Shown: in pieces, positions 1-64,000 of the stretch
How the letters are laid out: every line of letters starts with the position of its first letter
How positions within the stretch are numbered: the first letter of the stretch is position 1
Source: an uncultured Gammaproteobacteria bacterium
GTDB lineage: Bacteria > Patescibacteriota > Microgenomatia > PFEM01 > JAPLYW01
Assembly (NCBI GenBank): GCA_965230945.1
Contig: OZ246397.1
Coordinates: 374,284-438,283, forward strand
Direction of reading: 5' to 3'
DNA length: 64,000 nt
Notes under the pieces: generated by a model
The model's input: only the letters and a program-made list of their open reading frames with translations
The model's database searches: none
Told to the model about the DNA's origin: nothing
Program-made: the position numbers and the translations under genes

Positions 1-461
1 AGCTCCCCATGGATGTCGCTAAGTTAATTGCTGGCAATATCACCTCCACTAGAAAGCTAGAGGGATTTTTGGTGAGATTAATCACCGAATCGGAAACTAA
101 AAAAGAACCGATTACACCAGATTTTGTCAAGGCAATCTTAGGCCAAACTAATGAAGTTACCACTCCCCAGAGAGTAGTTAAGCCTAAAGAAGCCTTAAGG
201 GCTGTTGCTTTTCATTTTAATCTTAAAGTCTCCGACCTATCAGGCCCTAAAAGAGATAAGGTCATTGTCCTCCCTCGACAAATTTCCATGTATCTCATGC
301 GGACTGATTTAAAAATACCCTTAATGGAGATTGGCCGTTTTTTAGGGGATAGAGATCATACTACAGTTATGCACGGTGTGGAAAAAATTACCAGACTCCT
401 ATCTAAGTCTGAAGATTTACGTGTTAATGTTATGGGGATAAGAAAAAAACTTTATGGATAA
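1..461 (+). CDS. dnaA: Chromosomal replication initiator DnaA, C-terminal part (gene starts upstream of window)
   Basis: Translation carries the DnaA domain IV DNA-binding helix-turn-helix (VIVLPRQISMYLMRTDLKIPLMEIGRFLGDRDHTTVMHG). It lies directly upstream of dnaN. Confidence 0.9.
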   Translation, partial: LPMDVAKLIAGNITSTRKLEGFLVRLITESETKKEPITPDFVKAILGQTNEVTTPQRVVKPKEALRAVAFHFNLKVSDLSGPKRDKVIVLPRQISMYLMRTDLKIPLMEIGRFLGDRDHTTVMHGVEKITRLLSKSEDLRVNVMGIRKKLYG

Positions 462-479
462 CTATTCTTAGTTTTACAC

Positions 480-488
480 TTATCCACA
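480..488 (+). promoter_or_regulatory. DnaA box (TTATCCACA)
   Basis: Exact match to the consensus DnaA box. Confidence 0.7.
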
Positions 489-566
489 AAAAAATCATTT
501 CTATCAACAAGGTTTTAAACAAGAATAAATCCCAAAACTTAGCTTTTAAGAAAGATGACTATACAC

Positions 567-575
567 TTATCCACA
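567..575 (+). promoter_or_regulatory. DnaA box (TTATCCACA)
   Basis: Exact consensus match; identical flanks to the first box. Confidence 0.7.
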
Positions 576-688
576 AACCTACTAATACTACTATTAATAA
601 ATAAAAAACGATCTAGTAAAAAATTAACCATTGATGACTTAAGAAATATTTTATAAAATAATAACAACTGCCTCTTAAATTTAATATT

Positions 689-1813
689 ATGGAATTTTCA
701 ATTCTTCAAGAAAATCTAAGTAAGGGATTAAATATTGTCAATCGCTTTATCACTTCTAAAGCTCAACTTCCTATTTTAAATAATATTTTAATTAAAACTG
801 ATCAAGGAAGAATAAAACTTTCAGCTACTAATTTAGAAATAGGAATTAATTTTTGGTTAGGAGCTAAAGTTTTAAAAGAAGGGGAAATTTGTGTTCCAGC
901 TCGTATTTTAACAGAATATATTACCTCTTTGCCACCACAAAAGATTAACTTAAAAGCCAATAAGAATTTACTAGATATTACCTCTAATTCTTTTCAGGCT
1001 AATTTTGTTAGTTTGCCTTCTTCAGAATTTCCTATTATTCCTACTTTAAAAAAGAAACCAGAAATTTTATTAAATTTAAAAGACTTATCTCAAGCCATTT
1101 TGCAAGTGGCTTTTGCCTCTACTCAAGATGAAGGAAGGCCAGCTTTAACCGGGGTTTTAATCCAAGCTAAAAAGGACGGTTTAATTTTAGTAGCCACTGA
1201 TGGTTATCGCTTAAGTGTTAAAAAAATAAAAGGAATTAAGGGTTTGGAGAAAATAAGTAGACAAAAAGAAATTCTCATTCCCTCAAGAGCCTTGAATGAA
1301 GTAGGGAAGATTATTAGTGAGGAAGAAGATGGTAGTGATTTAGGGATGAGTCTTTCTAAAGAAAATAATCAAGTTATTTTTTCAACCCCTAATGTAGAGG
1401 TAATTTCTCGCTTAATTGAGGGCAAGTTTCCTGATTTTGAAAGAATTATTCCAGAAAGAAGCACCACTAAAATTACGGTAGATACTGAAAGTTTATTTCA
1501 GGCAGTGAGATCAGCAGCTATCTTGGCTAGAGAATCAGCCAATATTATTAGATTTGAAATTAACAGCTCAGAGCTAGAAATTATTTCTAATAGCCCGCAG
1601 GTTGGTGAGAATAAAATTAAACTGGAGGTTAAAACAGAAGGAAAGGGAGGAGAGATTGCTTTTAACTCAAGATATCTCTTAGACTTTTTAAATAGTATTA
1701 ATTCTGATTTGGTTAGTTTTGAAATGACGACTTCTTTAAACCCTGGAGTTTTTAAACCAGCCGATGATAAATCCTATCTTCATATCATTATGCCAATTAG
1801 GGTTCAGGAGTAA
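689..1813 (+). CDS. dnaN: DNA polymerase III beta subunit (sliding clamp)
   Basis: 374 aa with typical beta-clamp N-terminus (MEFSILQENLSKGLNIVNRFITSKAQLPILNNILIK). Positioned after dnaA. Confidence 0.93.
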   Translation: MEFSILQENLSKGLNIVNRFITSKAQLPILNNILIKTDQGRIKLSATNLEIGINFWLGAKVLKEGEICVPARILTEYITSLPPQKINLKANKNLLDITSNSFQANFVSLPSSEFPIIPTLKKKPEILLNLKDLSQAILQVAFASTQDEGRPALTGVLIQAKKDGLILVATDGYRLSVKKIKGIKGLEKISRQKEILIPSRALNEVGKIISEEEDGSDLGMSLSKENNQVIFSTPNVEVISRLIEGKFPDFERIIPERSTTKITVDTESLFQAVRSAAILARESANIIRFEINSSELEIISNSPQVGENKIKLEVKTEGKGGEIAFNSRYLLDFLNSINSDLVSFEMTTSLNPGVFKPADDKSYLHIIMPIRVQE

Positions 1814-2854
1814 TTAGGGAGTTAAGAGATATTCATCTTTAATGGCCGGAAGATATAAGCCAGCTTCTACGGCTTCCCCATCTTTAAGTTGGGCCGTACC
1901 AGTAATTAGAAAAACAGGCTGAAGATAAGTTTGCAAAGGGCTGTATTTATAATAAATAAGCTCTATATTTTCAAAACTTAAACTTCTTAGATTTTCAACA
2001 GCCTCTATTAAAATTAGATACTCATCAGAATATTTATCTTGCCTTTTAAGATAGCTTATTTTTGGATTTGCTTGAAGAGAACTGATAACTTCTTCTTTAC
2101 TTTTAAGTGGATAAGCATCGCCGGTCTTTATTTCTTCAAAGATTTTATTATAGTCAAAGCGGGCAGTTTTAAAATCAGAACCGATATAGAAACTAATATA
2201 ATTTAAGCCAGGTCCTTTAATCTTTTTGCCGTTTAATTTGTAAATAAATTTAATGTAAGTCAAGGTTGTTTCTTTGTCTTCTTGTTTTGATGGCATAAAA
2301 TAACTTCCTACTACCTTAACATAGTATTTTTCTTCTACCTGAAGATTGATTTTTTTCGGAATTAAAAACCCCCTCTTATTTAGAAACTCTTCCCCTTGAA
2401 TTTCTACTTCTTTAATTAAAGGAGGAGAACCACTAATAAGTTCAGGATGAGTTAAAAGGTTTAGGCCGTAACCAACAATACCTTCCTTAAGATAAATAGA
2501 TAAATTATTAAATTCTGTAGCCCAACTGTAAATAAAATTAGTGACGTTAGGTTTTTCTGTAAAACCAAAATCTAAAGCAATTTTTATAGCCTGTTGATCT
2601 GAGATTGAAGAGATACCAACTTCATAAACATTAATTTTTTTTTCAAAAGCAGGAAAGTTTTTTTGAAAGTCTTTAATATTAGGAGAAAAAGAGATAGAAA
2701 CTGTTTCTATCTCTGGAGAGCCAAGAGAAAGAAGTTGTTCTTGGGTTTCTTCTGTTTTTTTATTAATAAAAAAGATTGTTGCAAAAATAGTAGCGATGGT
2801 AGCGAGTAGAATAAATAACCAGTATTTAAAAATAAATTTTTTAATCTTTTTCAT
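1814..2854 (-). CDS. Hypothetical membrane-anchored protein (N-terminal TM, extracytoplasmic domain); last gene of the T4SS-like operon
   Basis: 346-aa ORF with N-terminal hydrophobic helix (WLFILLATIATIFATIFFI). Nearly contiguous with the upstream M23 peptidase gene. Confidence 0.5.
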   Translation of the reverse strand: MKKIKKFIFKYWLFILLATIATIFATIFFINKKTEETQEQLLSLGSPEIETVSISFSPNIKDFQKNFPAFEKKINVYEVGISSISDQQAIKIALDFGFTEKPNVTNFIYSWATEFNNLSIYLKEGIVGYGLNLLTHPELISGSPPLIKEVEIQGEEFLNKRGFLIPKKINLQVEEKYYVKVVGSYFMPSKQEDKETTLTYIKFIYKLNGKKIKGPGLNYISFYIGSDFKTARFDYNKIFEEIKTGDAYPLKSKEEVISSLQANPKISYLKRQDKYSDEYLILIEAVENLRSLSFENIELIYYKYSPLQTYLQPVFLITGTAQLKDGEAVEAGLYLPAIKDEYLLTP

Positions 2855-2859
2855 CTTTA

Positions 2860-5559
2860 CTATATATTACCACAGTAATAATCACATCCATACGGTACTG
2901 ATTTAGGGATGTTAGGTGGTGCCATCTTGATTTTCCGGTCTACAGATTTAAATTCATAATGAAGATGAGGCCCAGTACTATTGCCTGTATTGTCTGATAG
3001 AGCAATAAGACTTCCTTTATAAATAAATTGACCTATCGTTACTAAGATTTTTTGTAAATGGGCATAGTAGGAGGAGAAGTTAATACCATTACATTTTCCT
3101 GAAATAGATACAGAGATTCCTCCTCCACCATACTTTCCTATCGATTGCACAAAACCTTCATGGGTGGCGAAGATAGCAGTGCCATTATTAATGACAATAT
3201 CAATTGCTTCTTGGCCTGTATGACTAAATTCTCCATCAGGACCCTGGCTGATTCTGGCGCCTGAAGCATTAGCTGGCCAACCAGAAGGACAATCTCCTGG
3301 TGGCTTCCCAATAATAATTATGGCATTAGCTATACCTTTATGTATTCCTGTCTCTAGCCCTTCTGTTCCTTCTACTTCAGTATTAAGGGTGACGGTGTTG
3401 ATGATGGCGCTGTCTTTGAAATAGGAGTCGAAGGTTTTAATACAGGTTAAAGTTTCGGAGGAGCTTATTTTTTCTGGTAAATTGCCAAAATCACATGGAT
3501 TTACTGGGGAGGGGATTCCTTTTTGGGCTACTGTAAATTCTTCTGTTAGTTTAGGGCGAATTAAGACAAAATTGCCTTTTGGTTTAATGGTGATGGTGTA
3601 GGTGACTATAGCCGGCAGTTGATCATTTTCAAATTTGTTACTAGAAACGCTTTTGGTAAGTTCAAAAAATTCAGATTCATAAGGAGAAATTACTTCTTGT
3701 TCAGCTACCCCAATCGTTCCTGGAAGAATAAAAGCACCACTGACAACCATGACAATAAATAAGGTTAAGGCAGCTAAACTGGCAAAGATGATGATGATAA
3801 AAGAAGCCACAGCCGCTGTTACCGGAAGGGTGGTAATACTGGTGAAAAAAGCTCCAACGCCACTACTAATGGCGGTCATGGTGGTTGGCACGGCTACAAA
3901 ACTAACTAAACCACCAATACCAATACCTAGAGGAATAATACCGACAAGGGCAAAAGGCATAGGAGCGATAACTAGTACTAGAGATCCAGCTAGGACAGCC
4001 AAAAAAGCTTTTTGAGGATCACGGAAAACTTTTTGAATAAGACTGACTGCCTTTTTACCTAATTCTATAAGAACGGTTGCGGCTACAACTACCCAACCAG
4101 GGGGTCCTGTAGCCGCCCCAGCCGCAACGACACCAATCTTAATCCCCAGCTTAATAGCCAGCTTGGTACCGATCTTTTTAAGGCCTAATTTCAGAGATTT
4201 ACCAAAGGCAGTTTTACCTAACCACCGGGCTGTTTTTTGGAAAACACCTTTCTTAATGAAACCCGTTAATGATTGATATTTGCCTTTTGTTAAAAATTTA
4301 ATTGCTCTTTGAGAAATATTGCTGATGGAACGAAATCTGTCTAAGCCTGACTTTAGGTAGTAAGAGTAGCTACGTTCTTCCGCCCATAGGGATTTTTTTT
4401 GAAGAGGAAGAATAATGTTTAATGGTGGGTAGTAAACCCCTTTTTGATTGGTAAGGTCTTCGTACTGATAATAATTTCTAATAATTTTAAAAAGAGAAGG
4501 AGAAGTTTCTTCTAATTCTTTAAATTCAAAAATCCTTGCTTGAAGATGATTAATGACGGGGTGTTTTTCAGATAACCCCATTTCCTTTAGGGTTTCAAGG
4601 GTAATTTGCAAATCTTCAGGCAAGAGGCCCTTATTAATTAATTCTCGGTATTTGGGATTTATTTCTGAAATAGCTTCTTTTAAAGCGGCCACGCGGAATG
4701 AATAAAAAGCTTTCTTAACTAAAGCGGCGCTAGCTTTGGGCTGGAATAAAACAAAAGCGGGGTTAAGATTTAATTTTTCTCTTCCTAGTTGCTCTTTGAT
4801 TTTAAGAACAATTTCTTTAGGAAGAGGAGGAAGCTCTCCAGATCTAGTTGCCTCTTTTTTAATTCTCTTTAACTTTTCTCTGATGGCGGCTGATTCTCTA
4901 GGGATAACCGCTATTTGTTGGGCTTCTTTATATGTTAAAGCAGGAATTTCTTGAACTAAACTACTTGAAATAATTTCTTCTTTTTCAGCCCCTAAATTCT
5001 TAATTACTTGCCTAATTTCTGGCTCAAAGTCTTTAATAATTTTTTGGTATTCAACTTCATGAAGAAGAGTTTTTGTGGCCGTTTGAGGAAGACGATCAAC
5101 TATTTTTAAGGTTAAATTTTGACTGGCTAATGCTAATAGGGTTGGGTTTTCTGATAAGTTTGGTTTGGCTTTGATTAGCTGTTGTTTTATTTTTTCAAGA
5201 AATTGTTTTTGGATTTTTTCAATTTGTTCGTTTAAACCAGGATATGTAAACTTTACTTCTTTTTGATAACGATTATCTAGATATTTTTGATAATCTGCTT
5301 TTAAGATTTCATAAGGAGGTAGGTTGGGGGCGGGTAACTCTGGTGGTCTTGAGAGGATTTCATAAATTTTTTCTTGAATAAGGATAAGGAATTTGGGGTT
5401 ATCAGGGCTAAGTCCTAAACCGAGGGATTGTTCTAAATTAATAACCTCACTATAAGCTTTTTCTCTACTGATTATTCTTTCAAGTGGCCATTCTTTAAGT
5501 TGAAGAGCATAAGCTAAGATTTGCAGATTTTGATATCGTTTGCGTTCTTCTGAGGTCAT
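2860..5559 (-). CDS. Large polytopic membrane protein with C-terminal M23 (LytM-type) peptidase domain; candidate T4SS-associated cell-wall hydrolase
   Basis: 899 aa with a central cluster of TM helices. The C-terminus carries M23 motifs (HTGQEAIDIV...GPHLHYEF). It overlaps the VirB4 gene by 4 nt. Confidence 0.75.
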   Translation of the reverse strand: MTSEERKRYQNLQILAYALQLKEWPLERIISREKAYSEVINLEQSLGLGLSPDNPKFLILIQEKIYEILSRPPELPAPNLPPYEILKADYQKYLDNRYQKEVKFTYPGLNEQIEKIQKQFLEKIKQQLIKAKPNLSENPTLLALASQNLTLKIVDRLPQTATKTLLHEVEYQKIIKDFEPEIRQVIKNLGAEKEEIISSSLVQEIPALTYKEAQQIAVIPRESAAIREKLKRIKKEATRSGELPPLPKEIVLKIKEQLGREKLNLNPAFVLFQPKASAALVKKAFYSFRVAALKEAISEINPKYRELINKGLLPEDLQITLETLKEMGLSEKHPVINHLQARIFEFKELEETSPSLFKIIRNYYQYEDLTNQKGVYYPPLNIILPLQKKSLWAEERSYSYYLKSGLDRFRSISNISQRAIKFLTKGKYQSLTGFIKKGVFQKTARWLGKTAFGKSLKLGLKKIGTKLAIKLGIKIGVVAAGAATGPPGWVVVAATVLIELGKKAVSLIQKVFRDPQKAFLAVLAGSLVLVIAPMPFALVGIIPLGIGIGGLVSFVAVPTTMTAISSGVGAFFTSITTLPVTAAVASFIIIIFASLAALTLFIVMVVSGAFILPGTIGVAEQEVISPYESEFFELTKSVSSNKFENDQLPAIVTYTITIKPKGNFVLIRPKLTEEFTVAQKGIPSPVNPCDFGNLPEKISSSETLTCIKTFDSYFKDSAIINTVTLNTEVEGTEGLETGIHKGIANAIIIIGKPPGDCPSGWPANASGARISQGPDGEFSHTGQEAIDIVINNGTAIFATHEGFVQSIGKYGGGGISVSISGKCNGINFSSYYAHLQKILVTIGQFIYKGSLIALSDNTGNSTGPHLHYEFKSVDRKIKMAPPNIPKSVPYGCDYYCGNI

Positions 5560-7388
5560 GGAGTCTTTTTATCTTCAAATTGTTTTCTTAGGTTTTCTTT
5601 TATAGCTTGTTGCTGAAGAAGTTCTGATGGTTTGGTGGTGATAAACTTATGCTCTTCAGGTGAGGCAACGACTCTGATGGCCACATGATTAGCGCCGGCG
5701 AAGAAAAGACCTTCGCCTATATCAGCCGAAAGCAAAAGTTGTTTTTCTCCTTCAGATAAGTAGAAAGTCTGGGCGACTTTATCAATGGCCGCTGGCGATT
5801 GTTTCATAAGTATTTGGATAGAGGAGTTGGTAATGATGGCTTTGCCAAAATCGCTTATAAAAAAGTCTTCTACATCTTGGGTGATGGTAGTTAAACCTAG
5901 ATAATATTTTCTGGCTCGTTTGGCAATGGAGTAAAGGAAGTTGGCCGAATCTGGATATTTCATTAAATACCAAGCTTCATCAACAACCAAGATTCTTTTT
6001 TTCATTTCTTTTCTAATTCTGGTCCAGATATAATCTAGAACAATAAACATGGCAATGGGGCGCAAGGCTTCCTCTAAATCTCTTAAAGAAAAGACGGTAA
6101 AGGGGTTTTTAATATTGATGTTGGAATGCTGATCAAAAATACCAACAAAAGAGCCTTTAACAAACTTTTCGATGCGATCGGCTAAAGAACGGGCTTCAGG
6201 GCTCTCCATGCCGATTAAGGCTTTGTAAAGATCTTCCATAAGGGGTGGTTCTTTTTTTTGAGTATCCGGATCATTAGTGATTCCCTTCATTTTGTAGGTT
6301 AAAACTAAGGCTCGATCAAGGGTCGCTTCTTCAGAGGAAGAAAGTTGGCCCATGATAACCTTGCAAAGAGAATGTAGGGAAAGAATCTTTCTTCCCAGCT
6401 CATTTTCTCCTTCTTCATAAACATTAACTAAATCAAAGGGGTTGATTTTAGCCTGACTTCTGAAGCCAAAAGTAATGTATTCTCCACCCACGGCTTCAGC
6501 TAAGGCTTTGTATTCTGCTTCTGGATCGATAACAATGATTTCTGTGCCAAACATAAGAGAGCGTAGGGTTTCTAATTTGACTAGGTAAGACTTTCCCGCG
6601 CCAGATTTGGCAAAAATAACGGAGTTGGCATTTTCTAAACTGAAACGGTCAAAGATAATTAAAGAATCGTTGTGCTCATTAATGCCATATAAAACGCCTT
6701 CATTGGCGGTTAGTTCAGAGGAAGTGAAGGGAAAAGTAGTTGCCAATGAAGTGGTGTCCATGTTACGGGTGATCATGAGCTTATCTACACAGGTAGGAAT
6801 GGTGGTTTTAAAACCGTCTTCCATCTGCAGGGTGGCTTGTTTGGCGACGATTAAAAGAGAGCCTAAGGTAGAGATGATTTCTTTAGTAACTTTGTTTAAT
6901 TCTTCTAAAGATTTAGCGGGAATGGTGATGTAGAGTCCAAATTGAAAAAATCGTTCCGCTCCTCTTACAAGCTGTTCTTGTAAAGACTGAGCATCTTCTA
7001 ATTTAGCCTGGGTACTGGGGTTAATAATTCTGCCTCTTTCTAAATCAGTTTGGATTTCGGCTTCCATCTCGGCGATTTTGCGTCTTAGATTATCCAAAAC
7101 ACTTTTGCCTTCCACGGGGTAGATATACATGGCAATCTGCATAGAGTGGTCAAAATTGATTAAGGGAGCCAGCCAGTTAGCGGAGACAAAGCGAGGATAA
7201 CCCGCCACAAACAAGGTTCTAAAATAGCGGTTGCCAATCTTTAAATGATTAAAGTCAACTTCAATAGCTGGCGGGGCAATGATATCTTGAACATCAACCA
7301 TGCCTTGACCCAGCTGTTTGCTTGGTCCTTGAACTTGAGGTTCTTTTGCTTCTGCTTTTTTACTCTTTTTTAGAAACGGTAGTTCCAT
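5556..7388 (-). CDS. VirB4/TraC/CagE-family type IV secretion ATPase
   Basis: 610 aa. Walker A (FAKSGAGKSYLV) and Walker B (RILVVDEAWYLM) are present. The N-terminal region matches Gram-positive-type VirB4 (RTLFVAGYPRFVSANWLAPLI). Confidence 0.9.
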   Translation of the reverse strand: MELPFLKKSKKAEAKEPQVQGPSKQLGQGMVDVQDIIAPPAIEVDFNHLKIGNRYFRTLFVAGYPRFVSANWLAPLINFDHSMQIAMYIYPVEGKSVLDNLRRKIAEMEAEIQTDLERGRIINPSTQAKLEDAQSLQEQLVRGAERFFQFGLYITIPAKSLEELNKVTKEIISTLGSLLIVAKQATLQMEDGFKTTIPTCVDKLMITRNMDTTSLATTFPFTSSELTANEGVLYGINEHNDSLIIFDRFSLENANSVIFAKSGAGKSYLVKLETLRSLMFGTEIIVIDPEAEYKALAEAVGGEYITFGFRSQAKINPFDLVNVYEEGENELGRKILSLHSLCKVIMGQLSSSEEATLDRALVLTYKMKGITNDPDTQKKEPPLMEDLYKALIGMESPEARSLADRIEKFVKGSFVGIFDQHSNINIKNPFTVFSLRDLEEALRPIAMFIVLDYIWTRIRKEMKKRILVVDEAWYLMKYPDSANFLYSIAKRARKYYLGLTTITQDVEDFFISDFGKAIITNSSIQILMKQSPAAIDKVAQTFYLSEGEKQLLLSADIGEGLFFAGANHVAIRVVASPEEHKFITTKPSELLQQQAIKENLRKQFEDKKTP

Positions 7389-8181
7389 TTTTAATTAAAT
7401 CACTAATTTGGTTTTGAATATTGTTTTCTTTATTGGTTTTTGTTTTTTCTTTTTCTTCTAGAGGCTGGTTTTGAAGAGCAGCTTTGACCATCGGTGTTTG
7501 ATATTGAGAAGCTTCGGCCATTTGCTGGCCAGCTGATTCAGGATTATAAATGTCGTAAAAAAGACGAATTAATTCATGGTTATCAAGCTGATGGGCTTGA
7601 AGACCCAACCGCGAAAGCTGTCGCAAGAGATGGTCTCTTTTGGGGTAAAGGTTTATTTTGGCCTGCTGGATAATATACCCCTTATCTAAAGCTGGAGCTT
7701 GGCCTTGTTTTTTAAAGGGTAAATTAGACAAAGCAGAAGGAAGGGTAGTTTTTATGTTTTTAGCCAGCCCCATTTCTAAAGCTTCCATGGGAATGATGAT
7801 ATGGAATTTCTTATCCAAAACGTTGTTTTTTTGGACAGTTTCTTGGATAAATTCCTTGTATTTGGTAATTTGTTGTTTAATGAGTTGTCTTTTTTCTTTG
7901 GCTTCCCTTTCCGCTAGTAAAGCTAAATAAGAAGTAACATCTTTCCTGGTAGAGCGGATAAAAATCTGGATGGGGAAGGTTAAAGAATTTAATAAAGCAG
8001 CATAAGCATAAATGGTGGCTTCTTGCTCTTTTTCTGAAAGCAAACCGAAGTTAATGGCGGTGGTGCCGATAACAAGACAAGAAGAACCGTTTTTACGAAT
8101 GATAATCCCTTCTTGAATATCTTCTATTTCAAGATGATCTTGGGTTGAGGCCCTAATAGCCATTTTTATAGGATCAGCCAT
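7360..8181 (-). CDS. Hypothetical protein of the T4SS-like operon (no TM; N-terminal segment loosely resembling conjugative ATPase N-termini)
   Basis: 273-aa ORF that overlaps the VirB4 start by 29 nt and the upstream VirB3-like stop by 8 nt. It contains DIQEGIIIRKNGSSCLVIGTTAINFGLLSEKEQEATIYAYAALLNSLTFPIQIFIRS. Confidence 0.5.
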   Translation of the reverse strand: MADPIKMAIRASTQDHLEIEDIQEGIIIRKNGSSCLVIGTTAINFGLLSEKEQEATIYAYAALLNSLTFPIQIFIRSTRKDVTSYLALLAEREAKEKRQLIKQQITKYKEFIQETVQKNNVLDKKFHIIIPMEALEMGLAKNIKTTLPSALSNLPFKKQGQAPALDKGYIIQQAKINLYPKRDHLLRQLSRLGLQAHQLDNHELIRLFYDIYNPESAGQQMAEASQYQTPMVKAALQNQPLEEKEKTKTNKENNIQNQISDLIKNGTTVSKKE

Positions 8182-9178
8182 GTGATTGATCGGCCAGACC
8201 AGGATTAACTGGTGTGGCCACCCTTTCTTTAGCTCTAATTTCTATTGGCTGTATAATTTCGCCTTTAGTTTCAATTTTAATTAAATCAAACAAATAACCT
8301 TCTTTTTCAATTTCAATTTCATATTCTCCATTTTGCAGGGGGGTGGCAATCATAAACTGGCCAACTTTATTGGTTTTTAAGGCCCTGACAGGTAGGCCCT
8401 GAGCATCTCTGATTTCTAGGATAGCTCCTTCCATGATTTTACCTTCATGGTCTAAGGCCATACCGCTGATGATATTAGGCCTGGTAGGTGCTTCAGGGAT
8501 AGGCAGCTCTTTATTGATTTTGGCTTCTACAGCTGTTTTTTTAGGTCGGCCTGGTTTTTGTGGTAGAACCACAGGCGGTGGTATTATTTTTCGAAGGTCA
8601 ATTTTAGGTTCAGGCGGCATGGGTCTTGCCGTTGGAGAAGGAGTCATTGGTGGTGGACCAAGACCTGGTTCGGCTTGGGGTTGAACAGCTGCTATCGGGG
8701 TTGATTGGAAAAGATGATCAACTTCTTTTAGGAAACTTTCTTCTTGCTGATCAAGGGGATTTTTTTCTTCGCTATAAGGTAAGCTAGCTAGATATTGATT
8801 GAGCTCTCCTTTATCGCCTTGAAGAGAAGTTGGCTGTGCTTGAGGCATACTTGGATGATAGGGTAAGGGCTTAAAGACGTTTGGTTTTTTAACCTTCTTT
8901 TTCCAAATAAACTGGGTAGGAGAAAAGACGGCTTTAAAAAAAGATAGTAGCCAAGTGCTTAAAGGTCGTTCATTAATAGGCAAAAAGGCAAAGGCAAAGC
9001 CTAAAAAGCCAAAAAGAATAACCAACGGCCACTTAAATAAAGACGGTATCGGCAAGGCATAGGTAATAATGGCCAAAACCCCACCGGTAGCTAATTGGAA
9101 AAACTGCTTAAGAGTCATATCGCCGACAAGACGGAATTCGTATGAAGCGATATGTTGTGGGACAGGATGTTGTTCCAT
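8174..9178 (-). CDS. PrgI/VirB3-like small membrane module fused to a Pro-rich linker and C-terminal beta-sandwich-like domain
   Basis: The N-terminal ~95 aa are YEFRLVGDMTLKQFFQLATGGVLAIITYAL plus a second TM, which is PrgI/VirB3-like. A Pro-rich linker (PPPMTPSPTARPMPPEP) follows, then a C-terminal globular domain. It is the first gene of the operon. Confidence 0.55.
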   Translation of the reverse strand: MEQHPVPQHIASYEFRLVGDMTLKQFFQLATGGVLAIITYALPIPSLFKWPLVILFGFLGFAFAFLPINERPLSTWLLSFFKAVFSPTQFIWKKKVKKPNVFKPLPYHPSMPQAQPTSLQGDKGELNQYLASLPYSEEKNPLDQQEESFLKEVDHLFQSTPIAAVQPQAEPGLGPPPMTPSPTARPMPPEPKIDLRKIIPPPVVLPQKPGRPKKTAVEAKINKELPIPEAPTRPNIISGMALDHEGKIMEGAILEIRDAQGLPVRALKTNKVGQFMIATPLQNGEYEIEIEKEGYLFDLIKIETKGEIIQPIEIRAKERVATPVNPGLADQSHG

Positions 9179-9326
9179 AGGCAGGCTCCTTAACCTATTT
9201 TTAATGATAACTTTGTTATAGTAGTAAGTTCAACTACATAAAACATGATCAAATTAGAGACTAAAGAGAACAAATTTAAATTAATTAGGTGAAAGATTAA
9301 AAATTTGATATAATAACTTTGAGGAA

Positions 9327-11153
9327 ATGATGGAATCTAAAGGTGATGGCGGTCACAATTTTAATAAAGAAGTCAGTAAACCTGAAGGAAAGAGGATTAT
9401 TTGGTCTGAAATGGGAAGTCTTTTGAAGGATGACTCTAAAGGAGAAAAGGTTATAAAAAATCCCTTTTTGACTAGGTTAGTAAAACTTCTTTCGACAGCT
9501 GATGAAAAACGTCTTGCCGGTAAAAATTTAAGAGCCTGGCTTGATGAGGGAGATAAAAGGTGGGTTTTGGGTGATGTTTCTAAAGAAGAATGGGAAATTG
9601 TGGCTGGTGTGATAGCCGAGAGACTTGATAAGCTTGCAGGCGAGGGTGATGAAGATGCAGATTTGTCTAAGACTCTGGGGGAAAGTTTAGAAAAATCAGG
9701 AGAAAAGACAGTAAGAGCGATTAGGGATCTTAAAAATTCTCAGGAGAAAAGACAACAAATTCTTGCTGGAGAAAGAGAAGAAGAAGTCCCAGATGATGAA
9801 GAAAAACAGAGAATAAAGCTCATTATGATGGTAGAGAAGATTGAGAATAATAATCTGCCGTTGACTGACTATCGTAATACAGATATTGCCGGAAGGATAG
9901 GGACGATGATAGAAGATGAAAAGGTAAATGAGGATTTAAGAAAAGAGTGCATGGCAAGATTGAGGCTTCGTCATTGTTCAGCTATTGCTGATGCCATTCC
10001 TCCAGGTTCCAAATTAGCAAAAGAGTTTCTTATTGAATCACTTACTAATCCAGAGTCTAGATATTATGTACTTCAGGGTGATGATTTCGATTTACTTTTA
10101 AGGAAAGGCTTACCCGGCCTAAAGGTGGCTGAAGCTTTTAAACTTTTAGAGAAAGCTTCTACTTTAGGTAGAGAGATAATAGATGAAAAAGGTAAGAAGG
10201 TAAGAAAGACCTTAATGGATGAAAGTTTGTCTTTGTCGCAAAGGGAAACAATCCTGAGATCTATTATTGAAAATTTAGGTGGTGGGAAAGAAGCTAAAAA
10301 ATCTTTACAGCTAGCCCAGAGGATAGCGAAAGCTACTTTGGAGACTTCAGTTTGGAATGTAAATATACTAGGTAACGATCCCTTGTCTGAGATAATCTAT
10401 TTTAAAAATTACAGATTTGGTCGAGCTAAGACAGCTAGGGATAAAGGTCCGCTATTAACCATCAGTAGAATTGAGGGTTTTGGTAGCTCTTTTTTTAGAA
10501 GTGCGAAGAATTTTGATCAAAAGATGCTTTTCATGCCCAATGAAGATTTAAAGAAGATTAATAAAGAGAGTGATGATAGTGAGAGGATAAATAGGCTTTT
10601 ACTAAGAAACAGAGGTAGAGACGATGGCGGGAAGTTGAATAAAAATGTGGGGAGATTTGAGCGCTTTCTTGATATTGATGAAATGGAATTTACTGGAATT
10701 GCTCCAGATTCTTACTTAGTATGGCTTGGTCTTAACTTACCCAGATTATTTTTTGTTAAGGATTTGCTTCTTAAAACTCATTGGGAGCCCCAAGATTTTA
10801 ATTCAGATGCCATTGAAAGTTGGGCGAAGCCAATCTCTGTGGTCGATCCTGAAGAAATTTTAGGATTGAGAGTTGAATTTGTAGCTGGTGCTTTCTGGTC
10901 AATTTTTTCAAGACCATCTGAAGCAATGAATAGTGGTTGGGATGGTTTTAGCCTTCAGGCAGTTATAAAAAATTTGACTCGCAGTTTTGAAATTAAAGAT
11001 GAGGAAGGAAGAGAAAAGGAGATTTCTTTTTTAGATCAAGATCGCCGGAATTTTGTTATTAAATATCTTAAAAATTTTGGTATTAATATATATCATGAAG
11101 CGGCTAAAATTGGTACAAAAATTCGTTATACGAAGAGATTTATTGGTAGGTAG
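9327..11153 (+). CDS. Hypothetical protein (608 aa, charged, no recognisable domain)
   Basis: Long ORF transcribed divergently from the T4SS-like operon. Confidence 0.5.
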   Translation: MMESKGDGGHNFNKEVSKPEGKRIIWSEMGSLLKDDSKGEKVIKNPFLTRLVKLLSTADEKRLAGKNLRAWLDEGDKRWVLGDVSKEEWEIVAGVIAERLDKLAGEGDEDADLSKTLGESLEKSGEKTVRAIRDLKNSQEKRQQILAGEREEEVPDDEEKQRIKLIMMVEKIENNNLPLTDYRNTDIAGRIGTMIEDEKVNEDLRKECMARLRLRHCSAIADAIPPGSKLAKEFLIESLTNPESRYYVLQGDDFDLLLRKGLPGLKVAEAFKLLEKASTLGREIIDEKGKKVRKTLMDESLSLSQRETILRSIIENLGGGKEAKKSLQLAQRIAKATLETSVWNVNILGNDPLSEIIYFKNYRFGRAKTARDKGPLLTISRIEGFGSSFFRSAKNFDQKMLFMPNEDLKKINKESDDSERINRLLLRNRGRDDGGKLNKNVGRFERFLDIDEMEFTGIAPDSYLVWLGLNLPRLFFVKDLLLKTHWEPQDFNSDAIESWAKPISVVDPEEILGLRVEFVAGAFWSIFSRPSEAMNSGWDGFSLQAVIKNLTRSFEIKDEEGREKEISFLDQDRRNFVIKYLKNFGINIYHEAAKIGTKIRYTKRFIGR

Positions 11154-11165
11154 TTTTTAGCAATA

Positions 11166-12650
11166 TTATGTATGATAGTGTTTTTGTTTTTTTGCCTGTT
11201 CTAAGTCCACTTCTTTTTCTTTTCCAGCGGAGATTGATGGGAAAACACGTTGTTTTATATAAGTGCCACCAAGATCTTTTGCTTGTTCCCACCCCCATCT
11301 AACAGGTGCAGTGACTGGGGCTAAGGTTTGGCCAAGAGCTGTTCCATATTCAAATGGTTTTTTGGTAATAGCAGATTGGATTATGTCAGCTGCTTTGGGG
11401 ATAAGCAGGATAATAAAAATTCCAACGAAAGGGAAGATGAGGGTGGTGAGTATCCAGAATGGACCGTATGTTGCGCTAGTCTTCAAAATACTCCCTAGGC
11501 CGATGAAGTTAAACTCTGCTATAGCTGTTAAAGCCTTACCATAGTCACCTGTAAGTTTTCCAATTGCTTCTAAAACGCCTGTGATCATAAGGTAAAAGCC
11601 AAGAAGAAGCATAGTAAGCATTGTGGGTAAAACAGCAATGTTGGCTAGGAGGTTTTTAAACCAGGCTCCCATAGCGTTGCTTCCAGGCAAAACTCCTATT
11701 AGGATTTGGAATGGAGCAAAGATAAGATTGATAACTATCATCGCAAAGGCTTTAAGTAAGGTCCAGAGGGCACGAAAGAATGCAATTAATAAAAGAAGCC
11801 CAATAATTAAGTTTAAAATTAATCCAAGGGGAAAGAGAAAGATGAAAAACATAAAAATATAGGGAGCGGCAAGGAGCATAACGAAATAGTTAGTAAGTAG
11901 GCCTAAGGCAAGACCGCCTAGCCCCATATCAGCACCAAAAAAGTCTAAGGCGCTATTTTTTAAGGTTCCTCCAAGCCCCTCAAATAATTCAACAGTAAGA
12001 CCCCAAAAGATATTACCGATAACCCCATTTATAAAAAAGGCGACATCAATTAACAAGCCTACGATTGCGTAAGAGAGGGTAATCAAAATTAAAGCAAAAA
12101 CAACTCGTGGTAGAGCAGATTGAATAGTAATTACGGCTTGGGGGGAGATTTTTACTCGGAACATAATAGCAAAGCCCATTCCTACCAAAATAAGAGCAAA
12201 GAGAATATAGGAGATATTACGAAAAGCTTTCCAAATGTTTTGGGTTATCGCCATAATTTTATACCCAGAAACGATTTTTTCTTGAGCGTAAACAGGCTTT
12301 GTAATTCCTAACTGCCTCCCGATATCAGCGAAATACTGAACCCCAGAAGCCGGTGGAGAACTATAAATACCGGCAATTAAAATCGTTGTCGCTCCAAGTA
12401 AACCTGGATTTTTTTCTCTAGCTTCAGGATCCCAAAAATTGCCAATAATAAAATGTTGAATTGAACCAGCAATAGCTTTCATTGTTTCATTAACAAAGCT
12501 TTGGAGGTTCATTTCTTCCGCCTTGATGGCTTCTTCAAATTGGAATTGGCTACCTTTGGTTTCAAAGGCTAAAGCGGGGCGAAGAAACAAAGGAAGAATC
12601 AGAAGAAAGATAAGAATTCCTAAAACGACTTTTCTTTTTTTGGCAGGCAT
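11166..12650 (-). CDS. VirB6/TrbL-like polytopic membrane protein
   Basis: 494 aa with signal peptide (LGILIFLLILPLFLRPALAFE) and an ~110-aa extracytoplasmic region. Six or more TM helices follow. It sits beside the pilin genes and the VirB4 locus. Confidence 0.6.
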   Translation of the reverse strand: MPAKKRKVVLGILIFLLILPLFLRPALAFETKGSQFQFEEAIKAEEMNLQSFVNETMKAIAGSIQHFIIGNFWDPEAREKNPGLLGATTILIAGIYSSPPASGVQYFADIGRQLGITKPVYAQEKIVSGYKIMAITQNIWKAFRNISYILFALILVGMGFAIMFRVKISPQAVITIQSALPRVVFALILITLSYAIVGLLIDVAFFINGVIGNIFWGLTVELFEGLGGTLKNSALDFFGADMGLGGLALGLLTNYFVMLLAAPYIFMFFIFLFPLGLILNLIIGLLLLIAFFRALWTLLKAFAMIVINLIFAPFQILIGVLPGSNAMGAWFKNLLANIAVLPTMLTMLLLGFYLMITGVLEAIGKLTGDYGKALTAIAEFNFIGLGSILKTSATYGPFWILTTLIFPFVGIFIILLIPKAADIIQSAITKKPFEYGTALGQTLAPVTAPVRWGWEQAKDLGGTYIKQRVFPSISAGKEKEVDLEQAKKQKHYHT

Positions 12651-12704
12651 ATTAGTTAATTAAACGATAACATCAATTAGTACGAAATTCAACAACTACT
12701 CTTC

Positions 12705-14453
12705 CTATTTTTTGGGTCGTAAAGCTTCATTAACAACATATTCTTTCGCTTTTTGAACCCCGCCAAGGTGGGGGAAATAAAATAAACCTTTTTGGGGAGA
12801 AACATCTGGGTCATAGCTGTAAGAAACTGTGTCTGCTGCGGCTATATCGTCAAAAACTGGGTAGCTATGAGGGCGAAAGATATTAAAGAAACCGCCATTA
12901 GCATTGGCAGTATAACTCCAGATTTCGTCTAGATAAGGATGATAAAGATTGACACCAAAACCGCGGGAAACATCCTTTTCAGCTGGATCATTGCAAGATG
13001 CTGAAGGAGAGGCACTTAAAATACATTCGTCATAAAAAGGATTATCAAATTCTTCCTGAGCAACTAATTTTCCTGTGATTTCTTGACAACAAAGTTCGTC
13101 ACCATCCTCGTTGGCTAAAAGATAATTTTCTTTAAAGCAGGCGTAGGGTGGGGTGGTTTTGGAGATTTCGGGAGTTTTAACCATTTCAATTTCTTTGCCT
13201 TTTGGAGTAAGGATTTGGCTGATGATTTGGCTTCCCTCATAAAGCCGAGCCAAATGAGGTACAGCCTCAATTTTAGCTTCTTCAACTTCAAAAGTATCTT
13301 CTGGATGTTCATAAGCCAAATAGGGATCAATTTTACCTTGAATATCTTCCCGACTTAACATTGGTGTTGCCTGCCAAAGCCGATACCATTCCCCCTCATC
13401 TCTATTTTTCCATTCTAAAAAATCCTCTTTATATTTTAAAAAATCTTCTTGGTATTTTTCTTCATTTGGGTTAGGGGGAGGGATAATTTCAGAAAGATTT
13501 TCCTCTTCTGTTTTGCCTGTATAGATATGAACTATTCCTGGTATTTTCTGAGAGAGTTCAGTCAAACCCTTATAAATGTCTCCAATAATAGGTGCTTTTT
13601 CAATGAAATCGCTTGTTTTGGCAACAAACCAACCAGGGGTTCCTTCTTGAAGACTAGCATAAAGACAGTAGTGGCCAATATCTGGAATATCTAGTTTAAT
13701 TTCTGGGGGGTTTTCATAATTCAAAATGTGGCTAAAAAAGGCGATAATCTTGTTGACTGTCTCACGGTTGACAAAATCAACGATTTCTTCACCAACAAAC
13801 TTAGTTGCATCTAGCCAAAAAGGAAAGTCCCAACAAAAGCGGCCAATATATTTAATCTTGTAATCATGAATCTCTTTTTCTTGAGCTCTTGTTATCAATT
13901 GTTTTTTAAGTTGATTTTGATATTCAAAGGGTGTGAGTTTTCTTAATATTCCTTGATAATTAGTGAGAGTGGTTTTATTGCCATGATTGCGATAATATTC
14001 ATCAGTTCCCTCTAGATAATCAGCTAGATATTTTTCTTCGCTGGCATTAGAAATTTCCCAAAACTGGAACAATGTTTCTTCTTCCATATTTCTTTTACCG
14101 ACAAAAGGAATTTTGATTTCGGTGGGGTCGATAGTTACATTACCAGTCCAGTCTTCTTTAATAATTTCACCTTCGTTTTTGCGATATTCAATTTCATCAA
14201 ATACTTCAAAAGAGGTAGCACAAAAGGGAGTAAGGGGAGCTTCCTTATCGCATAAATTGCATTTTGCCGGTCGAGGATCTCTTTCTAATGAAGTTTCGCC
14301 AGGATCACATTCAACTTCAGCAGGCCCTAGGGATTTAGCGAAAATTGATTGAACACCAAATTTGGAAAAGGAGAAAATAATAAAAAAAATAAGCAAAAAA
14401 AATAAGGCGGCCTTTTTCATTAAAGAAAATCTAAGGATTGAGCAGGGTTTCAT
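12705..14453 (-). CDS. Secreted Cys-rich protein (candidate pilus-associated adhesin/tip protein)
   Basis: 582 aa with N-terminal signal/TM and many Cys pairs (CDPGETS, CNLCDKEAPLTPFC, CCQEITG). It lies between the VirB6-like gene and the pilin array. The true start is probably the internal MKKAAL (about 14420). Confidence 0.5.
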   Translation of the reverse strand: MKPCSILRFSLMKKAALFFLLIFFIIFSFSKFGVQSIFAKSLGPAEVECDPGETSLERDPRPAKCNLCDKEAPLTPFCATSFEVFDEIEYRKNEGEIIKEDWTGNVTIDPTEIKIPFVGKRNMEEETLFQFWEISNASEEKYLADYLEGTDEYYRNHGNKTTLTNYQGILRKLTPFEYQNQLKKQLITRAQEKEIHDYKIKYIGRFCWDFPFWLDATKFVGEEIVDFVNRETVNKIIAFFSHILNYENPPEIKLDIPDIGHYCLYASLQEGTPGWFVAKTSDFIEKAPIIGDIYKGLTELSQKIPGIVHIYTGKTEEENLSEIIPPPNPNEEKYQEDFLKYKEDFLEWKNRDEGEWYRLWQATPMLSREDIQGKIDPYLAYEHPEDTFEVEEAKIEAVPHLARLYEGSQIISQILTPKGKEIEMVKTPEISKTTPPYACFKENYLLANEDGDELCCQEITGKLVAQEEFDNPFYDECILSASPSASCNDPAEKDVSRGFGVNLYHPYLDEIWSYTANANGGFFNIFRPHSYPVFDDIAAADTVSYSYDPDVSPQKGLFYFPHLGGVQKAKEYVVNEALRPKK

Positions 14454-14455
14454 TT

Positions 14456-14824
14456 TTAATCTAGCGTTTTATAAGGAATTGTTATGTTTGTAGTAAGGTT
14501 GATGCCGGTGAATTTTTCTAAAAAGAGCATTATAAACCAGGCGGCGATGACCGTTACTAGGCCGAAGATAGCATAGGTGATGGTTTGACTTGCAGCTTGG
14601 GTTCTTTTAGGATCACCACCAGCAGTAAGATATTGGAAACCACCGACAATAAGCATAATGAAAGCAGCGATTCCAGCTAATCGAACAACGATATTAAGAA
14701 TTCTTGAGATAATGGAACCTAGGTCTTCAATTTTTGCCGGTTGATCAGGATCGGCTTCGTTTGACCATCCTTGAGCCAAAACAAGCGCCGGCAACATGGC
14801 TAGATAAGAGGTAATTTTCTTCAC
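14456..14824 (-). CDS. VirB2/TrbC-like pilin paralog 1
   Basis: 122 aa with a signal-peptide-like N-terminus. Two hydrophobic helices are separated by the loop TAGGDPKRTQAASQ. Confidence 0.65.
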   Translation of the reverse strand: MKKITSYLAMLPALVLAQGWSNEADPDQPAKIEDLGSIISRILNIVVRLAGIAAFIMLIVGGFQYLTAGGDPKRTQAASQTITYAIFGLVTVIAAWFIMLFLEKFTGINLTTNITIPYKTLD

Positions 14825-14894
14825 GCTTTAAATTTACACTAAAAAAATATACCCGTCAAGAAAAGTAGTTTAAATAATTAAACCCTTTTGTTGC

Positions 14895-15149
14895 CTAGAC
14901 GGTTGGGATGCTTAAGGTTAAGATTTGGATACCAAAGAAGGTTTCAATTAACCTTATAATAGCCCAAGCAGCAAAAACAATGACTAAGCCAACTAAGGCA
15001 GCCGTCAAGGTTTGTTGAGCATTAGCTGTTTTTTCTTTATCGCCACCTGAGGTAACCCATTTAATACCACCGATGATTAGGAAGATAAAGGCGATTAAGG
15101 CAGCAATGACTAAAATTAAGCGGATGGCGCCAGAAACAATTCTAGGCAC
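14895..15149 (-). CDS. VirB2/TrbC-like pilin paralog 2 (annotated from GTG; an N-terminal leader is likely encoded upstream from a non-AUG start up to about 15260)
   Basis: Two-helix core with the loop TSGGDKEKTANAQQ. The in-frame upstream extension has no ATG but sits 7 nt after a strong SD (GGAGGTG). Confidence 0.55.
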   Translation of the reverse strand: MPRIVSGAIRLILVIAALIAFIFLIIGGIKWVTSGGDKEKTANAQQTLTAALVGLVIVFAAWAIIRLIETFFGIQILTLSIPTV

Positions 15150-15312
15150 TGTTAATTCAGCTAGATTGGCAAATTGGCCTCCTGGAGCAAGATCAATTTC
15201 TTCAGCTGCAAAAACAACAGCAGGGAGTATATTTTTGATTTTACTAATTAGTTTTTTAATATTTTTTCACCTCCTTTCACTTTAATAATATTATTATGCT
15301 TCTTACTTACTG

Positions 15313-15684
15313 TCAAATTGTACCGGCTGTTGGTAAAGGAATTTTCAGATCTTTAAGCCAGCCTAGTCCAAAGATACTGCCAATAAAATTAGCAATGGCA
15401 AAAACACAGATGAGAATGATAAAGCCAACAATGGCATTGCTAAGTCTTCTTTGGGCGCCCTGAAGTCTTTCTTTATCAGAGCCGCTGGTGGCCCAGGCAA
15501 TACCACTCCAGACAATCATGATTAGAAGTATGATTGCGCCGGCAATAATCATCATATTGATAATATTAGCGAGTAGTTGTCCAATAATAACTGGTCCGGC
15601 ATCGGTGCCGCCCCTACCAAATTTAGGCACTAGAGGGTTATAAATAGTGCCTTCTTGAGCGAAAACAGTCTTTATTATTTTCAT
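15313..15684 (-). CDS. VirB2/TrbC-like pilin paralog 3
   Basis: 123 aa two-helix protein with the loop ATSGSDKERLQGAQ. Confidence 0.65.
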   Translation of the reverse strand: MKIIKTVFAQEGTIYNPLVPKFGRGGTDAGPVIIGQLLANIINMMIIAGAIILLIMIVWSGIAWATSGSDKERLQGAQRRLSNAIVGFIILICVFAIANFIGSIFGLGWLKDLKIPLPTAGTI

Positions 15685-16052
15685 TGGCCTCCAATGTTTA
15701 TAATATTGGTAATAGCTTCATTAATTTCTAAAAACCTTACCCCAAAAATTTTCCCTACCAGAGCTATTAATGCATAGGCTCCAACAACAATGGCCAGACC
15801 AATAATAGAGTTAGTTAATTTACGGCCAGCATTAACGAGTCTTTCTCTATCTCCACCAGCGCTTAAGTAGTTGTAGCCAGCAACAATAACCTGGAATAGA
15901 AACCAAATACCAGCACCAATAGTCATTGCTCCTATGGCTATACTAATGATGTCAGCAAGAATAACTCCTGGCTGTTCTGGGCTAACCCAAGGTCCTAAAC
16001 CTTCTCCTCCAATGGTGCCTAATTCTTTGTCTGCTAGTAATATTCTTGTCAT
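15681..16052 (-). CDS. VirB2/TrbC-like pilin paralog 4
   Basis: 123 aa with the loop SAGGDRERLVNAGR. Confidence 0.65.
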   Translation of the reverse strand: MTRILLADKELGTIGGEGLGPWVSPEQPGVILADIISIAIGAMTIGAGIWFLFQVIVAGYNYLSAGGDRERLVNAGRKLTNSIIGLAIVVGAYALIALVGKIFGVRFLEINEAITNIINIGGQ

Positions 16053-16053
16053 T

Positions 16054-16461
16054 TTATTCCCCTGGTCCGTAAATAACTGGTTTTAAAATAGCGGTGGCAT
16101 TACCAAATAAAAGTAAACCTAATAATCCAGCTAAGGCAAAGGAGCCAATGATAATTAATAGCCCTACCATTGATTGCCAGATCTTAGCCCAGGCAAGTTC
16201 GACTTTTTTAGGATCACCAGCGGCGCTCATAAATTGGTATCCAGCTAAAATGAAATTGAACAAAGCCCAAATTCCGGCACCAACAACAAGAAGTTTAAGA
16301 ATGTTATTAAAGAGAACGATCATTCCTTCTGGTCCTCCCCCAGGATATAACTTTTCAAGCGCCTCTGGGGGCTTTATTTTACCGAAAATACCTCCTGTCT
16401 TTATTGAGCTGCCTTTCCCTGCGTCTATATCTTGATATAGAGATGCTAGTCTATTTATCAT
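16054..16461 (-). CDS. VirB2/TrbC-like pilin paralog 5
   Basis: 135 aa with the loop SAAGDPKKVELAWA. Confidence 0.6.
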   Translation of the reverse strand: MINRLASLYQDIDAGKGSSIKTGGIFGKIKPPEALEKLYPGGGPEGMIVLFNNILKLLVVGAGIWALFNFILAGYQFMSAAGDPKKVELAWAKIWQSMVGLLIIIGSFALAGLLGLLLFGNATAILKPVIYGPGE

Positions 16462-16802
16462 AAGCCTGAGTTAAAAATATTGATTCCTGTTACAATTTCG
16501 ATAATTCTTATAATCCAAAAGGAACAAAAGATGATAACAAAGCCAATTAAAGCAGCCGTAATTGCTTGTTTGCCTTTTTTGGCTTGTTCTGGATTCTCTT
16601 GTCCTGCTCCCATCATAAACATAAATCCACCGACAATCAAGAGTATGAAAAGAATTATTCCAGCAAGGATATAAATGTTGTTTAAAAGATTGGAAATTAT
16701 TTCTCCAATTGAACCAAACCCAGGAGCATCTTTAATACCGGTATTTTGTTTAACCCAAAAATCTTCACCGATATTTATCTTAAAAGCAAGTAATTTTTTC
16801 AC
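16458..16802 (-). CDS. VirB2/TrbC-like pilin paralog 6
   Basis: 114 aa with the loop GAGQENPEQAKKGKQ. Confidence 0.6.
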   Translation of the reverse strand: MKKLLAFKINIGEDFWVKQNTGIKDAPGFGSIGEIISNLLNNIYILAGIILFILLIVGGFMFMMGAGQENPEQAKKGKQAITAALIGFVIIFCSFWIIRIIEIVTGINIFNSGL

Positions 16803-16856
16803 CGCCTTAGTTTAGCAAGATTTAGTTAAAAGTGTCAACAAAAAGTTAGACTTTAA

Positions 16857-17597
16857 ATGTTTAAAGTGCTAGAATCAGTACTTACCGTGGCCAAGTTAGA
16901 ACTAGATATGGACAATATTCCTCAGCATATTGGTATTATTATGGATGGTAATCGAAGATGGGCAGAAAAGAAAGGTCTAGGCGTTGATGAAGGCCATGAG
17001 GAAGGTTTAAGAGCTTTAGAAAAAATTGTTGATCATTGTTTAGAATTAGGAGTAAGGAATTTGACCGTTTATGCTCTTTCTACTGAAAATTGGCGAAAAA
17101 GAACGAAAAGTGAGGTAAAAGGCATTTTCAGTCTTTTACTTAGGGTTTGTAAAGAAAAGAAAGAGAAATACCAAAAAAGAGGCATTAAATTTGTGGTTTT
17201 GGGTGAGTTTCAAGCTTTTCCCCGCAAGGTGGCTCGAGCCATTAAAGAAGTGCTTGACATTATTAAGAAAAATGAACGCTTAAGAGTTAATGTTGCTTTA
17301 AATTATGGAGGTCGAGATGAAATTCTTCGAGCTGTTAAAGAAGTTATATCTCATAAAATTCCCGCCAAAAAAATTAATGAAAAAATCTTTGGCAAATTCC
17401 TTTATACCAGTGGTGAACCTGATCCTGATTTAATTATTCGCACTGGAGGAGAAGTTAGACTTTCTAATTTTCTTTTATGGCAGATCTCTTATGCTGAACT
17501 TTACTTTACTAATGTTTTATGGCCTGATTTTACCCCAAAAGAGTTAGACAAAGCGATTATTGAATACCAGAGGAGAAAAAGAAACTTCGGGAAGTAG
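16857..17597 (+). CDS. uppS: Undecaprenyl diphosphate synthase (isoprenyl transferase)
   Basis: UppS motifs DGNRRWA, STENWRR and RTGGEVRLSNFLLWQISYAELYF. Confidence 0.93.
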   Translation: MFKVLESVLTVAKLELDMDNIPQHIGIIMDGNRRWAEKKGLGVDEGHEEGLRALEKIVDHCLELGVRNLTVYALSTENWRKRTKSEVKGIFSLLLRVCKEKKEKYQKRGIKFVVLGEFQAFPRKVARAIKEVLDIIKKNERLRVNVALNYGGRDEILRAVKEVISHKIPAKKINEKIFGKFLYTSGEPDPDLIIRTGGEVRLSNFLLWQISYAELYFTNVLWPDFTPKELDKAIIEYQRRKRNFGK

Positions 17598-17915
17598 TTA
17601 TCTTAAAATACTTATTCCAAAAACAATTTCTAGAATTCTCATTAGCCAATAGCTGATAAAAATAATAACAAAGCCAATAATTGCCGAGGTGATTCTTCCC
17701 TGAGCGGTTTTAACCTTGTCTGGATTACCGCCAGAAGTTAAAAGGCCAAATCCACCCATAATTAGCATAATAAATAAAACTAAGCCAGCAATGGTAAAAA
17801 TATAAGGAATTAATGCAGAGATAATATCACTGATACTGGCATCTTTAAATTTAAAACCAATAGGTTCGGTAATTTCTTTTTCTACTCCTGGTAAAGTTAA
17901 AGCTAATTTTTTCAT
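17598..17915 (-). CDS. VirB2/TrbC-like pilin paralog 7 (start taken at the internal MKKLALTL)
   Basis: Loop TSGGNPDKVKTAQG. The stop of the upstream paralog lies 1 nt before this ATG. Confidence 0.6.
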   Translation of the reverse strand: MKKLALTLPGVEKEITEPIGFKFKDASISDIISALIPYIFTIAGLVLFIMLIMGGFGLLTSGGNPDKVKTAQGRITSAIIGFVIIFISYWLMRILEIVFGISILR

Positions 17916-17916
17916 T

Positions 17917-18186
17917 TTATTTGAACCCCGGAATCTCAAGAATATCATGGCCAAGAAGTCTCAGTATAAAAACAGAAAAGATGATTAAAAGTAGGCCAGC
18001 AATGGCCGAGGTAATCATTTCCTTACCAGCTTTGACTCTATCTGGGTTACCTGCTGATAGAATAATTTGAAAACCGCCAAAAACAATAAGTAAAAAAGCA
18101 ATTACTCCACCTAGACCCATGGCGATTGGGAGTATGTTGTTGATTTTTTCAGCGAGGTCTTCCATATGTTGCTTAAATTCTATCAC
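17917..18186 (-). CDS. VirB2/TrbC-like pilin paralog 8
   Basis: 89 aa with the loop SAGNPDRVKAGKE. Confidence 0.6.
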   Translation of the reverse strand: MIEFKQHMEDLAEKINNILPIAMGLGGVIAFLLIVFGGFQIILSAGNPDRVKAGKEMITSAIAGLLLIIFSVFILRLLGHDILEIPGFK

Positions 18187-18200
18187 TTTCCCTTAATAAG

Positions 18201-20006
18201 GTGCAAGATAGATGCTATACTTATTTAAAGATGTTAAGGCTTTTTCGTTGCTCTCCATTTAAATGGTTTAGTTTATTTTTAATTGTCTTATTTGTATTTT
18301 TGTTGTTTTATCCCTTTAATTTTGTCGATGCTGTTTGTGAAGTTCCCGACAGTAATGATATTAATATTCTTCAACAAGCTAAAGAAGAATGCCAGAAAGA
18401 AATTGATGCACGGATGGGTGCTCACGAAAAGAATAAACAAACTTTGGCTGATCTAGAGGAGAATCTGGATAAAACAAAAAAGTTGATTAAAAAGATAAGT
18501 ATCCAAATTTTAACTTTAGATGAAAAAATTTCTAAACAAGAGACAGATTTAGATTATCAGGAAGAACTATTAGCAGTAAGAGTGCGTAGTTATTACAAGA
18601 AAAGCCGCCTTTATTCTCCTTTCCTAATTCTTTTAGCTTCTTCTTCCGCCAATGATTTATTTAGAGAACTTTCTTATCGTAAATCAGCTACTGATAGGGA
18701 TAAAGAAATAATTATTAAAATATCACAAGCATTGAAAGAATTAAATGAAGACAAAGAGAAATTAAAAGAAAGTAAAAAATGGATTGCGATGGCAGAGGTA
18801 AAATTGGAGAGAGATACTCTTTCTTTACGTGGAGAAGTTGAGGAGGTAGAATCCTATTTTACTCAAATTTCCGGTAAAATTGCTGAACTAAGTGCCAAGC
18901 AGCAGGCTTTGTTGTCAGAAAAGGCAGGTACTTTTCAAACTACTGTTGGCGATGTGCCTTTGGCCGATGATCCGGCTTCTCGACCTGATTATAATCCTGG
19001 TTTTTCTCCGGCTTTTGCCGCTTTTTCTTTTGGAGCCCCTCACCGAAAAGGAATGAGCCAGTATGGCGCTTTGGGTCGGGCTCAAGCAGGTCAAAATGCG
19101 GAAACAATTCTAAAGGCTTATTATGGAGATGTTCGTATTGAACATCGTGGTTTACCTGAGACGATTGCCACCACCATTGGCACTTTGAATTTTGAGGATA
19201 ATTATTTGAGGGGGATAGCGGAAATGCCCTCTTCTTGGGCTGATAAAGGTGGTTATGAAGCTTTAAAAGCTCAAGCTATTGCCGCTCGTAGTTATGCGAT
19301 CAGGGCCGGTAAGCCCATTTGCGTGACAGAGTCTTGTCAGGTTTACCTTTCTAGTAAGGTTACTAATCCAGCTGCCGCTAAATGGCATCAAGCAGTTTCT
19401 GATACTCGGGGGATAGTAGTTGTTTCTAACCAAAGCAACGATGTTGTTTCTACTTGGTATGCTTCAACTGCCGGCGGTTATCTTTATTCTTATAGCAGTG
19501 TCGGTCACACGACCCCAGGAATTTGGGATACCGCTTGTGGTAATCAGGGCTGCTGGACATCTGAAGCCTGGGGGAAAAAGGCTGACTCGCCTTGGTTTTA
19601 CAAAGGTTGGTATAAATCAAGAAGTGGGGCTACTTGTGGCCGTTCTCATCCCTGGTTAAATCAACAAGAGATGGCTGATATTCTCAATGCCGTTTTGGTT
19701 TATCGTTCCGGACAGGGAACAGAGCATATTTTGCCGGTAGATTATGTTTCTTGTTTTGGTTCAAGTGGTGATCCTTGGTCAATAGATCAAATGAAAAATG
19801 AAGCTAATAGTCGTGGTGGAGCCTTTAGTTCTATAAATGGGGTGAGTGTTAGTTATGGTACTGATGGAAAAACAGCCAAAATTAACTTTAGTACTGATCG
19901 AGGTTCTTTTGAAGTAGGTGGTGAAGAATTTAAAACGGTTTTTAATTTAAGAGCTCCGGCGAGGATTGCTTTGAAGTCAAAACTGTTTAATATTGAACAG
20001 AAATGA
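18201..20006 (+). CDS. SpoIID/LytB-domain protein with N-terminal TM and coiled-coil region
   Basis: SpoIID motifs (SQYGALGRAQAGQNAETILKAYYGDV; EMPSSWADKGGYEALKAQAIAARSYA). A coiled coil spans about residues 60-240. The start is probably the internal MLRLF at 18231. Confidence 0.8.
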   Translation: MQDRCYTYLKMLRLFRCSPFKWFSLFLIVLFVFLLFYPFNFVDAVCEVPDSNDINILQQAKEECQKEIDARMGAHEKNKQTLADLEENLDKTKKLIKKISIQILTLDEKISKQETDLDYQEELLAVRVRSYYKKSRLYSPFLILLASSSANDLFRELSYRKSATDRDKEIIIKISQALKELNEDKEKLKESKKWIAMAEVKLERDTLSLRGEVEEVESYFTQISGKIAELSAKQQALLSEKAGTFQTTVGDVPLADDPASRPDYNPGFSPAFAAFSFGAPHRKGMSQYGALGRAQAGQNAETILKAYYGDVRIEHRGLPETIATTIGTLNFEDNYLRGIAEMPSSWADKGGYEALKAQAIAARSYAIRAGKPICVTESCQVYLSSKVTNPAAAKWHQAVSDTRGIVVVSNQSNDVVSTWYASTAGGYLYSYSSVGHTTPGIWDTACGNQGCWTSEAWGKKADSPWFYKGWYKSRSGATCGRSHPWLNQQEMADILNAVLVYRSGQGTEHILPVDYVSCFGSSGDPWSIDQMKNEANSRGGAFSSINGVSVSYGTDGKTAKINFSTDRGSFEVGGEEFKTVFNLRAPARIALKSKLFNIEQK

Positions 20007-20685
20007 TAAAATATTAGAGGAAAAGATGCCAGATCTATTTGTTGCTCAGAATCATAAAGGAGCCAAGAGAGAGGAAAAGGAACTTATCAAGCCTGAAAAT
20101 AGAGAGGTCATAGAAGGCAAGGGGCCTAAAAGTGCCTTGGCGGCTTTTGCCATTCATCCCAAAAACATTCGCGCCGAAGTTCAGGATAGGGATGAAGAGA
20201 CAATCCTTTTTTTACGTCGTCATCTTATTACCAATGTCGGTTGGATGGTCTTGATCCTTGGTTTAATTATTGTTCCCATTATTGCCTTTAGTTTCTTTCC
20301 CCTTTCTTTTATTCCTCTTAATTTCCGGGTGATGGGGGTTATTGGTTGGTATTTACTTACTTTTGCTTTTGCCTTCGAGCGCTTTTTAAGCTGGCTTTTT
20401 AATGTTTATATTGTTACCGATGAGCGTATTATTGATATGAGTTTTGTTAATATTTTACATAAGGATGTCAGCGAAACCAAAATCGACCGTATTCAAGACA
20501 TTTCTTCTAAAACCAGTGGTTTTGTGAGATCCTTTTTTAGATTTGGTGATGTCCATATTCAAACAGCCGGATCCCTGCCTGAGATTTGTTTTGAAGCCGT
20601 GCCCTACCCAGCTAGTGTAACAGCAGTTTTAAATGATTTGATGATTCAAGAAGAGAAAGAAAAGTTGGAGGGAAGAGTCAAATGA
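19993..20685 (+). CDS. Membrane protein with bacterial PH (YdbS/YdbT-like, bPH_2) domain
   Basis: Two TM helices followed by YIVTDERIIDMSFVNIL...DISSKTSGFVRSFFRFGDVHIQTAG. Confidence 0.55.
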   Translation: MNRNDKILEEKMPDLFVAQNHKGAKREEKELIKPENREVIEGKGPKSALAAFAIHPKNIRAEVQDRDEETILFLRRHLITNVGWMVLILGLIIVPIIAFSFFPLSFIPLNFRVMGVIGWYLLTFAFAFERFLSWLFNVYIVTDERIIDMSFVNILHKDVSETKIDRIQDISSKTSGFVRSFFRFGDVHIQTAGSLPEICFEAVPYPASVTAVLNDLMIQEEKEKLEGRVK

Positions 20686-20927
20686 TACCCTTTGAAGAAT
20701 TTGTGCAAAATCTAGCTGCCTCAGGTCTTAATTTTTGGTTTTTAATTAAAACTCTTTTTATTATTGCTTTAAGTTTGTATTTGGCCTTTGCCGTTATTAT
20801 TGTCCGCCAGGTAAAGATAATGTTTGAGACCTTAAAAGGGATGTTGGATTGGCCGATAAAACTGGTAGCCTGGATTCATTTGGGGGTGGCCGTTTTTGTT
20901 TTTGTTTTGTCAATCGTCATTTTGTAA
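20682..20927 (+). CDS. Small membrane protein (2 TM)
   Basis: 81 aa hydrophobic protein; its start overlaps the upstream stop as ATGA. Confidence 0.45.
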   Translation: MIPFEEFVQNLAASGLNFWFLIKTLFIIALSLYLAFAVIIVRQVKIMFETLKGMLDWPIKLVAWIHLGVAVFVFVLSIVIL

Positions 20928-20930
20928 AGC

Positions 20931-22799
20931 ATGGATGATTTTCTGCTCCACTCAGCCAAGATTGTTAGCACGCCTACTAAAGAAAGCGGTTCCTGGATCC
21001 ATATCTTTTCTCCTCAGCAATTAGATCAAAAAGAGAAATTAGCCAAACGTGGCCAGCTTTTGGCGGTTATTAGTTTGAATAATTTTAAGACTGAAGGAGA
21101 GATTGCCGTTGTCGGTAAGGAGATTATTTCCCGACTCCAGGAAGAATATTACGGGGATTTATCGGAGTCGGCCTTTAAGCATTTACAAGCGTCGGTTAAT
21201 AAAATAGTTGCTGAAACGAAGGAGGAAAATTTTCTTTTAAGTATTGGTGCGGTGGTAATTTTAGGTGGGGTTTTGTATGCCGTTATTAACGATGGGGGAA
21301 AACTGGTTATCCATCGTCAAGGAGAGATCCATTCTATTTTAAGTGAGAAAGATGTTCTTAGTGGTTACCTTCAGCCGGGAGATAGCTTTTTATTAGGAAG
21401 CAGTGATTTTTTTAGATTAGTTGATGAAGAGAATCTGAAAAACGCCTTAAGAAATTCTCCTCAAGAAGGAGTCGAAATTTTAGCTCCCTTAGTTCATGAA
21501 CAACAAACGGGTGGAGCAGCGGCAGTTATCTTTAGAGTTTTTCAAAAACCCAAGGAGGAAGAAAAAGAACTTTCTTCCTCTGAGGTGGTAAGTGTTAGTA
21601 AAAAAACGAGTTCTTTTTCAGTCCTCTTCTCTAATATAAAAGATAAAATCTTTTCTTGTTTGGAATTGGGCATACGCCAGGTTAAAAAACGAGCTATTTA
21701 TTTAAAAACCAATAAGGAAAAATCTTTTCGTTCTCAAAAGAATTTAATGAGCGTGGCTTTGATTTTACTGGCTCTTTTGGCTGTCAGTGTCTTTTTTGGC
21801 ATGAGGCAAAGAGAAAAACTGGGGTTAAATAAGGAAGCCCAGGTTTTGTTTAAGCAAGCCCAGATGAAGAAAGAGGAGGGTGAAGCTCTCCTTAGTCTTA
21901 ATCCAGCCAAATCGAGACAGCTTTTATTGGAATCCAAAGATTTAATAGATCAGATGAATAAAGATCTTAAAAACCAACAATTTTTGCAGTTTAAGGAAGA
22001 GTTAGAAAAAGTTCTTTCAGAAATTTTGCAGGAACATGAAGTAACAGGAAAGCTGCTTTTTGATTTAGAAATAATTAAGGCAGAGGCTTTCGGAAATCGC
22101 TTATCGTTTCTCTCAGATAGACTGATTATCTTAGATAAGAAACAAAGTTCAGTTTATAGTTTAGGTATGCAGGGTGAAGGGTCGGTTATCCTGGCTGGGG
22201 GCGAGAAACTTAAAGAGGCGAATTTGCTGGCAGTGGCTGGAGAAAAGGCTTATGTTTTAGGTAAGGAAGGTATTTTAAAAGCTGGCAAAACCTCAGAACT
22301 TTTGTTGGAAAAAGATTCTCAGTGGTCAACGATTTTAGATATGAAAGGTTTTGCTAATAATCTTTATTTACTTGATGCTCAAGGTGAAATTTGGAAGTAT
22401 CCCTTTTTGGAAACAGAATTTGGCAGCAAGCAAAGGTGGTTAAAGGAAGCGGTTGATCTTAATAAAGCTTTGTCCATGACCATTGATGGATCGGTTTGGG
22501 TACTTTTAAGCGACGGGAATATCTTAAGATTTACCCAAGGCAGCTTGAATTATTTTAAAATTACCGGTTTGGAAAAAGATTTTTTCAATGCCAGCCTTAT
22601 TTACACTGATTTTGATGCCAAAAATCTTTATATCTTAGATAAGGGTAATTCAAGAGTCGTCGTTATTGATAAATCAGGAGAATACAAGGCTGAGTATCAT
22701 TGGTCAGAGATATCTCAGACCAATGACTTGCTTGTTTTAGAAGATGAAGGTAAAATCTTTCTTTTAATGGGAAGTAAGGTTTTTACCCTTAACTTATAA
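20931..22799 (+). CDS. Hypothetical membrane-anchored protein (622 aa, one central TM)
   Basis: Long ORF. Confidence 0.5.
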   Translation: MDDFLLHSAKIVSTPTKESGSWIHIFSPQQLDQKEKLAKRGQLLAVISLNNFKTEGEIAVVGKEIISRLQEEYYGDLSESAFKHLQASVNKIVAETKEENFLLSIGAVVILGGVLYAVINDGGKLVIHRQGEIHSILSEKDVLSGYLQPGDSFLLGSSDFFRLVDEENLKNALRNSPQEGVEILAPLVHEQQTGGAAAVIFRVFQKPKEEEKELSSSEVVSVSKKTSSFSVLFSNIKDKIFSCLELGIRQVKKRAIYLKTNKEKSFRSQKNLMSVALILLALLAVSVFFGMRQREKLGLNKEAQVLFKQAQMKKEEGEALLSLNPAKSRQLLLESKDLIDQMNKDLKNQQFLQFKEELEKVLSEILQEHEVTGKLLFDLEIIKAEAFGNRLSFLSDRLIILDKKQSSVYSLGMQGEGSVILAGGEKLKEANLLAVAGEKAYVLGKEGILKAGKTSELLLEKDSQWSTILDMKGFANNLYLLDAQGEIWKYPFLETEFGSKQRWLKEAVDLNKALSMTIDGSVWVLLSDGNILRFTQGSLNYFKITGLEKDFFNASLIYTDFDAKNLYILDKGNSRVVVIDKSGEYKAEYHWSEISQTNDLLVLEDEGKIFLLMGSKVFTLNL

Positions 22800-23233
22800 T
22801 GAAGATTGTTAACCGCAGAGCTCGCTTTCAGTATCAGATCATAGAGAAGTTTGAAGCCGGTCTTATTCTAACAGGAGCGGAAGTGAAATCTGTCAAAAGC
22901 GGACATTTTAAACTAGAAGAAGCCTTCGTGCGCATTAAAGATAATGAAGCCTGGCTTTACAATGCTCATATTCATCCTTATGCTTTTTCGGATAATAAAA
23001 AATATGACCCGAGAAGAGCAAGGAAGCTACTTTTGCATAAAAATCAGCTTTTAAAATTGGAGCAAAAATTAAACCGAAAAAACTTGACTGTGGTGCCTGT
23101 TTCGTGTTACACTAAGCACAATAAAATCAAGTTAGAGATAGCTTTGGCGAGAGGAAAAAAACAGTACGAAAAAAGAGAAGCCATCAAGAAAAAAGATTTA
23201 CAAAGAGAAATAAAGATAAAAATTAAATTATAA
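22799..23233 (+). CDS. smpB: SsrA-binding protein SmpB
   Basis: MKIVNRRARFQYQIIEKFEAGLILTGAEVKSVK...KLLLHKNQLLKL is a full-length SmpB signature. Confidence 0.93.
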   Translation: MKIVNRRARFQYQIIEKFEAGLILTGAEVKSVKSGHFKLEEAFVRIKDNEAWLYNAHIHPYAFSDNKKYDPRRARKLLLHKNQLLKLEQKLNRKNLTVVPVSCYTKHNKIKLEIALARGKKQYEKREAIKKKDLQREIKIKIKL

Positions 23234-23238
23234 TTTTT

Positions 23239-23583
23239 GGGGATGTAAGAATCGACGGAAAAGTTCTTTAAAAGACTGCAGGCCGAGAATGATACTGCTC
23301 GTTAAAGTGTATCGAAAACAATTGGCGTAAATAAAAACGCTCCTGTTTACGCATACGCTTAAACAGTGCCCATTTTCTTCTTTCTTGGTGGGATGAATGG
23401 GTATCAACAAAGCCAAGATGCGATCTTAATGTTTGATTCACATTAAGGTTTAAGCCTGAGAATCTTTACCTTAACTTTCCGGTCAACAGGATCAGGTTAA
23501 GGCGAGAATTAAAAGTTGACTAAGCTTGTAGAAGTTTTTTAATAATTTTTTCGGACCCCGTTTCATCGCGGGCATCTCCACCA
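23239..23583 (+). ncRNA. ssrA: tmRNA (SsrA)
   Basis: The 5' end GGGGATGTAAGAATCGACGG matches tmRNA 5' ends. The 3' end GACTAAGCTTGTAGAAG...TTTCGGACCCCGTTTCATCGCGGGCATCTCCACCA matches the tmRNA tRNA-like domain and encodes CCA. The acceptor pairs GGGGATG with CATCTCC. It lies immediately 3' of smpB. Confidence 0.8.
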
Positions 23584-23615
23584 AGAAACTGTCGGATTTA
23601 CCGGCAGTTTTTTTA

Positions 23616-24296
23616 TTGATTATGTTTTTACTTAATCTTTTGTTTCCTAAAATTTGCTTGGGTTGTGGCAAATGGGGCAACTATCTTTGCTCTGATTGTC
23701 AAAAAAAGATAAAACCAGTTGTTAATCAAATTTGTCCTCTTTGTCGTTTACCTAGTTTTAAAGGCAAAACCCATCCTGTTTGTCAGAAAAAAGAATCTTT
23801 AGATGGATTAATCTCTCTTTTTTATTACAGGGGTTTGATAAGAAAAGTAATTTCCAGATTAAAATATAGATTTGTTAAGGATTTAAAAGGGGAGTTGAGT
23901 AATCTTTTAATTAAAAATATATTTTTACAAAAACCTTCTTTTTTAAAAGATTCTTCTTTGATTTTAATTCCCGTGCCACTTCATAAAAAAAGGCAAAACT
24001 TTCGTGGTTTTAATCAAACAGAGATCTTAGGTCAGGATTTAGCTTTGTTTTTTAATTGGCAGTTTAAGCCTCGTTTATTAGAAAGAACAAGAAATATCTT
24101 ACCCCAGGTTTCTTTAAACAAAGAACAGAGAATAAGAAACATTAAAGGAGCTTTTGAAATTAATGGTTCGGTTAAAGGTTTAAATTTTTTAATTTTTGAT
24201 GATGTTTGGACGACTGGTTCCACTCTAAAAGAGATGGCTTTAGTTTTAAAGAAAAACAAGGCTAAAAAGGTCTGGGGGTTAACGATTTGCCGCTAA
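23616..24296 (+). CDS. comFC: ComF-family protein (ComFC-like phosphoribosyltransferase with N-terminal zinc ribbon)
   Basis: N-terminal CxxC...CxxC pairs and a PRTase motif FLIFDDVWTTGSTLKEMA. Confidence 0.8.
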   Translation: MIMFLLNLLFPKICLGCGKWGNYLCSDCQKKIKPVVNQICPLCRLPSFKGKTHPVCQKKESLDGLISLFYYRGLIRKVISRLKYRFVKDLKGELSNLLIKNIFLQKPSFLKDSSLILIPVPLHKKRQNFRGFNQTEILGQDLALFFNWQFKPRLLERTRNILPQVSLNKEQRIRNIKGAFEINGSVKGLNFLIFDDVWTTGSTLKEMALVLKKNKAKKVWGLTICR

Positions 24297-24317
24297 AAAT
24301 GTTATAATCAAGTTCAA

Positions 24318-24404
24318 GGAGGAGTCGCATAGTCGGTCCATTGCGGGAGTTTGCTAAATTCCTGAGCCGCAAGGCTCACGTGGGTTCGAATCCCACCTCC
24401 TCCG
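24318..24404 (+). tRNA. tRNA-Ser (anticodon GCU)
   Basis: Acceptor GGAGGAG/CTCCTCC. Anticodon stem-loop GGAGT-TTGCTAA-ATTCC. Long variable arm, T-loop TTCGAAT, no encoded CCA. Confidence 0.8.
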
Positions 24405-24416
24405 CTTAAAATTTGA

Positions 24417-24503
24417 GGTGGGATGCCGGAGCGGTTTAACGGCCCGGTCTTGAAAACCGAGGAGGGTGTAAATCCTACGTGAGTTCGAATCTCACTCCCA
24501 CCG
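24417..24503 (+). tRNA. tRNA-Ser (anticodon UGA)
   Basis: Acceptor GGTGGGA/TCCCACC. Anticodon loop CTTGAAA, long variable arm, T-loop TTCGAAT. Confidence 0.75.
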
Positions 24504-24530
24504 CTTCCATGTTATAATTAATTTGGAAAG

Positions 24531-25061
24531 ATGCCTGCTCAAAATAAAACCAGATCAAGTACATTAACAACAAAGGTAGAGCCATTGAAGGTATTACTTG
24601 AATGGCAGGCCTCATCTAGAGTTTTTAAAGAGAAAAGTAGAGAGGCAATTACTACCATTGGAGCCATTTTAATTTTGGTTGGTATCATCCTCATTTTTCT
24701 AAAGGAATGGTTTTTGATTGCCGTCATTATTGCCCTGGCTTTCTTTTTTTATATCTTAAGTACTGTTAAACCAGAAAAAATTACTCATCAAATTAGCAAT
24801 AAAGGAATAGTCACTGGCGGTAAGAATTATCCTTGGGAACAGCTTTTAAGGTTTTGGTTTGAAGATCAAGGAGGGCAAGTCATTCTTTATGTTGATGGTT
24901 TTGAGAGATTTGCTTTTCGCTTAATGCTCCTTTTGGATGACAAAAAACCTCAAGATTTAAAAAAGATTCTTGCCGATTATCTTCCGGAAGAAAAGCCACC
25001 GCAGAATTGGGCTGATAAAGCTGGCAGTTGGATTTCTGATCAGATTCCTTTAGGTAAATAA
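24531..25061 (+). CDS. Hypothetical membrane protein (176 aa)
   Basis: ORF with a two-TM hairpin. Confidence 0.45.
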   Translation: MPAQNKTRSSTLTTKVEPLKVLLEWQASSRVFKEKSREAITTIGAILILVGIILIFLKEWFLIAVIIALAFFFYILSTVKPEKITHQISNKGIVTGGKNYPWEQLLRFWFEDQGGQVILYVDGFERFAFRLMLLLDDKKPQDLKKILADYLPEEKPPQNWADKAGSWISDQIPLGK

Positions 25062-25064
25062 TTT

Positions 25065-25138
25065 GTACCCGTAGCTCAACGGATTAGAGCGCGGCCCTGC
25101 GGAGGCCGAGGTTAGAGGTTCGAGTCCTCTCGGGTACG
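25065..25138 (+). tRNA. tRNA-Arg (anticodon read as GCG)
   Basis: Canonical cloverleaf GTACCCG-TA-GCTC-AACGGATTA-GAGC-G-CGGCC-CTGCGGA-GGCCG-AGGTT-AGAGG-TTCGAGT-CCTCT-CGGGTAC-G. Confidence 0.7.
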
Positions 25139-25157
25139 CACGTTTCTGCCATTTTAA

Positions 25158-25243
25158 GGAGGAGTGGCAGAGTGGTAATGCGATCGCCTCGAAAGCGATG
25201 GGGTTTTTAACCCTTGCAGGTTCGAATCCTGTCTCCTCCGCCA
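25158..25243 (+). tRNA. tRNA-Ser (anticodon CGA), CCA encoded
   Basis: Acceptor GGAGGAG. Anticodon stem-loop ATCGC-CTCGAAA-GCGAT. Long variable arm; the 3' end is ...CTCCTCC-G-CCA. Confidence 0.78.
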
Positions 25244-25244
25244 A

Positions 25245-25317
25245 GCCCTTGTAGCTTAAAGGATAAAGCAGTGGCTTCCGGAGCCAAAGATTAGAGGTTC
25301 GAGTCCTCTCAGGGGTA
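25245..25317 (+). tRNA. tRNA-Arg (anticodon CCG)
   Basis: Acceptor GCCCTTG/CAGGGGT with two G-U pairs. D-arm GCTT-AAAGGATA-AAGC. Anticodon loop TTCCGGA. T-arm identical to the 25065 tRNA. Confidence 0.65.
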
Positions 25318-25325
25318 CTTAGAAG

Positions 25326-25775
25326 ATGGAAAAAACTAAAAAAGAACTTTTAGCTGGTGAAGTGGTTTTTAAAAGGATAGGGAAAGAGATTCTTTGGTTA
25401 CTAATTAAGTCTAAAGAAAATGATCAATGGTCTCTTTCTAAAGATTACCTTAAGGGAGTGGAAAGTTCAGTGGCCGCTGCCAAAAGAGGGGTTAAAGAAG
25501 AAGTAGGGATAGAGACAGAGATTTTAGAAAAAATAGGTAACGAAAACTATTTCTTTTATGAAAACAAGCAAAGGACTTTTAAAACCGTCATTTTTTATTT
25601 AATGAGGCATCTTGAGGATATCAAAGATGACTTTCACCGGGAGACAAAAAAGATTGGCTGGTTCCCTTATTTCAAGGCTAAAAAAAGATTGGCCCTTGAA
25701 AAAGAAAAAGAGATTTTAAAAAAGGCTAAAGAGATTTTAAGACAAAAGGAAAGGCAGTTAAGATTAACAAAATAG
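25326..25775 (+). CDS. NUDIX-family hydrolase (divergent Nudix box)
   Basis: GVESSVAAAKRGVKEEVGIE resembles the Nudix box GX5EX7REUXEEXGU. Confidence 0.5.
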   Translation: MEKTKKELLAGEVVFKRIGKEILWLLIKSKENDQWSLSKDYLKGVESSVAAAKRGVKEEVGIETEILEKIGNENYFFYENKQRTFKTVIFYLMRHLEDIKDDFHRETKKIGWFPYFKAKKRLALEKEKEILKKAKEILRQKERQLRLTK

Positions 25776-25862
25776 GGAGGAGTCGCATAGCGGCCTAGTG
25801 CCCGTGCTTGGAAAGCGCTGGGGGATGAAAGTCCCACGTGGGTTCAAATCCCACCTCCTCCG
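25776..25862 (+). tRNA. tRNA-Ser (anticodon GGA)
   Basis: Acceptor GGAGGAG/CTCCTCC. Anticodon loop TTGGAAA, long variable arm, T-loop TTCAAAT. Confidence 0.7.
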
Positions 25863-25869
25863 CTCATAG

Positions 25870-26502
25870 ATGAATAAAGTTATTCGTTTACTGCTATTAG
25901 GTGATGTTGTCATTTTTACCGGCTTTGGTTTATCGGCGCCGGTTTTGGCTATTTTTATTGCCGATCGGTTGCCGGAAGGGAATATTTTTATGGTTGGTAT
26001 TGCCACCGCCTTGTACTTTATTATCAAGGCCTTTATTCAGGTTCCTTTTTCCCGCTATATAGATGCCCATGATGATATTAAAGCTTTGCGGTGGCTTTTA
26101 GCAGGTACTTTTTTAATGGTTATTGTTCCTTTTATTTATATGATTGCCAATCATGTTTATTGGATTTTTCTTGCTCAGATTATCTATGGAATTGGCCATG
26201 GTCTTTATTCTCCTTCCTGGCTAGGCTTATGGAGTGTTCATCTAGATGAAGGTCATGAGAGTTTCGAATGGAGTAGTGAGTCTGGTTTGGTTGGTTTAGG
26301 AGCGGCCATAACAGCTTTAATTGGGGCCGCTGTTGCCCAATATATTGGTTTTAGAATAACCTTTCTTTTGGCCGGTATTGTTTGTTTTATTGGCGGTTCA
26401 ATTTTAATTACCCTAAGTCACCAAAAAGTGAGAAGGGGCAAGCTAGTTAGTAAGCAATGGCTTTATTATTTTAAAAAAAAGTTGCTTCAGGGTAGAAATT
26501 AA
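25870..26502 (+). CDS. Hypothetical polytopic membrane protein (6 TM; half-transporter-like)
   Basis: 210-aa hydrophobic ORF. Confidence 0.45.
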   Translation: MNKVIRLLLLGDVVIFTGFGLSAPVLAIFIADRLPEGNIFMVGIATALYFIIKAFIQVPFSRYIDAHDDIKALRWLLAGTFLMVIVPFIYMIANHVYWIFLAQIIYGIGHGLYSPSWLGLWSVHLDEGHESFEWSSESGLVGLGAAITALIGAAVAQYIGFRITFLLAGIVCFIGGSILITLSHQKVRRGKLVSKQWLYYFKKKLLQGRN

Positions 26503-26550
26503 TGCGTTTATTTTGCGGTAGATATGCGGTAAATATTTACAAGGAGTGTC

Positions 26551-28347
26551 ATGGACCAGCTAGAAGAGATTAAAAAAAGAATTGACATAGTTAACTTTAT
26601 CGGTCAATATTTAGATTTAAAAAAGGCGGGTAGGAATTTTAAAGCCATTTGCCCTTTCCATCAAGAAAAAACACCTTCTTTTATTGTTTCTCCTGAGCGT
26701 CAAATTTGGCATTGTTTTGGCCAATGTGGCGAAGGGGGAGATATTTTTGGTTTTTTAATGAAAATGGAGAATTTGGATTTTGCCGAAGCGGTTAAAGAAT
26801 TGGCCAAAAAAGCCGGTGTTAAATTAACTCAGTATCGACCTGCAGGCGGAGAAAGAAAAAAACAACTTTGGTACGAGATTAATCATTTGACAGCAGAATT
26901 TTATCATTATCTTTTAGTAAATCATCCAGTCGGTAAAAAAGCTTTGCATTATATTTTAGGTCGGGGAGTTAGTAAAGAGTCGATTAAACTTTTTAAAATT
27001 GGCTTTAGCCCAGATACTTGGCGGAATTTACAGGCTTTTTTAATTAGAAAGAAGCATTATTCGCCAGAAGACTTAGAAAAGACTGGTTTAATTATTAAAA
27101 GCGAATCAGGTAAATATTATGATCGTTTCCGGGGCCGATTAATTTTTCCCTTAAAAGATCATCGGGGTAATATTTGTGGTTTTTCAGGAAGAATTCTTAC
27201 TCAGGAAGCCAAAGAAGCCAAATATGTTAATACTCCCGAAACGCCTCTTTATCATAAATCTGATCTTTTGTATGGTCTTTTTGAAGCAAAAGAAGCCATT
27301 AAGGAAAAGGATCAAATTATTTTAGTAGAGGGCGAGCTTGATGTTATATCTTCTTATCAGGTGGGGGTTAAGAACGTGGTTGCCATCAAGGGTTCGGCTT
27401 TAACAGAAAGTCAGGTAAAATTATTGGAGAGGCTTACCAAAAACATTGTTTTTGCTTTAGATCAAGATGCCGCTGGTGATCAGGCTTCAAGAAGGGGGAT
27501 TGAGATTGCCGATAAAGCCGAGATGGATATCAATGTCGTTGAGCTTAAAAAAGGTAAAGATCCTGATGAACTGGCTCAGAAAAATCCTCATCTTTGGAAA
27601 AAACTTGTCAAAGAATCAGTGCCTGTTTATGACTACTTTATTAATTCAGCCCTCAATCGTTTCAAGCCAGAAACAATTGCTGGTAAAAGAAAAATCAGTC
27701 AAGAGTTAATACCCCTTTTAAGCAAAATTAATAATGAAATTATTCGTGCTCATTACGCTCGTTTATTAGCTGATAAATTAAAAGTTTCTCAAGAGTCAAT
27801 TTTAGAAGAAATGGCGAGATTAGAGAGCAGCCAGCGGCCAGAATACGAATCATCATCAGAAGAGCAAGATAAAGGAAGTAAAAAAAGCAGACGGGAAGTT
27901 CTGGAAGAATATCTTTTATCTTTGGCTTTTCATTCGGGTAATTGGCAGTTTTTGAAGAAGAGAAAAGTTGCTAGTTTGATTAAAACCTACCGTTTACAAA
28001 GAATTTTAGAAACTTTAAAGCGTTATTTTAAAAAGTACAAGACGATAGAGAGCGGTAGATTGGCGAAAATGCTTGACCCGGAGCTTTTAGACACCTTTGA
28101 TGCTTTTTATTTGGCTGACTTAGGAAATCTAACAGAAAGTGAAGAGAAATTAAACACTGAATTTGAAAAAACCTTAAAGAGACTGAAAAAGACGGATTTA
28201 TTAGAGAAATTAAAGTTAATTAGTGATAAAATAAAGATTCTAGAGAAGCAAGTTAAGCCTTCTTCCAAAGGACAGAAGAATTTAGATAAACTTTATATTG
28301 AATTTCGTGATTTTTCAGCTGAGTTAGCTGAGTTTGAGAAAGAATAA
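26551..28347 (+). CDS. dnaG: DNA primase
   Basis: CHC2 zinc finger ([34 protein letters not shown]) and a Toprim region ([11 protein letters not shown]). Confidence 0.92.
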
Positions 28348-28349
28348 CG

Positions 28350-29477
28350 ATGCCAGTGAAAAAAACAGTCAAACCAAAGAAAAACAAAAAGGAAATTAAA
28401 AGAGAGCAACAGATTAAGGATCTTATTGCCAAAGGCAGAAGAAAAGGTTTTGTTACTCAAGAGGAAATTTTAAAGATCTTTTCTGATGCCGAGTTGCATA
28501 TTGAAGAACTAGATGATCTTTATGTCAAGCTTTTAGATAGCAAGATTGATGTTTTTGAAACCGTTACCGAAGAAGAAATTGCCGAGGATGAGAAAGCAAC
28601 AACGGAACTTTCCAAAGAATTAGAGGTCTTATCTACTTTAGAGGATAGATCCTTAACTGATCCAGTCAGAATGTATCTTAAAGAAATTGGCAGAATTTCC
28701 TTATTGACAGCCGAGGAAGAAGTTGACTTAGCTCAAAGGGTAGAGAAGAGCGAGAAAAAAGCTAGATCTAAATTAATCCAATCCAATTTGAGATTGGTGG
28801 TTTCTATTGCCAAGAGGTATTTAGGCAGAAGAATGAGTTTCTTAGATTTAATTCAGGAAGGCAACCAGGGACTTATGCGAGCGGTGGAAAAATTTGACTG
28901 GAGAAGGGGTTATAAGTTCTCCACCTATGCTACTTGGTGGATCAGACAGGCAATAACCAGAGCCATTGCTGACCAGGCCAGAACCATTAGAATTCCTGTT
29001 CATATGGTGGAGACCATTAATAAGCTAAGCCAGACGGCCAGACGGATGACTCAAGAATTAGGTCGGGAGGTAACCAATGAAGAGCTAGCCAAAAAAATGG
29101 AGTTAACTCCACAAAGAGTTCAAGAGATTTTTAAGATTGCCCAAGAAACAACTTCTTTAGAGAAACCAGTAGGCAATGAAGAAGATTCTTTTTTAGGGGA
29201 TTTCATTCAAGATACTTCTCAGCCATCACCATATGATAGCGCTTCTAAACAGTTCTTAAAGGAAAACATTGAAGAAGTTTTCCAAACCCTATCTGAAAGA
29301 GAAGCCAAAGTTTTAAAGATGAGGTTTGGTTTAGCCGGGTATCGATCGATGACTTTGGAAGAAGTCGGTAGGGAGTTTGGAGTTACCAGGGAAAGAATAA
29401 GGCAGATTGAAGCTAAAGCTCTACGCAGACTTAAACATCCTTCAAGAAGAAAGAAACTTCAAGATTATTTGGAATAA
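28350..29477 (+). CDS. rpoD: RNA polymerase sigma-70 factor
   Basis: Region 1.2/2 ([29 protein letters not shown]), region 2.4 ([27 protein letters not shown]) and region 4 ([27 protein letters not shown]). Confidence 0.93.
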
Positions 29478-29507
29478 AAGCCAAAGTTTGCTAAAATAAA
29501 GATATAT

Positions 29508-29769
29508 TCCGGCGTAGCTCAACGGTAGAGCGGATCCCTGTCAAAAGGCAGCCTTTTCCAGTAATGGGAAAGTGAAAATCGGGCTAATTCGGGGAACCCC
29601 TTTAACATTAAAGGGCAATCCCGAGCTAAATCATAATTTAAAATTATGTAAATGTGTAGAGACTATATACCCGGCTTCCTAAATTAGGAAGAAGAGATAG
29701 TCCAGACCTTTTGGTAACAAGAGGATTTCTGTAAGGATAAGGTTGTAGGTTCGAATCCTACCGCCGGAG
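29508..29769 (+). tRNA. tRNA-Asn (anticodon GUU) interrupted by a group I intron in the anticodon loop
   Basis: 5' exon 29508-29541 is TCCGGCG-TA-GCTC-AACGGTA-GAGC-G-GATCC-CTGT. 3' exon 29732-29769 is TAA-GGATA-AGGTT-GTAGG-TTCGAAT-CCTAC-CGCCGGA-G. Joined, the loop is CUGUUAA, the same as E. coli tRNA-Asn. Confidence 0.75.
29542..29731 (+). ncRNA. Group I self-splicing intron (ORF-less, ~190 nt) within tRNA-Asn
   Basis: P1 pairs exon CUGU with intron GCAG, giving a U.G pair at the 5' splice site. The P7 strands are AGACTA and TAGTC. A perfect P8 hairpin CTTCCTAAATTAGGAAG lies between them. The intron ends in G before the 3' exon. The element order P7-P3'-P8-P7'-P9 is as expected. Confidence 0.75.
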
Positions 29770-29784
29770 CTAGCTTCAGAAAAT

Positions 29785-29805
29785 CGCCAAAAAGGCGGTT
29801 TTTTG
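29785..29805 (+). terminator. Rho-independent terminator after tRNA-Asn
   Basis: Hairpin CGCC-aaaaa-GGCG followed by TTTTTT. Confidence 0.6.
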
Positions 29806-29819
29806 TTAGAATAAAACAT

Positions 29820-30143
29820 ATGGTTACTTTTGATGATTTTAAAAAACTTGATATAAGAATTGGTGAGGTTATTTCGGTTGAAAAAATTCCTAACACCGAT
29901 AAACTATTAAAATTTATTTTTGATATTGGTGATGAAAAGAGACAAATAATAGCAGGAATGGCTGATTTTTTCTCTGATATTTCTTCTTTAATTGGCAAGG
30001 AAATGCCTTTATTAGTTAACATTGAGCCTATGGAATTTAAGGGTCATAAAAGTGAGGGAATGATTATTGCAGCAGATGTTGATGGTAAACCTATTTTACT
30101 TCATCCTGAGAAAGAAATTCCTGCAGGTAGCATGGTTAAATAA
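29820..30143 (+). CDS. tRNA-binding domain protein (CsaA/Trbp111-like OB fold)
   Basis: FDDFKKLDIRIGEVISVEKIPNTDKLLKFIFDIGDEKRQIIAGMADFF...KSEGMIIAAD matches the CsaA/EMAP-type tRNA-binding domain. Confidence 0.75.
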   Translation: MVTFDDFKKLDIRIGEVISVEKIPNTDKLLKFIFDIGDEKRQIIAGMADFFSDISSLIGKEMPLLVNIEPMEFKGHKSEGMIIAADVDGKPILLHPEKEIPAGSMVK

Positions 30144-30149
30144 TAGCTA

Positions 30150-30185
30150 AACTAGTCCGAACATTGTCCACGAGGGGGAGCTAGC
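30150..30185 (+). repeat. Island repeat copy B (aactagtccgaacattgtccacgagggggagctagc)
   Basis: Member of a repeat family with 10 or more copies. It begins 7 nt after the stop codon of the preceding gene. Confidence 0.85.
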
Positions 30186-30331
30186 ATCCTATAAGATTGA
30201 CTTTTAGCTTCGTTAGTAGTATATTCTCTTCACTAGTAAACTCTGGTTTTCTTTAGCGAAAATTCAAGTAATTTACTTTTAACATAAATTTTTTAGCACA
30301 TTGGTATCAAAATATTTAAGAGAGGGAAGAA

Positions 30332-30592
30332 ATGGAACCACTTGAAAAACATTATTCACGATTATGTGTCAAGCTTTGTTTGTCAGTTGGGATTGTAATG
30401 ATACTTATCTCACTTGTGTTGATGGCAATATCTGTTGTCGATTTAGGTTTTTACGATTTAGGTTTCCCCCCCTTTCCCATTGACTTTTTAGTTGTTTCCT
30501 ACCTTAAGCTTTTCTTTTTAGTTGTAATTTTAGTTTTAGGGGCAACACTTTGTATTATTGGGGGATATGCTAAAGCAATAAGAGAAGATTAG
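30332..30592 (+). CDS. Small membrane protein (86 aa)
   Basis: Two hydrophobic helices. Confidence 0.4.
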   Translation: MEPLEKHYSRLCVKLCLSVGIVMILISLVLMAISVVDLGFYDLGFPPFPIDFLVVSYLKLFFLVVILVLGATLCIIGGYAKAIRED

Positions 30593-30729
30593 TATCAAGT
30601 TGCTTAGATTAAAGCAAACTAAATGATTAGATAAATCTTTAGAAATAGGATGTCTTGTGAGACTTAATTTTAGATTGTGGTAATAAAATACTACTTTTTA
30701 AATTTAAGCCTCCGGGACATCCTATTATT

Positions 30730-30793
30730 TTGCCTAAATTTATGCCCAACTAGTCCGAGCATCATCCACGATGGGGAGCTAGTTTCAGAAAGC
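30730..30793 (+). repeat. Island repeat copy C (extended form: ttgcctaaatttatgccc + core + tagtttcagaaagcc, followed by a weak hairpin)
   Basis: Core aactagtccgagcatcatccacgatggggagc at 30748-30779. It shares the 5' extension with copies E and I and the 3' module with copies A, D and G. Confidence 0.85.
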
Positions 30794-30834
30794 CTATAAA
30801 ATAGGGATCTTTTAGACTGTGTTAAAATAGATTT

Positions 30835-31239
30835 ATGAATACATACAATTGGTATTCACAATTAATTAAACCGAGTTGGGCACCGGCAAGTTGGCTTTTC
30901 GGGCCGGTATGGACGGTACTTTATGTGATTATTACTATCACTTATGGCACAGTTTTTTATAAAGCGTTTACAAAACAGATTCCTTGGATTATGACTTTGC
31001 CTTTTTTACTCAATCTATTCTTTAATTTTATTTTCACTCCAATTCAATTCGGGCTCAAAAACAATCTACTTGCGTCTCTTGATATTCTTCTCGTTATTGG
31101 TACTCTTATTTGGGCATTTTACGTTATTTGGAATAACGTGCCCGAATTACGCTGGGTCGTCTATGCTAATATTCCTTATCTCTTGTGGGGAGCATTTGCC
31201 ACTTGTCTTCAAATTACAATCACATATTTGAATAAATAA
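30835..31239 (+). CDS. TspO/MBR-family protein, N-terminally truncated relative to the paralog at 37515
   Basis: KPSWAPASWLFGPVWTVLY and the following TM helices match TspO. The first TM helix is missing. Confidence 0.65.
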   Translation: MNTYNWYSQLIKPSWAPASWLFGPVWTVLYVIITITYGTVFYKAFTKQIPWIMTLPFLLNLFFNFIFTPIQFGLKNNLLASLDILLVIGTLIWAFYVIWNNVPELRWVVYANIPYLLWGAFATCLQITITYLNK

Positions 31240-31242
31240 TTT

Positions 31243-31698
31243 ATGCGATTATGGAGTCTGCACCCCAAGTATCTTGACGCACTAGGCTTAGTAGCCGTTT
31301 GGCGAGAAGGTTTGTTAGCAAAAAAGGCTTTACAAAGTAGAACAAAAGGCTACACTAAACACCCACAACTTATCCGATTCAAAAATCATCATTCTCCCTT
31401 AAAAGCTATTGATTGTTATCTATCTCATATATTCTTTGAGTCTGAAAAAAGAGGCTATAAATTTGATAAAAGAAATATTAGTAAAGTATCTAAAAATATC
31501 AAGAAGATAGAAGTAACTTTAGGCCAAGTAGATTATGAATTTAATCATTTAAAAAACAAGCTGAGAAAAAGAAAATATAGTTTATACAAGAAAATAACTA
31601 AGAATGAAGAGATTAAAGTCCATCCATTATTTGTAACCGTTATTGGTGGCATTGAATCCTGGGAGAAGCAAAAATATACTATTTTTGCTAGTAAATAA
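31243..31698 (+). CDS. Hypothetical protein; N-terminus resembles pyrimidine-dimer DNA glycosylase-like (Pyr_excise-type) family proteins
   Basis: MRLWSLHPKYLDALGLVAVWREGLLAKKALQ...HPQLIRF. The assignment is from memory of the family motif. Confidence 0.4.
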   Translation: MRLWSLHPKYLDALGLVAVWREGLLAKKALQSRTKGYTKHPQLIRFKNHHSPLKAIDCYLSHIFFESEKRGYKFDKRNISKVSKNIKKIEVTLGQVDYEFNHLKNKLRKRKYSLYKKITKNEEIKVHPLFVTVIGGIESWEKQKYTIFASK

Positions 31699-31718
31699 GG
31701 TACTAATTATTTTCTAAA

Positions 31719-31910
31719 TTATTTTCTGCTCCAAGTTGTAAAAGCTAGATAAATAGCTGACAAACCAACTAAAACATAAACGATTCTAGATAAAAAAGAC
31801 ATTACCCCAAAAATAGCTGCCACCAGATCAAAATTGAAAAAACCAACCAATCCCCAGTTTAGTCCACCGACAATAACTAAAATCATAGCAATAGTAGATA
31901 TTACTTTCAT
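31719..31910 (-). CDS. DUF378-family small membrane protein
   Basis: VIVGGLNWGLVGFFNFDLVAAIFG...SRIVYVLVGLSAIY is the characteristic DUF378 pattern. Confidence 0.6.
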   Translation of the reverse strand: MKVISTIAMILVIVGGLNWGLVGFFNFDLVAAIFGVMSFLSRIVYVLVGLSAIYLAFTTWSRK

Positions 31911-31985
31911 TTTTTCTCACCCCCTTTCTCTAAAATTACCTCTGATTTAATCTTATCACAAAGTAGCTAATTTTAAATTTTTTCT

Positions 31986-32022
31986 AACATTGTCCGATAG
32001 GGGAGCTAGCTTCAGAAAGCCC
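31986..32022 (+). repeat. Island repeat copy D (5'-truncated core + tagcttcagaaagcc module)
   Basis: aacattgtccgataggggagctagcttcagaaagcc. Confidence 0.8.
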
Positions 32023-32040
32023 ATAAAATTGGGCTTTTTT
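32018..32040 (+). terminator. Rho-independent terminator (AGCCCA-taaaat-TGGGCT + T6) belonging to repeat copy D
   Basis: Perfect 6-bp stem plus a T-run. Confidence 0.6.
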
Positions 32041-32059
32041 ATTGTGATAGAATAATAAC

Positions 32060-32620
32060 ATGTTAAAAGTAGGAATAATTGGACCAACAAACATGCCGAA
32101 ATTGAGTAAGTTGATGAAAAAGCCAATTGACTTTCTTTTAAATAAGGCACAACTTGTAGGAAAAACTTTAGCTGAAACAAACTATGAATGTTGGATTAAC
32201 AGCGATAAGGGTATGTTAGTTGCTATTGGAAAGGCATATAAGAAATTTGGTGGTAAAAAACTTGTTATTTTATACCCCGGGAAAGGTGAACCTTGGCCAA
32301 AAGAACACACCAAACCTTATATTAAGTATGCCGATGAACTGAGGAAGGAAAGAAATTGGTTTTGGTCTAACTACAATGTAACCGCCCTGCCTGATGTATG
32401 TATTTGCGTGGGTCTTGGGGCTGGTGTTTTAAGTGAATTAGCTTATATTAAATGGAATTACACACTAAAATGCGGCAACCTTAAGAAGCTAATTGTGGTT
32501 AAGGAATTATTGAGTGGTGGCAAGTTTCCATTAGAAATAGAGGCTGATATAAAAAATATTATTCAATATGTTGAAAAAGTAGAAGATTTGAAGAAAGTTT
32601 TAGAAGAATTTAAAAACTAA
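32060..32620 (+). CDS. Hypothetical protein, possibly a remote LOG/SLOG-like Rossmann-fold protein
   Basis: N-terminal VGIIGPTN...CWINSDKGMLVAIGKAYKKFGGK resembles the nucleotide-binding LOG/DprA-like fold. The match is weak. Confidence 0.35.
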   Translation: MLKVGIIGPTNMPKLSKLMKKPIDFLLNKAQLVGKTLAETNYECWINSDKGMLVAIGKAYKKFGGKKLVILYPGKGEPWPKEHTKPYIKYADELRKERNWFWSNYNVTALPDVCICVGLGAGVLSELAYIKWNYTLKCGNLKKLIVVKELLSGGKFPLEIEADIKNIIQYVEKVEDLKKVLEEFKN

Positions 32621-32629
32621 TTTGTGCCC

Positions 32630-32661
32630 AACTAGTCCGAACATCGTCCACGATGGGGAGC
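32630..32661 (+). repeat. Island repeat copy E (consensus core aactagtccgaacatcgtccacgatggggagc)
   Basis: Begins 9 nt after the stop of the preceding gene and carries the tttgtgccc 5' extension. Confidence 0.85.
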
Positions 32662-32697
32662 TAGTTCCAGAAAACCTCTTTTTGTTATAATTACTCC

Positions 32698-33240
32698 ATG
32701 ATAACTATTATTTTTGAATCTCATGGAACAACTTATGATAGCGAAAAGAGCGTATCTTCAGGCCATGCCGATGCGAAATTATCCTCATTAGGGAAGAAAC
32801 AAGCGAAGGAACTAGGAAAAAGATATGAAGATAAAAATTTAGACGCTGTGTTTTGTTCAGATTTATCACGCTCCTATAAAACAGGCAAAATTGCTTTTAG
32901 AGAAAGGAATGTTCCCATAGTTAAGGATAAAAGACTCCGTGAATGTGATTATGGGGACTTAACTCAACACTCATCAAAAGAAGTAGAGCCTTTTAAAATA
33001 AAACACATAAAGACTCCTTTTCCAAATGGAGAAAGTTATGAACAAGCCGCTGAGAGGATGAGGAGTTTCTTGCAAGATTTACTTAAGGATTATGATGGTA
33101 AGACGGTCATGATTATTGGCCATCGGGCTACACAATATGGATTGGAACATTGGATAAAAGGCTTACCACTTAAAGATATTATTGTGATTCCTTTTAAGTG
33201 GCAACCTGGCTGGACTTACTGTCTAGAAAAGCTAAACTAG
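32698..33240 (+). CDS. Histidine phosphatase (phosphoglycerate-mutase-like) family protein with atypical SHG instead of RHG
   Basis: IIFESHGTTYDS...SSLGKKQAKELGKRY...DAVFCSDLSRSYKT; C-terminal IIGHRATQ. Confidence 0.55.
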   Translation: MITIIFESHGTTYDSEKSVSSGHADAKLSSLGKKQAKELGKRYEDKNLDAVFCSDLSRSYKTGKIAFRERNVPIVKDKRLRECDYGDLTQHSSKEVEPFKIKHIKTPFPNGESYEQAAERMRSFLQDLLKDYDGKTVMIIGHRATQYGLEHWIKGLPLKDIIVIPFKWQPGWTYCLEKLN

Positions 33241-33263
33241 TCCGAACATCGTCCACGAAGGGT
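33235..33263 (+). repeat. Island repeat copy F (3'-divergent); the stop codon TAG of the upstream gene lies inside the repeat
   Basis: aactagtccgaacatcgtccacgaaggg followed by a GC-rich unique segment. Confidence 0.8.
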
Positions 33264-33368
33264 ACCCCATCGAGGCCCTGCGTTACCAATAGACGAGGCG
33301 ACATCGGCTTCAGGACGCCAAAATGAGATGTTTAAGAATAAAGACAATTATGATAGAAGACGAGAAAA

Positions 33369-33983
33369 ATGGATAGACACATATTTCTAAAATGGCTTAA
33401 AATCAACGGTTTATGTTTTATAGGTGCCTTTATTGTAGTATTCCTTTTGGTCCAATTATTTCCCAATGTCATGCTCGGATTGTTAGGAAGATGGGCTTCT
33501 TTAATCGAGCTGGCAGGAGCTAAGAAGATGGCAGAACTTCCTTCCGATTTCGATGTATTCATTCACATACTCTCCAGAAATAGCGTCTCGATCTTCATTG
33601 TTTTTGTCATGGGACTACTCTTGCAGGCACCCATTTTGATGGTAGTGTTTGGTTCGTTCTATTCTCTTATAGCTTTTCTTGCCCCGCTAACGATAGGCAA
33701 AACCTTTGCCCTTGTCGATTGGATTCTAATTGCAACCGAAGCACTCTTCCTTACTATAACTGTAACTTTTTCATCAACTCTTGCTACGGAAATATTTGGA
33801 GCAAAACCGGAGAGAAAACAGTTATTAGAGTATTGGAAGAAGAATTGGAAGAAGTTACTCCCCAAGCAGAAAAGAAATTGGAGGATTGCATTCAAAGAAT
33901 GCAAAAAAGAATTCATTTTGTTTATCATAATAGTTTTAGCACTGCTATTGTTTGGAGCGTGGTTTGAAGTTTGGGGTTATTAA
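33369..33983 (+). CDS. Hypothetical polytopic membrane protein (204 aa)
   Basis: Five or more hydrophobic helices. Confidence 0.45.
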   Translation: MDRHIFLKWLKINGLCFIGAFIVVFLLVQLFPNVMLGLLGRWASLIELAGAKKMAELPSDFDVFIHILSRNSVSIFIVFVMGLLLQAPILMVVFGSFYSLIAFLAPLTIGKTFALVDWILIATEALFLTITVTFSSTLATEIFGAKPERKQLLEYWKKNWKKLLPKQKRNWRIAFKECKKEFILFIIIVLALLLFGAWFEVWGY

Positions 33984-34207
33984 AGTGAAAGGGTATCCCC
34001 TCGCCGACTCTCCGCTAGCGCTCGCTCCGCCCAAACCACCCTTCGGGTTGGCTTCCCCTGCATCAGCAATAAGAAATTTAACCTTGAGCTAAGGCTAAGC
34101 CAACCTGCAACCTCTTAATTTCCTCCCACCTAACTTTTATTAACTCCATTTGAACTGCATCCTCAAAAGCCCTTAAAATCTTGTTAATAGCGGTTATAAT
34201 AATCTTA

Positions 34208-34235
34208 GGACTAGGGAGTTAGCTTCAGAAAGCCC
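34208..34235 (+). repeat. Island repeat copy G (degenerate 5' part + tagcttcagaaagccc module)
   Basis: ggactagggagttagcttcagaaagccc. Confidence 0.75.
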
Positions 34236-34253
34236 ATTAAATTGGGCTTTTTT
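34231..34253 (+). terminator. Rho-independent terminator (AGCCCA-ttaaat-TGGGCT + T6) belonging to repeat copy G
   Basis: Near-identical to the terminator at 32018. Confidence 0.6.
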
Positions 34254-34272
34254 AATCTGGTAAAATAAAGAT

Positions 34273-34800
34273 ATGAAGATTGCTATTGGTTCTCAAAATC
34301 CAACTAAGATTAAGACTGTTGAGAAAGCTTTTGTTTGCTTTTGGCCTAAGAAGAAATTTAAGTTTATAGCTATTAAGACCAATTCTGGGGTAAAAGACCA
34401 ACCGATGTCTGATGAAGAATGTATTAAAGGGGCTGAAAATCGGGCTAAAGGTGCTCAAAGCCAAACCGATGCTGATTTTGGCGTTGGGCTGGAGGGGGGC
34501 ATAGTTGAAGTTAATAGAAAATATTTTACTAGAGCATGGATGGTTGTAATTGATAAGAAGGGAAAGATAGGCATTGGTTCTAGTATAAGTGCTCCTTTAC
34601 CGGATAAGTTTATGAAACTAATTCACAGTGGTTTAGAGCTGGGTGAGGTTGACGATATTATTACAGGAAGGAAGGATACTAAAAAGAAAAATGGTTATTT
34701 TGGTTTAGTTAGCGATAATTTGATTACTAGAGAAAAAGGATATTTTGATGGAATGATAATGGCTTTAGCTAAGTTCAAAAAAATTAAGCTTTTTCTCTAA
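34273..34800 (+). CDS. Non-canonical purine NTP phosphatase, YjjX/DUF84 family (inosine/xanthosine triphosphatase-like)
   Basis: IAIGSQNPTKIKTVEKAF, SGVKDQP...EE...GAENRA, GLEGGI and GYFGLVSDNLITREKGYFDGMIMALAKF align with the YjjX family. Confidence 0.75.
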   Translation: MKIAIGSQNPTKIKTVEKAFVCFWPKKKFKFIAIKTNSGVKDQPMSDEECIKGAENRAKGAQSQTDADFGVGLEGGIVEVNRKYFTRAWMVVIDKKGKIGIGSSISAPLPDKFMKLIHSGLELGEVDDIITGRKDTKKKNGYFGLVSDNLITREKGYFDGMIMALAKFKKIKLFL

Positions 34801-34832
34801 GACTAGTCCGAACATCGTCCACGATGGGGAGC
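34801..34832 (+). repeat. Island repeat copy H (consensus core); starts immediately after the stop codon
   Basis: gactagtccgaacatcgtccacgatggggagc. Confidence 0.85.
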
Positions 34833-34837
34833 AAATT

Positions 34838-34856
34838 CCCAGACGTCTGGATTTTT
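34838..34856 (+). terminator. Terminator-like palindrome CCAGAC-GTCTGG + ATTTTT following repeat H
   Basis: Perfect 6-bp palindrome plus a T-run. Confidence 0.5.
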
Positions 34857-34913
34857 AACTTCAAAATATTATTCCAGGGAAGGAGAATAGGATCTTAATC
34901 GCAATTGTAGAAT

Positions 34914-35408
34914 TTATTTTCGTTTTACCTGAGCGGGTTTAATAAATTTTATATATCCTAAGAAAAAGGAAACGACTAATCCTATGGAAACGACAATAAA
35001 TCTGAAGATATTATCATCACTTCCAAAACCCCTGATAATACTATAGATTAAAGTTAAAACACCTCCCAAAAGTAAACCATCCGCGATAATTAAAATCTTT
35101 TTGAATAAAGTTAAGCTGATAGCCAAGATTAAAATGGCTGCTATTAGAGACACAATAGAAATCTCTCTATTATACTTTTTAACTTGTGTTTGATAGACCT
35201 TTAGGTTTTTATCAAATTCTTCTTGCTCTTGTCGAATTTGACGCAAAGTTGCTTCGTCTGTTATTCTTTCGCAAATAGATTCTTCATGTTCAATTGAAAA
35301 AGGAACTTCTGGCCTCTCAGGGCCAGGATGAAAAGCAGCAATACCAACGCCAACAAAAGCAGCTAAAAGGACACCTGTGAACATAATATAGACAAATCTA
35401 AGAGCCAT
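34914..35408 (-). CDS. Hypothetical membrane protein (164 aa, 3 TM)
   Basis: ORF with hydrophobic helices and a charged loop. Confidence 0.45.
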   Translation of the reverse strand: MALRFVYIMFTGVLLAAFVGVGIAAFHPGPERPEVPFSIEHEESICERITDEATLRQIRQEQEEFDKNLKVYQTQVKKYNREISIVSLIAAILILAISLTLFKKILIIADGLLLGGVLTLIYSIIRGFGSDDNIFRFIVVSIGLVVSFFLGYIKFIKPAQVKRK

Positions 35409-35498
35409 CTTAAGAAAACTTTAGCAAAATTTTATTCTAAACGCAAATTAACTATGTCCAAGACGAACTAGGGTTTTTTGTTGCCTAAATTTGTGCCC

Positions 35499-35530
35499 AA
35501 CTAGTCCGAACATCGTCCACGATGGGGAGC
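35499..35530 (+). repeat. Island repeat copy I (consensus core with ttgcctaaatttgtgccc 5' extension from 35481)
   Basis: aactagtccgaacatcgtccacgatggggagc. Confidence 0.85.
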
Positions 35531-35651
35531 CAGACTGGATTGGCAGGTCGCAAATCGGGCGATTTTGCCAATATATCGGCATATTTGACAGGTTCGAGCG
35601 AGTCAGAATATTGTTCTTCAACAATAAATTATTTTGTGATAACATTAAAAT

Positions 35652-35978
35652 ATGGATATTTCAATTTTCTTTGCAAGACTTTGGGGTAGCTACTCAGTTA
35701 TTTTTGGATTGTTGTTCATAATAACTGGACAATTGGGTAAAACTATAGAGATGACCGATGATAAATCGTTTGTTATTTCTACTGGCTATATTACTTTGAT
35801 AATGGGTCTGGTTACGGCAATTTTACACAACGTTTGGGTCGCCGACTGGAGAGTTGCCATTACTATTTTAGGATGGTCTACTGTAATCAAGGGAATAATG
35901 AAAATTGGATTCCCTGAACAGATACACAAGCAGGCACAAAGATTCAAAAAAAACAAATGCTTAGCGCCGCTTTCATGA
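35652..35978 (+). CDS. Small membrane protein (108 aa)
   Basis: Three hydrophobic helices. Confidence 0.4.
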   Translation: MDISIFFARLWGSYSVIFGLLFIITGQLGKTIEMTDDKSFVISTGYITLIMGLVTAILHNVWVADWRVAITILGWSTVIKGIMKIGFPEQIHKQAQRFKKNKCLAPLS

Positions 35979-36149
35979 TTCTTCTAGGTACATGGCTTTT
36001 TTGGGTGAGTTTTTAGCTAACAATAATTCTGGATGCAAATATATTTACTTTGTTCCTGAATGGCGGTTCGAACATTTTCCATTACCCTGAGCTGAACCTA
36101 GAAAGTTCTGTTTTAAGGGCTTTTTTAGTCTGTGATAGAATGAAGTTAG

Positions 36150-36548
36150 ATGGGCAAAAAGGCAGTTGCAGCTATAGTTTACGATAAAAATTCTGGCCGA
36201 GTTTTAGTAGGCAGAAAAACATCTGATTCTAATGGTTCTCTTACTGGCCAATATCATTTACCTGGAGAAACAATAGAACCTGGTGAGTCGGATGAGGAAG
36301 CCCTAATAAGAGGCATGAAAGAGGAAGCAGGTATTGAGGTGAAGGTCTTGCGTTATTTAGCTTCGCACATAACTCCTAAGAAGACAAAAGTAAGATGGTA
36401 TGAATGCGAGCCGTTAAGTGATGATATATCTTTTGGCAGCGACTTAACCGAAGTTTTATGGGTTCCGAAAGAAAAAGTAATTCATATCTGTTCTTCCAAA
36501 TCTATCCTTCTATGGCCAAAAGAAATAAAAGAATACTTCTCTAAATAA
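36150..36548 (+). CDS. NUDIX hydrolase
   Basis: Canonical Nudix box GETIEPGESDEEALIRGMKEEAGIE. Confidence 0.8.
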   Translation: MGKKAVAAIVYDKNSGRVLVGRKTSDSNGSLTGQYHLPGETIEPGESDEEALIRGMKEEAGIEVKVLRYLASHITPKKTKVRWYECEPLSDDISFGSDLTEVLWVPKEKVIHICSSKSILLWPKEIKEYFSK

Positions 36549-36574
36549 TTCTAGAAATTATAGATTTAAAACAA

Positions 36575-36606
36575 AACTAGTCCGAACATCGTCCACGAGG
36601 GGGAGC
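36575..36606 (+). repeat. Island repeat copy J
   Basis: aactagtccgaacatcgtccacgagggggagc. The following gagccagttggaacttaatatacc is echoed at 38082-38107. Confidence 0.85.
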
Positions 36607-36689
36607 CAGTTGGAACTTAATATACCCAAGTTAGTCTTGAGACTTCTGATACATTTTTTATTCTAAACACTGAGGATTATAAATTTCTT

Positions 36690-37010
36690 TTGCTTGAGGT
36701 AAAATATAAGAAATCCACAAAAAAGGAGGTGAGTTTTTTGAGCGGAAAAAAACATTTTACGGCTGATGAAGCCAAAAAAATCGGCGAAGAGCTGGGTATT
36801 AAATGGGATAAGTTTGATGTTGAGCAGTTTAGACAAGGGATGGATGTGGAGTTAGAGCATGGCTTGGTTGACCCGCATACTAATGTCAGCAACGACGACC
36901 CTTTGGTCACCGGAAAAATTGCCCTGGCTCACCTTATTGAGTTTCCCGATTACTACACTAGGCTTGAAAAGATGGAAAGAGAAGCGGAAAATTATTGGAG
37001 TAAAAATTGA
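36690..37010 (+). CDS. Conserved hypothetical protein (106 aa; DVELEHG motif)
   Basis: Soluble ORF. Confidence 0.45.
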   Translation: MLEVKYKKSTKKEVSFLSGKKHFTADEAKKIGEELGIKWDKFDVEQFRQGMDVELEHGLVDPHTNVSNDDPLVTGKIALAHLIEFPDYYTRLEKMEREAENYWSKN

Positions 37011-37020
37011 ACTTTCGTCG

Positions 37021-37070
37021 TTTCCTCTCTCAATTCCTGCACAAATCTAAAATCTTCAAAAACCTTGATA
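37021..37070 (+). repeat. 50-nt direct repeat R2 copy 1 (tttcctctctcaattcctgcacaaatctaaaatcttcaaaaaccttgata)
   Basis: 48/50 identical to the copy at 37991-38040. It starts 11 nt after a stop codon. Confidence 0.85.
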
Positions 37071-37135
37071 TAGGTAAAGCCCTTGATTTAGTAAATGGAC
37101 TTTATAAATCAGACTAACTTGAGTAGAATAAACAC

Positions 37136-37513
37136 ATGGTTAAAAACTTTCTTGCAGCATTAATTATTTTTCTTGGGATTGATTTTTTGTGGTTAGGGGT
37201 AATTGCCAAAAACTTCTATAATAAACATCTTGGAGCCTTTGAAAGAACTATTAGTTGGCCAGCCATTGTTTTGGTCTATCTACTTATTTCTCTAGGGATT
37301 GTGCTTTTTGTTTTGCCAAAGGTTGGTGGGAATGTAAAGCTGGCTCTTTTTTGGGGAGCGGTTTATGGTCTGATAGTCTATGGAGTGTATGACCTGACAA
37401 ACTTAGCCACTCTTAAAAATTGGTCATTAACAATGGTTATAACTGATATGCTTTGGGGAATGTTTATTTGTGGATTTACAAGTTTTGTTGTTACTTATTT
37501 TCTGAATAAATAA
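37136..37513 (+). CDS. DUF2177-family membrane protein
   Basis: FLAALIIFLGIDFLWLGVIAKNFYNKHLG pattern with four TM helices. Confidence 0.5.
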   Translation: MVKNFLAALIIFLGIDFLWLGVIAKNFYNKHLGAFERTISWPAIVLVYLLISLGIVLFVLPKVGGNVKLALFWGAVYGLIVYGVYDLTNLATLKNWSLTMVITDMLWGMFICGFTSFVVTYFLNK

Positions 37514-37514
37514 A

Positions 37515-37973
37515 ATGATTAAACTTATTGCCTCAATCATTGTCTGCCAACTAACTGGCATTATTGGAGCTATTTTTACTACTCCTTCTATTTCTGGTTG
37601 GTATGCCGGCCTTAACAAGCCTTTTTTTAATCCACCCAATTGGCTGTTTGGTCCAGTTTGGACACTGCTTTATTTATTAATGGGAATTTCCTTATATTTG
37701 GTTTGGAAACAAAAAGGTGGAGCAGAAATAAGAACAGCCTTAATCTTTTTTACGATTCAATTGGGGCTTAACACTCTTTGGTCAATAATCTTTTTTGGCA
37801 TGCGCTTACCTTCAGTTGCTTTTATTGAAATTCTTATTCTTTTGGTTTTTATAGTTTTAACTATCATCAAGTTTTTTCCGTTATCAAAAGTTTCAGCTTA
37901 TCTATTAATCCCTTATCTTTTATGGGTAAGTTTTGCGAGCCTTCTAAACTTTTACATTGTTAAGCTCAACTAG
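37515..37973 (+). CDS. TspO/MBR-family tryptophan-rich sensory protein (full length)
   Basis: 152 aa with 5 TM helices. Motifs NKPFFNPPNWLFGPVWTLLY and LNTLWSIIFF. Confidence 0.8.
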   Translation: MIKLIASIIVCQLTGIIGAIFTTPSISGWYAGLNKPFFNPPNWLFGPVWTLLYLLMGISLYLVWKQKGGAEIRTALIFFTIQLGLNTLWSIIFFGMRLPSVAFIEILILLVFIVLTIIKFFPLSKVSAYLLIPYLLWVSFASLLNFYIVKLN

Positions 37974-37990
37974 GGAACTTATTTTTGCTA

Positions 37991-38040
37991 TTTCCTCTCT
38001 CAATTCCTGCACAAACCTGAAATCTTCAAAAACCTTGATA
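37991..38040 (+). repeat. 50-nt direct repeat R2 copy 2
   Basis: tttcctctctcaattcctgcacaaacctgaaatcttcaaaaaccttgata. Confidence 0.85.
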
Positions 38041-38305
38041 ATATGGGAAAAACTCTTGGTTATATTAAGGTTACGCTCTTCGAGCTAGTTAGAACTTAAT
38101 ATACCTAAAAATTGAAAATTTATGCAAATACCTGATTTAACCAAAGTAACCTGGCACCAGAGGGGCCACGTTCAGGAAGGATAGTTCTTCTTTTTGGCTT
38201 GGCCAAACACGGTTGGTTGGAATTCCATACTTGGTTTTAAAGCTATCATCAATCTTTATATTTTTGTAAGAGTGGATTTGATAGATTTAATGCTGGAGAA
38301 CTTTT

Positions 38306-38575
38306 ATGTTTAAGAATATTATCGCCCCCGTTCAGGCGTGGTTGCTTTCTCAAGGACGATGTGATGGTTGTGGTATGTACCTAAGAGAAGAAAAGATGAG
38401 AAGACAAAAAAATGGAATAAAGAGAATATCTTGCAGGTGTGGGCGAGTGTTTGTCTATAACCAAAAAACAAAAAAATATCATCGAATTTCCCCAAGAACA
38501 GGCTTTTATAAAAAGAGAAGAAAGTTTAGAGAACCCAGTGTTAGAAGCAAGCCATTAGTTGTCATGGGTGAATGA
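38306..38575 (+). CDS. Small basic zinc-ribbon-like protein (89 aa)
   Basis: CDGCG...CRCGRVF cysteine pairs in a K/R-rich protein. Confidence 0.4.
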   Translation: MFKNIIAPVQAWLLSQGRCDGCGMYLREEKMRRQKNGIKRISCRCGRVFVYNQKTKKYHRISPRTGFYKKRRKFREPSVRSKPLVVMGE

Positions 38576-38660
38576 GGTATAAGTTAGGGCAAAGAAACGA
38601 TTAGGAGATGGACTCTTATGTTAAAATAATATTTTAGCGTTAGAGAGGATTAGATAAATC

Positions 38661-39335
38661 ATGAGAGTCTTATTAATAGAAGACAATATAGAATTAGCGG
38701 ATATTACTGCACTGAATTTAAAAAAACACGGTTTTGCTGTAGATGTAGCCTATTCGGGAGATGAGGCGCTTCGCCTGTTTGAAGGTAATGGGGAATATGA
38801 TGTTGTAATTTTGGATTTAATTCTGCCTGATATTGAGGGGACAAAACTATTGCAAGATTTAAAATCGATGGTACAGAGTATTCCAGTGCTAGCTTTAACT
38901 GCCAGAGATGGCGAGGAAGATAGGGTTAACGGCATCCAAATGGGCTTTGATGATTATATGACCAAGCCGTTCTCTCATTATGAGTTAGCGGCAAGACTGA
39001 GGTTATTGATTCGTTCGCGACCTCATCAAGCTGGCGAAATAATAAAAATAGGTCCTCTCCAAATAAATTATAAAGAACAAACCACACTCATGAATGGACT
39101 TTCGGTAAAACTTACCCTCAACGAATTTCGCTTACTCCATTTTTTAGTAGAACATAAAGGCCAAGTAGTACCGATTGAGAAACTTATAAAATCAGTGTGG
39201 GACAGGAATGGAACTAATGAAAACGGAAAAGTTATTACCACTGTTTCAAGAGTGCGGGCAAAGATTGGTGACCACCGGAAAAAGATCATTAGAACTTATA
39301 AGAATGGCTATATTTTAGGAGAAACCAATGGTTAA
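38661..39335 (+). CDS. OmpR-family two-component response regulator
   Basis: Receiver domain (LLIEDN...DVVILDLILPD...LTAR) plus a winged-helix C-terminal domain. Confidence 0.88.
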   Translation: MRVLLIEDNIELADITALNLKKHGFAVDVAYSGDEALRLFEGNGEYDVVILDLILPDIEGTKLLQDLKSMVQSIPVLALTARDGEEDRVNGIQMGFDDYMTKPFSHYELAARLRLLIRSRPHQAGEIIKIGPLQINYKEQTTLMNGLSVKLTLNEFRLLHFLVEHKGQVVPIEKLIKSVWDRNGTNENGKVITTVSRVRAKIGDHRKKIIRTYKNGYILGETNG

Positions 39336-40038
39336 AAAACTTTTATTCATTGAAGATGAAGAGGAGTTCGCCAAGGTAGTTGCTTCATATTTAAGGAAGA
39401 AGGGGTTTAGTATTGTTCATGCTTTTTCAGGGCAGCAAGGATTACGTGAGCTGCAAAAGAACTCATACGACCTGGTGATTTTAGATTTGGGCTTACCTGA
39501 TGAAGATGGACTTAAGATGTGCGAAAAAATTAGAGAGAAAGAAACAACCCCAATTCTTATTCTTACCGCTAGGGATGGGTTTGAGGACAAAGTAGCCGGG
39601 CTTAACTTGGGTGCTGATGATTACCTAGTGAAGCCTGTTTCTCTAAGAGAGCTTGTGGTTAGGATCGAGCGAGTGCTTGATAGGGATTTGAAGACTAAAT
39701 TTCGTTCTTCAGTTTTTCAATTTGGGGGGCTAAAGTTCGACACAGTCACAGGTAAATTAACCTTAGAAGGTAAATCTGTGATGCTGACAAGAAAAGAAAA
39801 AACGGTTTTGGAGTATCTATTTCTGAAGAAAGGACAAGTCTTAACCAGAATGGAAATTATGGACCATGTTTGGGGTGACGATATTGATTTGTTGTCAAAC
39901 ATGCCCAATATGGTAATAAGTTCTCTGAGAAGGAAGTTGGAACGGCTGTCTAGGAGGAATTTTATCCAATCGGTACATGGGCTAGGATATAAGTTTGAGA
40001 TTGAAGGTTTGAGCAGTAGGGAGAAAAAACATGACTGA
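39328..40038 (+). CDS. OmpR-family two-component response regulator (second, tandem)
   Basis: Receiver domain (LLFIEDEEE...DLVILDLGLPDEDG...LTARD) plus a winged helix. Confidence 0.88.
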   Translation: MVKKLLFIEDEEEFAKVVASYLRKKGFSIVHAFSGQQGLRELQKNSYDLVILDLGLPDEDGLKMCEKIREKETTPILILTARDGFEDKVAGLNLGADDYLVKPVSLRELVVRIERVLDRDLKTKFRSSVFQFGGLKFDTVTGKLTLEGKSVMLTRKEKTVLEYLFLKKGQVLTRMEIMDHVWGDDIDLLSNMPNMVISSLRRKLERLSRRNFIQSVHGLGYKFEIEGLSSREKKHD

Positions 40039-41872
40039 TAAAGAACGAGTGCGCGATCTGATTGAAATAATCCACTTTACAGAGAATGTTTCTACGAAGA
40101 TATGTAACGTATTGGACGAAATGGAGATTTATAGAACCGTGATAGAGGAATTTAAAAAATCAAAACGGTACTCCACCAGCATTGCGTTGTTAACAGATGA
40201 CAAGTCAAAGCTAAGGATCGTGGGGATATCATTAACTTCTGAGAAGCTGAAGAGAAGGGAAAGGGCGGTCGGGCTCCAGTTGAAAAAGTACCAAATCGAC
40301 TTAGGTAAATCAAGTATCTACCGTCAGGTCGTAAGGGAAGGAAAAACTATCCAAGCCAAGGATAGCGATATAATAGACGAGTTGCTTCCACAACCACTAG
40401 CCTATCTAATATCAAAAACAATGGGCTATGAGAAGAAGAGAAGTATCTTGACGCCCTTGAGACGGAATAGAGAAATTATAGGTGTCTTCGCTATGTCTTC
40501 CACAGAACTGTCAGATTGTTTGATTCCCTCTGTGAAGAATTTCACCCGACACATTTCGGCTGCTCTGGAGTTAGCTGATGAATGTGCCCAGCGCAAGCGA
40601 ATAGAAGAAGCCCTGCGAAAAGCTCATAGTGAGTTAGAAAGGAAGGTTGAGGAGCGAACTACGGAACTTTTAAAATCCAATTTGCTTCTGAAACAGGAGA
40701 TTGCCGAACGTAAACGGGCAGAAAAAGCCTTAGGAGAGAGTGAAAAGCGTTACCGCATACTTGCCGAGTCAGCAGAGGATTTTATTTTTATAGTCAGTAG
40801 TAAGGGGCATATCCAGTATCTTAACTCTTCAGCTGCGAGGATATTAAAATCTTCGGTGAAAAAGATTACCTGTAAGTCTATAGAAGAAATTTTTCCCTTA
40901 AAGGAATTCAAAAAATTTAAAAACAATCTGAAATTGGTTTTTAAATTGGGCAAACCTATTTTAACCATTGGTAAGATAACTATAAATAACAAAAAACTCT
41001 GGCTGGAGACTCGGTTAGCACCCTTCATAAATAATGGAAAGATAGAAGCAGTGATGGGTATCTCACGGGACATAACGGAACACAAACAGGCAGAGAGGGC
41101 GTTAAAAAAGAGCAAAGAACAGCTTAAGGCGTACTCCGAGGTTTTGGAAAAAACAGTTGAAGAAAGAACAGAGAGATTAAGCCTCATCGTTGAGTCTCAA
41201 AAGGAATTTATCGCTGGAGTCGGCCATGAAATAAGAACTCCTCTCTCAGTTATAAAAGCAGTCATCGAGGCGGGGTTGGATGGTAACGGTGTCCTCTTTA
41301 CAACTGAACAATTAACCCTTGTGGATAAGAAGGTAGATCAAATTACAAAGATTCTAAAAAACTTACTATTAATGTCTAGGCTGGATCTCGGTCAAGAACA
41401 AGTTCAAAAAACAACATTTAAGATGGAGTACTTAATGAAAGAAGTTTTAAGTGATGTAGTTAGTGAAGTTGAAAGAAACGGTATAAATCCAGATGTAAAG
41501 ATTAGTTGCCGCAAAGATATTAAGCTAGTTGGTGATAGGGAGAAATTATATATAGTGATGAGAAATTTACTAAATAATGCAGTATCCCATTCGGATTATA
41601 AACCCCGTATTTCTTTGAAAGTAGAAAGATATGAGGATAGCATTCAAATAACTATTAAGGATAATAATCAGCCATTACTAAAGGAAGAGCTACCAAAACT
41701 TTTTGAGAAGTTTTATAGAATCAAAAAAACGAAAAATAGAAGCTCTAGTTTAGGACTGGGATTATATATTTCTAAAAAACTGGTTGAGCTTATGGGGGGT
41801 AAAATCTGTGCGGAAAGTAAAAACGATGGTAATAGTTTCGTTGTCCAGCTCCCGATTCCCCAAGTCTCCTGA
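40031..41872 (+). CDS. Sensor histidine kinase (cytoplasmic; sensory + PAS + HisKA + HATPase_c)
   Basis: H-box FIAGVGHEIRTPLSVI, N-box LLNNAVSH and G-box GLGLYISKKLVELMGGKI. There are no TM helices. Confidence 0.85.
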   Translation: MTDKERVRDLIEIIHFTENVSTKICNVLDEMEIYRTVIEEFKKSKRYSTSIALLTDDKSKLRIVGISLTSEKLKRRERAVGLQLKKYQIDLGKSSIYRQVVREGKTIQAKDSDIIDELLPQPLAYLISKTMGYEKKRSILTPLRRNREIIGVFAMSSTELSDCLIPSVKNFTRHISAALELADECAQRKRIEEALRKAHSELERKVEERTTELLKSNLLLKQEIAERKRAEKALGESEKRYRILAESAEDFIFIVSSKGHIQYLNSSAARILKSSVKKITCKSIEEIFPLKEFKKFKNNLKLVFKLGKPILTIGKITINNKKLWLETRLAPFINNGKIEAVMGISRDITEHKQAERALKKSKEQLKAYSEVLEKTVEERTERLSLIVESQKEFIAGVGHEIRTPLSVIKAVIEAGLDGNGVLFTTEQLTLVDKKVDQITKILKNLLLMSRLDLGQEQVQKTTFKMEYLMKEVLSDVVSEVERNGINPDVKISCRKDIKLVGDREKLYIVMRNLLNNAVSHSDYKPRISLKVERYEDSIQITIKDNNQPLLKEELPKLFEKFYRIKKTKNRSSSLGLGLYISKKLVELMGGKICAESKNDGNSFVVQLPIPQVS

Positions 41873-42245
41873 GAGAGGAAACCAATCAATATAGTCTCCT
41901 TTATACTTTTGTAAGGACTGTTTTGGGATACTTCGTAGTATGAGTAGAAGAACAATGGCCACAGCAACTCCTAGAAGCTTTAATATCCCAATAGACAAGT
42001 TAACTAAGAAAACTGGAGTCACTTCTTTGATTGAGACAAAGATTTCCAAAAATATCCCTCGCAGGGTGAAAGAAAGTCTTTTTGCCCAAATTATAATGTT
42101 TCTTTTTCATGAACCCTTATGAGTTGCCGTCTTAAAATCTGATTCAAAATTGCGGGTCCCAGGTTGGAATACAACCCACCCCAGGTTTTGGGGAGACATT
42201 AAAAACAAGACTTCCTACTTGGGACCCGGTTGATTGTTGTGAGAA

Positions 42246-42277
42246 GACTAGTTCGAACATCGTCCACGATAGGGAAG
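42246..42277 (+). repeat. Island repeat copy K (most degenerate; candidate distal island boundary)
   Basis: gactagttcgaacatcgtccacgatagggaag. Confidence 0.7.
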
Positions 42278-42436
42278 TATAAAATAAAACCAGGCTTAGA
42301 TGATTTTTGGCTTTAAAATAGTTGCTTATTTCTTTTTTTTAGTTTTTTTGATACAATTTGTCGTTGTAAATATTTTTGAGTAGTTTTCTTTCGGCTTCTA
42401 TAGTTTCCAGAGAAGCCTTCTCAATTAGGAAAGGAG

Positions 42437-42700
42437 GTGAATAAATTGAATAGTAAACTCTATGTTGGCAATCTTGATTATGCTCTTACTGGTGATCAGT
42501 TAGGAGAATTATTCGCTCAGGCAGGTAAAGTTGTAAGTGCTGTCGTCATTAGTGATAAATACTCAGGTCGATCAAAAGGTTTCGGCTTCGTTGAAATGAG
42601 TAGCGAAGAAGAAGCAAAAAAAGCAATCGAAATGTTTAATGAAAAAGAATTTCAAGGACGAAATATGGTGGTAAATGAAGCTCGACCACAAAAGGTTTAA
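42437..42700 (+). CDS. RNA-binding protein (single RRM domain)
   Basis: RNP motifs LYVGNL (RNP2) and KGFGFVEM (RNP1). Confidence 0.88.
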   Translation: MNKLNSKLYVGNLDYALTGDQLGELFAQAGKVVSAVVISDKYSGRSKGFGFVEMSSEEEAKKAIEMFNEKEFQGRNMVVNEARPQKV

Positions 42701-42896
42701 ATCAATTAGCTCCACGTTCAAATATTCCTTAACTTAGACTCAAGACTTGTTTCCATCTTCCTTTATGATAGGAAGTGGTTAGGTGCTGGCATTAACATTG
42801 CTTAAGTTTTATAAAATTGCCTGTTGAGGTAAAATAAAAGCTGATAGAAAACGAAAACCCTTTTTATAAAATAGAAATTTTAGTATACTAAGTTAA

Positions 42897-43181
42897 ATGG
42901 TCAAAAGAAGTTGGGAATTTAAATTAATTATTATTTTAATCTTATTAGTGATTGCTGGTGGAACTTGTCTTTATTTTTGGTACGGCGGTACTAGTAAACT
43001 ACGTCAGGAAGCTAGGGAAGTGATTAAAGAGGCAAAAAGCTATATTGCTCTAAAGGAATATCTTGGTCAGGAATACGATCGTTGTCAGGAATTTATTGCT
43101 CAAAAAGAAGGTGACTTTGGTAGCTTTCAATATTGTCAGGGCTTTATTGAATGGGCAAATGAAGCTCCTCTGCTTGATTAA
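42897..43181 (+). CDS. Small membrane-anchored protein (94 aa)
   Basis: N-terminal TM helix followed by a soluble domain with a Cys pair. Confidence 0.4.
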   Translation: MVKRSWEFKLIIILILLVIAGGTCLYFWYGGTSKLRQEAREVIKEAKSYIALKEYLGQEYDRCQEFIAQKEGDFGSFQYCQGFIEWANEAPLLD

Positions 43182-43702
43182 ATTCTTCCGTAGTCATCTT
43201 GGATTCTTATTTCGTCTTCTTCATTAGAGGGGTTTTGAGGATCAAGATGTTCCCATATTTCCGCTACCAAGCCATAATTATCATTTAAGCCAACTAAACG
43301 ATGCCTTTTTCTATCTGGAATTTTAATCACTTCTCCTTCTTTTTTAATTTCCATTTGTTCTTGAGGCGGGATTTCATCGGTGTCGTTTAGAAGAACTCCT
43401 ACGGGAGATAATATCTTCCAGATTTCTGATCTTCTTTTATGCCATTGCCACGAAAGACGTTGTTTTGGGGCGATAAGTAATATTTTAGGACTTAAATTTA
43501 ATGTTTGTTTTTCTATTTTAGGGAAGAATAGAGATAAAAAGAGATCTAATTTTTCGACTTTGATATTCCAGAAGGCCCCCCAGGGACGCTGAAGGTCTTT
43601 TTTAGTAAAGTCCAGACCGATTTCTTTAAGCCAGGTTTCTATTTTTTTAATAGCTTCTTGTTTGGGGATCTTTGCAAATTGAGGGATATTTACTTTTTCC
43701 AT
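43178..43702 (-). CDS. Hypothetical protein (174 aa)
   Basis: ORF convergent with 42897. Confidence 0.45.
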   Translation of the reverse strand: MEKVNIPQFAKIPKQEAIKKIETWLKEIGLDFTKKDLQRPWGAFWNIKVEKLDLFLSLFFPKIEKQTLNLSPKILLIAPKQRLSWQWHKRRSEIWKILSPVGVLLNDTDEIPPQEQMEIKKEGEVIKIPDRKRHRLVGLNDNYGLVAEIWEHLDPQNPSNEEDEIRIQDDYGRI

Positions 43703-43768
43703 GCTTTTTATTATAGCATGGGTATTGCAGAATAGTAGGTAATCACTGTACCATATAGAGAAATTAGT

Positions 43769-44344
43769 ATGAAAAGAAAAGTAAGTTTAATCTTAGTTAG
43801 ACACGGCGAAACTAAAGGCAATGTCAATGATATTTTAATAGGTCATGGTGATAGTCCGTTTACCGAATTAGGCAAGAAACAAAATAGGGCAGTGGCTAGA
43901 CAGTTGAAAAAAGAAAAGATTAATGCTCTTTATTCTTCTCCTTTAGGTAGGGCTGAAAAAACAGCCGAAATAATTGTAGAGGAACTAGACGGTTTAAAAA
44001 TTAAGATAGAGCCTCTTCTGATAGAGAGAGATTTTGGTGCTTTGACCGGTAAACATAAAAACGAAATGTCTAAATATAGTTCTAAAATTCTTAAAAGAGA
44101 CAAAGTTGATTATTTTTTAGAGGCTAAAAATTCAGAGACGTTCCCTCAACTGTTAAAAAGAGCATATAAAGTAGTAGAAAAGATGGAGAAAAACTACCCT
44201 CGTCAAACAGTTTTACTAGTTACCCATGGGGATATCGGTAAAATGATTCAAGCTGCTTATTATGGCTGGGATTGGCAAAAAGGAATAGAGGCTCCTTACT
44301 TTGGTCACGATGATATTTTGAAGCTAATTCCCAAGAATGAGTAA
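43769..44344 (+). CDS. Histidine phosphatase family protein (phosphoglycerate mutase-like)
   Basis: Canonical LILVRHGETKGN and SSPLGRAEKTAEI motifs; HGD near the C-terminus. Confidence 0.8.
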   Translation: MKRKVSLILVRHGETKGNVNDILIGHGDSPFTELGKKQNRAVARQLKKEKINALYSSPLGRAEKTAEIIVEELDGLKIKIEPLLIERDFGALTGKHKNEMSKYSSKILKRDKVDYFLEAKNSETFPQLLKRAYKVVEKMEKNYPRQTVLLVTHGDIGKMIQAAYYGWDWQKGIEAPYFGHDDILKLIPKNE

Positions 44345-44963
44345 AACTTTTTTGATTTTTGATTTTGATGGTACTCTTGCTCAGACTCTAGATATGGTTG
44401 TTGAGATTTTAAGGCCGATGGCCAAAGAATTTGGTTTAAAGGAGGTTAGTGATAAAGATATCAAGGCGTTTAGGGAAAAAGGGATAAAGCAGATTATTAA
44501 AGAATTTAAGATTCCTTTAATTAAAGTTCCTATCATTATCAAGAGAGTAAAAGATAAACTAAACAAAGAGACTGAGAACCTGAGTACTTTTGATGGTATA
44601 AAAGAAACCTTAAATGAGCTTAAAAAAAAGAATTATGGTTTGGGGATACTTACTTCTAATTCTGAAGACAATGTAAAAATGTTTCTTAAGAAAAATGATC
44701 TTGACCTTTTTGACTTTATTTATTCTGATAGCAGTCTTTTTGGTAAAGACAAGGTTTTAAAAAAACTTTTTAAAAATCGTAACTTAAAAACAAATCAGGT
44801 GGTTTATTTTGGTGATGAGGTTAGAGATATTCAGGCAGCTTTTAAGTTAAAAATAAAAATGGTTGCCGTTAGTTGGGGCTTTAATACTAAGCGTCTTTTA
44901 ACCAGCTATAAACCTACTTATTTAGTTGAGAATCCTTCTCAAATTCTCCGTCTTTTTAGTTAG
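44337..44963 (+). CDS. HAD-superfamily hydrolase
   Basis: Motif I FLIFDFDGTLAQT and downstream ILTSN and GDEVRD motifs. Confidence 0.8.
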   Translation: MSKTFLIFDFDGTLAQTLDMVVEILRPMAKEFGLKEVSDKDIKAFREKGIKQIIKEFKIPLIKVPIIIKRVKDKLNKETENLSTFDGIKETLNELKKKNYGLGILTSNSEDNVKMFLKKNDLDLFDFIYSDSSLFGKDKVLKKLFKNRNLKTNQVVYFGDEVRDIQAAFKLKIKMVAVSWGFNTKRLLTSYKPTYLVENPSQILRLFS

Positions 44964-45006
44964 GTTTAAATTTGTTATCATTTATTATTAAGTTTTAAGA
45001 AGAGAA

Positions 45007-45480
45007 ATGATTTTTTCTAAAGAATTAATGACTTTTTTAGGTTCGATGGTTCCCATTGGGGAATTAAGAACTTCAATTCCCCTAGCTTTAAAGGCGGGAT
45101 TGTCTCCGCTACAAGCTTTCTCCTGGTCGGTTTTGGGCAATGTCGTTATTGGTTTTATACTTTTAATGATCCTTAATCCTTTATCAAGATTTTTAGAGAG
45201 ACATTTTTATTTACTTAATCGTTTTTTTAGTTGGCTTTTTGAACGCACCAGGAAAAGACATAGTCAAAAGATTGAAAATTGGGGAGCAGTAGCTTTGGTT
45301 GGTTTTGTCGGTATTCCATTGCCGATGACGGGTGTTTGGACGGGTTCTTTGGCAGCCTTTGTCTTTGGTATCCCCTTTAAAAAAGCCTTTCCTGCCATTA
45401 TTTTAGGAGCTTTAATTGCAGGAATAATCGTTGTCTTAGTTAGCTTGGGGGCGGTTAGTCTCAAACAAGCCTTATTTTAA
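45007..45480 (+). CDS. Small polytopic membrane protein (COG2426-like putative small multidrug export family)
   Basis: MVPIGELRTSIPLALKAGLSP pattern. Confidence 0.4.
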   Translation: MIFSKELMTFLGSMVPIGELRTSIPLALKAGLSPLQAFSWSVLGNVVIGFILLMILNPLSRFLERHFYLLNRFFSWLFERTRKRHSQKIENWGAVALVGFVGIPLPMTGVWTGSLAAFVFGIPFKKAFPAIILGALIAGIIVVLVSLGAVSLKQALF

Positions 45481-45484
45481 AACC

Positions 45485-46330
45485 ATGAAAGCGAAGAAGA
45501 TAAGAATAAAAGCTGGTTTAAGTTTAAATGTTTTTGATTCTTCCTGGGGAAAAGATTATGAAAAAGAAACGACAATTATCTTTATCCATGGAGGAACAGG
45601 TTCCCTTTTAAATTGGAAATATCAACTTGCTTATTTTGCCAGAAAATATCGAACCATTGCTTATGATTGGCGTGGTTGTGGGAGTTCTGACAACGCGGCC
45701 AGTTATACTTTTGATGATCATTACCATGATTTTTTAGAACTGATAAAGATTCTTAAGGTTTCTCCTAAACCTATTTTAATAGCTCACTCTTATGGCTGTT
45801 TAATAGCCAGAAAATATATTAATGAGTGTGAAATTGAAAAGTTTGTCAATGTCAGTTTAGGGGTACATAGTGGTATAGGATTGTTTCTAAGACTTCTTTT
45901 AAGCTTGCCGAGGTTTATTAAAAGACCATTTTATCGTTATTTTCTTACTCCTAAAAATCCGGTTTTTGCCAAGTATTTTATTGCTTCTAAAAAAACCCCC
46001 CTGCATAAAGTGAAAGAGTCTTTAGCAGATAATAGGCTACCTTCACTGGAATTTTTTATTGGTCTTAAAACCTTTAGAAAGAAAGAATCATTAGAATGGA
46101 TGAAAAACTGTCAAGATAGACTTTTAGTTATCGGCGGTAGGGAAGACAAAAGAGTCAAACCTCGGCGGGTAAGAAAAATTAAACATTTTTTTCCTGAGGC
46201 AAAGATAGAAATTATCCAAGATGCCGGTCATATACTTCCTTTTGAGGTTCCTAAAGACTTTAACAATTTGGTAGAGAATTTTATTGAATTGGACCAAGAG
46301 GTGCTAAATAAAATAAATGAGAATAGTTAG
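45485..46330 (+). CDS. Alpha/beta-fold hydrolase
   Basis: HGG-like oxyanion region (IIFIHGGTGS), nucleophile elbow AHSYG and C-terminal DAGH. Confidence 0.75.
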   Translation: MKAKKIRIKAGLSLNVFDSSWGKDYEKETTIIFIHGGTGSLLNWKYQLAYFARKYRTIAYDWRGCGSSDNAASYTFDDHYHDFLELIKILKVSPKPILIAHSYGCLIARKYINECEIEKFVNVSLGVHSGIGLFLRLLLSLPRFIKRPFYRYFLTPKNPVFAKYFIASKKTPLHKVKESLADNRLPSLEFFIGLKTFRKKESLEWMKNCQDRLLVIGGREDKRVKPRRVRKIKHFFPEAKIEIIQDAGHILPFEVPKDFNNLVENFIELDQEVLNKINENS

Positions 46331-46693
46331 ATGAAAAAACTTTGGTTTTGGTTGCCAAGAATTCTAGCAATCCTGTTTATAATTTTTATTAGTCTTTTTG
46401 CTCTAGATGTTTTTACTGAAGGCTATTCTTTTTGGCAAACGATTGGCGCTTTTCTTATTCATTTAATGCCTAGTTTTATTTTGATTATATTAACTTTAAT
46501 TTCCTGGCGACGTCCAATAACAGGAGGTTTGTTGTTTCTTATTCTTGCCATTGTTTGTCTTTCTATGATAATAAGAAAATCTTTAGGTTATTTAATTTTA
46601 TCAGGCCCTTCATTCTTGATTGCTATCCTTTTCTTACTACAAAATAAATTAAGTAAAAATAAAGAAAAAAAGGTTAATTTTAGTACTCAATAG
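46331..46693 (+). CDS. Hypothetical membrane protein (120 aa)
   Basis: Four hydrophobic helices. Confidence 0.4.
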   Translation: MKKLWFWLPRILAILFIIFISLFALDVFTEGYSFWQTIGAFLIHLMPSFILIILTLISWRRPITGGLLFLILAIVCLSMIIRKSLGYLILSGPSFLIAILFLLQNKLSKNKEKKVNFSTQ

Positions 46694-46707
46694 TTTAATT
46701 TATTTCC

Positions 46708-47415
46708 TTAGTGACGCCTTAAGCTTCTTTTCCAAAGTAGACCCCTAAAGATTAGTCTAAAAAATTTTACCGTATCAGTAAAAGGATTGATTTGACTCTG
46801 ATTTTGTTGATGATAGATGGTTTTGATAGGAATATTTTTGATTTTATAATTTGAGAGACCTGCTTTCAGGACCATTTCCGGCTCGGTATCGAAGTGATTG
46901 GTTCCCAGCTTGATGTTTTCCATTGCCTTTTTGCTTAAATAGCGAAAGCCAGACTGAACATCTTCAACCCTTTTGCCTATAATTTTGGAAATTACCCAAG
47001 AAGTAGAAAGGTTGGTGGCTAATCTTGTCCAGGGCATGTCTTTGCTGTTTTGAAAACGACTCCCAATGACAAGATCAAAATCATCTTTTTCAATTTCTTT
47101 TAGAAAGTAATTTATTTCTTTAACTTCGTGTTGGTCATCACCATCAAGAGTGATGATGCCTTGGTAGTTGTGCTTTAAGGCATAGTTAAAGCCGTTTTGT
47201 AATGATTTACCCTTACCTTGATTTCTTTTATGGGAAAGAAGAATGATTTTATTTTGTTTGCCTTTAATGGATTTGATTTTTTCAAGGGTTTTGTCGGTTG
47301 AGCCGTCATTAACAATGATGATGTCTAATTTAAAAGGAAGGCATTTTTTAATGACTTTAGCGATATGCTTTTCCTCGTTGTAAGCGGGGATGAGAATGGC
47401 AATTTTTTTTCTCAT
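46708..47415 (-). CDS. Family 2 glycosyltransferase (DPM1/undecaprenyl-phosphate glycosyltransferase-like)
   Basis: IAILIPAYNEEKHIAKVI...IIVNDGSTDKT and DGDDQH (DxD-like) motifs. Confidence 0.8.
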   Translation of the reverse strand: MRKKIAILIPAYNEEKHIAKVIKKCLPFKLDIIIVNDGSTDKTLEKIKSIKGKQNKIILLSHKRNQGKGKSLQNGFNYALKHNYQGIITLDGDDQHEVKEINYFLKEIEKDDFDLVIGSRFQNSKDMPWTRLATNLSTSWVISKIIGKRVEDVQSGFRYLSKKAMENIKLGTNHFDTEPEMVLKAGLSNYKIKNIPIKTIYHQQNQSQINPFTDTVKFFRLIFRGLLWKRSLRRH

Positions 47416-47565
47416 TCTTTGTTTCTCATAGAATAATAGATTTTAGTAAGTTTATCAAACCCCGTTTTCTAGAACTTCCAAAATTTATTCGCGGGAAGTG
47501 CCAACAACTTGACAAAAGAAAGAGCAAATAATATACTACTACCTAAAAGGTGATAGTTTATTAAA

Positions 47566-47952
47566 ATGCTTGGTTTAACTAAAAATGTTGATTATGGTTT
47601 AGAATTGATGATTAGTCTGGCTAAAAACTTTAAGAAAGGACCAGTTTCTCTACGGCAAGTAGCTAAAGAGAAAAAAATCCCTTATAAGTTTTTAGGTCAA
47701 CTAGCCTCAACTTTGAAACAGGCTGGTTTGGTTGAAGCCAAAGAAGGTAAGGGCGGCGGCTATTTTTTAATTGACCCACCTAAGAAAATCGCTATTGCCG
47801 AAATCGTTGAGGTTTTAGGAGGACCGGTTGAAGTTGGTTTTTGTGGCAATTGCCCTCGTTCAAGTGTCTGTGGACAAAAAGATATTTGGGCCGAAGTTGG
47901 CGATAAGGTGAGAGATACCATCGAAGAAAAAACTCTAGAGGATTTGCTATGA
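47566..47952 (+). CDS. Rrf2-family transcriptional regulator (IscR-like, Cys-containing)
   Basis: N-terminal wHTH (TKNVDYGLELMISLA...VSLRQVA) and a Cys cluster CGNCPRSSVC. It lies upstream of cysteine desulfurase. Confidence 0.8.
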   Translation: MLGLTKNVDYGLELMISLAKNFKKGPVSLRQVAKEKKIPYKFLGQLASTLKQAGLVEAKEGKGGGYFLIDPPKKIAIAEIVEVLGGPVEVGFCGNCPRSSVCGQKDIWAEVGDKVRDTIEEKTLEDLL

Positions 47953-49142
47953 AGAAAATCTATTTTGATTATGCGGCTACTACCCCTGTTGATAAAGAAG
48001 TTTTAAAGGCAATGTTGCCTTTTTTTAGCAAAACCTATGGTAATCCTTCAGAGGTTCATTTTTTAGGACAAGAAGCCAAAAGAAATATTGATCAGTCAAG
48101 AAAAATTATTGCTGACTTTTTAAAAGCTGAACCTGAAGAGGTGATTTTTACTTCAGGGGCAACAGAATCAATCAATCTTGCTCATAAAGGGTTGGTTGAG
48201 GCTTTATCTTGCCAGGGAAAACCTCACCTTATTGTTTCTGCCGTGGAGCATAAGGCCGTTCTGGCTACCTGTCAGCATTTGGAAAAACTGGGGTTGGCGA
48301 CAATAACTTACTTGCCAGTTGATAAGTTTGGCATGATAGATCTAAGGGAACTGGAAAAAGAAATAAGATCAGAGACGGTTTTGGTAAGTGTGATGTATGT
48401 CAATAATGAAGTGGGTACGATCCAGCCCATTAAAGAAATTGGCAGACTTTTAAAAAGAATTAATCAAAAAAGAAAGAAGAAAGTTTTCTTTCATACTGAT
48501 GCTACTCAAGCAATTTCTTATTTAGATTGCCAAGTTGATCAACTAGGAGTTGATTTACTTTCTTTTACTGGTCATAAGATTTATGCACCTAAGGGGGTTG
48601 GGGTTTTATATGTAAGAAAGGGAACTAGACTAGCCAGGCAGCAGGATGGGGGAGGACAGGAGTTTAATCTACGATCTGGCACAGAAAATGTTCCTTATAT
48701 TGTTGCCTTGGGCAAGGCCGTGGCATTATTGTCTACACAAAAGTTTAAGCTAAAAACTCAAAAGTTGAAAAAATTAACACAAAAGTTAATTGTCGGAGTT
48801 TTACAAATTCCAGGGATAAAACTTACTGGCCATCCCACTTTAAGAGTTCCTCATATTGCCTCTTTTGTTATTAAAAACAGCGAGAGTGAATCAATGCTTC
48901 TTCTGTTGTCTGATAAAGGTATTGCCGCTGCAGCCGTTTCAGCCTGTAATTCAGCTTCCTTACAGCCCTCTCATGTTTTAAAAGCAATGAGAATTCCGGA
49001 AGATCTTTTGAATAATTCCTTGAGATTTTCTTTAGGTAAAGATAGTCAAGAAGAAGAAGTTGATGAGGTTTTAAAATCCTTAAAAGAAGTTATTAATTAT
49101 TTAAGAGAACTGGCCCCCAAGCTAGATGAAAAAGATAATTAG
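47949..49142 (+). CDS. Cysteine desulfurase (NifS/IscS/SufS class V aminotransferase)
   Basis: PLP-lysine region SFTGHKIYAPKGVGVLYV, a C-terminal active-site Cys loop and an N-terminal IYFDYAATTP. Confidence 0.88.
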   Translation: MKKIYFDYAATTPVDKEVLKAMLPFFSKTYGNPSEVHFLGQEAKRNIDQSRKIIADFLKAEPEEVIFTSGATESINLAHKGLVEALSCQGKPHLIVSAVEHKAVLATCQHLEKLGLATITYLPVDKFGMIDLRELEKEIRSETVLVSVMYVNNEVGTIQPIKEIGRLLKRINQKRKKKVFFHTDATQAISYLDCQVDQLGVDLLSFTGHKIYAPKGVGVLYVRKGTRLARQQDGGGQEFNLRSGTENVPYIVALGKAVALLSTQKFKLKTQKLKKLTQKLIVGVLQIPGIKLTGHPTLRVPHIASFVIKNSESESMLLLLSDKGIAAAAVSACNSASLQPSHVLKAMRIPEDLLNNSLRFSLGKDSQEEEVDEVLKSLKEVINYLRELAPKLDEKDN

Positions 49143-49532
49143 ATGGATAGTCTTTATTCAAAAAAAGTAATTGATCATTTTCGTCATCCTCGTAATATGG
49201 GTGAAATGAAGAATGCCGACGGAATAGGCACCTCAGGCAGTCCTGTTTGCGGTGATGTTTTGCGTTTGTTTATTAAAATAGAGAAGAAAAATAATCAAGA
49301 ATATATTAAAGAAGCCAAGTTTCAAACTCTTGGTTGTGGAGCCGCCATTGCTACTTCAAGCATGCTGACGACAATGATTAATGGTAAAAAATTAACTGAG
49401 ATTAAAAAAGTTAGCAACAAAACTATTACCGAAGCTTTGGGTGGTTTGCCTCCAAATAAGCTCCATTGTGCTGTTTTGGCCTTTCAAGCTTTAGAAAAGG
49501 CGATTGAGAATTATCAGCAAAAAAAGAATTGA
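49143..49532 (+). CDS. Fe-S cluster assembly scaffold (NifU/IscU/SufU-like)
   Basis: HPRNMGEM...GSPVCGDVLRLFIKI...LGCGAAIATSS...LHCAVLAFQAL shows the conserved Cys triad. Confidence 0.85.
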   Translation: MDSLYSKKVIDHFRHPRNMGEMKNADGIGTSGSPVCGDVLRLFIKIEKKNNQEYIKEAKFQTLGCGAAIATSSMLTTMINGKKLTEIKKVSNKTITEALGGLPPNKLHCAVLAFQALEKAIENYQQKKN

Positions 49533-49579
49533 TCTTCTTGTTTGTCTTCTTGAATATTTGTTAATATAGATGGAGAAGG

Positions 49580-49774
49580 GTGGTGAATCTTATGAAGATC
49601 AAAAAGGAAAGATGGCAAAAAATTTCTCAGTTTTTAATGAGCCTGTCCTTTTTGGCTGTTTTTGCGGCAGCTTGGGGTTTTCTCTTTTCTGATATTTGGC
49701 TGGCCTCGACCCAGTGGCTTTTAATGGCTGCTGTTTTAGCCGCTTTCAGTTTATATATTAAGATGGAAGGTTAG
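49580..49774 (+). CDS. Small membrane protein (64 aa)
   Basis: Two hydrophobic helices. Confidence 0.35.
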   Translation: MVNLMKIKKERWQKISQFLMSLSFLAVFAAAWGFLFSDIWLASTQWLLMAAVLAAFSLYIKMEG

Positions 49775-49775
49775 G

Positions 49776-50426
49776 ATGATTTTTGTTAACTTTAAAACCT
49801 ACCAGCAGGGAACTGGTAAGGCCGCTTTAACTTTGGTTCAAAAATGTGCTCAAGTAGAGAAAGAAACAGGTATTAAGATAGTTCCCATCGTTCAAACAGC
49901 AGATTTGCGCTTAGTTAGTAAGTTTGCGGTTTTTACACAACATCTAGATGATGTTGGTTTTGGGCCTTATACCGGTAAAATCCTTCCTCAAGGAGTTATT
50001 GAAGCTGGGGCTAAAGGTACTTTGCTAAACCATTCAGAAAACAAGATTCCAGTAGAAGTTATCGGTTCAACCATCCAGGAGTTGAGAAGCATTAAAAAGG
50101 ACTTTAAGATTTTGGTTTGTTCAGAGAGCTTAGAAGAAGCTCAAGAAATTATTCAGTTTAAGCCAGATTTTATTGCCTATGAACCACCCGAATTAATTGG
50201 TGGGGAAGTTTCCGTATCTAGTGCGCAGCCTGAGATAATCAGTGGCTTTACTAAAGTTATTAAGGAAATTCCTGTTTTAGTAGGAGCTGGTGTTAGAAAC
50301 AAAGAAGATGTTAAAAAAGCCCTCCAGTTTAAAGCAGCCGGTGTTTTGGTTTCCTCAGGAGTAGTTTTGGCTGAGGATGCCAAAGGGCAATTACTGAAGT
50401 TAGCTTTAGGTTTTAAAAATGAATAA
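49776..50426 (+). CDS. tpiA: Triosephosphate isomerase, short archaeal-type
   Basis: 216 aa with IFVNFKTYQQGTGKAAL at the N-terminus, typical of archaeal TIM. It is clustered with pgk and gap. Confidence 0.7.
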   Translation: MIFVNFKTYQQGTGKAALTLVQKCAQVEKETGIKIVPIVQTADLRLVSKFAVFTQHLDDVGFGPYTGKILPQGVIEAGAKGTLLNHSENKIPVEVIGSTIQELRSIKKDFKILVCSESLEEAQEIIQFKPDFIAYEPPELIGGEVSVSSAQPEIISGFTKVIKEIPVLVGAGVRNKEDVKKALQFKAAGVLVSSGVVLAEDAKGQLLKLALGFKNE

Positions 50427-50982
50427 GAAAAAAGCAAGATATAAAATTTGTATTTCTGGCGGATCTGAGGGTAAAAATGCGGAGAAAGCTTTTCCTTTGG
50501 CTAGAAAGCTGGCCGGGGAGATTGCCAAAAGGGGTCATGTTTTAATTACCGGGGCCACTAATGGTGTTCCCTTTGAAGCGGCTAAAGCGACTAGAAAAGA
50601 AGGCGGTTCTAATATCGGTTTTTCTCCAGCTGGTAGCGAAGTGGAACATCAAAGAAAGTTTCATTTACCACTTGATCCTAAAATTTTTGATCATATCATT
50701 TATACAGAATCTGGTTATACCGGCAGAAATCTTTTAATGGTTCGCAGTTCTGATGCCACCATTATTATCGATGGTCGTATAGGCACGCTAAATGAGTTTA
50801 CGGTAGCCTTTGAGGAAAATGAAATTATTGGTGTTTTAGAGGGATCAGGTGGTATTGCTGATGAGATAAAACATCTTTTAAATGTGGCTAAAAAAGGTTA
50901 TGGCAAGGTTATTTTTTCATCTGATCCGCAAGATTTGGTAGTAAAGGTTATAGAAAAAATCAAAGAAGTAAAAAAGAAGTAG
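50419..50982 (+). CDS. LOG-family / TIGR00725-like Rossmann-fold nucleotide-binding protein
   Basis: ICISGGSEGKN...LARKLAGEIAKRGHVLITGATNGVPFEAAKATRKEGGSNIGFSP. Confidence 0.7.
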   Translation: MNKKKARYKICISGGSEGKNAEKAFPLARKLAGEIAKRGHVLITGATNGVPFEAAKATRKEGGSNIGFSPAGSEVEHQRKFHLPLDPKIFDHIIYTESGYTGRNLLMVRSSDATIIIDGRIGTLNEFTVAFEENEIIGVLEGSGGIADEIKHLLNVAKKGYGKVIFSSDPQDLVVKVIEKIKEVKKK

Positions 50983-50988
50983 AAAAAA

Positions 50989-52017
50989 ATGAAACTGCCC
51001 CAAATACAAGATCTTAAGGTTGAAGGTAAAAAAGTTCTTTTAAGAACCAATTATGATGTTCCTTTAAAAGAGAAGGGAACAAAAATAACTACTACTACCA
51101 GAATTGATGAGTCGCTACCGACCATAGAATACCTCTTAAAACGACAAGCAGAAATTATTATTATTTCCCATTTAGGCCGACCTAAGGGAAAGGTTGTTCC
51201 TCGTTTAAGCTTAAAACCGGTCAGTGAGTATTTAGGGGAACTTCTCGAACAAGAAATTCCTTTGGTTAAGGAAATTGATAAGCTTTCTGAACAAAACGAA
51301 TCAGTCGTCATTTTAGAGAATCTTCGTTTTTGGCCTGAAGAAATAGAAAATAATCGCCAATTTGCCCTTAAGTTAGCCGATGAGGCAAGCTTTTTTATTA
51401 ATGATGCTTTTGCCTGCGCTCATCGTTTTCATGCTTCAGTGGTTAGCTTGCCAGAGATTCTTCCTAGCGCCCTTGGTCTTGATTTTTTAAAGGAGATAGA
51501 GGTTTTATCTCAAGTAAAAACCAAACCTCAGCGTCCTTTGGTGGTAATTTTAGGCGGCAGTAAAGGAGGTAAATTAGAGAGAATAGAAAGATTAGCTAAC
51601 TGGGCGGATTATGTTTTAGTAGGTGGCAAGTTGGTGGGGTTTTTACCAGATGTTTTGCCAAAAAAGGTGATAAGGGCTACCTTGAATGAGGAAAGCAAAG
51701 ACATTACACTAGAGTCAATAAAGAAGTTTAAAGAAATTATTGGGGAGAGTAAGACTGTTGTTTGGACTGGGCCTATGGGGGTTTTTGAGGAAAAAGGGTT
51801 TGCCATGGGAACAGAAATGATAGCTAAGGCAGTAGTTGAAAGCAAAGCTTTTAGTGTTGTTGGCGGTGGTGATACGGAGGCTGCTTTGAATAAGATTGGT
51901 TTAGAAAAAAGCATTAATTTTGTCTCTTCCGGTGGGGGGGCAATGCTTGAATTTTTATCAACCGATAGTCTACCGGGGATTGAGGCAATAAAGAAAGATG
52001 CTGAAAATTGGCATTAA
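50989..52017 (+). CDS. pgk: Phosphoglycerate kinase (short form)
   Basis: KKVLLRTNYDVP, NLRFWPEE, DAFACAHRFHAS, GGGDT and SSGGGAMLEFL motifs. Confidence 0.88.
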   Translation: MKLPQIQDLKVEGKKVLLRTNYDVPLKEKGTKITTTTRIDESLPTIEYLLKRQAEIIIISHLGRPKGKVVPRLSLKPVSEYLGELLEQEIPLVKEIDKLSEQNESVVILENLRFWPEEIENNRQFALKLADEASFFINDAFACAHRFHASVVSLPEILPSALGLDFLKEIEVLSQVKTKPQRPLVVILGGSKGGKLERIERLANWADYVLVGGKLVGFLPDVLPKKVIRATLNEESKDITLESIKKFKEIIGESKTVVWTGPMGVFEEKGFAMGTEMIAKAVVESKAFSVVGGGDTEAALNKIGLEKSINFVSSGGGAMLEFLSTDSLPGIEAIKKDAENWH

Positions 52018-53017
52018 TGGTTTTGGCCGTATTGGCAGGATTATTTTAAGGACAGTCTTAACTAAGTATCTTAGTAAAGTTAAAGTAGCTGCTATTAATA
52101 CCTCTGGCTCAATGGATATTGAAGGCTGGGCTCATCTCTTTAGCTTTGACAGTGTTTATGGGAGATTTAAAGGCAAGGTGGAAATAGAGAAAGGGAAAGG
52201 TGAAGAAATTGGGGTTTTGGCGGTTAATAATCAGAAGATTCCAGTTTTAGCTCAGAGAGATCCAGCTTTAATTCCTTGGCATGATTATGGAGTGGAATTG
52301 GTACTAGAAGCGACTGGTGTTTTTCGTGATCGGAAATCAGCGGCAGCTCATTTTAAAGGAGGAGCCAAGAAGATTATCGTTACTGCTCCGGCTGAAAATA
52401 CTAAAACTTTTATAATGGGGGTTAATGAAAGGGATTACAAAGGAGATTTAATTATTAACAATGCTTCTTGTACCACTAATTGCGTAGCCCCTATTGTCAA
52501 AATTATTATGGAAAATTTCGGCATTCAAAAGGGAGTAATGACGGCTGTTCATGCCTATACGGCCAATCAAAATATTGTTGATGGTTCTCATGAAGATTTG
52601 CGCCGAGCCAGAGCTGCGGCGGTAAATATTATACCTACTTCTACTGGAGCAGCTATTGCCACTACTGAGGTTTTGCTTTCTCTAAGGGGTCTTTTTGATG
52701 CCACAGCTTTCAGAGTACCAGTAGTTTGTGGCTCAATTAGTGATTTTACCTTTTTAACCAGCAAACGAACTTCCGTAAAGGAAGTAAAAGATATTTTTAT
52801 TAAAGCAGCCAGTGGTAAGTATAAAGGTATTGTTGAAGTTTCTGACAAGCCCTTGGTTTCCACAGACATTATTGGCAGTTGCGCTTCGGCTATTGTTGAT
52901 CTTTCTTTAGTTCAAGTTCTTGATGGTGATTTGGTTAAAATTATAGCTTGGTATGATAATGAATGGGGTTATTCTTGCCGGTTAATAGAGGAGGCCATAT
53001 GGATAAATCAACACTAG
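51998..53017 (+). CDS. gap: Glyceraldehyde-3-phosphate dehydrogenase
   Basis: KIGINGFGRIGR at the N-terminus; catalytic ASCTTNCVAP. Confidence 0.92.
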   Translation: MLKIGINGFGRIGRIILRTVLTKYLSKVKVAAINTSGSMDIEGWAHLFSFDSVYGRFKGKVEIEKGKGEEIGVLAVNNQKIPVLAQRDPALIPWHDYGVELVLEATGVFRDRKSAAAHFKGGAKKIIVTAPAENTKTFIMGVNERDYKGDLIINNASCTTNCVAPIVKIIMENFGIQKGVMTAVHAYTANQNIVDGSHEDLRRARAAAVNIIPTSTGAAIATTEVLLSLRGLFDATAFRVPVVCGSISDFTFLTSKRTSVKEVKDIFIKAASGKYKGIVEVSDKPLVSTDIIGSCASAIVDLSLVQVLDGDLVKIIAWYDNEWGYSCRLIEEAIWINQH

Positions 53018-53664
53018 CAAAATATTTAGATCTTGCCAATCATCATCAAGATGCCACCTTAAGGCAGATAAAAGAACTTTGTACTTTGGTTAAGAAGCAC
53101 GGTTTTCATTCAGCCTTTGTTAACCCCTGCTATTTAAGGGAGGCCAAAGGATGGTTGCCGGATAGCGCCAGCTTGGGAACAGTTATTGCCTTTCCTTTGG
53201 GTCAAGAAACTAAAGATATTAAACTCCTTGAGGTCATAGAGGCTGTGAATAAAGGAGCCGACGAGTTAGATGTTTCTATGAACGTAGGTTATTTTAAGTC
53301 TAAAAGATACCAAGAATGCCTAGAAGAGATGAGGGTTATTGTCGAGATGGCCAAAAGTAGGAAAAGCAAAATTTTGGTTAAATTTATTATTGAAACAGGC
53401 TTTTTAACTGATAAAGAAATTAAAAGGGCATCGGCGTTAGTCTTGGAATCAGGAGCGGATTTCATTAAAACTTGTTCGGGCCTGGGTCCACGGGGAGCGA
53501 GTTTAAAAGATGTTGATTTAATCAGAGAGGCAGTTAAAGATAGAATTAAAATTAAGGTGGCTGGTGGTGTCGATACCTACCAGGAAGCAATAGGCTTTAT
53601 TGAAAGAGGAGCTGATCGCATTGGTACGTCGCAAGCGGTCAAAATTGTTAATGATTGTCGCTGA
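52999..53664 (+). CDS. deoC: Deoxyribose-phosphate aldolase (start reassigned to the internal ATG MDKS, preceded by AGAGGAGG)
   Basis: GADFIKTCSGLGPRGASLKDVDLIREAV...IKIKVAGGVDTYQEAIGFIERGADRIGTS matches DeoC. Confidence 0.75.
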   Translation: MDKSTLAKYLDLANHHQDATLRQIKELCTLVKKHGFHSAFVNPCYLREAKGWLPDSASLGTVIAFPLGQETKDIKLLEVIEAVNKGADELDVSMNVGYFKSKRYQECLEEMRVIVEMAKSRKSKILVKFIIETGFLTDKEIKRASALVLESGADFIKTCSGLGPRGASLKDVDLIREAVKDRIKIKVAGGVDTYQEAIGFIERGADRIGTSQAVKIVNDCR

Positions 53665-54544
53665 AGTTTTGCAAAAAGCTAAAAATGAAGGTTGGGCTTT
53701 AGGGGCCTTTAATGCTGGTAATTTGGAGATTGCCAGAGCCATTATGCAGGGAGGACAAAATCAGCAAGCGCCGTTGATTATAGAAACTTCAGTAGGTGAG
53801 ATAGATCATTTTGGCGCTGATAATTTTTTAGATGTCGTTAAAAACTTCCATCAACAAAGCCAACTGCCTTTTTTTACCAACCTTGACCATGGTCCAGGCT
53901 TGCAGGAATGCCAAAAAGCTATTGGTTTAGGTTATAATCTTATTCATTTTGACGGTTCTAATTTACCCATAGAAGAAAATATTAAAATTACTAAGGTTTT
54001 AGTTGAAGAAGCCCATGCAAAAGGAATTTTGGTAGAGGCAGAAATCGATAAAATTTTAGGCGAGTCTCAAAAACATAGTGAAATGTCAGAGTCGGTCCAA
54101 GCGAGAGGTAGTTATACTGATCCGGACAGGGCTCTTGATTTTGTTAATCAGACTGGTTGTGATCTTTTGGCTGTTTTTGTAGGCAACCTTCATGGTCTTT
54201 ATCAAGATGCTCCTAAATTAGATTTAGAACGACTAAAGTTAATTGCCCAAAAATTGCCCTGTTTTTTATCTTTACATGGTGGTTCTGGTATTTCAAAAGA
54301 GGATATCCAAAGAGCCATTAAGGTAGGGAGAATAGTGAAGGTAAATGTTAATACCGAGCTAAGATTAGCTTACAAAGAAACTTTGGAGAATGTTTTGCGC
54401 GGTTCTGATGAGATTAGTATTTACAAAATTATGCCGCCGGTGATAGCGGCTGTGCAAAAAATTGTCGAAGAGAAAATTCAACTTTTTGGCAGTGATAACA
54501 AAGCCGAAAAGGACGAATTTAGAAAATTAAGCGGTCAAATATGA
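53651..54544 (+). CDS. fba: Class II fructose-bisphosphate aldolase (start reassigned to the internal MIVAEVL)
   Basis: ALGAFNAGNLEIARAIMQ and LSLHGGSGI motifs. The ORF track start at 53600 would overlap deoC by 65 nt. Confidence 0.75.
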   Translation: MIVAEVLQKAKNEGWALGAFNAGNLEIARAIMQGGQNQQAPLIIETSVGEIDHFGADNFLDVVKNFHQQSQLPFFTNLDHGPGLQECQKAIGLGYNLIHFDGSNLPIEENIKITKVLVEEAHAKGILVEAEIDKILGESQKHSEMSESVQARGSYTDPDRALDFVNQTGCDLLAVFVGNLHGLYQDAPKLDLERLKLIAQKLPCFLSLHGGSGISKEDIQRAIKVGRIVKVNVNTELRLAYKETLENVLRGSDEISIYKIMPPVIAAVQKIVEEKIQLFGSDNKAEKDEFRKLSGQI

Positions 54545-55506
54545 AGTATGATGTTATTTCTTTTGGTTCAGCGGTTTTGGATGTTTTTTTAAAAGCACCT
54601 GATTTAAGAATTATTGAATCAAAGGAGGTTTTTACTGACAGAGCCCTAATTCTCCCTTATGGCATTAAATCTGAGGTTGATGAACTCCATATTTGTTCTG
54701 GCGGGGGAGGCACTAACACAGCCGTAGGTTTTGCTCGTCTAGGGCTTAAAACAGCCATAGTAGCTCGTTGTGGTTGGGACTTTGCCGGTAAGCTTATTCG
54801 TCAAGAGATTAAAAAGGAAAAGGTTTTTGATGAGTTGCTAGTTCAGTTGGAAGGAGAAAGGACAGATTATTCTACCATTTTGATTGGTCCTGATGGCAAC
54901 CGAACGATTCTAGTTTACAGAGGAGGAACTGGTTTAGAAAAATCAGTGGTTGATTTTCAAAAATTAAACAGTTTTTGGTTTTATATCACCTCTTTAGAGG
55001 GTAATTTAGATCTGCTTAAGACCTTGGTTGGCTTGGCTAAAAAGAATCATATCAAGGTGGCTTTGAATCCCGGTCGTCGTGAGATCAAGCAAAAAAAGGA
55101 ACTTTTGGAAATTGTCAAAGAGATAGAATTTTTTATTGTCAATGAAAAAGAAGCAGCTTTATTAACTGATTTGTCTTCGCGAATGGAGGTTTTAAAAAAT
55201 TTGATAGCACATTTACCTAGAACTAATTTGGTCGTTACTAGAGGAACTAATGGTGTTTATCTTCATCAGTCAGGGGGTAAAAAAATAGAAAAACCTGCCT
55301 TAAAGGTTAAGATGGTTGATCAAACAGGAGCTGGTGATGCTTTTGGTTCAGGCTTTATCGGCGGATTAGCGAGTGGTTTTTCAATAGAGAGGGCTTTAGA
55401 TTTGGGTATCGCCAACGGAGCTTCGGTGGTTGGTGAAATAGGCGCCAAGGAGGGTTTAATTAAGAAGTCAGAAATAGACTTTTACTTAGATAAGGGGGGT
55501 AAGTAA
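54541..55506 (+). CDS. PfkB-family carbohydrate/nucleoside kinase (ribokinase-like)
   Basis: GGGGTNTAVGFARLG and the C-terminal TGAGDAFGSGFI anion-hole motif. Confidence 0.82.
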   Translation: MKYDVISFGSAVLDVFLKAPDLRIIESKEVFTDRALILPYGIKSEVDELHICSGGGGTNTAVGFARLGLKTAIVARCGWDFAGKLIRQEIKKEKVFDELLVQLEGERTDYSTILIGPDGNRTILVYRGGTGLEKSVVDFQKLNSFWFYITSLEGNLDLLKTLVGLAKKNHIKVALNPGRREIKQKKELLEIVKEIEFFIVNEKEAALLTDLSSRMEVLKNLIAHLPRTNLVVTRGTNGVYLHQSGGKKIEKPALKVKMVDQTGAGDAFGSGFIGGLASGFSIERALDLGIANGASVVGEIGAKEGLIKKSEIDFYLDKGGK

Positions 55507-55513
55507 TATAATT

Positions 55514-55930
55514 ATGATAAAAGAAAGTAAAACCTTTATAAATTTAGGTATTATTTTTGACGAAAAAGGAAATGTTTTGCTTATTAGAAGGAAGCGTCTT
55601 GAGAAAAGCAGAAAGGGGGCTGTGCTTAAATGGGCTTTTCCTGGTGGAAAACAAAGATATGATGAGTCAAGGAAAGAATGTGTTGAACGAGAAGTATTAG
55701 ATGAAACAGGATTTAAAACAGAGCAGATTAAAGAGATATCTTTAAGAGTTCACCCTGAATTTCCGGTAACAGTTGTTTATCATCTCTGTAAAGTGATTAG
55801 ACCAAGAAAGTTTGCCGAGACAAAAGAGCCTTGGGAGATTGAAGAAATTCGTTGGGTTAAACCGAAAGAAATCAGAAAATTAATCACTTCTGACTTAGAT
55901 GAAAAGGTTGCTTTGGAGCTTAAAATTTAA
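55514..55930 (+). CDS. NUDIX hydrolase
   Basis: Nudix box GGKQRYDESRKECVEREVLDETGF. Confidence 0.75.
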   Translation: MIKESKTFINLGIIFDEKGNVLLIRRKRLEKSRKGAVLKWAFPGGKQRYDESRKECVEREVLDETGFKTEQIKEISLRVHPEFPVTVVYHLCKVIRPRKFAETKEPWEIEEIRWVKPKEIRKLITSDLDEKVALELKI

Positions 55931-56008
55931 GTTGTTTTGCGTAATTTTTTTACTCTGAAATTTTTTATTTTTTAGTTGATAGATTATAATATTGTAAAAT
56001 GATTTAAT

Positions 56009-57001
56009 ATGAATTTTAAAATTGAACAAAAAAAAATTCCTGGAACAGAAGAATTAACAGATCAAGAAAAGCCAAAAAGGAGAAGAAAGAAACGAGCAGT
56101 TCCTAAAGGCGGACGCTGGACAGTAGCAGTTGGCTTTCTTTTTACCCTACTAGTTATTGCTGGTTTCTATCTTCAGGCAGAATTGCCAATCTTTTGGCAA
56201 AAGATAACCTCTCCTTTGGTAATTAGCAATCTTTCTAAAGAGGAAAGATTTGATCCTAGTTTAGTTTTGTCAGAGATTGAAAATTTAACTAAAGATCTTC
56301 GCGGCAGCTATGGAGTCTATGTTTTTCGTTTAACTGATAAAAAAGATTATGGTTTTAATGAAGATAAAGTCTTTCCTGCCGCCTCTTTAATGAAACTGCC
56401 GGTGATGTTGGCTTTATATCAAGAAGCTGAAAAAGGCAAGATTGATTTAGAAACAAAATATACTTTAATGGAGAAAGATAAAAGAAGAGGAGCAGGTATT
56501 TTACAGAATAAAGAGGCTGCTTCTTCCTATACTTATAGAGAATTAGCTAAACTCATGGGGCAGTATTCCGATAACACGGCTTTTGCCATCATAAGAGGAG
56601 TTTTGAGTGATGAAGAGATTGAAAAAATGATAGCTGATTTGGGAATGAAAAATACCTCTTTGAAGGATTTTGAAACAACACCTGAAGATATAGGGATCTT
56701 TTTCCAAAGACTCTATCAGGGGAATATTTTAAAAGATAGAAATCGTGATGAGATTTTATCTTTTTTGACAGAGACGGCTTTTGAAAATTGGATTCCTCAA
56801 GGAGTCCCGGATGAGATTAAGGTTTCTCATAAAATAGGTCAAGAGTTAGGAACCTTTTCTGATGCCGGTATCATTTTTACCTCGCGCCCTTTTATTTTGG
56901 TAATAATGTCTAAAAACGCTAGACAAAAAGAAGCCGATGAGGTTTTGGTGGAGATTACAAAGAAGGTGTGGGCGTTTGAGACGGAAAAAGGATCTCTTTG
57001 A
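56009..57001 (+). CDS. Class A beta-lactamase-like serine hydrolase / low-MW PBP-like protein
   Basis: SxxK (ASLMK), SDN (YSDNTA) and an N-terminal TM anchor. Confidence 0.65.
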   Translation: MNFKIEQKKIPGTEELTDQEKPKRRRKKRAVPKGGRWTVAVGFLFTLLVIAGFYLQAELPIFWQKITSPLVISNLSKEERFDPSLVLSEIENLTKDLRGSYGVYVFRLTDKKDYGFNEDKVFPAASLMKLPVMLALYQEAEKGKIDLETKYTLMEKDKRRGAGILQNKEAASSYTYRELAKLMGQYSDNTAFAIIRGVLSDEEIEKMIADLGMKNTSLKDFETTPEDIGIFFQRLYQGNILKDRNRDEILSFLTETAFENWIPQGVPDEIKVSHKIGQELGTFSDAGIIFTSRPFILVIMSKNARQKEADEVLVEITKKVWAFETEKGSL

Positions 57002-59261
57002 TTTTTTCCGGCTGACAGTGAATTTTAGGTTCTGTGCCGGGTAAAAACCATTCCCATTTAGTAGGACAACCTTCACAGGGGAGAGTGTTGGTTAAAGAAC
57101 AAATTCCAACTCTTTTTAAATCTTCAGGCTGAGTAAATTCTTTATCAGGAATCTCTTGCAAAAGGAAGCTCATGATTTTGTTCCAAATGGGGGTAGCACC
57201 GGTTACTCCCGAGGCGACATAACTCATGGGGCTGTTGTCATTATTGCCTACCCAACTGGCTACTAAAAAATCGGGGGTATAACCAATCGTCCAGTTGTCA
57301 CGAAGATTTTGGGTAGTGCCGGTTTTAACGGCGACATGAGGATGGTTAGAAATATTTAGAAGGGAACGAAGGCCGAAGGCTGGAGTTCGAGCTCGGTTGT
57401 CAGAGAGAATATCAGTTAGAATGTAAGCTACATTAGTTGGCAAAACTTTTTTGGGCTTTAAATTTTGCTTTTGGGTTTCAATGATTTCTCCTTTGTAGTT
57501 TTTTATTTCTAAGATGGGGCTAAGGTTTACCCTGTAACCTAAATTAGCTAAGGTGCCATAAGCGACTGCCAAGTCAATCATTCTGATTTCGCCACCACCC
57601 AAGGTTAAAGATAGACCGAAACGACTTTTATCATCCCAGGTGGTGATGCCCATCTTTTGCCCCATCTCGATCATGCGCTCAACTCCTAAGGCAGAAAGAA
57701 CTTTTACGGCAGGGACATTATAAGAAGAAGCCAAAGCAGTGCGGAGGCTAATATTGCCATGGAAGCGGTTATCGTAATTTTTAGGACTATAAGGAGGCTG
57801 TCCGGGAAGGAGATAGGTAATGGGGGTATCAGGAATGATAGTCGCTGGAGTAAAACCATGTTGTAAAGCGACAGCATAGTTAACCGGTTTAATGGCTGAA
57901 CCTGGTTGTCTTAAACTTAAGGTAACATTAACATTACCATCATTTTTTAGATCAAAATAATCTTTAGAACCGACCATGGCTAAAATTTCACCGCTTTTAG
58001 GATTGGTAACCAAGATGGCTCCGTTGCCGATTCTTAAATTTCTTAATTTGCTGATTTCTTGGCTTACAATTTTTTCAGTCTTTTGTTGAATTTCTAAATC
58101 TAGGCTGGTAATCACCTCTAGACCTCCTTCTTCTACCATTCTTTGGCCATATTTCTGGGTTAAGAATTCTTTAACGTACATGACAAAGTGGGGAGCTTTG
58201 ATATTGGTTTTTTGAGGGGCAAATTTAACTTCTTCTTTGGCTGTTTTTTCTTCTTGTTGAGGAGTAATAAAGCCTTCTTGACGCATGCGTCTTAAAACCA
58301 ATTCTTGTCTTCCTTTAGCTAACTTAGGAAAGGCTCCAAAGGGGGAATAGGTGGTTGGGGCTACAGGTAGACCAGCTAAAAGGGCTGCTTCAGCCAAGGT
58401 TAAATCCTTAGTGCTTTTATTAAAGTAGGTTTGGGAAGCTTCTTCTATACCATAAGTAGCACCGCCATAGCCAACTTCATTAAAATACATTTGTAGAATC
58501 TCGTCTTTGGAAAATTTAATTTCTACCATAACAGCCAAAATAATTTCCTTAATTTTTCTTCTTAAAGTTCTTTCAGGGGTAAGCAGGGCATTCTTAACTA
58601 GCTGTTGGGTGATGGTTGAACCTCCATATAATTTATCGCCTTTTAAGTTTCTTAAAAAAGCCCGGAAAATATCTTTAGGGGAAAAGCCATGATGTTTATA
58701 AAACTTAGCATCTTCAACGGCAATAGTAGCCTGGATTAAATGAAGGGGGATATCGTTGAGATTAATGAGGGTACGATTTTGATTACGATAGATTTTGTAA
58801 AGGAGATGACCTTCGCGATCATAGATTTTAGTGGAAACGATTTGTTCTCTGGTGATGAGTTTGTTGGGGTTAGGTAAATCCTTAAGGATAAAAAAATAAG
58901 CTAAGAAAGTAAAAGTTATGAAGAAAAGGCTAATCATTAAAATGATAAGTTTCTTTTTAGAAGGCTTAAAAGGAAGAGTAAGTTTTAAAAGAAATTGCTT
59001 AGTCCTGACTGGCCAGCGGGGAAAAATAACAATCCCTTTTTTGGCCTTTTTAATTCGCTTTTTAAACTTAAACTTAGGCAGTTTAATTAAAGGTTTTTTT
59101 ATCTTTTTTAAAAAACGGGGAATGATTTTAAGGAGATTTAAAAAATAAACAAAAGAAATTATTAAAGCGAAAGATAGCCAATAGAGAGGCTTGCCGATTT
59201 TTTCCAGAACAAAAAGCGGATATTTAAGAAGCCTAACGGTTCCTGTCCCTTTAACCGCCAT
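56955..59261 (-). CDS. Class A penicillin-binding protein (PBP1A-type; glycosyltransferase + transpeptidase)
   Basis: GT51 motifs (IAVEDAKFYKHHGF; GGSTITQQLVKN) and a transpeptidase region. Its 3' end overlaps the convergent gene at 56009-57001 by 47 nt. Confidence 0.88.
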   Translation of the reverse strand: MAVKGTGTVRLLKYPLFVLEKIGKPLYWLSFALIISFVYFLNLLKIIPRFLKKIKKPLIKLPKFKFKKRIKKAKKGIVIFPRWPVRTKQFLLKLTLPFKPSKKKLIILMISLFFITFTFLAYFFILKDLPNPNKLITREQIVSTKIYDREGHLLYKIYRNQNRTLINLNDIPLHLIQATIAVEDAKFYKHHGFSPKDIFRAFLRNLKGDKLYGGSTITQQLVKNALLTPERTLRRKIKEIILAVMVEIKFSKDEILQMYFNEVGYGGATYGIEEASQTYFNKSTKDLTLAEAALLAGLPVAPTTYSPFGAFPKLAKGRQELVLRRMRQEGFITPQQEEKTAKEEVKFAPQKTNIKAPHFVMYVKEFLTQKYGQRMVEEGGLEVITSLDLEIQQKTEKIVSQEISKLRNLRIGNGAILVTNPKSGEILAMVGSKDYFDLKNDGNVNVTLSLRQPGSAIKPVNYAVALQHGFTPATIIPDTPITYLLPGQPPYSPKNYDNRFHGNISLRTALASSYNVPAVKVLSALGVERMIEMGQKMGITTWDDKSRFGLSLTLGGGEIRMIDLAVAYGTLANLGYRVNLSPILEIKNYKGEIIETQKQNLKPKKVLPTNVAYILTDILSDNRARTPAFGLRSLLNISNHPHVAVKTGTTQNLRDNWTIGYTPDFLVASWVGNNDNSPMSYVASGVTGATPIWNKIMSFLLQEIPDKEFTQPEDLKRVGICSLTNTLPCEGCPTKWEWFLPGTEPKIHCQPEKIKEILFPSQTPTPSL

Positions 59262-59278
59262 AGACCTTATTATAGTCT

Positions 59279-61516
59279 TTATTGAGCCTGATTTGAAGAA
59301 GTAATTGATTCGATTTGTGGTAAGCTGTTGATTCTGATGGTCATATGTTCACTAGGGAAGGTGCAATCCAGGCAAAAAGGGGTTTGGAGCGGATCATAGA
59401 GGACCTGATGTTCTTGCATTTCTTTGTTTTCTGGCGGCGTTTTATCAGTAGCTAACTGCCCGGTGCTTTTATCTATTTCTATGGAGGTTTTAAGATTTTC
59501 TGTGTCTGAAGAGGCGGTTCCTTTAATAAAGTATTCAAATCTGGTTTCGCAAGGATTTTCGGCATTAGGCATTTTTCCTGATAAATTACAGACGGAAATG
59601 CCAATAATTCCTTCAGGTTTAAGTGGCCAAGTTTCTTGCTGATCTTTTAAAGCATAAGTCATGATTTTGTTCCAAATAGGGGAAGCGCCGGTTAATCCCG
59701 AGGCGACATAACTCATAGGGCTGTTGTCATTATTACCTACCCAGACAACTGCTAAGCGGTCAGCATTATAGCCAATGGTCCAATTATCCCGACGATCGTT
59801 GGTAGTTCCTGTTTTAACAGAAACTTCAGAGTGGTTTTTAACATTAAGATAAGAAGAAGAACCAAAGGCAGCTGATCTGGCGTTGTTGTCTAAAAGGATA
59901 TGGGAGATAAGATAAGCTGTTTCCATAGATAGAACTCGAGGTCCTTCGCTTTCTTTTTTTTCATAAATAACCTTACTTTTAGAATCCTTGACTTCTTTAA
60001 TGGCCCAAATATCTTGGCGGATACCTAGATTGGCAAAAGCAGAGAAAGCAGTGGCCATATCGATTATTTTCACCTCACCGCCGCCTAAGGTTAAGGATAA
60101 ACCGTACTTTTGCGGATCTTTAAAGGTCGTAATCCCCATTTCTTGAGCTTTTTGGATAAAATTTTCAACGGTGTTTAAGGTCAAAACTTTAACGGCTGGG
60201 ATATTATAGGAATTGCCTAAAGCAAAGCGTACTTGAGTTGGTCCATGGAAACTGCCATCATAGTTAACGGGACAGTAAAGCTTTTGCCCGGGGACGGAAA
60301 AACAAGTAGGAACATCATTAATCGGGGTCGCCAAGGTAATAATTTTCTTTTCTAGAGCCAAGGCGTAATTAAGAGGTTTAATGGAGGATCCGGGTTGACG
60401 GGACATTAAAGTTACATTGACGTTACCGTCAATTTCCTCATCAAAATAATCTTTAGAACCGACCATGGCCAAAATTTCACCGCTTTTGGGGTTGGTAACC
60501 AAGGCTGCTCCGTTGCTGATTTTAAGCCTTTTTACTTTGGCTACCTCTGAGGCAATTATTTCTTGGGCAGAATCTTGCAGATCCAAGTCTAGGGTGGTTG
60601 TTACTCTTAGGCCTCCTTCTTCGACCAATCGCTCTCCATATTTATTAACTAAAAGTTCTTTAATGTATAAAACAAAGTGGGGAGCTTTAATGCCAACGGT
60701 AGCTTTGGCGAATTTAAGTTCTTCCTCTTGTCTTTTTTGGGCTTCATCTTCATCGATATAGCCATTTTCAACCATTCGTTTTAAGACCCGTTCTTGTCTT
60801 TCTTTAGCTAACTCTGGATGAGCTCCAAAGGGAGAAAAACGGGTTGGGGAGGCAGGTAAACCGGCTAATAGAGCTGCTTCAGCTAAACTTAGTTCTTTGG
60901 TAGTTTTATCAAAGTAGGTTTGCGAAGCGGTTTCAATTCCCCAGGCAGTGCCTCCGTAAGGAATTTGATTAAGGTACATTTCTAAGATGCGGTCTTTAGA
61001 ATAAATAATCTCCACGAAATAGGTCAAGACGAACTCCCTAATTTTTCTTCTAAGAGTCCTTTCAGGAGTAAGTAAGGCATTTTTAACCAGTTGTTGGGTG
61101 ATGGTTGAACCTCCTTGAAGAGTTTGGCGGAAGATGATGTTGTAAGAGGCTCTCATAATGCCTCCGAAATCAAAGCCATGATGCTGATAGAAATTCCTGT
61201 CTTCCGAGGCGATGGTAGCCCATTTGACGTAGTCAGGAACATTCTCAAGTTTGACAGGCGTTCGGTTTTTTTCAGCGTAAACTTCATAAAGAAGATGACC
61301 ATTCCTATCATAAATTAAGGTTGAGGCGGGGAAGGGGAAAGACCCTAATTTAGTGGGAGAAGGGAGATCTTTAAAAATATAAATAAATAAAAAAAGACCT
61401 AATAAAAACAGGCTAACGAGGATTTTGTGTTTTTTTAAAAAGCTTAAAGCTTTAGCCTTTTTATCTTTCGATTTATTTTTTATTTTTCTTTTCATTCTCT
61501 TGATTACAAGTTGCAA
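59279..61516 (-). CDS. Class A penicillin-binding protein (second PBP1A-type paralog)
   Basis: IASEDRNFYQHHGFDFGGIMRA and QGGSTITQQLVKN. Its architecture parallels the downstream paralog. Confidence 0.88.
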   Translation of the reverse strand: MQLVIKRMKRKIKNKSKDKKAKALSFLKKHKILVSLFLLGLFLFIYIFKDLPSPTKLGSFPFPASTLIYDRNGHLLYEVYAEKNRTPVKLENVPDYVKWATIASEDRNFYQHHGFDFGGIMRASYNIIFRQTLQGGSTITQQLVKNALLTPERTLRRKIREFVLTYFVEIIYSKDRILEMYLNQIPYGGTAWGIETASQTYFDKTTKELSLAEAALLAGLPASPTRFSPFGAHPELAKERQERVLKRMVENGYIDEDEAQKRQEEELKFAKATVGIKAPHFVLYIKELLVNKYGERLVEEGGLRVTTTLDLDLQDSAQEIIASEVAKVKRLKISNGAALVTNPKSGEILAMVGSKDYFDEEIDGNVNVTLMSRQPGSSIKPLNYALALEKKIITLATPINDVPTCFSVPGQKLYCPVNYDGSFHGPTQVRFALGNSYNIPAVKVLTLNTVENFIQKAQEMGITTFKDPQKYGLSLTLGGGEVKIIDMATAFSAFANLGIRQDIWAIKEVKDSKSKVIYEKKESEGPRVLSMETAYLISHILLDNNARSAAFGSSSYLNVKNHSEVSVKTGTTNDRRDNWTIGYNADRLAVVWVGNNDNSPMSYVASGLTGASPIWNKIMTYALKDQQETWPLKPEGIIGISVCNLSGKMPNAENPCETRFEYFIKGTASSDTENLKTSIEIDKSTGQLATDKTPPENKEMQEHQVLYDPLQTPFCLDCTFPSEHMTIRINSLPQIESITSSNQAQ

Positions 61517-61547
61517 TTATAACATGATTAATTTATTATACTAATAA

Positions 61548-62225
61548 ATGGAGCTTTTTGGTAAGATTTTCCATAAGCAGAAGCTTTCTTTAAAACATAT
61601 CTTCGCTCTTTTCTCTTTTATTTTTATTCTTTGGTCTTTCTATCGTTATTTACCCCAGGTTTTACCTTTATGGGCAGAAGAATTAATCTTGAAGCCAGTT
61701 ATTTGGTTATTGCCTACTTTTTGGCTGCTTAAAAAAGTTGAAAAGGGAGGATTTAGTTCTTTGGGTTTTAATAAGCAAAATCTTTTTCCTTCTATCTATT
61801 GGGGAGTAGGCTTGGGTTTGGTTTTTGCTTTTGAAGGATTGATAACTAATATTTTTAAGTATAAAGGTCTTCATTTAGTGGCCTTAGATTATTCGCCTTG
61901 GTTTTTTGTAGGTTTGTTGTCTTTATCTTTGGTAACTGCCTTTTCTGAGGAGTTAGTTTTTCGCGGTTACATTTTTAATCGTCTTTGGCAGGTTTGGGAT
62001 AAAGAATGGTTGGCCAATATAGTTTCTTCACTTTTATTTGTTGGTATTCATTTGCCCATTGGTGTTTTTGTTCTCGGTTATACGCCTATGGTCATGGTGG
62101 CTTATTTGTTTTTTGTTTTTATCTTTGGTTTTGGTTCTGCCTTTGTCTTTGCCAGAACTCGTAATCTTATTTCCAGTATTTTGTTGCATATTTTTTGGGC
62201 CTGGCCTATTATTTTGTTTAGATAA
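61548..62225 (+). CDS. CPBP-family intramembrane metalloprotease (CAAX protease-like)
   Basis: EELVFRGY motif and a FxxxH motif (FVGIHLPIG). Confidence 0.78.
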   Translation: MELFGKIFHKQKLSLKHIFALFSFIFILWSFYRYLPQVLPLWAEELILKPVIWLLPTFWLLKKVEKGGFSSLGFNKQNLFPSIYWGVGLGLVFAFEGLITNIFKYKGLHLVALDYSPWFFVGLLSLSLVTAFSEELVFRGYIFNRLWQVWDKEWLANIVSSLLFVGIHLPIGVFVLGYTPMVMVAYLFFVFIFGFGSAFVFARTRNLISSILLHIFWAWPIILFR

Positions 62226-62227
62226 TT

Positions 62228-62431
62228 ATGGAGTTAACTAAAAATTTAGATTGTCCCTGTTCTTATCCTGGCTGTTCTAGAAAAACTAATTGTGCTGCCT
62301 GTTTAAAATATCATCTTGACCAAAAGGAATTACCAGCTTGCTGTTTTCCGCCTGAGGTAGAAAAAACTTATGACCGTAGTTTTACTAATTTCATAAAGTG
62401 TTATACTAAAGATGGAGGAGGTGAGAAGTAA
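62228..62431 (+). CDS. Small Cys-rich protein (67 aa)
   Basis: CPCSYPGCSRKTNCAACLKYH...ACC contains eight Cys residues. Confidence 0.4.
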   Translation: MELTKNLDCPCSYPGCSRKTNCAACLKYHLDQKELPACCFPPEVEKTYDRSFTNFIKCYTKDGGGEK

Positions 62432-62434
62432 AAT

Positions 62435-63058
62435 ATGTATTGTCAATGTAAGCTGGGAAATGTTTTTACTATTTTTTTGGCTTTAATTTTTGCCTTGGGA
62501 ATTTTGGTTACTTCAGTTGTTAAAACTTCGGCTCAAAGCAGTAGCCAAAATTATCAGATTGCGCCGGTAATAGAAGAGGAGCAAACCGTTGATGAGGATA
62601 AACTGGCTGTTGAAAAGAAAGAAGTTGACTATTTTTTAGCTTATCCAGGTATTTTACCAGATCATTTCCTTTATCCAGTTAAGATGATTCGTGATCGCAT
62701 TTGGCTTTGGTTAACGACAGATTCTTTAAAGAAAGCTGAGAAGTTGCTTCTTTTTGCTGATAAAAGATTAGGAGCAGGTAAGGCTTTGATTGAAGGCAAT
62801 AAAGTTGATTTGGGGATAACCACTTTAACTAAAGGGGAAAAGTATTTACAGCGAGCCATTAATCAAGAGAGAGTGGCTAAAGATAAAGGTAGGGATACAA
62901 AAGACTTTTTAGAAAAAGTACATCAGGCATCATTAAAGCATGAAGAAGTCTTGCTTGAGCTTCAGCAAAAGGTTATTAGTGAATCAAGACCAACTTTTGA
63001 TGAGACTTTAAAGACTAACATCCAAGCTCAAGAACAATTACAACCGCTTTTAGAGTAA
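62435..63058 (+). CDS. Hypothetical secreted/membrane-anchored protein (207 aa)
   Basis: N-terminal signal-like helix followed by a charged helical domain. Confidence 0.45.
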   Translation: MYCQCKLGNVFTIFLALIFALGILVTSVVKTSAQSSSQNYQIAPVIEEEQTVDEDKLAVEKKEVDYFLAYPGILPDHFLYPVKMIRDRIWLWLTTDSLKKAEKLLLFADKRLGAGKALIEGNKVDLGITTLTKGEKYLQRAINQERVAKDKGRDTKDFLEKVHQASLKHEEVLLELQQKVISESRPTFDETLKTNIQAQEQLQPLLE

Positions 63059-63187
63059 GCCTGCCCTTTTTCTGATATCTTTTGATGTCTTTATTACTAG
63101 TTGACAGCCTCAACTGAGGAATTGTTAAATAGTGATTGCTTCTTGAGCAAATCTCCGCCGGGGCAGGCGAAGATCATTATTAAAATT

Positions 63188-64000
63188 ATGGCTATTTTTA
63201 TGGCTAAAAAGGACAAACCAAAAAATTATCCAAAATTCGATTGGAGTGAGCAAGCTTTAGTAGTTTTGAAAGAAAGGTATTTGTCTAAGGATTCTCAAGG
63301 GAGGGTTATTGAAACTCCAGAAGGAATGTGCTTTCGAGTAGCCAAAAGGATTGCTTCCGCTGAAAAGTATTTTAAAACCCCTGGAAAAGAAATAAATCAA
63401 CTCACCAAAGCTTTTTACGAATTGATGGGCAACAAGTGGTTTTTGCCAAATTCACCTACTTTGATGAATGCTGGACGTGATGACAATTTGCAGTATTCAG
63501 CCTGTTTTGTTTTGCCAATTCCTGATTCGATTACCGGTATTTTCGAGGCGATTAAAAGAGCAGCTTTAATTCATAAATCAGGAGGGGGAACAGGTTTTGA
63601 TTTTTCTGACTTGCGGCCTAAAGGCAGTATCGTTCGCTCTACTAAAGGGGTGGCTTCAGGTCCAATTTCTTTTATGCGTATTTTTGATGCCTCTACGTCT
63701 GAGATTAAACAAGGAGGAATGAGACGGGGAGCTAATATGGGAATTTTACGTGTTGATCATCCAGACATTTTAGACTTTATCGAATGTAAGGCTAAAGGAG
63801 GAATTACTAATTTTAATATTTCTGCTTCTGTTACCAATAAGTTCTTAAGAGCAGTTTTAAGAAAAGGGTCTTATTGGCTTTATGATCCAGTCACTGGCAA
63901 GAAAGTTAAGAAATTAAAGGCTAAGGGAATTTTTGACAAAATTATTCAAATGGCTTGGCAGACAGGTGATCCGGGTTTAGTTTTTTTAGATACCGTTAAT
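63188..64000 (+). CDS. Ribonucleotide reductase catalytic subunit, N-terminal part (likely class II/B12-dependent; continues past window end)
   Basis: ORF not in the track because it runs off the window. ATG at 63188; motifs LPNSPTLMNAGR and SACFVLPIPDS...SGGGTGFDFSDLRPKGS. Confidence 0.8.
   Translation, partial: MAIFMAKKDKPKNYPKFDWSEQALVVLKERYLSKDSQGRVIETPEGMCFRVAKRIASAEKYFKTPGKEINQLTKAFYELMGNKWFLPNSPTLMNAGRDDNLQYSACFVLPIPDSITGIFEAIKRAALIHKSGGGTGFDFSDLRPKGSIVRSTKGVASGPISFMRIFDASTSEIKQGGMRRGANMGILRVDHPDILDFIECKAKGGITNFNISASVTNKFLRAVLRKGSYWLYDPVTGKKVKKLKAKGIFDKIIQMAWQTGDPGLVFLDTVN

Follow-up and report, generated by a model that had tools for sequence, protein, structure and literature searches.

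A putative hypervariable gene-cassette platform at the 3' end of a tRNA-Asn gene in a Shapirobacteria-like CPR genome

What could build an array of about 12 gene cassettes that starts just 3' of a tRNA-Asn gene in the genome of a CPR (ultra-small) bacterium? In the window, the whole 64-kb stretch of DNA that we analysed, this array is bounded by an intron-split tRNA-Asn on one side and by a conserved RRM gene on the other. Its layout works like that of an integron, yet its parts differ, and it appears to be without prior description. We find it reasonably probable that this is a hypervariable platform of gene cassettes at the tRNA-Asn 3' end of a Shapirobacteria-like CPR host, and that it is served by a trans-acting enzyme, for which a large serine recombinase (LSR) is the likeliest candidate.

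The first-pass annotation described an array of repeats behind the tRNA. This array is real; a 32-nt unit, AACTAGTCCGAACATCGTCCACGATGGGGAGC, occurs in it eight times in full and four times in decayed form, always on the same strand. A pattern search allowing up to 3 mismatches found 7 copies (0 expected from 100 shuffles), and a profile search found 8 full units, all on the plus strand, at 30150, 30748, 32630, 33235, 34801, 35499, 36575 and 42246 (E 1e-13 to 5e-11). As had been claimed, the repeat is absent outside the array: the profile search found nothing significant on either strand of the remaining ~51 kb. The copies placed at 31986 and 34208 exist, but they are degenerate or partial (31975-32006; 34209-34219, where ACTAG adjoins GGAGT), and an 'echo' at 38082 retains only GAGC plus a recurrent cassette start. 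An additional decayed unit at 36065-36092 had been missed. The architecture demonstrated in the window is as follows.

29508-29541, plus strand: tRNA-Asn(GUU) exon 1, by in-silico splicing
29542-29731, plus strand: group I intron in the tRNA-Asn anticodon loop, 190 nt (Rfam RF00028, 81.5-81.9 bits)
29732-29770, plus strand: tRNA-Asn exon 2; its terminal GGAGC (29766-29770) is the core in common with the unit
29771-30149, plus strand: cassette 1; terminator, TAGAAT promoter-like module, tRNA_bind (CsaA-like) gene at 29820-30143 (Pfam 4.7e-23)
30150-30181, plus strand: unit A, full, 2 mismatches
30182-30747, plus strand: cassette 2; promoter-like TTGACT-17-TATATT (30197-30225), 86-aa membrane ORF (30332-30592)
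30748-30779, plus strand: unit B, full
30780-31974, no strand assigned: cassette 3; N-truncated TspO (30835-31239), Pyr_excise (31243-31698), DUF378 (31719-31910, minus)
31975-32006, plus strand: unit C, degenerate (AAATTTTTTCTAACATTGTCCGATAGGGGAGC)
32007-32629, plus strand: cassette 4; terminator and promoter module, weak SLOG-like gene (32060-32620)
32630-32661, plus strand: unit D, exact consensus
32662-33234, plus strand: cassette 5; His_Phos_1 gene (32698-33240), with the TAG within unit E as its stop codon
33235-33266, plus strand: unit E, 5' part intact, 3' box decayed
33267-34208, plus strand: cassette 6; 204-aa membrane ORF (33369-33983) between two GC-rich stretches
34209-34219, plus strand: unit F remnant, GACTAG adjoining GGAGT, centre deleted; terminator module next
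34220-34800, plus strand: cassette 7; NTPase_I-T (YjjX-like) gene (34273-34800)
34801-34832, plus strand: unit G, core exact
34833-35498, minus strand: cassette 8; 164-aa membrane protein (34914-35408, minus)
35499-35530, plus strand: unit H, core exact
35531-36064, plus strand: cassette 9; 108-aa membrane ORF (35652-35978)
36065-36092, plus strand: decayed unit GGTTCGAACATTTTCCATTACCCTGAGC, followed by a TGAACCTAGAAAG module, terminator and TAGAAT
36093-36574, plus strand: cassette 10; NUDIX gene (36150-36548)
36575-36606, plus strand: unit I, 1 mismatch
36607-38081, plus strand: cassette 11; start module CAGTTGGAACTTAATATACC, DUF5661 (36690-37010), DUF2177 (37136-37513), TspO (37515-37973)
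38082-38108, plus strand: remnant J, GAGC plus the start module of cassette 11 (TAGTTAGAACTTAATATACC)
38109-42245, plus strand: cassette 12, large; 89-aa ORF, two OmpR-type response regulators, PAS histidine kinase
42246-42277, plus strand: unit K, the terminal copy, 3' box decayed (GATAGGGAAG)

Several details of the unit had to be revised. The hexamer GCTAGC, proposed as a boundary, lies outside the conserved unit; information content falls sharply after GGGGAGC, and its profile gives the unit sharp edges. A terminator module (TAGCTTCAGAAAGCC to a T-run) follows 31986 and, weakly, 32630, and also 30748 and 34208, but not 34801. Similarly, the repeat begins 0-10 nt after a stop codon at 30150, 32630, 33235 and 34801, but not at 30748, 35499, 36575 and 42246. 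The suggestion that copy K marks the distal end was borne out, because homology with the flanks of relatives resumes ~55 nt downstream of it and the RR-RR-HK genes are missing from the relatives' arrays.

ARAGORN did not detect the tRNA-Asn gene in the window because the 190-nt group I intron splits its anticodon loop. Spliced in silico, exons 29508-29541 and 29732-29770 gave a tRNA-Asn(GTT) identical at 72 of 73 positions to the uninterrupted orthologue of locus L046. L064, L067 and L072 have the intron; L046, L071, L056 and others lack it. Every locus that contains tRNA-Asn has it upstream of the units and co-oriented with them. The GGAGC at the end of exon 2 (29766-29770) is the putative primary attachment point, attB/attI-like. 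The unit itself demonstrably corresponds to the 3' half of a tRNA-Asn plus 5 inserted nt: 20 of 27 positions match, only when a 5-nt gap is allowed, and just 2 and 7 of 2000 shuffles equalled this match. The proposed origin from a tRNA 3' end thus holds for the tRNA-Asn 3' half of another lineage's type, but not for the host's own tRNA-Asn, with which the unit has no significant similarity beyond GGAGC. In serine integrases, the position of the ZD motif is shifted by 5 bp between attP and attB half-sites (PMC3783163). The 5-nt insertion matches this half-site geometry.

The gene identities first assigned to the cassettes were confirmed by Pfam. Over all arrays, cassettes have a median length of 0.83 kb and mostly hold one gene; 42 of 67 intervals contain a single ORF, 94 of 110 ORFs run in the same direction as the unit, and the unit contains a stop codon at 26 of 116 junctions. 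Many cassettes open with a start module of their own that is terminator-like and promoter-like, and such modules recur: that of cassette 1 follows units in L024, L069, L003, L012 and L040, that of cassette 2 lies directly after tRNA-Asn in L069 and L071, and the TGAACCTAGAAAG module behind the decayed unit at 36065-36092 also follows full units in L010 and L023. The end of the cassette 5 His_Phos_1 gene recurs in L024 and L061, there with different cassettes next. The membrane protein of cassette 8 is also found in arrays L023, L046 and L064 (73-83% aa identity), and the membrane ORF of cassette 9 has homologues in arrays L021 and L071. The content of cassette 12 was absent from the relatives' arrays. 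In cassette 11, a 50-nt direct repeat brackets DUF2177 and TspO, and its start module, CAGTTGGAACTTAATATACC, is similar to the 3' end of the serine recombinase gene. The GC content of the array equals that of the flanks, and a T4SS-like or DNA-transfer cluster lies nearby.

The position of the array is demonstrably conserved. The unit was found in 59-61 metagenome contigs from 41 datasets, and its 120 copies have a single orientation within each locus (33 loci have at least two copies, 92 copies in all). All unit contigs with recognisable context map to one hotspot running from dnaG-rpoD-tRNA-Asn to RRM, and on an 864-kb contig exact matches are confined to one place. Thus, the dispersal that would have refuted an att-like role was not seen. 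Cassette turnover is also demonstrated, both among relatives and among strains, so the fixed cassette content named as the other ground for refutation was not seen either. Relatives with RpoD 88-94% identical and conserved flanks carry unrelated cassettes; the window, L064, L067, L069, L071 and L046 all differ in their interiors between the same flanks. Between L046 and L064, identity is 97.9% in the upstream region and reaches 99.5% across 4,177 nt beginning exactly at a unit; the sole difference between these strains lies in the space between the two regions, where their tRNA-proximal cassettes are unrelated (three versus one). L017 and L067 likewise diverge at the unit edge.

The junction between tRNA or unit and cassette is common to the nucleotide. 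Cassette starts that follow CCGCCGGAGC in tRNA exon 2 are in register with those that follow units. The 50 nt after the tRNA GGAGC and the 50 nt after a unit's GGGGAGC elsewhere were identical (50/50) for L035/L050 versus L008 and for L056 versus L061 and L033; other comparisons gave 46/50, 45/50 and 44/50 (window versus L024). These matches include at least five different cassette-start classes, and L056 and L061 are 99.4% identical across 1,189 nt from GGAGC onward. Strain turnover and in-register cassette starts therefore support site-specific cassette accretion, and the serial integration of mini-cassettes proposed earlier gains further support from the confinement of the unit. The 104 junctions fall into 87 upstream and 82 downstream clusters; 22 junction pairs have only one flank in common and 14 have both. 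Chimeric units exist (for example L029:2184), sequence variants at unit positions 22-24 go with the cassette on the downstream side, and the tRNA junction requires exchange within GGAGC, while one pair switches at the 5' edge. The point of exchange thus varies, and homologous recombination or gene conversion probably acts on top of site-specific exchange.

Which enzyme acts on these sites? No recombinase of any class was found in the 64-kb window, as had been stated for integrases, or in any unit-bearing contig (~330 kb in total). The tyrosine recombinase that was to be sought was not found at the site in ~80 loci; the comparative data suggest an LSR instead. In L074, L075, L076 and L077, an LSR of ~500 aa (Resolvase, Recombinase, Zn_ribbon_recom) overlaps the tRNA-Asn 3' end, and across this family the C-termini read as tRNA ends in reverse complement. 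L076, a close relative (RpoD 87%), and the window have identical tRNA-Asn 3' ends. An LSR and a unit were never seen on one contig, and the lengths of the array-bearing long contigs do not occur among those of the contigs with the top 120 recombinase homologues. We infer that the enzyme of the array is most likely this LSR family, which abuts the same tRNA-Asn junction in relatives, acting in trans; both its identity and its activity are inferences.

We propose that the unit may serve as the half-site carried by the element (P-arm type) and the tRNA-Asn 3' half as the chromosomal half-site (B-arm type) of an attachment site, with strand exchange within the GGAGC common to both. Circular cassettes (unit-GGAGC-cassette start), which are inferred only, would insert at the tRNA-proximal junction with an LSR supplied in trans, pushing older cassettes distally. 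The cassettes lie head to tail, each closed by a 32-nt unit. Recombination between units may produce chimeric units, deletions and reshuffling. Current mobility is likewise inferred. To our knowledge, canonical serine integrases recombine attP only with attB. This counts against an LSR: to insert again and again at an occupied site, and to exchange one unit with another, it would have to be permissive, as in SCC, or have a directionality factor. The Ccr recombinases of SCC are permissive enough for occupied sites.

The same architecture and site-specific logic could be served by an unlinked tyrosine recombinase (Xer-like or integron-integrase-like), with the unit perhaps read as an attC-like hairpin. 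We consider this unlikely. Tyrosine integrases are the classic enzymes of tRNA 3' ends, where this array lies. Long unit variants all retain and extend a CATCG...CGATG stem with variable centre and conserved ends, reminiscent of attC, and chimeric units occur here as they do upon cassette integration in integrons (PMC4889954). However, besides the absence of tyrosine recombinases noted above, the R/L-box signature (RYYYAAC/GTTRRRY) is absent, the 5 nt common to tRNA and unit are short for a tyrosine-integrase identity segment, and the 5-nt spacing points to serine integrases. The ATCGTccACGAT hairpin described earlier can be folded, but it has no covariation support (in 17 of 39 unique units, A13 and T24 do not pair).

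Slightly less likely still is that no dedicated recombinase exists, the units being short portable homologies, maybe with another primary role, for RecA-dependent exchange or gene conversion after DNA uptake, and locus alleles being swapped via the flanks. The variable exchange points, the lack of a linked recombinase, the flank-like GC content and the nearby DNA-transfer cluster would all fit, and the L046/L064 difference, which includes the tRNA intron, could be one replacement with crossovers in rpoD and the unit. However, homologous recombination cannot create the tRNA junctions, because at least five unrelated cassette starts abut the tRNA at the identical nucleotide with only 5 nt of identity. 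Nor does it explain the tRNA-plus-5-nt design, the sharp unit edges, or a unit far more conserved than its flanks (37 exact 32-mers and 72 exact 23-nt cores versus 65-78% identity).

We doubt strongly that the unit acts mainly in RNA, as tRNA-like punctuation or a 3'-end processing or stability element of cassette transcripts, with the genomic pattern secondary. It does derive from a tRNA 3' half, sits immediately behind stop codons, sharing the coding strand with 85% of cassette ORFs, and can fold into a small hairpin. But the identities at DNA junctions are not explicable by an RNA role, covariation and any Rfam match (even at E<=1) are absent, other operons lack this single-locus unit, and many units appear to lie between an upstream and a downstream terminator-like hairpin. 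Scarcely credible is a generic REP, MITE or terminator-type repeat, or cassette shuffling as a metagenome assembly artefact: the unit is short and intergenic, contig breaks at units are frequent and one MAG contig is clearly mis-binned (L001, as 'Atribacterota'), but the unit is never dispersed or of mixed orientation, four long contigs from independent assemblies (61.7 kb, JGI; 83 and 325 kb, NCBI; 78 kb, ENA) have different arrays between the same flanks, and local junctions are far shorter than a read pair. Long-range cassette order in short-read contigs may be partly chimeric; the local junctions and long-contig comparisons are independent of this.

How, then, does a cassette platform served by an LSR in trans, the reading we prefer, compare with known systems? 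The likeness to integrons holds for the layout but fails the tests of membership; we rejected a classical integron because IntI and attC are absent and the cassettes are apparently self-expressed. Integrons and CALINs likewise have unidirectional arrays of mostly single-gene cassettes, each ending in a recombination site that often overlaps the ORF end, with new cassettes at the primary-site end, chimeric sites and a huge, mostly uncharacterised cassette pool, and CALINs (attC clusters without integrase) also lack a neighbouring integrase (PMC4889954). In contrast, the array here has a serine recombinase as its candidate enzyme, a 32-nt sequence-conserved unit instead of a structure-defined attC of 57-141 nt with R/L boxes, a tRNA 3' end instead of attI, and many cassettes with their own promoter-like and terminator-like modules instead of reliance on Pc.

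Tycheposons and other tRNA-anchored islands are also seeded at tRNA genes, with tandem integrations that push older elements inward, partial-tRNA repeats between elements, and streamlined genomes otherwise poor in mobile elements (10.1101/2020.12.28.424599). They are, however, multi-kb, encode a tyrosine recombinase and replication genes of their own, have exact partial tRNAs of ~40 nt and number 1-2 per genome, whereas here a dozen integrase-less single-gene cassettes carry a modified tRNA half (+5 nt) with 5 nt in common with the host tRNA. The serine-integrase prophages or integrative elements of L074-L077 use the same junction, their LSR being oriented towards the tRNA, whose 3' end it overlaps, and attP/attB half-site geometry matches the unit; yet they are single, large (>10 kb, with R-M and replication genes) and carry their own enzyme, while the window has mini-cassettes only. 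SCC composite islands likewise grow as segments are added one after another at the 3' end of a single conserved gene; short direct repeats delimit these segments, some of which have no recombinase and rely on one acting in trans, and their enzymes are large serine recombinases, like the candidate here (PMC7029136). SCC segments, from another phylum, are 5-60 kb, multi-gene, at rlmH with 18-nt repeats, whereas those here are ~0.8 kb, of one gene, at tRNA-Asn with a 32-nt tRNA-derived unit, and a recombinase gene was never seen inside these arrays. The locus is best seen beside the known cassette and island platforms, integrons/CALINs and SCC composite islands.

Seven copies of the 32-nt att-like unit that closes each cassette were found in the window with a 30-nt pattern allowing up to three mismatches, against none expected in 100 dinucleotide-preserving shuffles. 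A profile made from the window copies and run against both strands yielded eight full units, all on the plus strand. There was no significant match on either strand in the first 29 kb or the last 21 kb, from which the first-pass annotation had also reported the repeat to be absent. Eight of the copies it listed are full units, but those at 31986, 34208 and 38082 are only decayed, and one further decayed copy, at 36065-36092, was added.

Units of the array in the window
30150, plus strand, full unit
30748, plus strand, full unit
31975-32006, decayed unit
32630, plus strand, full unit
33235, plus strand, full unit
34209-34219, decayed unit with its centre deleted
34801, plus strand, full unit
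35499, plus strand, full unit
36065-36092, decayed unit, newly added
36575, plus strand, full unit
38082-38085, decayed unit of which GAGC is the sole remainder
42246, plus strand, full unit

Across all non-redundant copies from the window and related contigs, information content rises steeply at AACTAG and drops steeply after GGGGAGC. Because of these abrupt edges, we take the conserved unit to be the 32-mer AACTAGTCCGAACATCGTCCACGATGGGGAGC. In some units the centre is extended by an insertion 22-25 nt or as much as 52 nt long; these variants all retain both conserved ends and lengthen the CATCG...CGATG stem. The 25-nt insert of the long variant is GGGTTCGATTTCACTCACCATAAAT (in related contigs L001 at 2941; L023 at 99, 1659 and 2340; L053 at 1912; and L058 at 2577, 4006 and 4913). 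It resembles a T-arm plus an ACCA end, possibly a second tRNA-like fragment embedded within the unit. A covariation check found no compensatory changes in the hairpin of the short form, where 17 of 39 unique unit sequences cannot form the A13-T24 pair; therefore, we do not claim a functional hairpin. Comparison of every unit with Rfam gave no match at the gathering threshold or at E<=1. On this result, together with the lack of covariation in the predicted hairpin, we rejected a structured RNA as a reading of the unit.

The degenerate core ACTAGTYCGARCATYRTCCACGA was used as the query across sequence collections. It had no match in viral contigs, two in 185,579 species-representative genomes (each close to the end of its contig, and one of them from a mis-binned MAG), and matches in 59 metagenome contigs from 41 datasets. 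The unit itself was not matched in IMG/VR contigs, INPHARED phages or PLSDB plasmids, and a phage or plasmid origin was rejected on this basis. By profile, 120 copies were found in 61 loci, none of which had mixed orientation; 33 loci held at least two copies, totalling 92. The median repeat-to-repeat interval was 832 nt (interquartile range 673-1225; 67 non-redundant intervals), exactly one ORF of at least 50 aa was present in 42 of the 67 intervals, and 94 of 110 ORFs were co-oriented with the unit. At 26 of 116 junctions the stop codon of the upstream ORF lay inside the unit, with the TAG of AACTAG used in 17 of these. The first-pass annotation had named genome-wide dispersal as an outcome that would refute a cassette array. 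No such dispersal was seen: there was no unit outside the array in the window's other 51 kb, and none in the conserved flanks of four relatives (L064, L067, L069 and L071). As copies occur only clustered and co-oriented, in the window and the 61 contigs, we rejected a dispersed REP/MITE or terminator element.

All unit contigs with recognisable context carried the upstream or downstream flank of the window, as judged by blastn and protein comparison. The upstream flank is dnaG-rpoD-tRNA-Asn, and the downstream flank comprises an RRM protein, HAD, abhydrolase, GT2, Rrf2 and Aminotran_5. Wherever the tRNA-Asn was included in a locus, it lay upstream of the units and was co-oriented with them, and its 3' end served as the anchor in 13 loci, with nucleotide-precise junctions. 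The same four relatives, whose RpoD is 88-94% identical to that of the window, had the same flanks and unit with unrelated genes inside; the array of L067 was only 4.4 kb long. A further relative (L072, RpoD 79%) had an intron-split tRNA-Asn and diverged units that still ended in GGAGC. Other neighbours were observed in apparently more distant lineages: a tRNA-Lys(ctt) 2 kb upstream in L005 (81-154, 2118), a convergent tRNA-Leu(caa) abutting the last unit in L027/L054 (4726-4858), and nusA-infB downstream in L039 (5858-9559). The platform may lie in different contexts or at other tRNAs elsewhere.

Cassette content differed even between very similar strains. Relatives L046 and L064 shared 97.9% identity over 1,764 nt of the upstream flank. 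In the distal array, a block of 4,177 nt that started exactly at a unit was 99.5% identical. Between these shared blocks, L046 had an intact tRNA-Asn and three cassettes, whereas L064 had an intron-bearing tRNA-Asn and one unrelated cassette. In a second pair (L017 and L067) the divergence point also fell at a unit edge. The comparison of cassette content between strains and at the tRNA-Asn loci of relatives, as proposed in the first-pass annotation, thus found different contents within conserved flanks. The 80-nt flanks of 104 junctions formed 87 upstream and 82 downstream clusters, so that the cassette pool looks very diverse; 22 junction pairs shared one flank only and 14 shared both. Long-range cassette order in short-read contigs may be partly chimeric, but local junctions and long-contig comparisons do not depend on that order.

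The tRNA-Asn(GTT) of the window, joined from 29508-29541 and 29732-29770, is identical to an uninterrupted orthologue at 72 of 73 positions. Its anticodon loop is split by a 190-nt group I intron (Rfam RF00028, 81.5 bits), which is why ARAGORN made no tRNA-Asn call in the window. The intron lies at 29542-29731 in the window, 11183-12101 in L064, 11174-11381 in L067 and 11532-12037 in L072, and ARAGORN missed every intron-bearing copy. It comes and goes among close relatives: L046 has an intact tRNA and L064 has the intron with a 224-aa ORF, while the two are about 98-99% identical elsewhere. This pattern suggests a mobile intron that possibly comes with a homing endonuclease.

Pfam agreed with the genes listed in the first-pass annotation (tRNA_bind, two TspO, Pyr_excise, DUF378, His_Phos_1, NTPase_I-T, NUDIX, DUF2177, two response regulators and a PAS histidine kinase) and also identified DUF5661. 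The two TspO genes form a paralogue pair inside the array and lie at 30835-31239 (N-truncated) and 37515-37973. A weak SLOG-like cassette gene at 32060-32620 has a paralogue outside the array, a strong SLOG (LDcluster4) gene in the core genome at 50419-50982. In cassette 11, a 50-nt direct repeat (37021-37070 and 37991-38040, 96% identical) encloses the DUF2177-TspO pair. It has no copy in any related locus and looks like the trace of a separate insertion or duplication event independent of the 32-nt unit. The GC content of the array (36.4%) equals that of its flanks. Three stretches of 53% GC stand out within it (33255-33335, 33980-34110 and 35525-35600; stable predicted folds, -19 to -32 kcal/mol), two of which flank a 204-aa membrane ORF; none of the three matched Rfam or recurred in a related locus.

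The sequences that follow the tRNA (after ...CCGCCGGAGC) and those that follow the unit (after ...GGGGAGC) belong to the same classes and align without a gap.

Identity between sequences following a tRNA-Asn and sequences following a unit
tRNA junction of L035/L050 and unit junction of L008, 50/50
tRNA junction of L056 and unit junctions of L061 and L033, 50/50
tRNA junction of L071 and unit junction of L055/L021, 46/50
tRNA junction of L069 and unit junction of L001, 45/50
tRNA junction of the window and unit junction of L024, 44/50

From GGAGC on, L056 and L061 are 99.4% identical over 1,189 nt; upstream of it, one has the tRNA and the other a unit that follows at least three cassettes. This exact junction is common to at least five unrelated cassette-start classes. 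Because the two sides share only 5 nt of identity at a junction used by so many classes, these results argue for site-specific exchange over homologous recombination. Unusual unit 3' ends (CTAGGGGGAGC, GAGAGGGAGC and GATAGGGAAC) move together with the downstream cassette, and hybrid units exist (for instance, L029:2184). Unit-unit recombination also occurs, and gene conversion is probably superimposed on it, to judge from these sequences. A single crossover point could not be derived from unit polymorphisms, as the signals conflict: positions 22-24 track the downstream cassette, while the tRNA junction needs GGAGC. In L018, a true partial tRNA-Asn 3' fragment, AAGTTCGAATCCTACCGCCGCAGC followed directly by TAGCTTCAGAAA, occupies the place of a unit in the array (146-171, oriented); it is exactly what classical att duplication would leave.

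What enzyme might act at these junctions? Neither the window nor any of the unit-bearing contigs encodes a tyrosine, serine or HUH recombinase, in keeping with the initial observation that the window lacks an integrase. The tyrosine recombinase that the first-pass annotation had proposed to look for did not emerge, since no PF00589-type protein or XerD/Cre-like ORF was found in the window or in 61+ related loci. Instead, a large serine recombinase (LSR) of about 500 aa (Resolvase, Recombinase and Zn_ribbon_recom domains) occupies the same tRNA site in four other relatives, convergent to tRNA-Asn and overlapping its 3' end (L074 and L075, with RpoD 74-77% identical, L077 and L076). In L076 (RpoD 87%), the upstream synteny is conserved and the 3' end of tRNA-Asn does not differ from that of the window; its element starts with AAGTTAG directly after ...CCGCCGGAGC, the same point at which cassettes start. 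Among the top matches listed, the C-termini of 120 LSR homologues correspond to the reverse complement of tRNA acceptor and T-arm sequences, and all named ones are Patescibacteria or Microgenomates. The sole homologue found on viral contigs (L078) adjoins tRNA-His and is itself integrated there, so it does not supply a free attP. In L073, an uncalled LSR-like ORF or pseudogene (1319-2497, minus strand) lies beside tRNA-Ser(gga) at 956-1045; it is 28% identical over 403 aa (E 2e-46) to P0174, an LSR of the tRNA-Asn-adjacent family. Several tRNA genes thus appear to serve as sites for this LSR family in CPR genomes.

The att sites of serine integrases are short (40-50 bp), with half-sites that share common motifs and a small identical core, and the cognate enzyme of such a system acts at a central dinucleotide. 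Between the unit and the tRNA-Asn 3' half of other lineages (the L074/L075 and L073 types) we found 20 matches over 27 positions, but only when one 5-nt block is removed. Any other gap length gave at most 16 matches, and no more than 2 and 7 of 2000 shuffles did as well. This was a post hoc test, and it holds for the tRNA-Asn type of other lineages. The window's own type gave no such signal, its alignment being no better than shuffles with only GGAGC shared. Thus, the proposal of the first-pass annotation that the repeat derives from a tRNA-Asn 3' end is supported for the tRNA type of another lineage, but derivation from the genome's own tRNA-Asn was rejected. In serine integrases, attB half-sites have the distal zinc-ribbon-domain (ZD) motif 5 bp nearer the centre than attP half-sites do (PMC3783163). 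Given this shift and the 5-nt gap, the unit resembles an arm of the attP type and the tRNA half one of the attB type, with GGAGC as the putative core; catalysis by the LSR is inferred. A cassette-start module, CAGTTGGAACTTAATATACC, occurs in the window (36607-36629 and 38086-38108) and in L002, L004, L072 and L073. It resembles the 3' end of the LSR gene but is too short for significance, and tblastn with P0174 found no recombinase relics in the arrays at E<=10. The reading of this 20-nt module as an LSR relic is only suggestive.

The window matches JGI contig Ga0111034_1264064. Its closest named RpoD homologues are from Candidatus Shapirobacteria and the 'Patescibacteria group', and we therefore assign the source to a CPR bacterium of the Microgenomates group. 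MAG labels are inconsistent within its relatives. The array contig L001 (CAYSAA010000227.1), which has four units, is binned in an 'Atribacterota' MAG, and RpoD homologues of the lineage are also labelled Nevskiaceae and Bathyarchaeia; contigs with hypervariable arrays seem liable to be mis-binned. As dnaA and dnaN lie at the start of the window, about 30 kb separate the array from the replication origin, and it does not lie at the terminus or a dif site. Beside dnaA-dnaN is a T4SS-like cluster (1814-9178, minus strand) with a 899-aa M23 peptidase protein, a VirB4/TraG-like P-loop ATPase, a PrgI-like protein and several large ORFs without a Pfam match, which could be relevant to DNA exchange in the lineage.

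The genomes of CPR bacteria are tiny, and mobile elements are generally considered scarce in them. The locus described here is a dedicated, conserved hotspot in which one-gene cassettes turn over even between strains that are about 99% identical. We tentatively propose, with slightly less than even confidence, that CPR bacteria of the Microgenomates group possess an undescribed gene-capture platform equivalent to the integron, assembled independently from a serine-integrase and tRNA att system. Single-gene, self-expressed cassettes would carry only an attP-type half-site of about 27 nt plus GGAGC, and an LSR supplied in trans by transient helper elements would insert, excise and exchange them at tRNA-Asn, providing minimal genomes with a shared accessory pool of fast turnover. 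An LSR and a unit were never found on one contig, and since canonical serine integrases neither reuse occupied sites nor recombine one unit with another, the enzyme would have to be permissive or be aided by a directionality factor. The cassettes encode NUDIX, TspO, phosphatases, nucleases, methyltransferases, GNAT, Macro and many uncharacterised membrane proteins. If the mechanism is true, evolution would have solved the integron problem independently here, with a tRNA-derived site and probably a serine recombinase. For metagenomics, it explains assembly breaks and MAG mis-binning at such regions, and a compact new att site with its integrase could become a genome-engineering tool. Full-text literature searches returned nothing relevant on the motif or the concept in CPR bacteria.

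In architecture, the closest known systems are SCC composite islands, with tRNA-seeded islands such as tycheposons also close; the array differs from both in cassette size, in its modified-tRNA site and in phylum. SCC islands consist of direct-repeat-bounded segments at the 3' end of one gene, some of them recombinase-less, and use serine recombinases (PMC7029136). The array is likewise anchored at a single specific att site, the 3' end of the conserved tRNA-Asn gene, and direct repeats flank each of its segments. However, at least one SCC island segment carries a ccr-like LSR, whereas the array carries none and the LSR is present only in other relatives at the same tRNA site. Tycheposons and classical tRNA islands have their own integrase and exact partial copies, about 40 nt long, of the host tRNA 3' end. 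The array lacks both: the unit has only GGAGC in common with the host tRNA, and the L018 fragment is the one true partial copy. The dif/Xer systems (IMEX, pdif) use a terminus site or alternating plasmid sites of 28 nt with two 11-nt Xer arms, and are ruled out by the distance of about 30 kb to dnaA-dnaN and by units that are all direct repeats without two-arm symmetry (only a 5-bp palindrome). A classical integron was rejected as well, for the absence of IntI and of an attC signature. In integrons, IntI (a tyrosine recombinase with an IntI-specific insertion) adjoins the array, whereas the gene tables of relatives have dnaG-rpoD-tRNA-Asn directly upstream. Their attC sites are imperfect palindromes of 57-141 nt with R''/L''...L'/R' boxes (RYYYAAC...GTTRRRY) and are conserved in structure; the unit is 32 nt long, is conserved in sequence and, on reading, has no visible RYYYAAC/GTTRRRY boxes. 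Integron cassettes are promoterless and share a common Pc, while cassettes here start with recurrent modules of a GC-hairpin plus T-run and TAGAAT or TTGACT-17-TATATT and appear self-expressed. These modules are consensus-level readings without expression data; a consensus terminator scan did not pick up the evident GCCC...GGGC-T6 modules, which are known from direct reading only. In function, the integron or CALIN remains the counterpart of the array (PMC4889954), with which it shares co-orientation, at least two site-bounded cassettes and mostly single ORFs, represented in the window by eight full and four decayed units.
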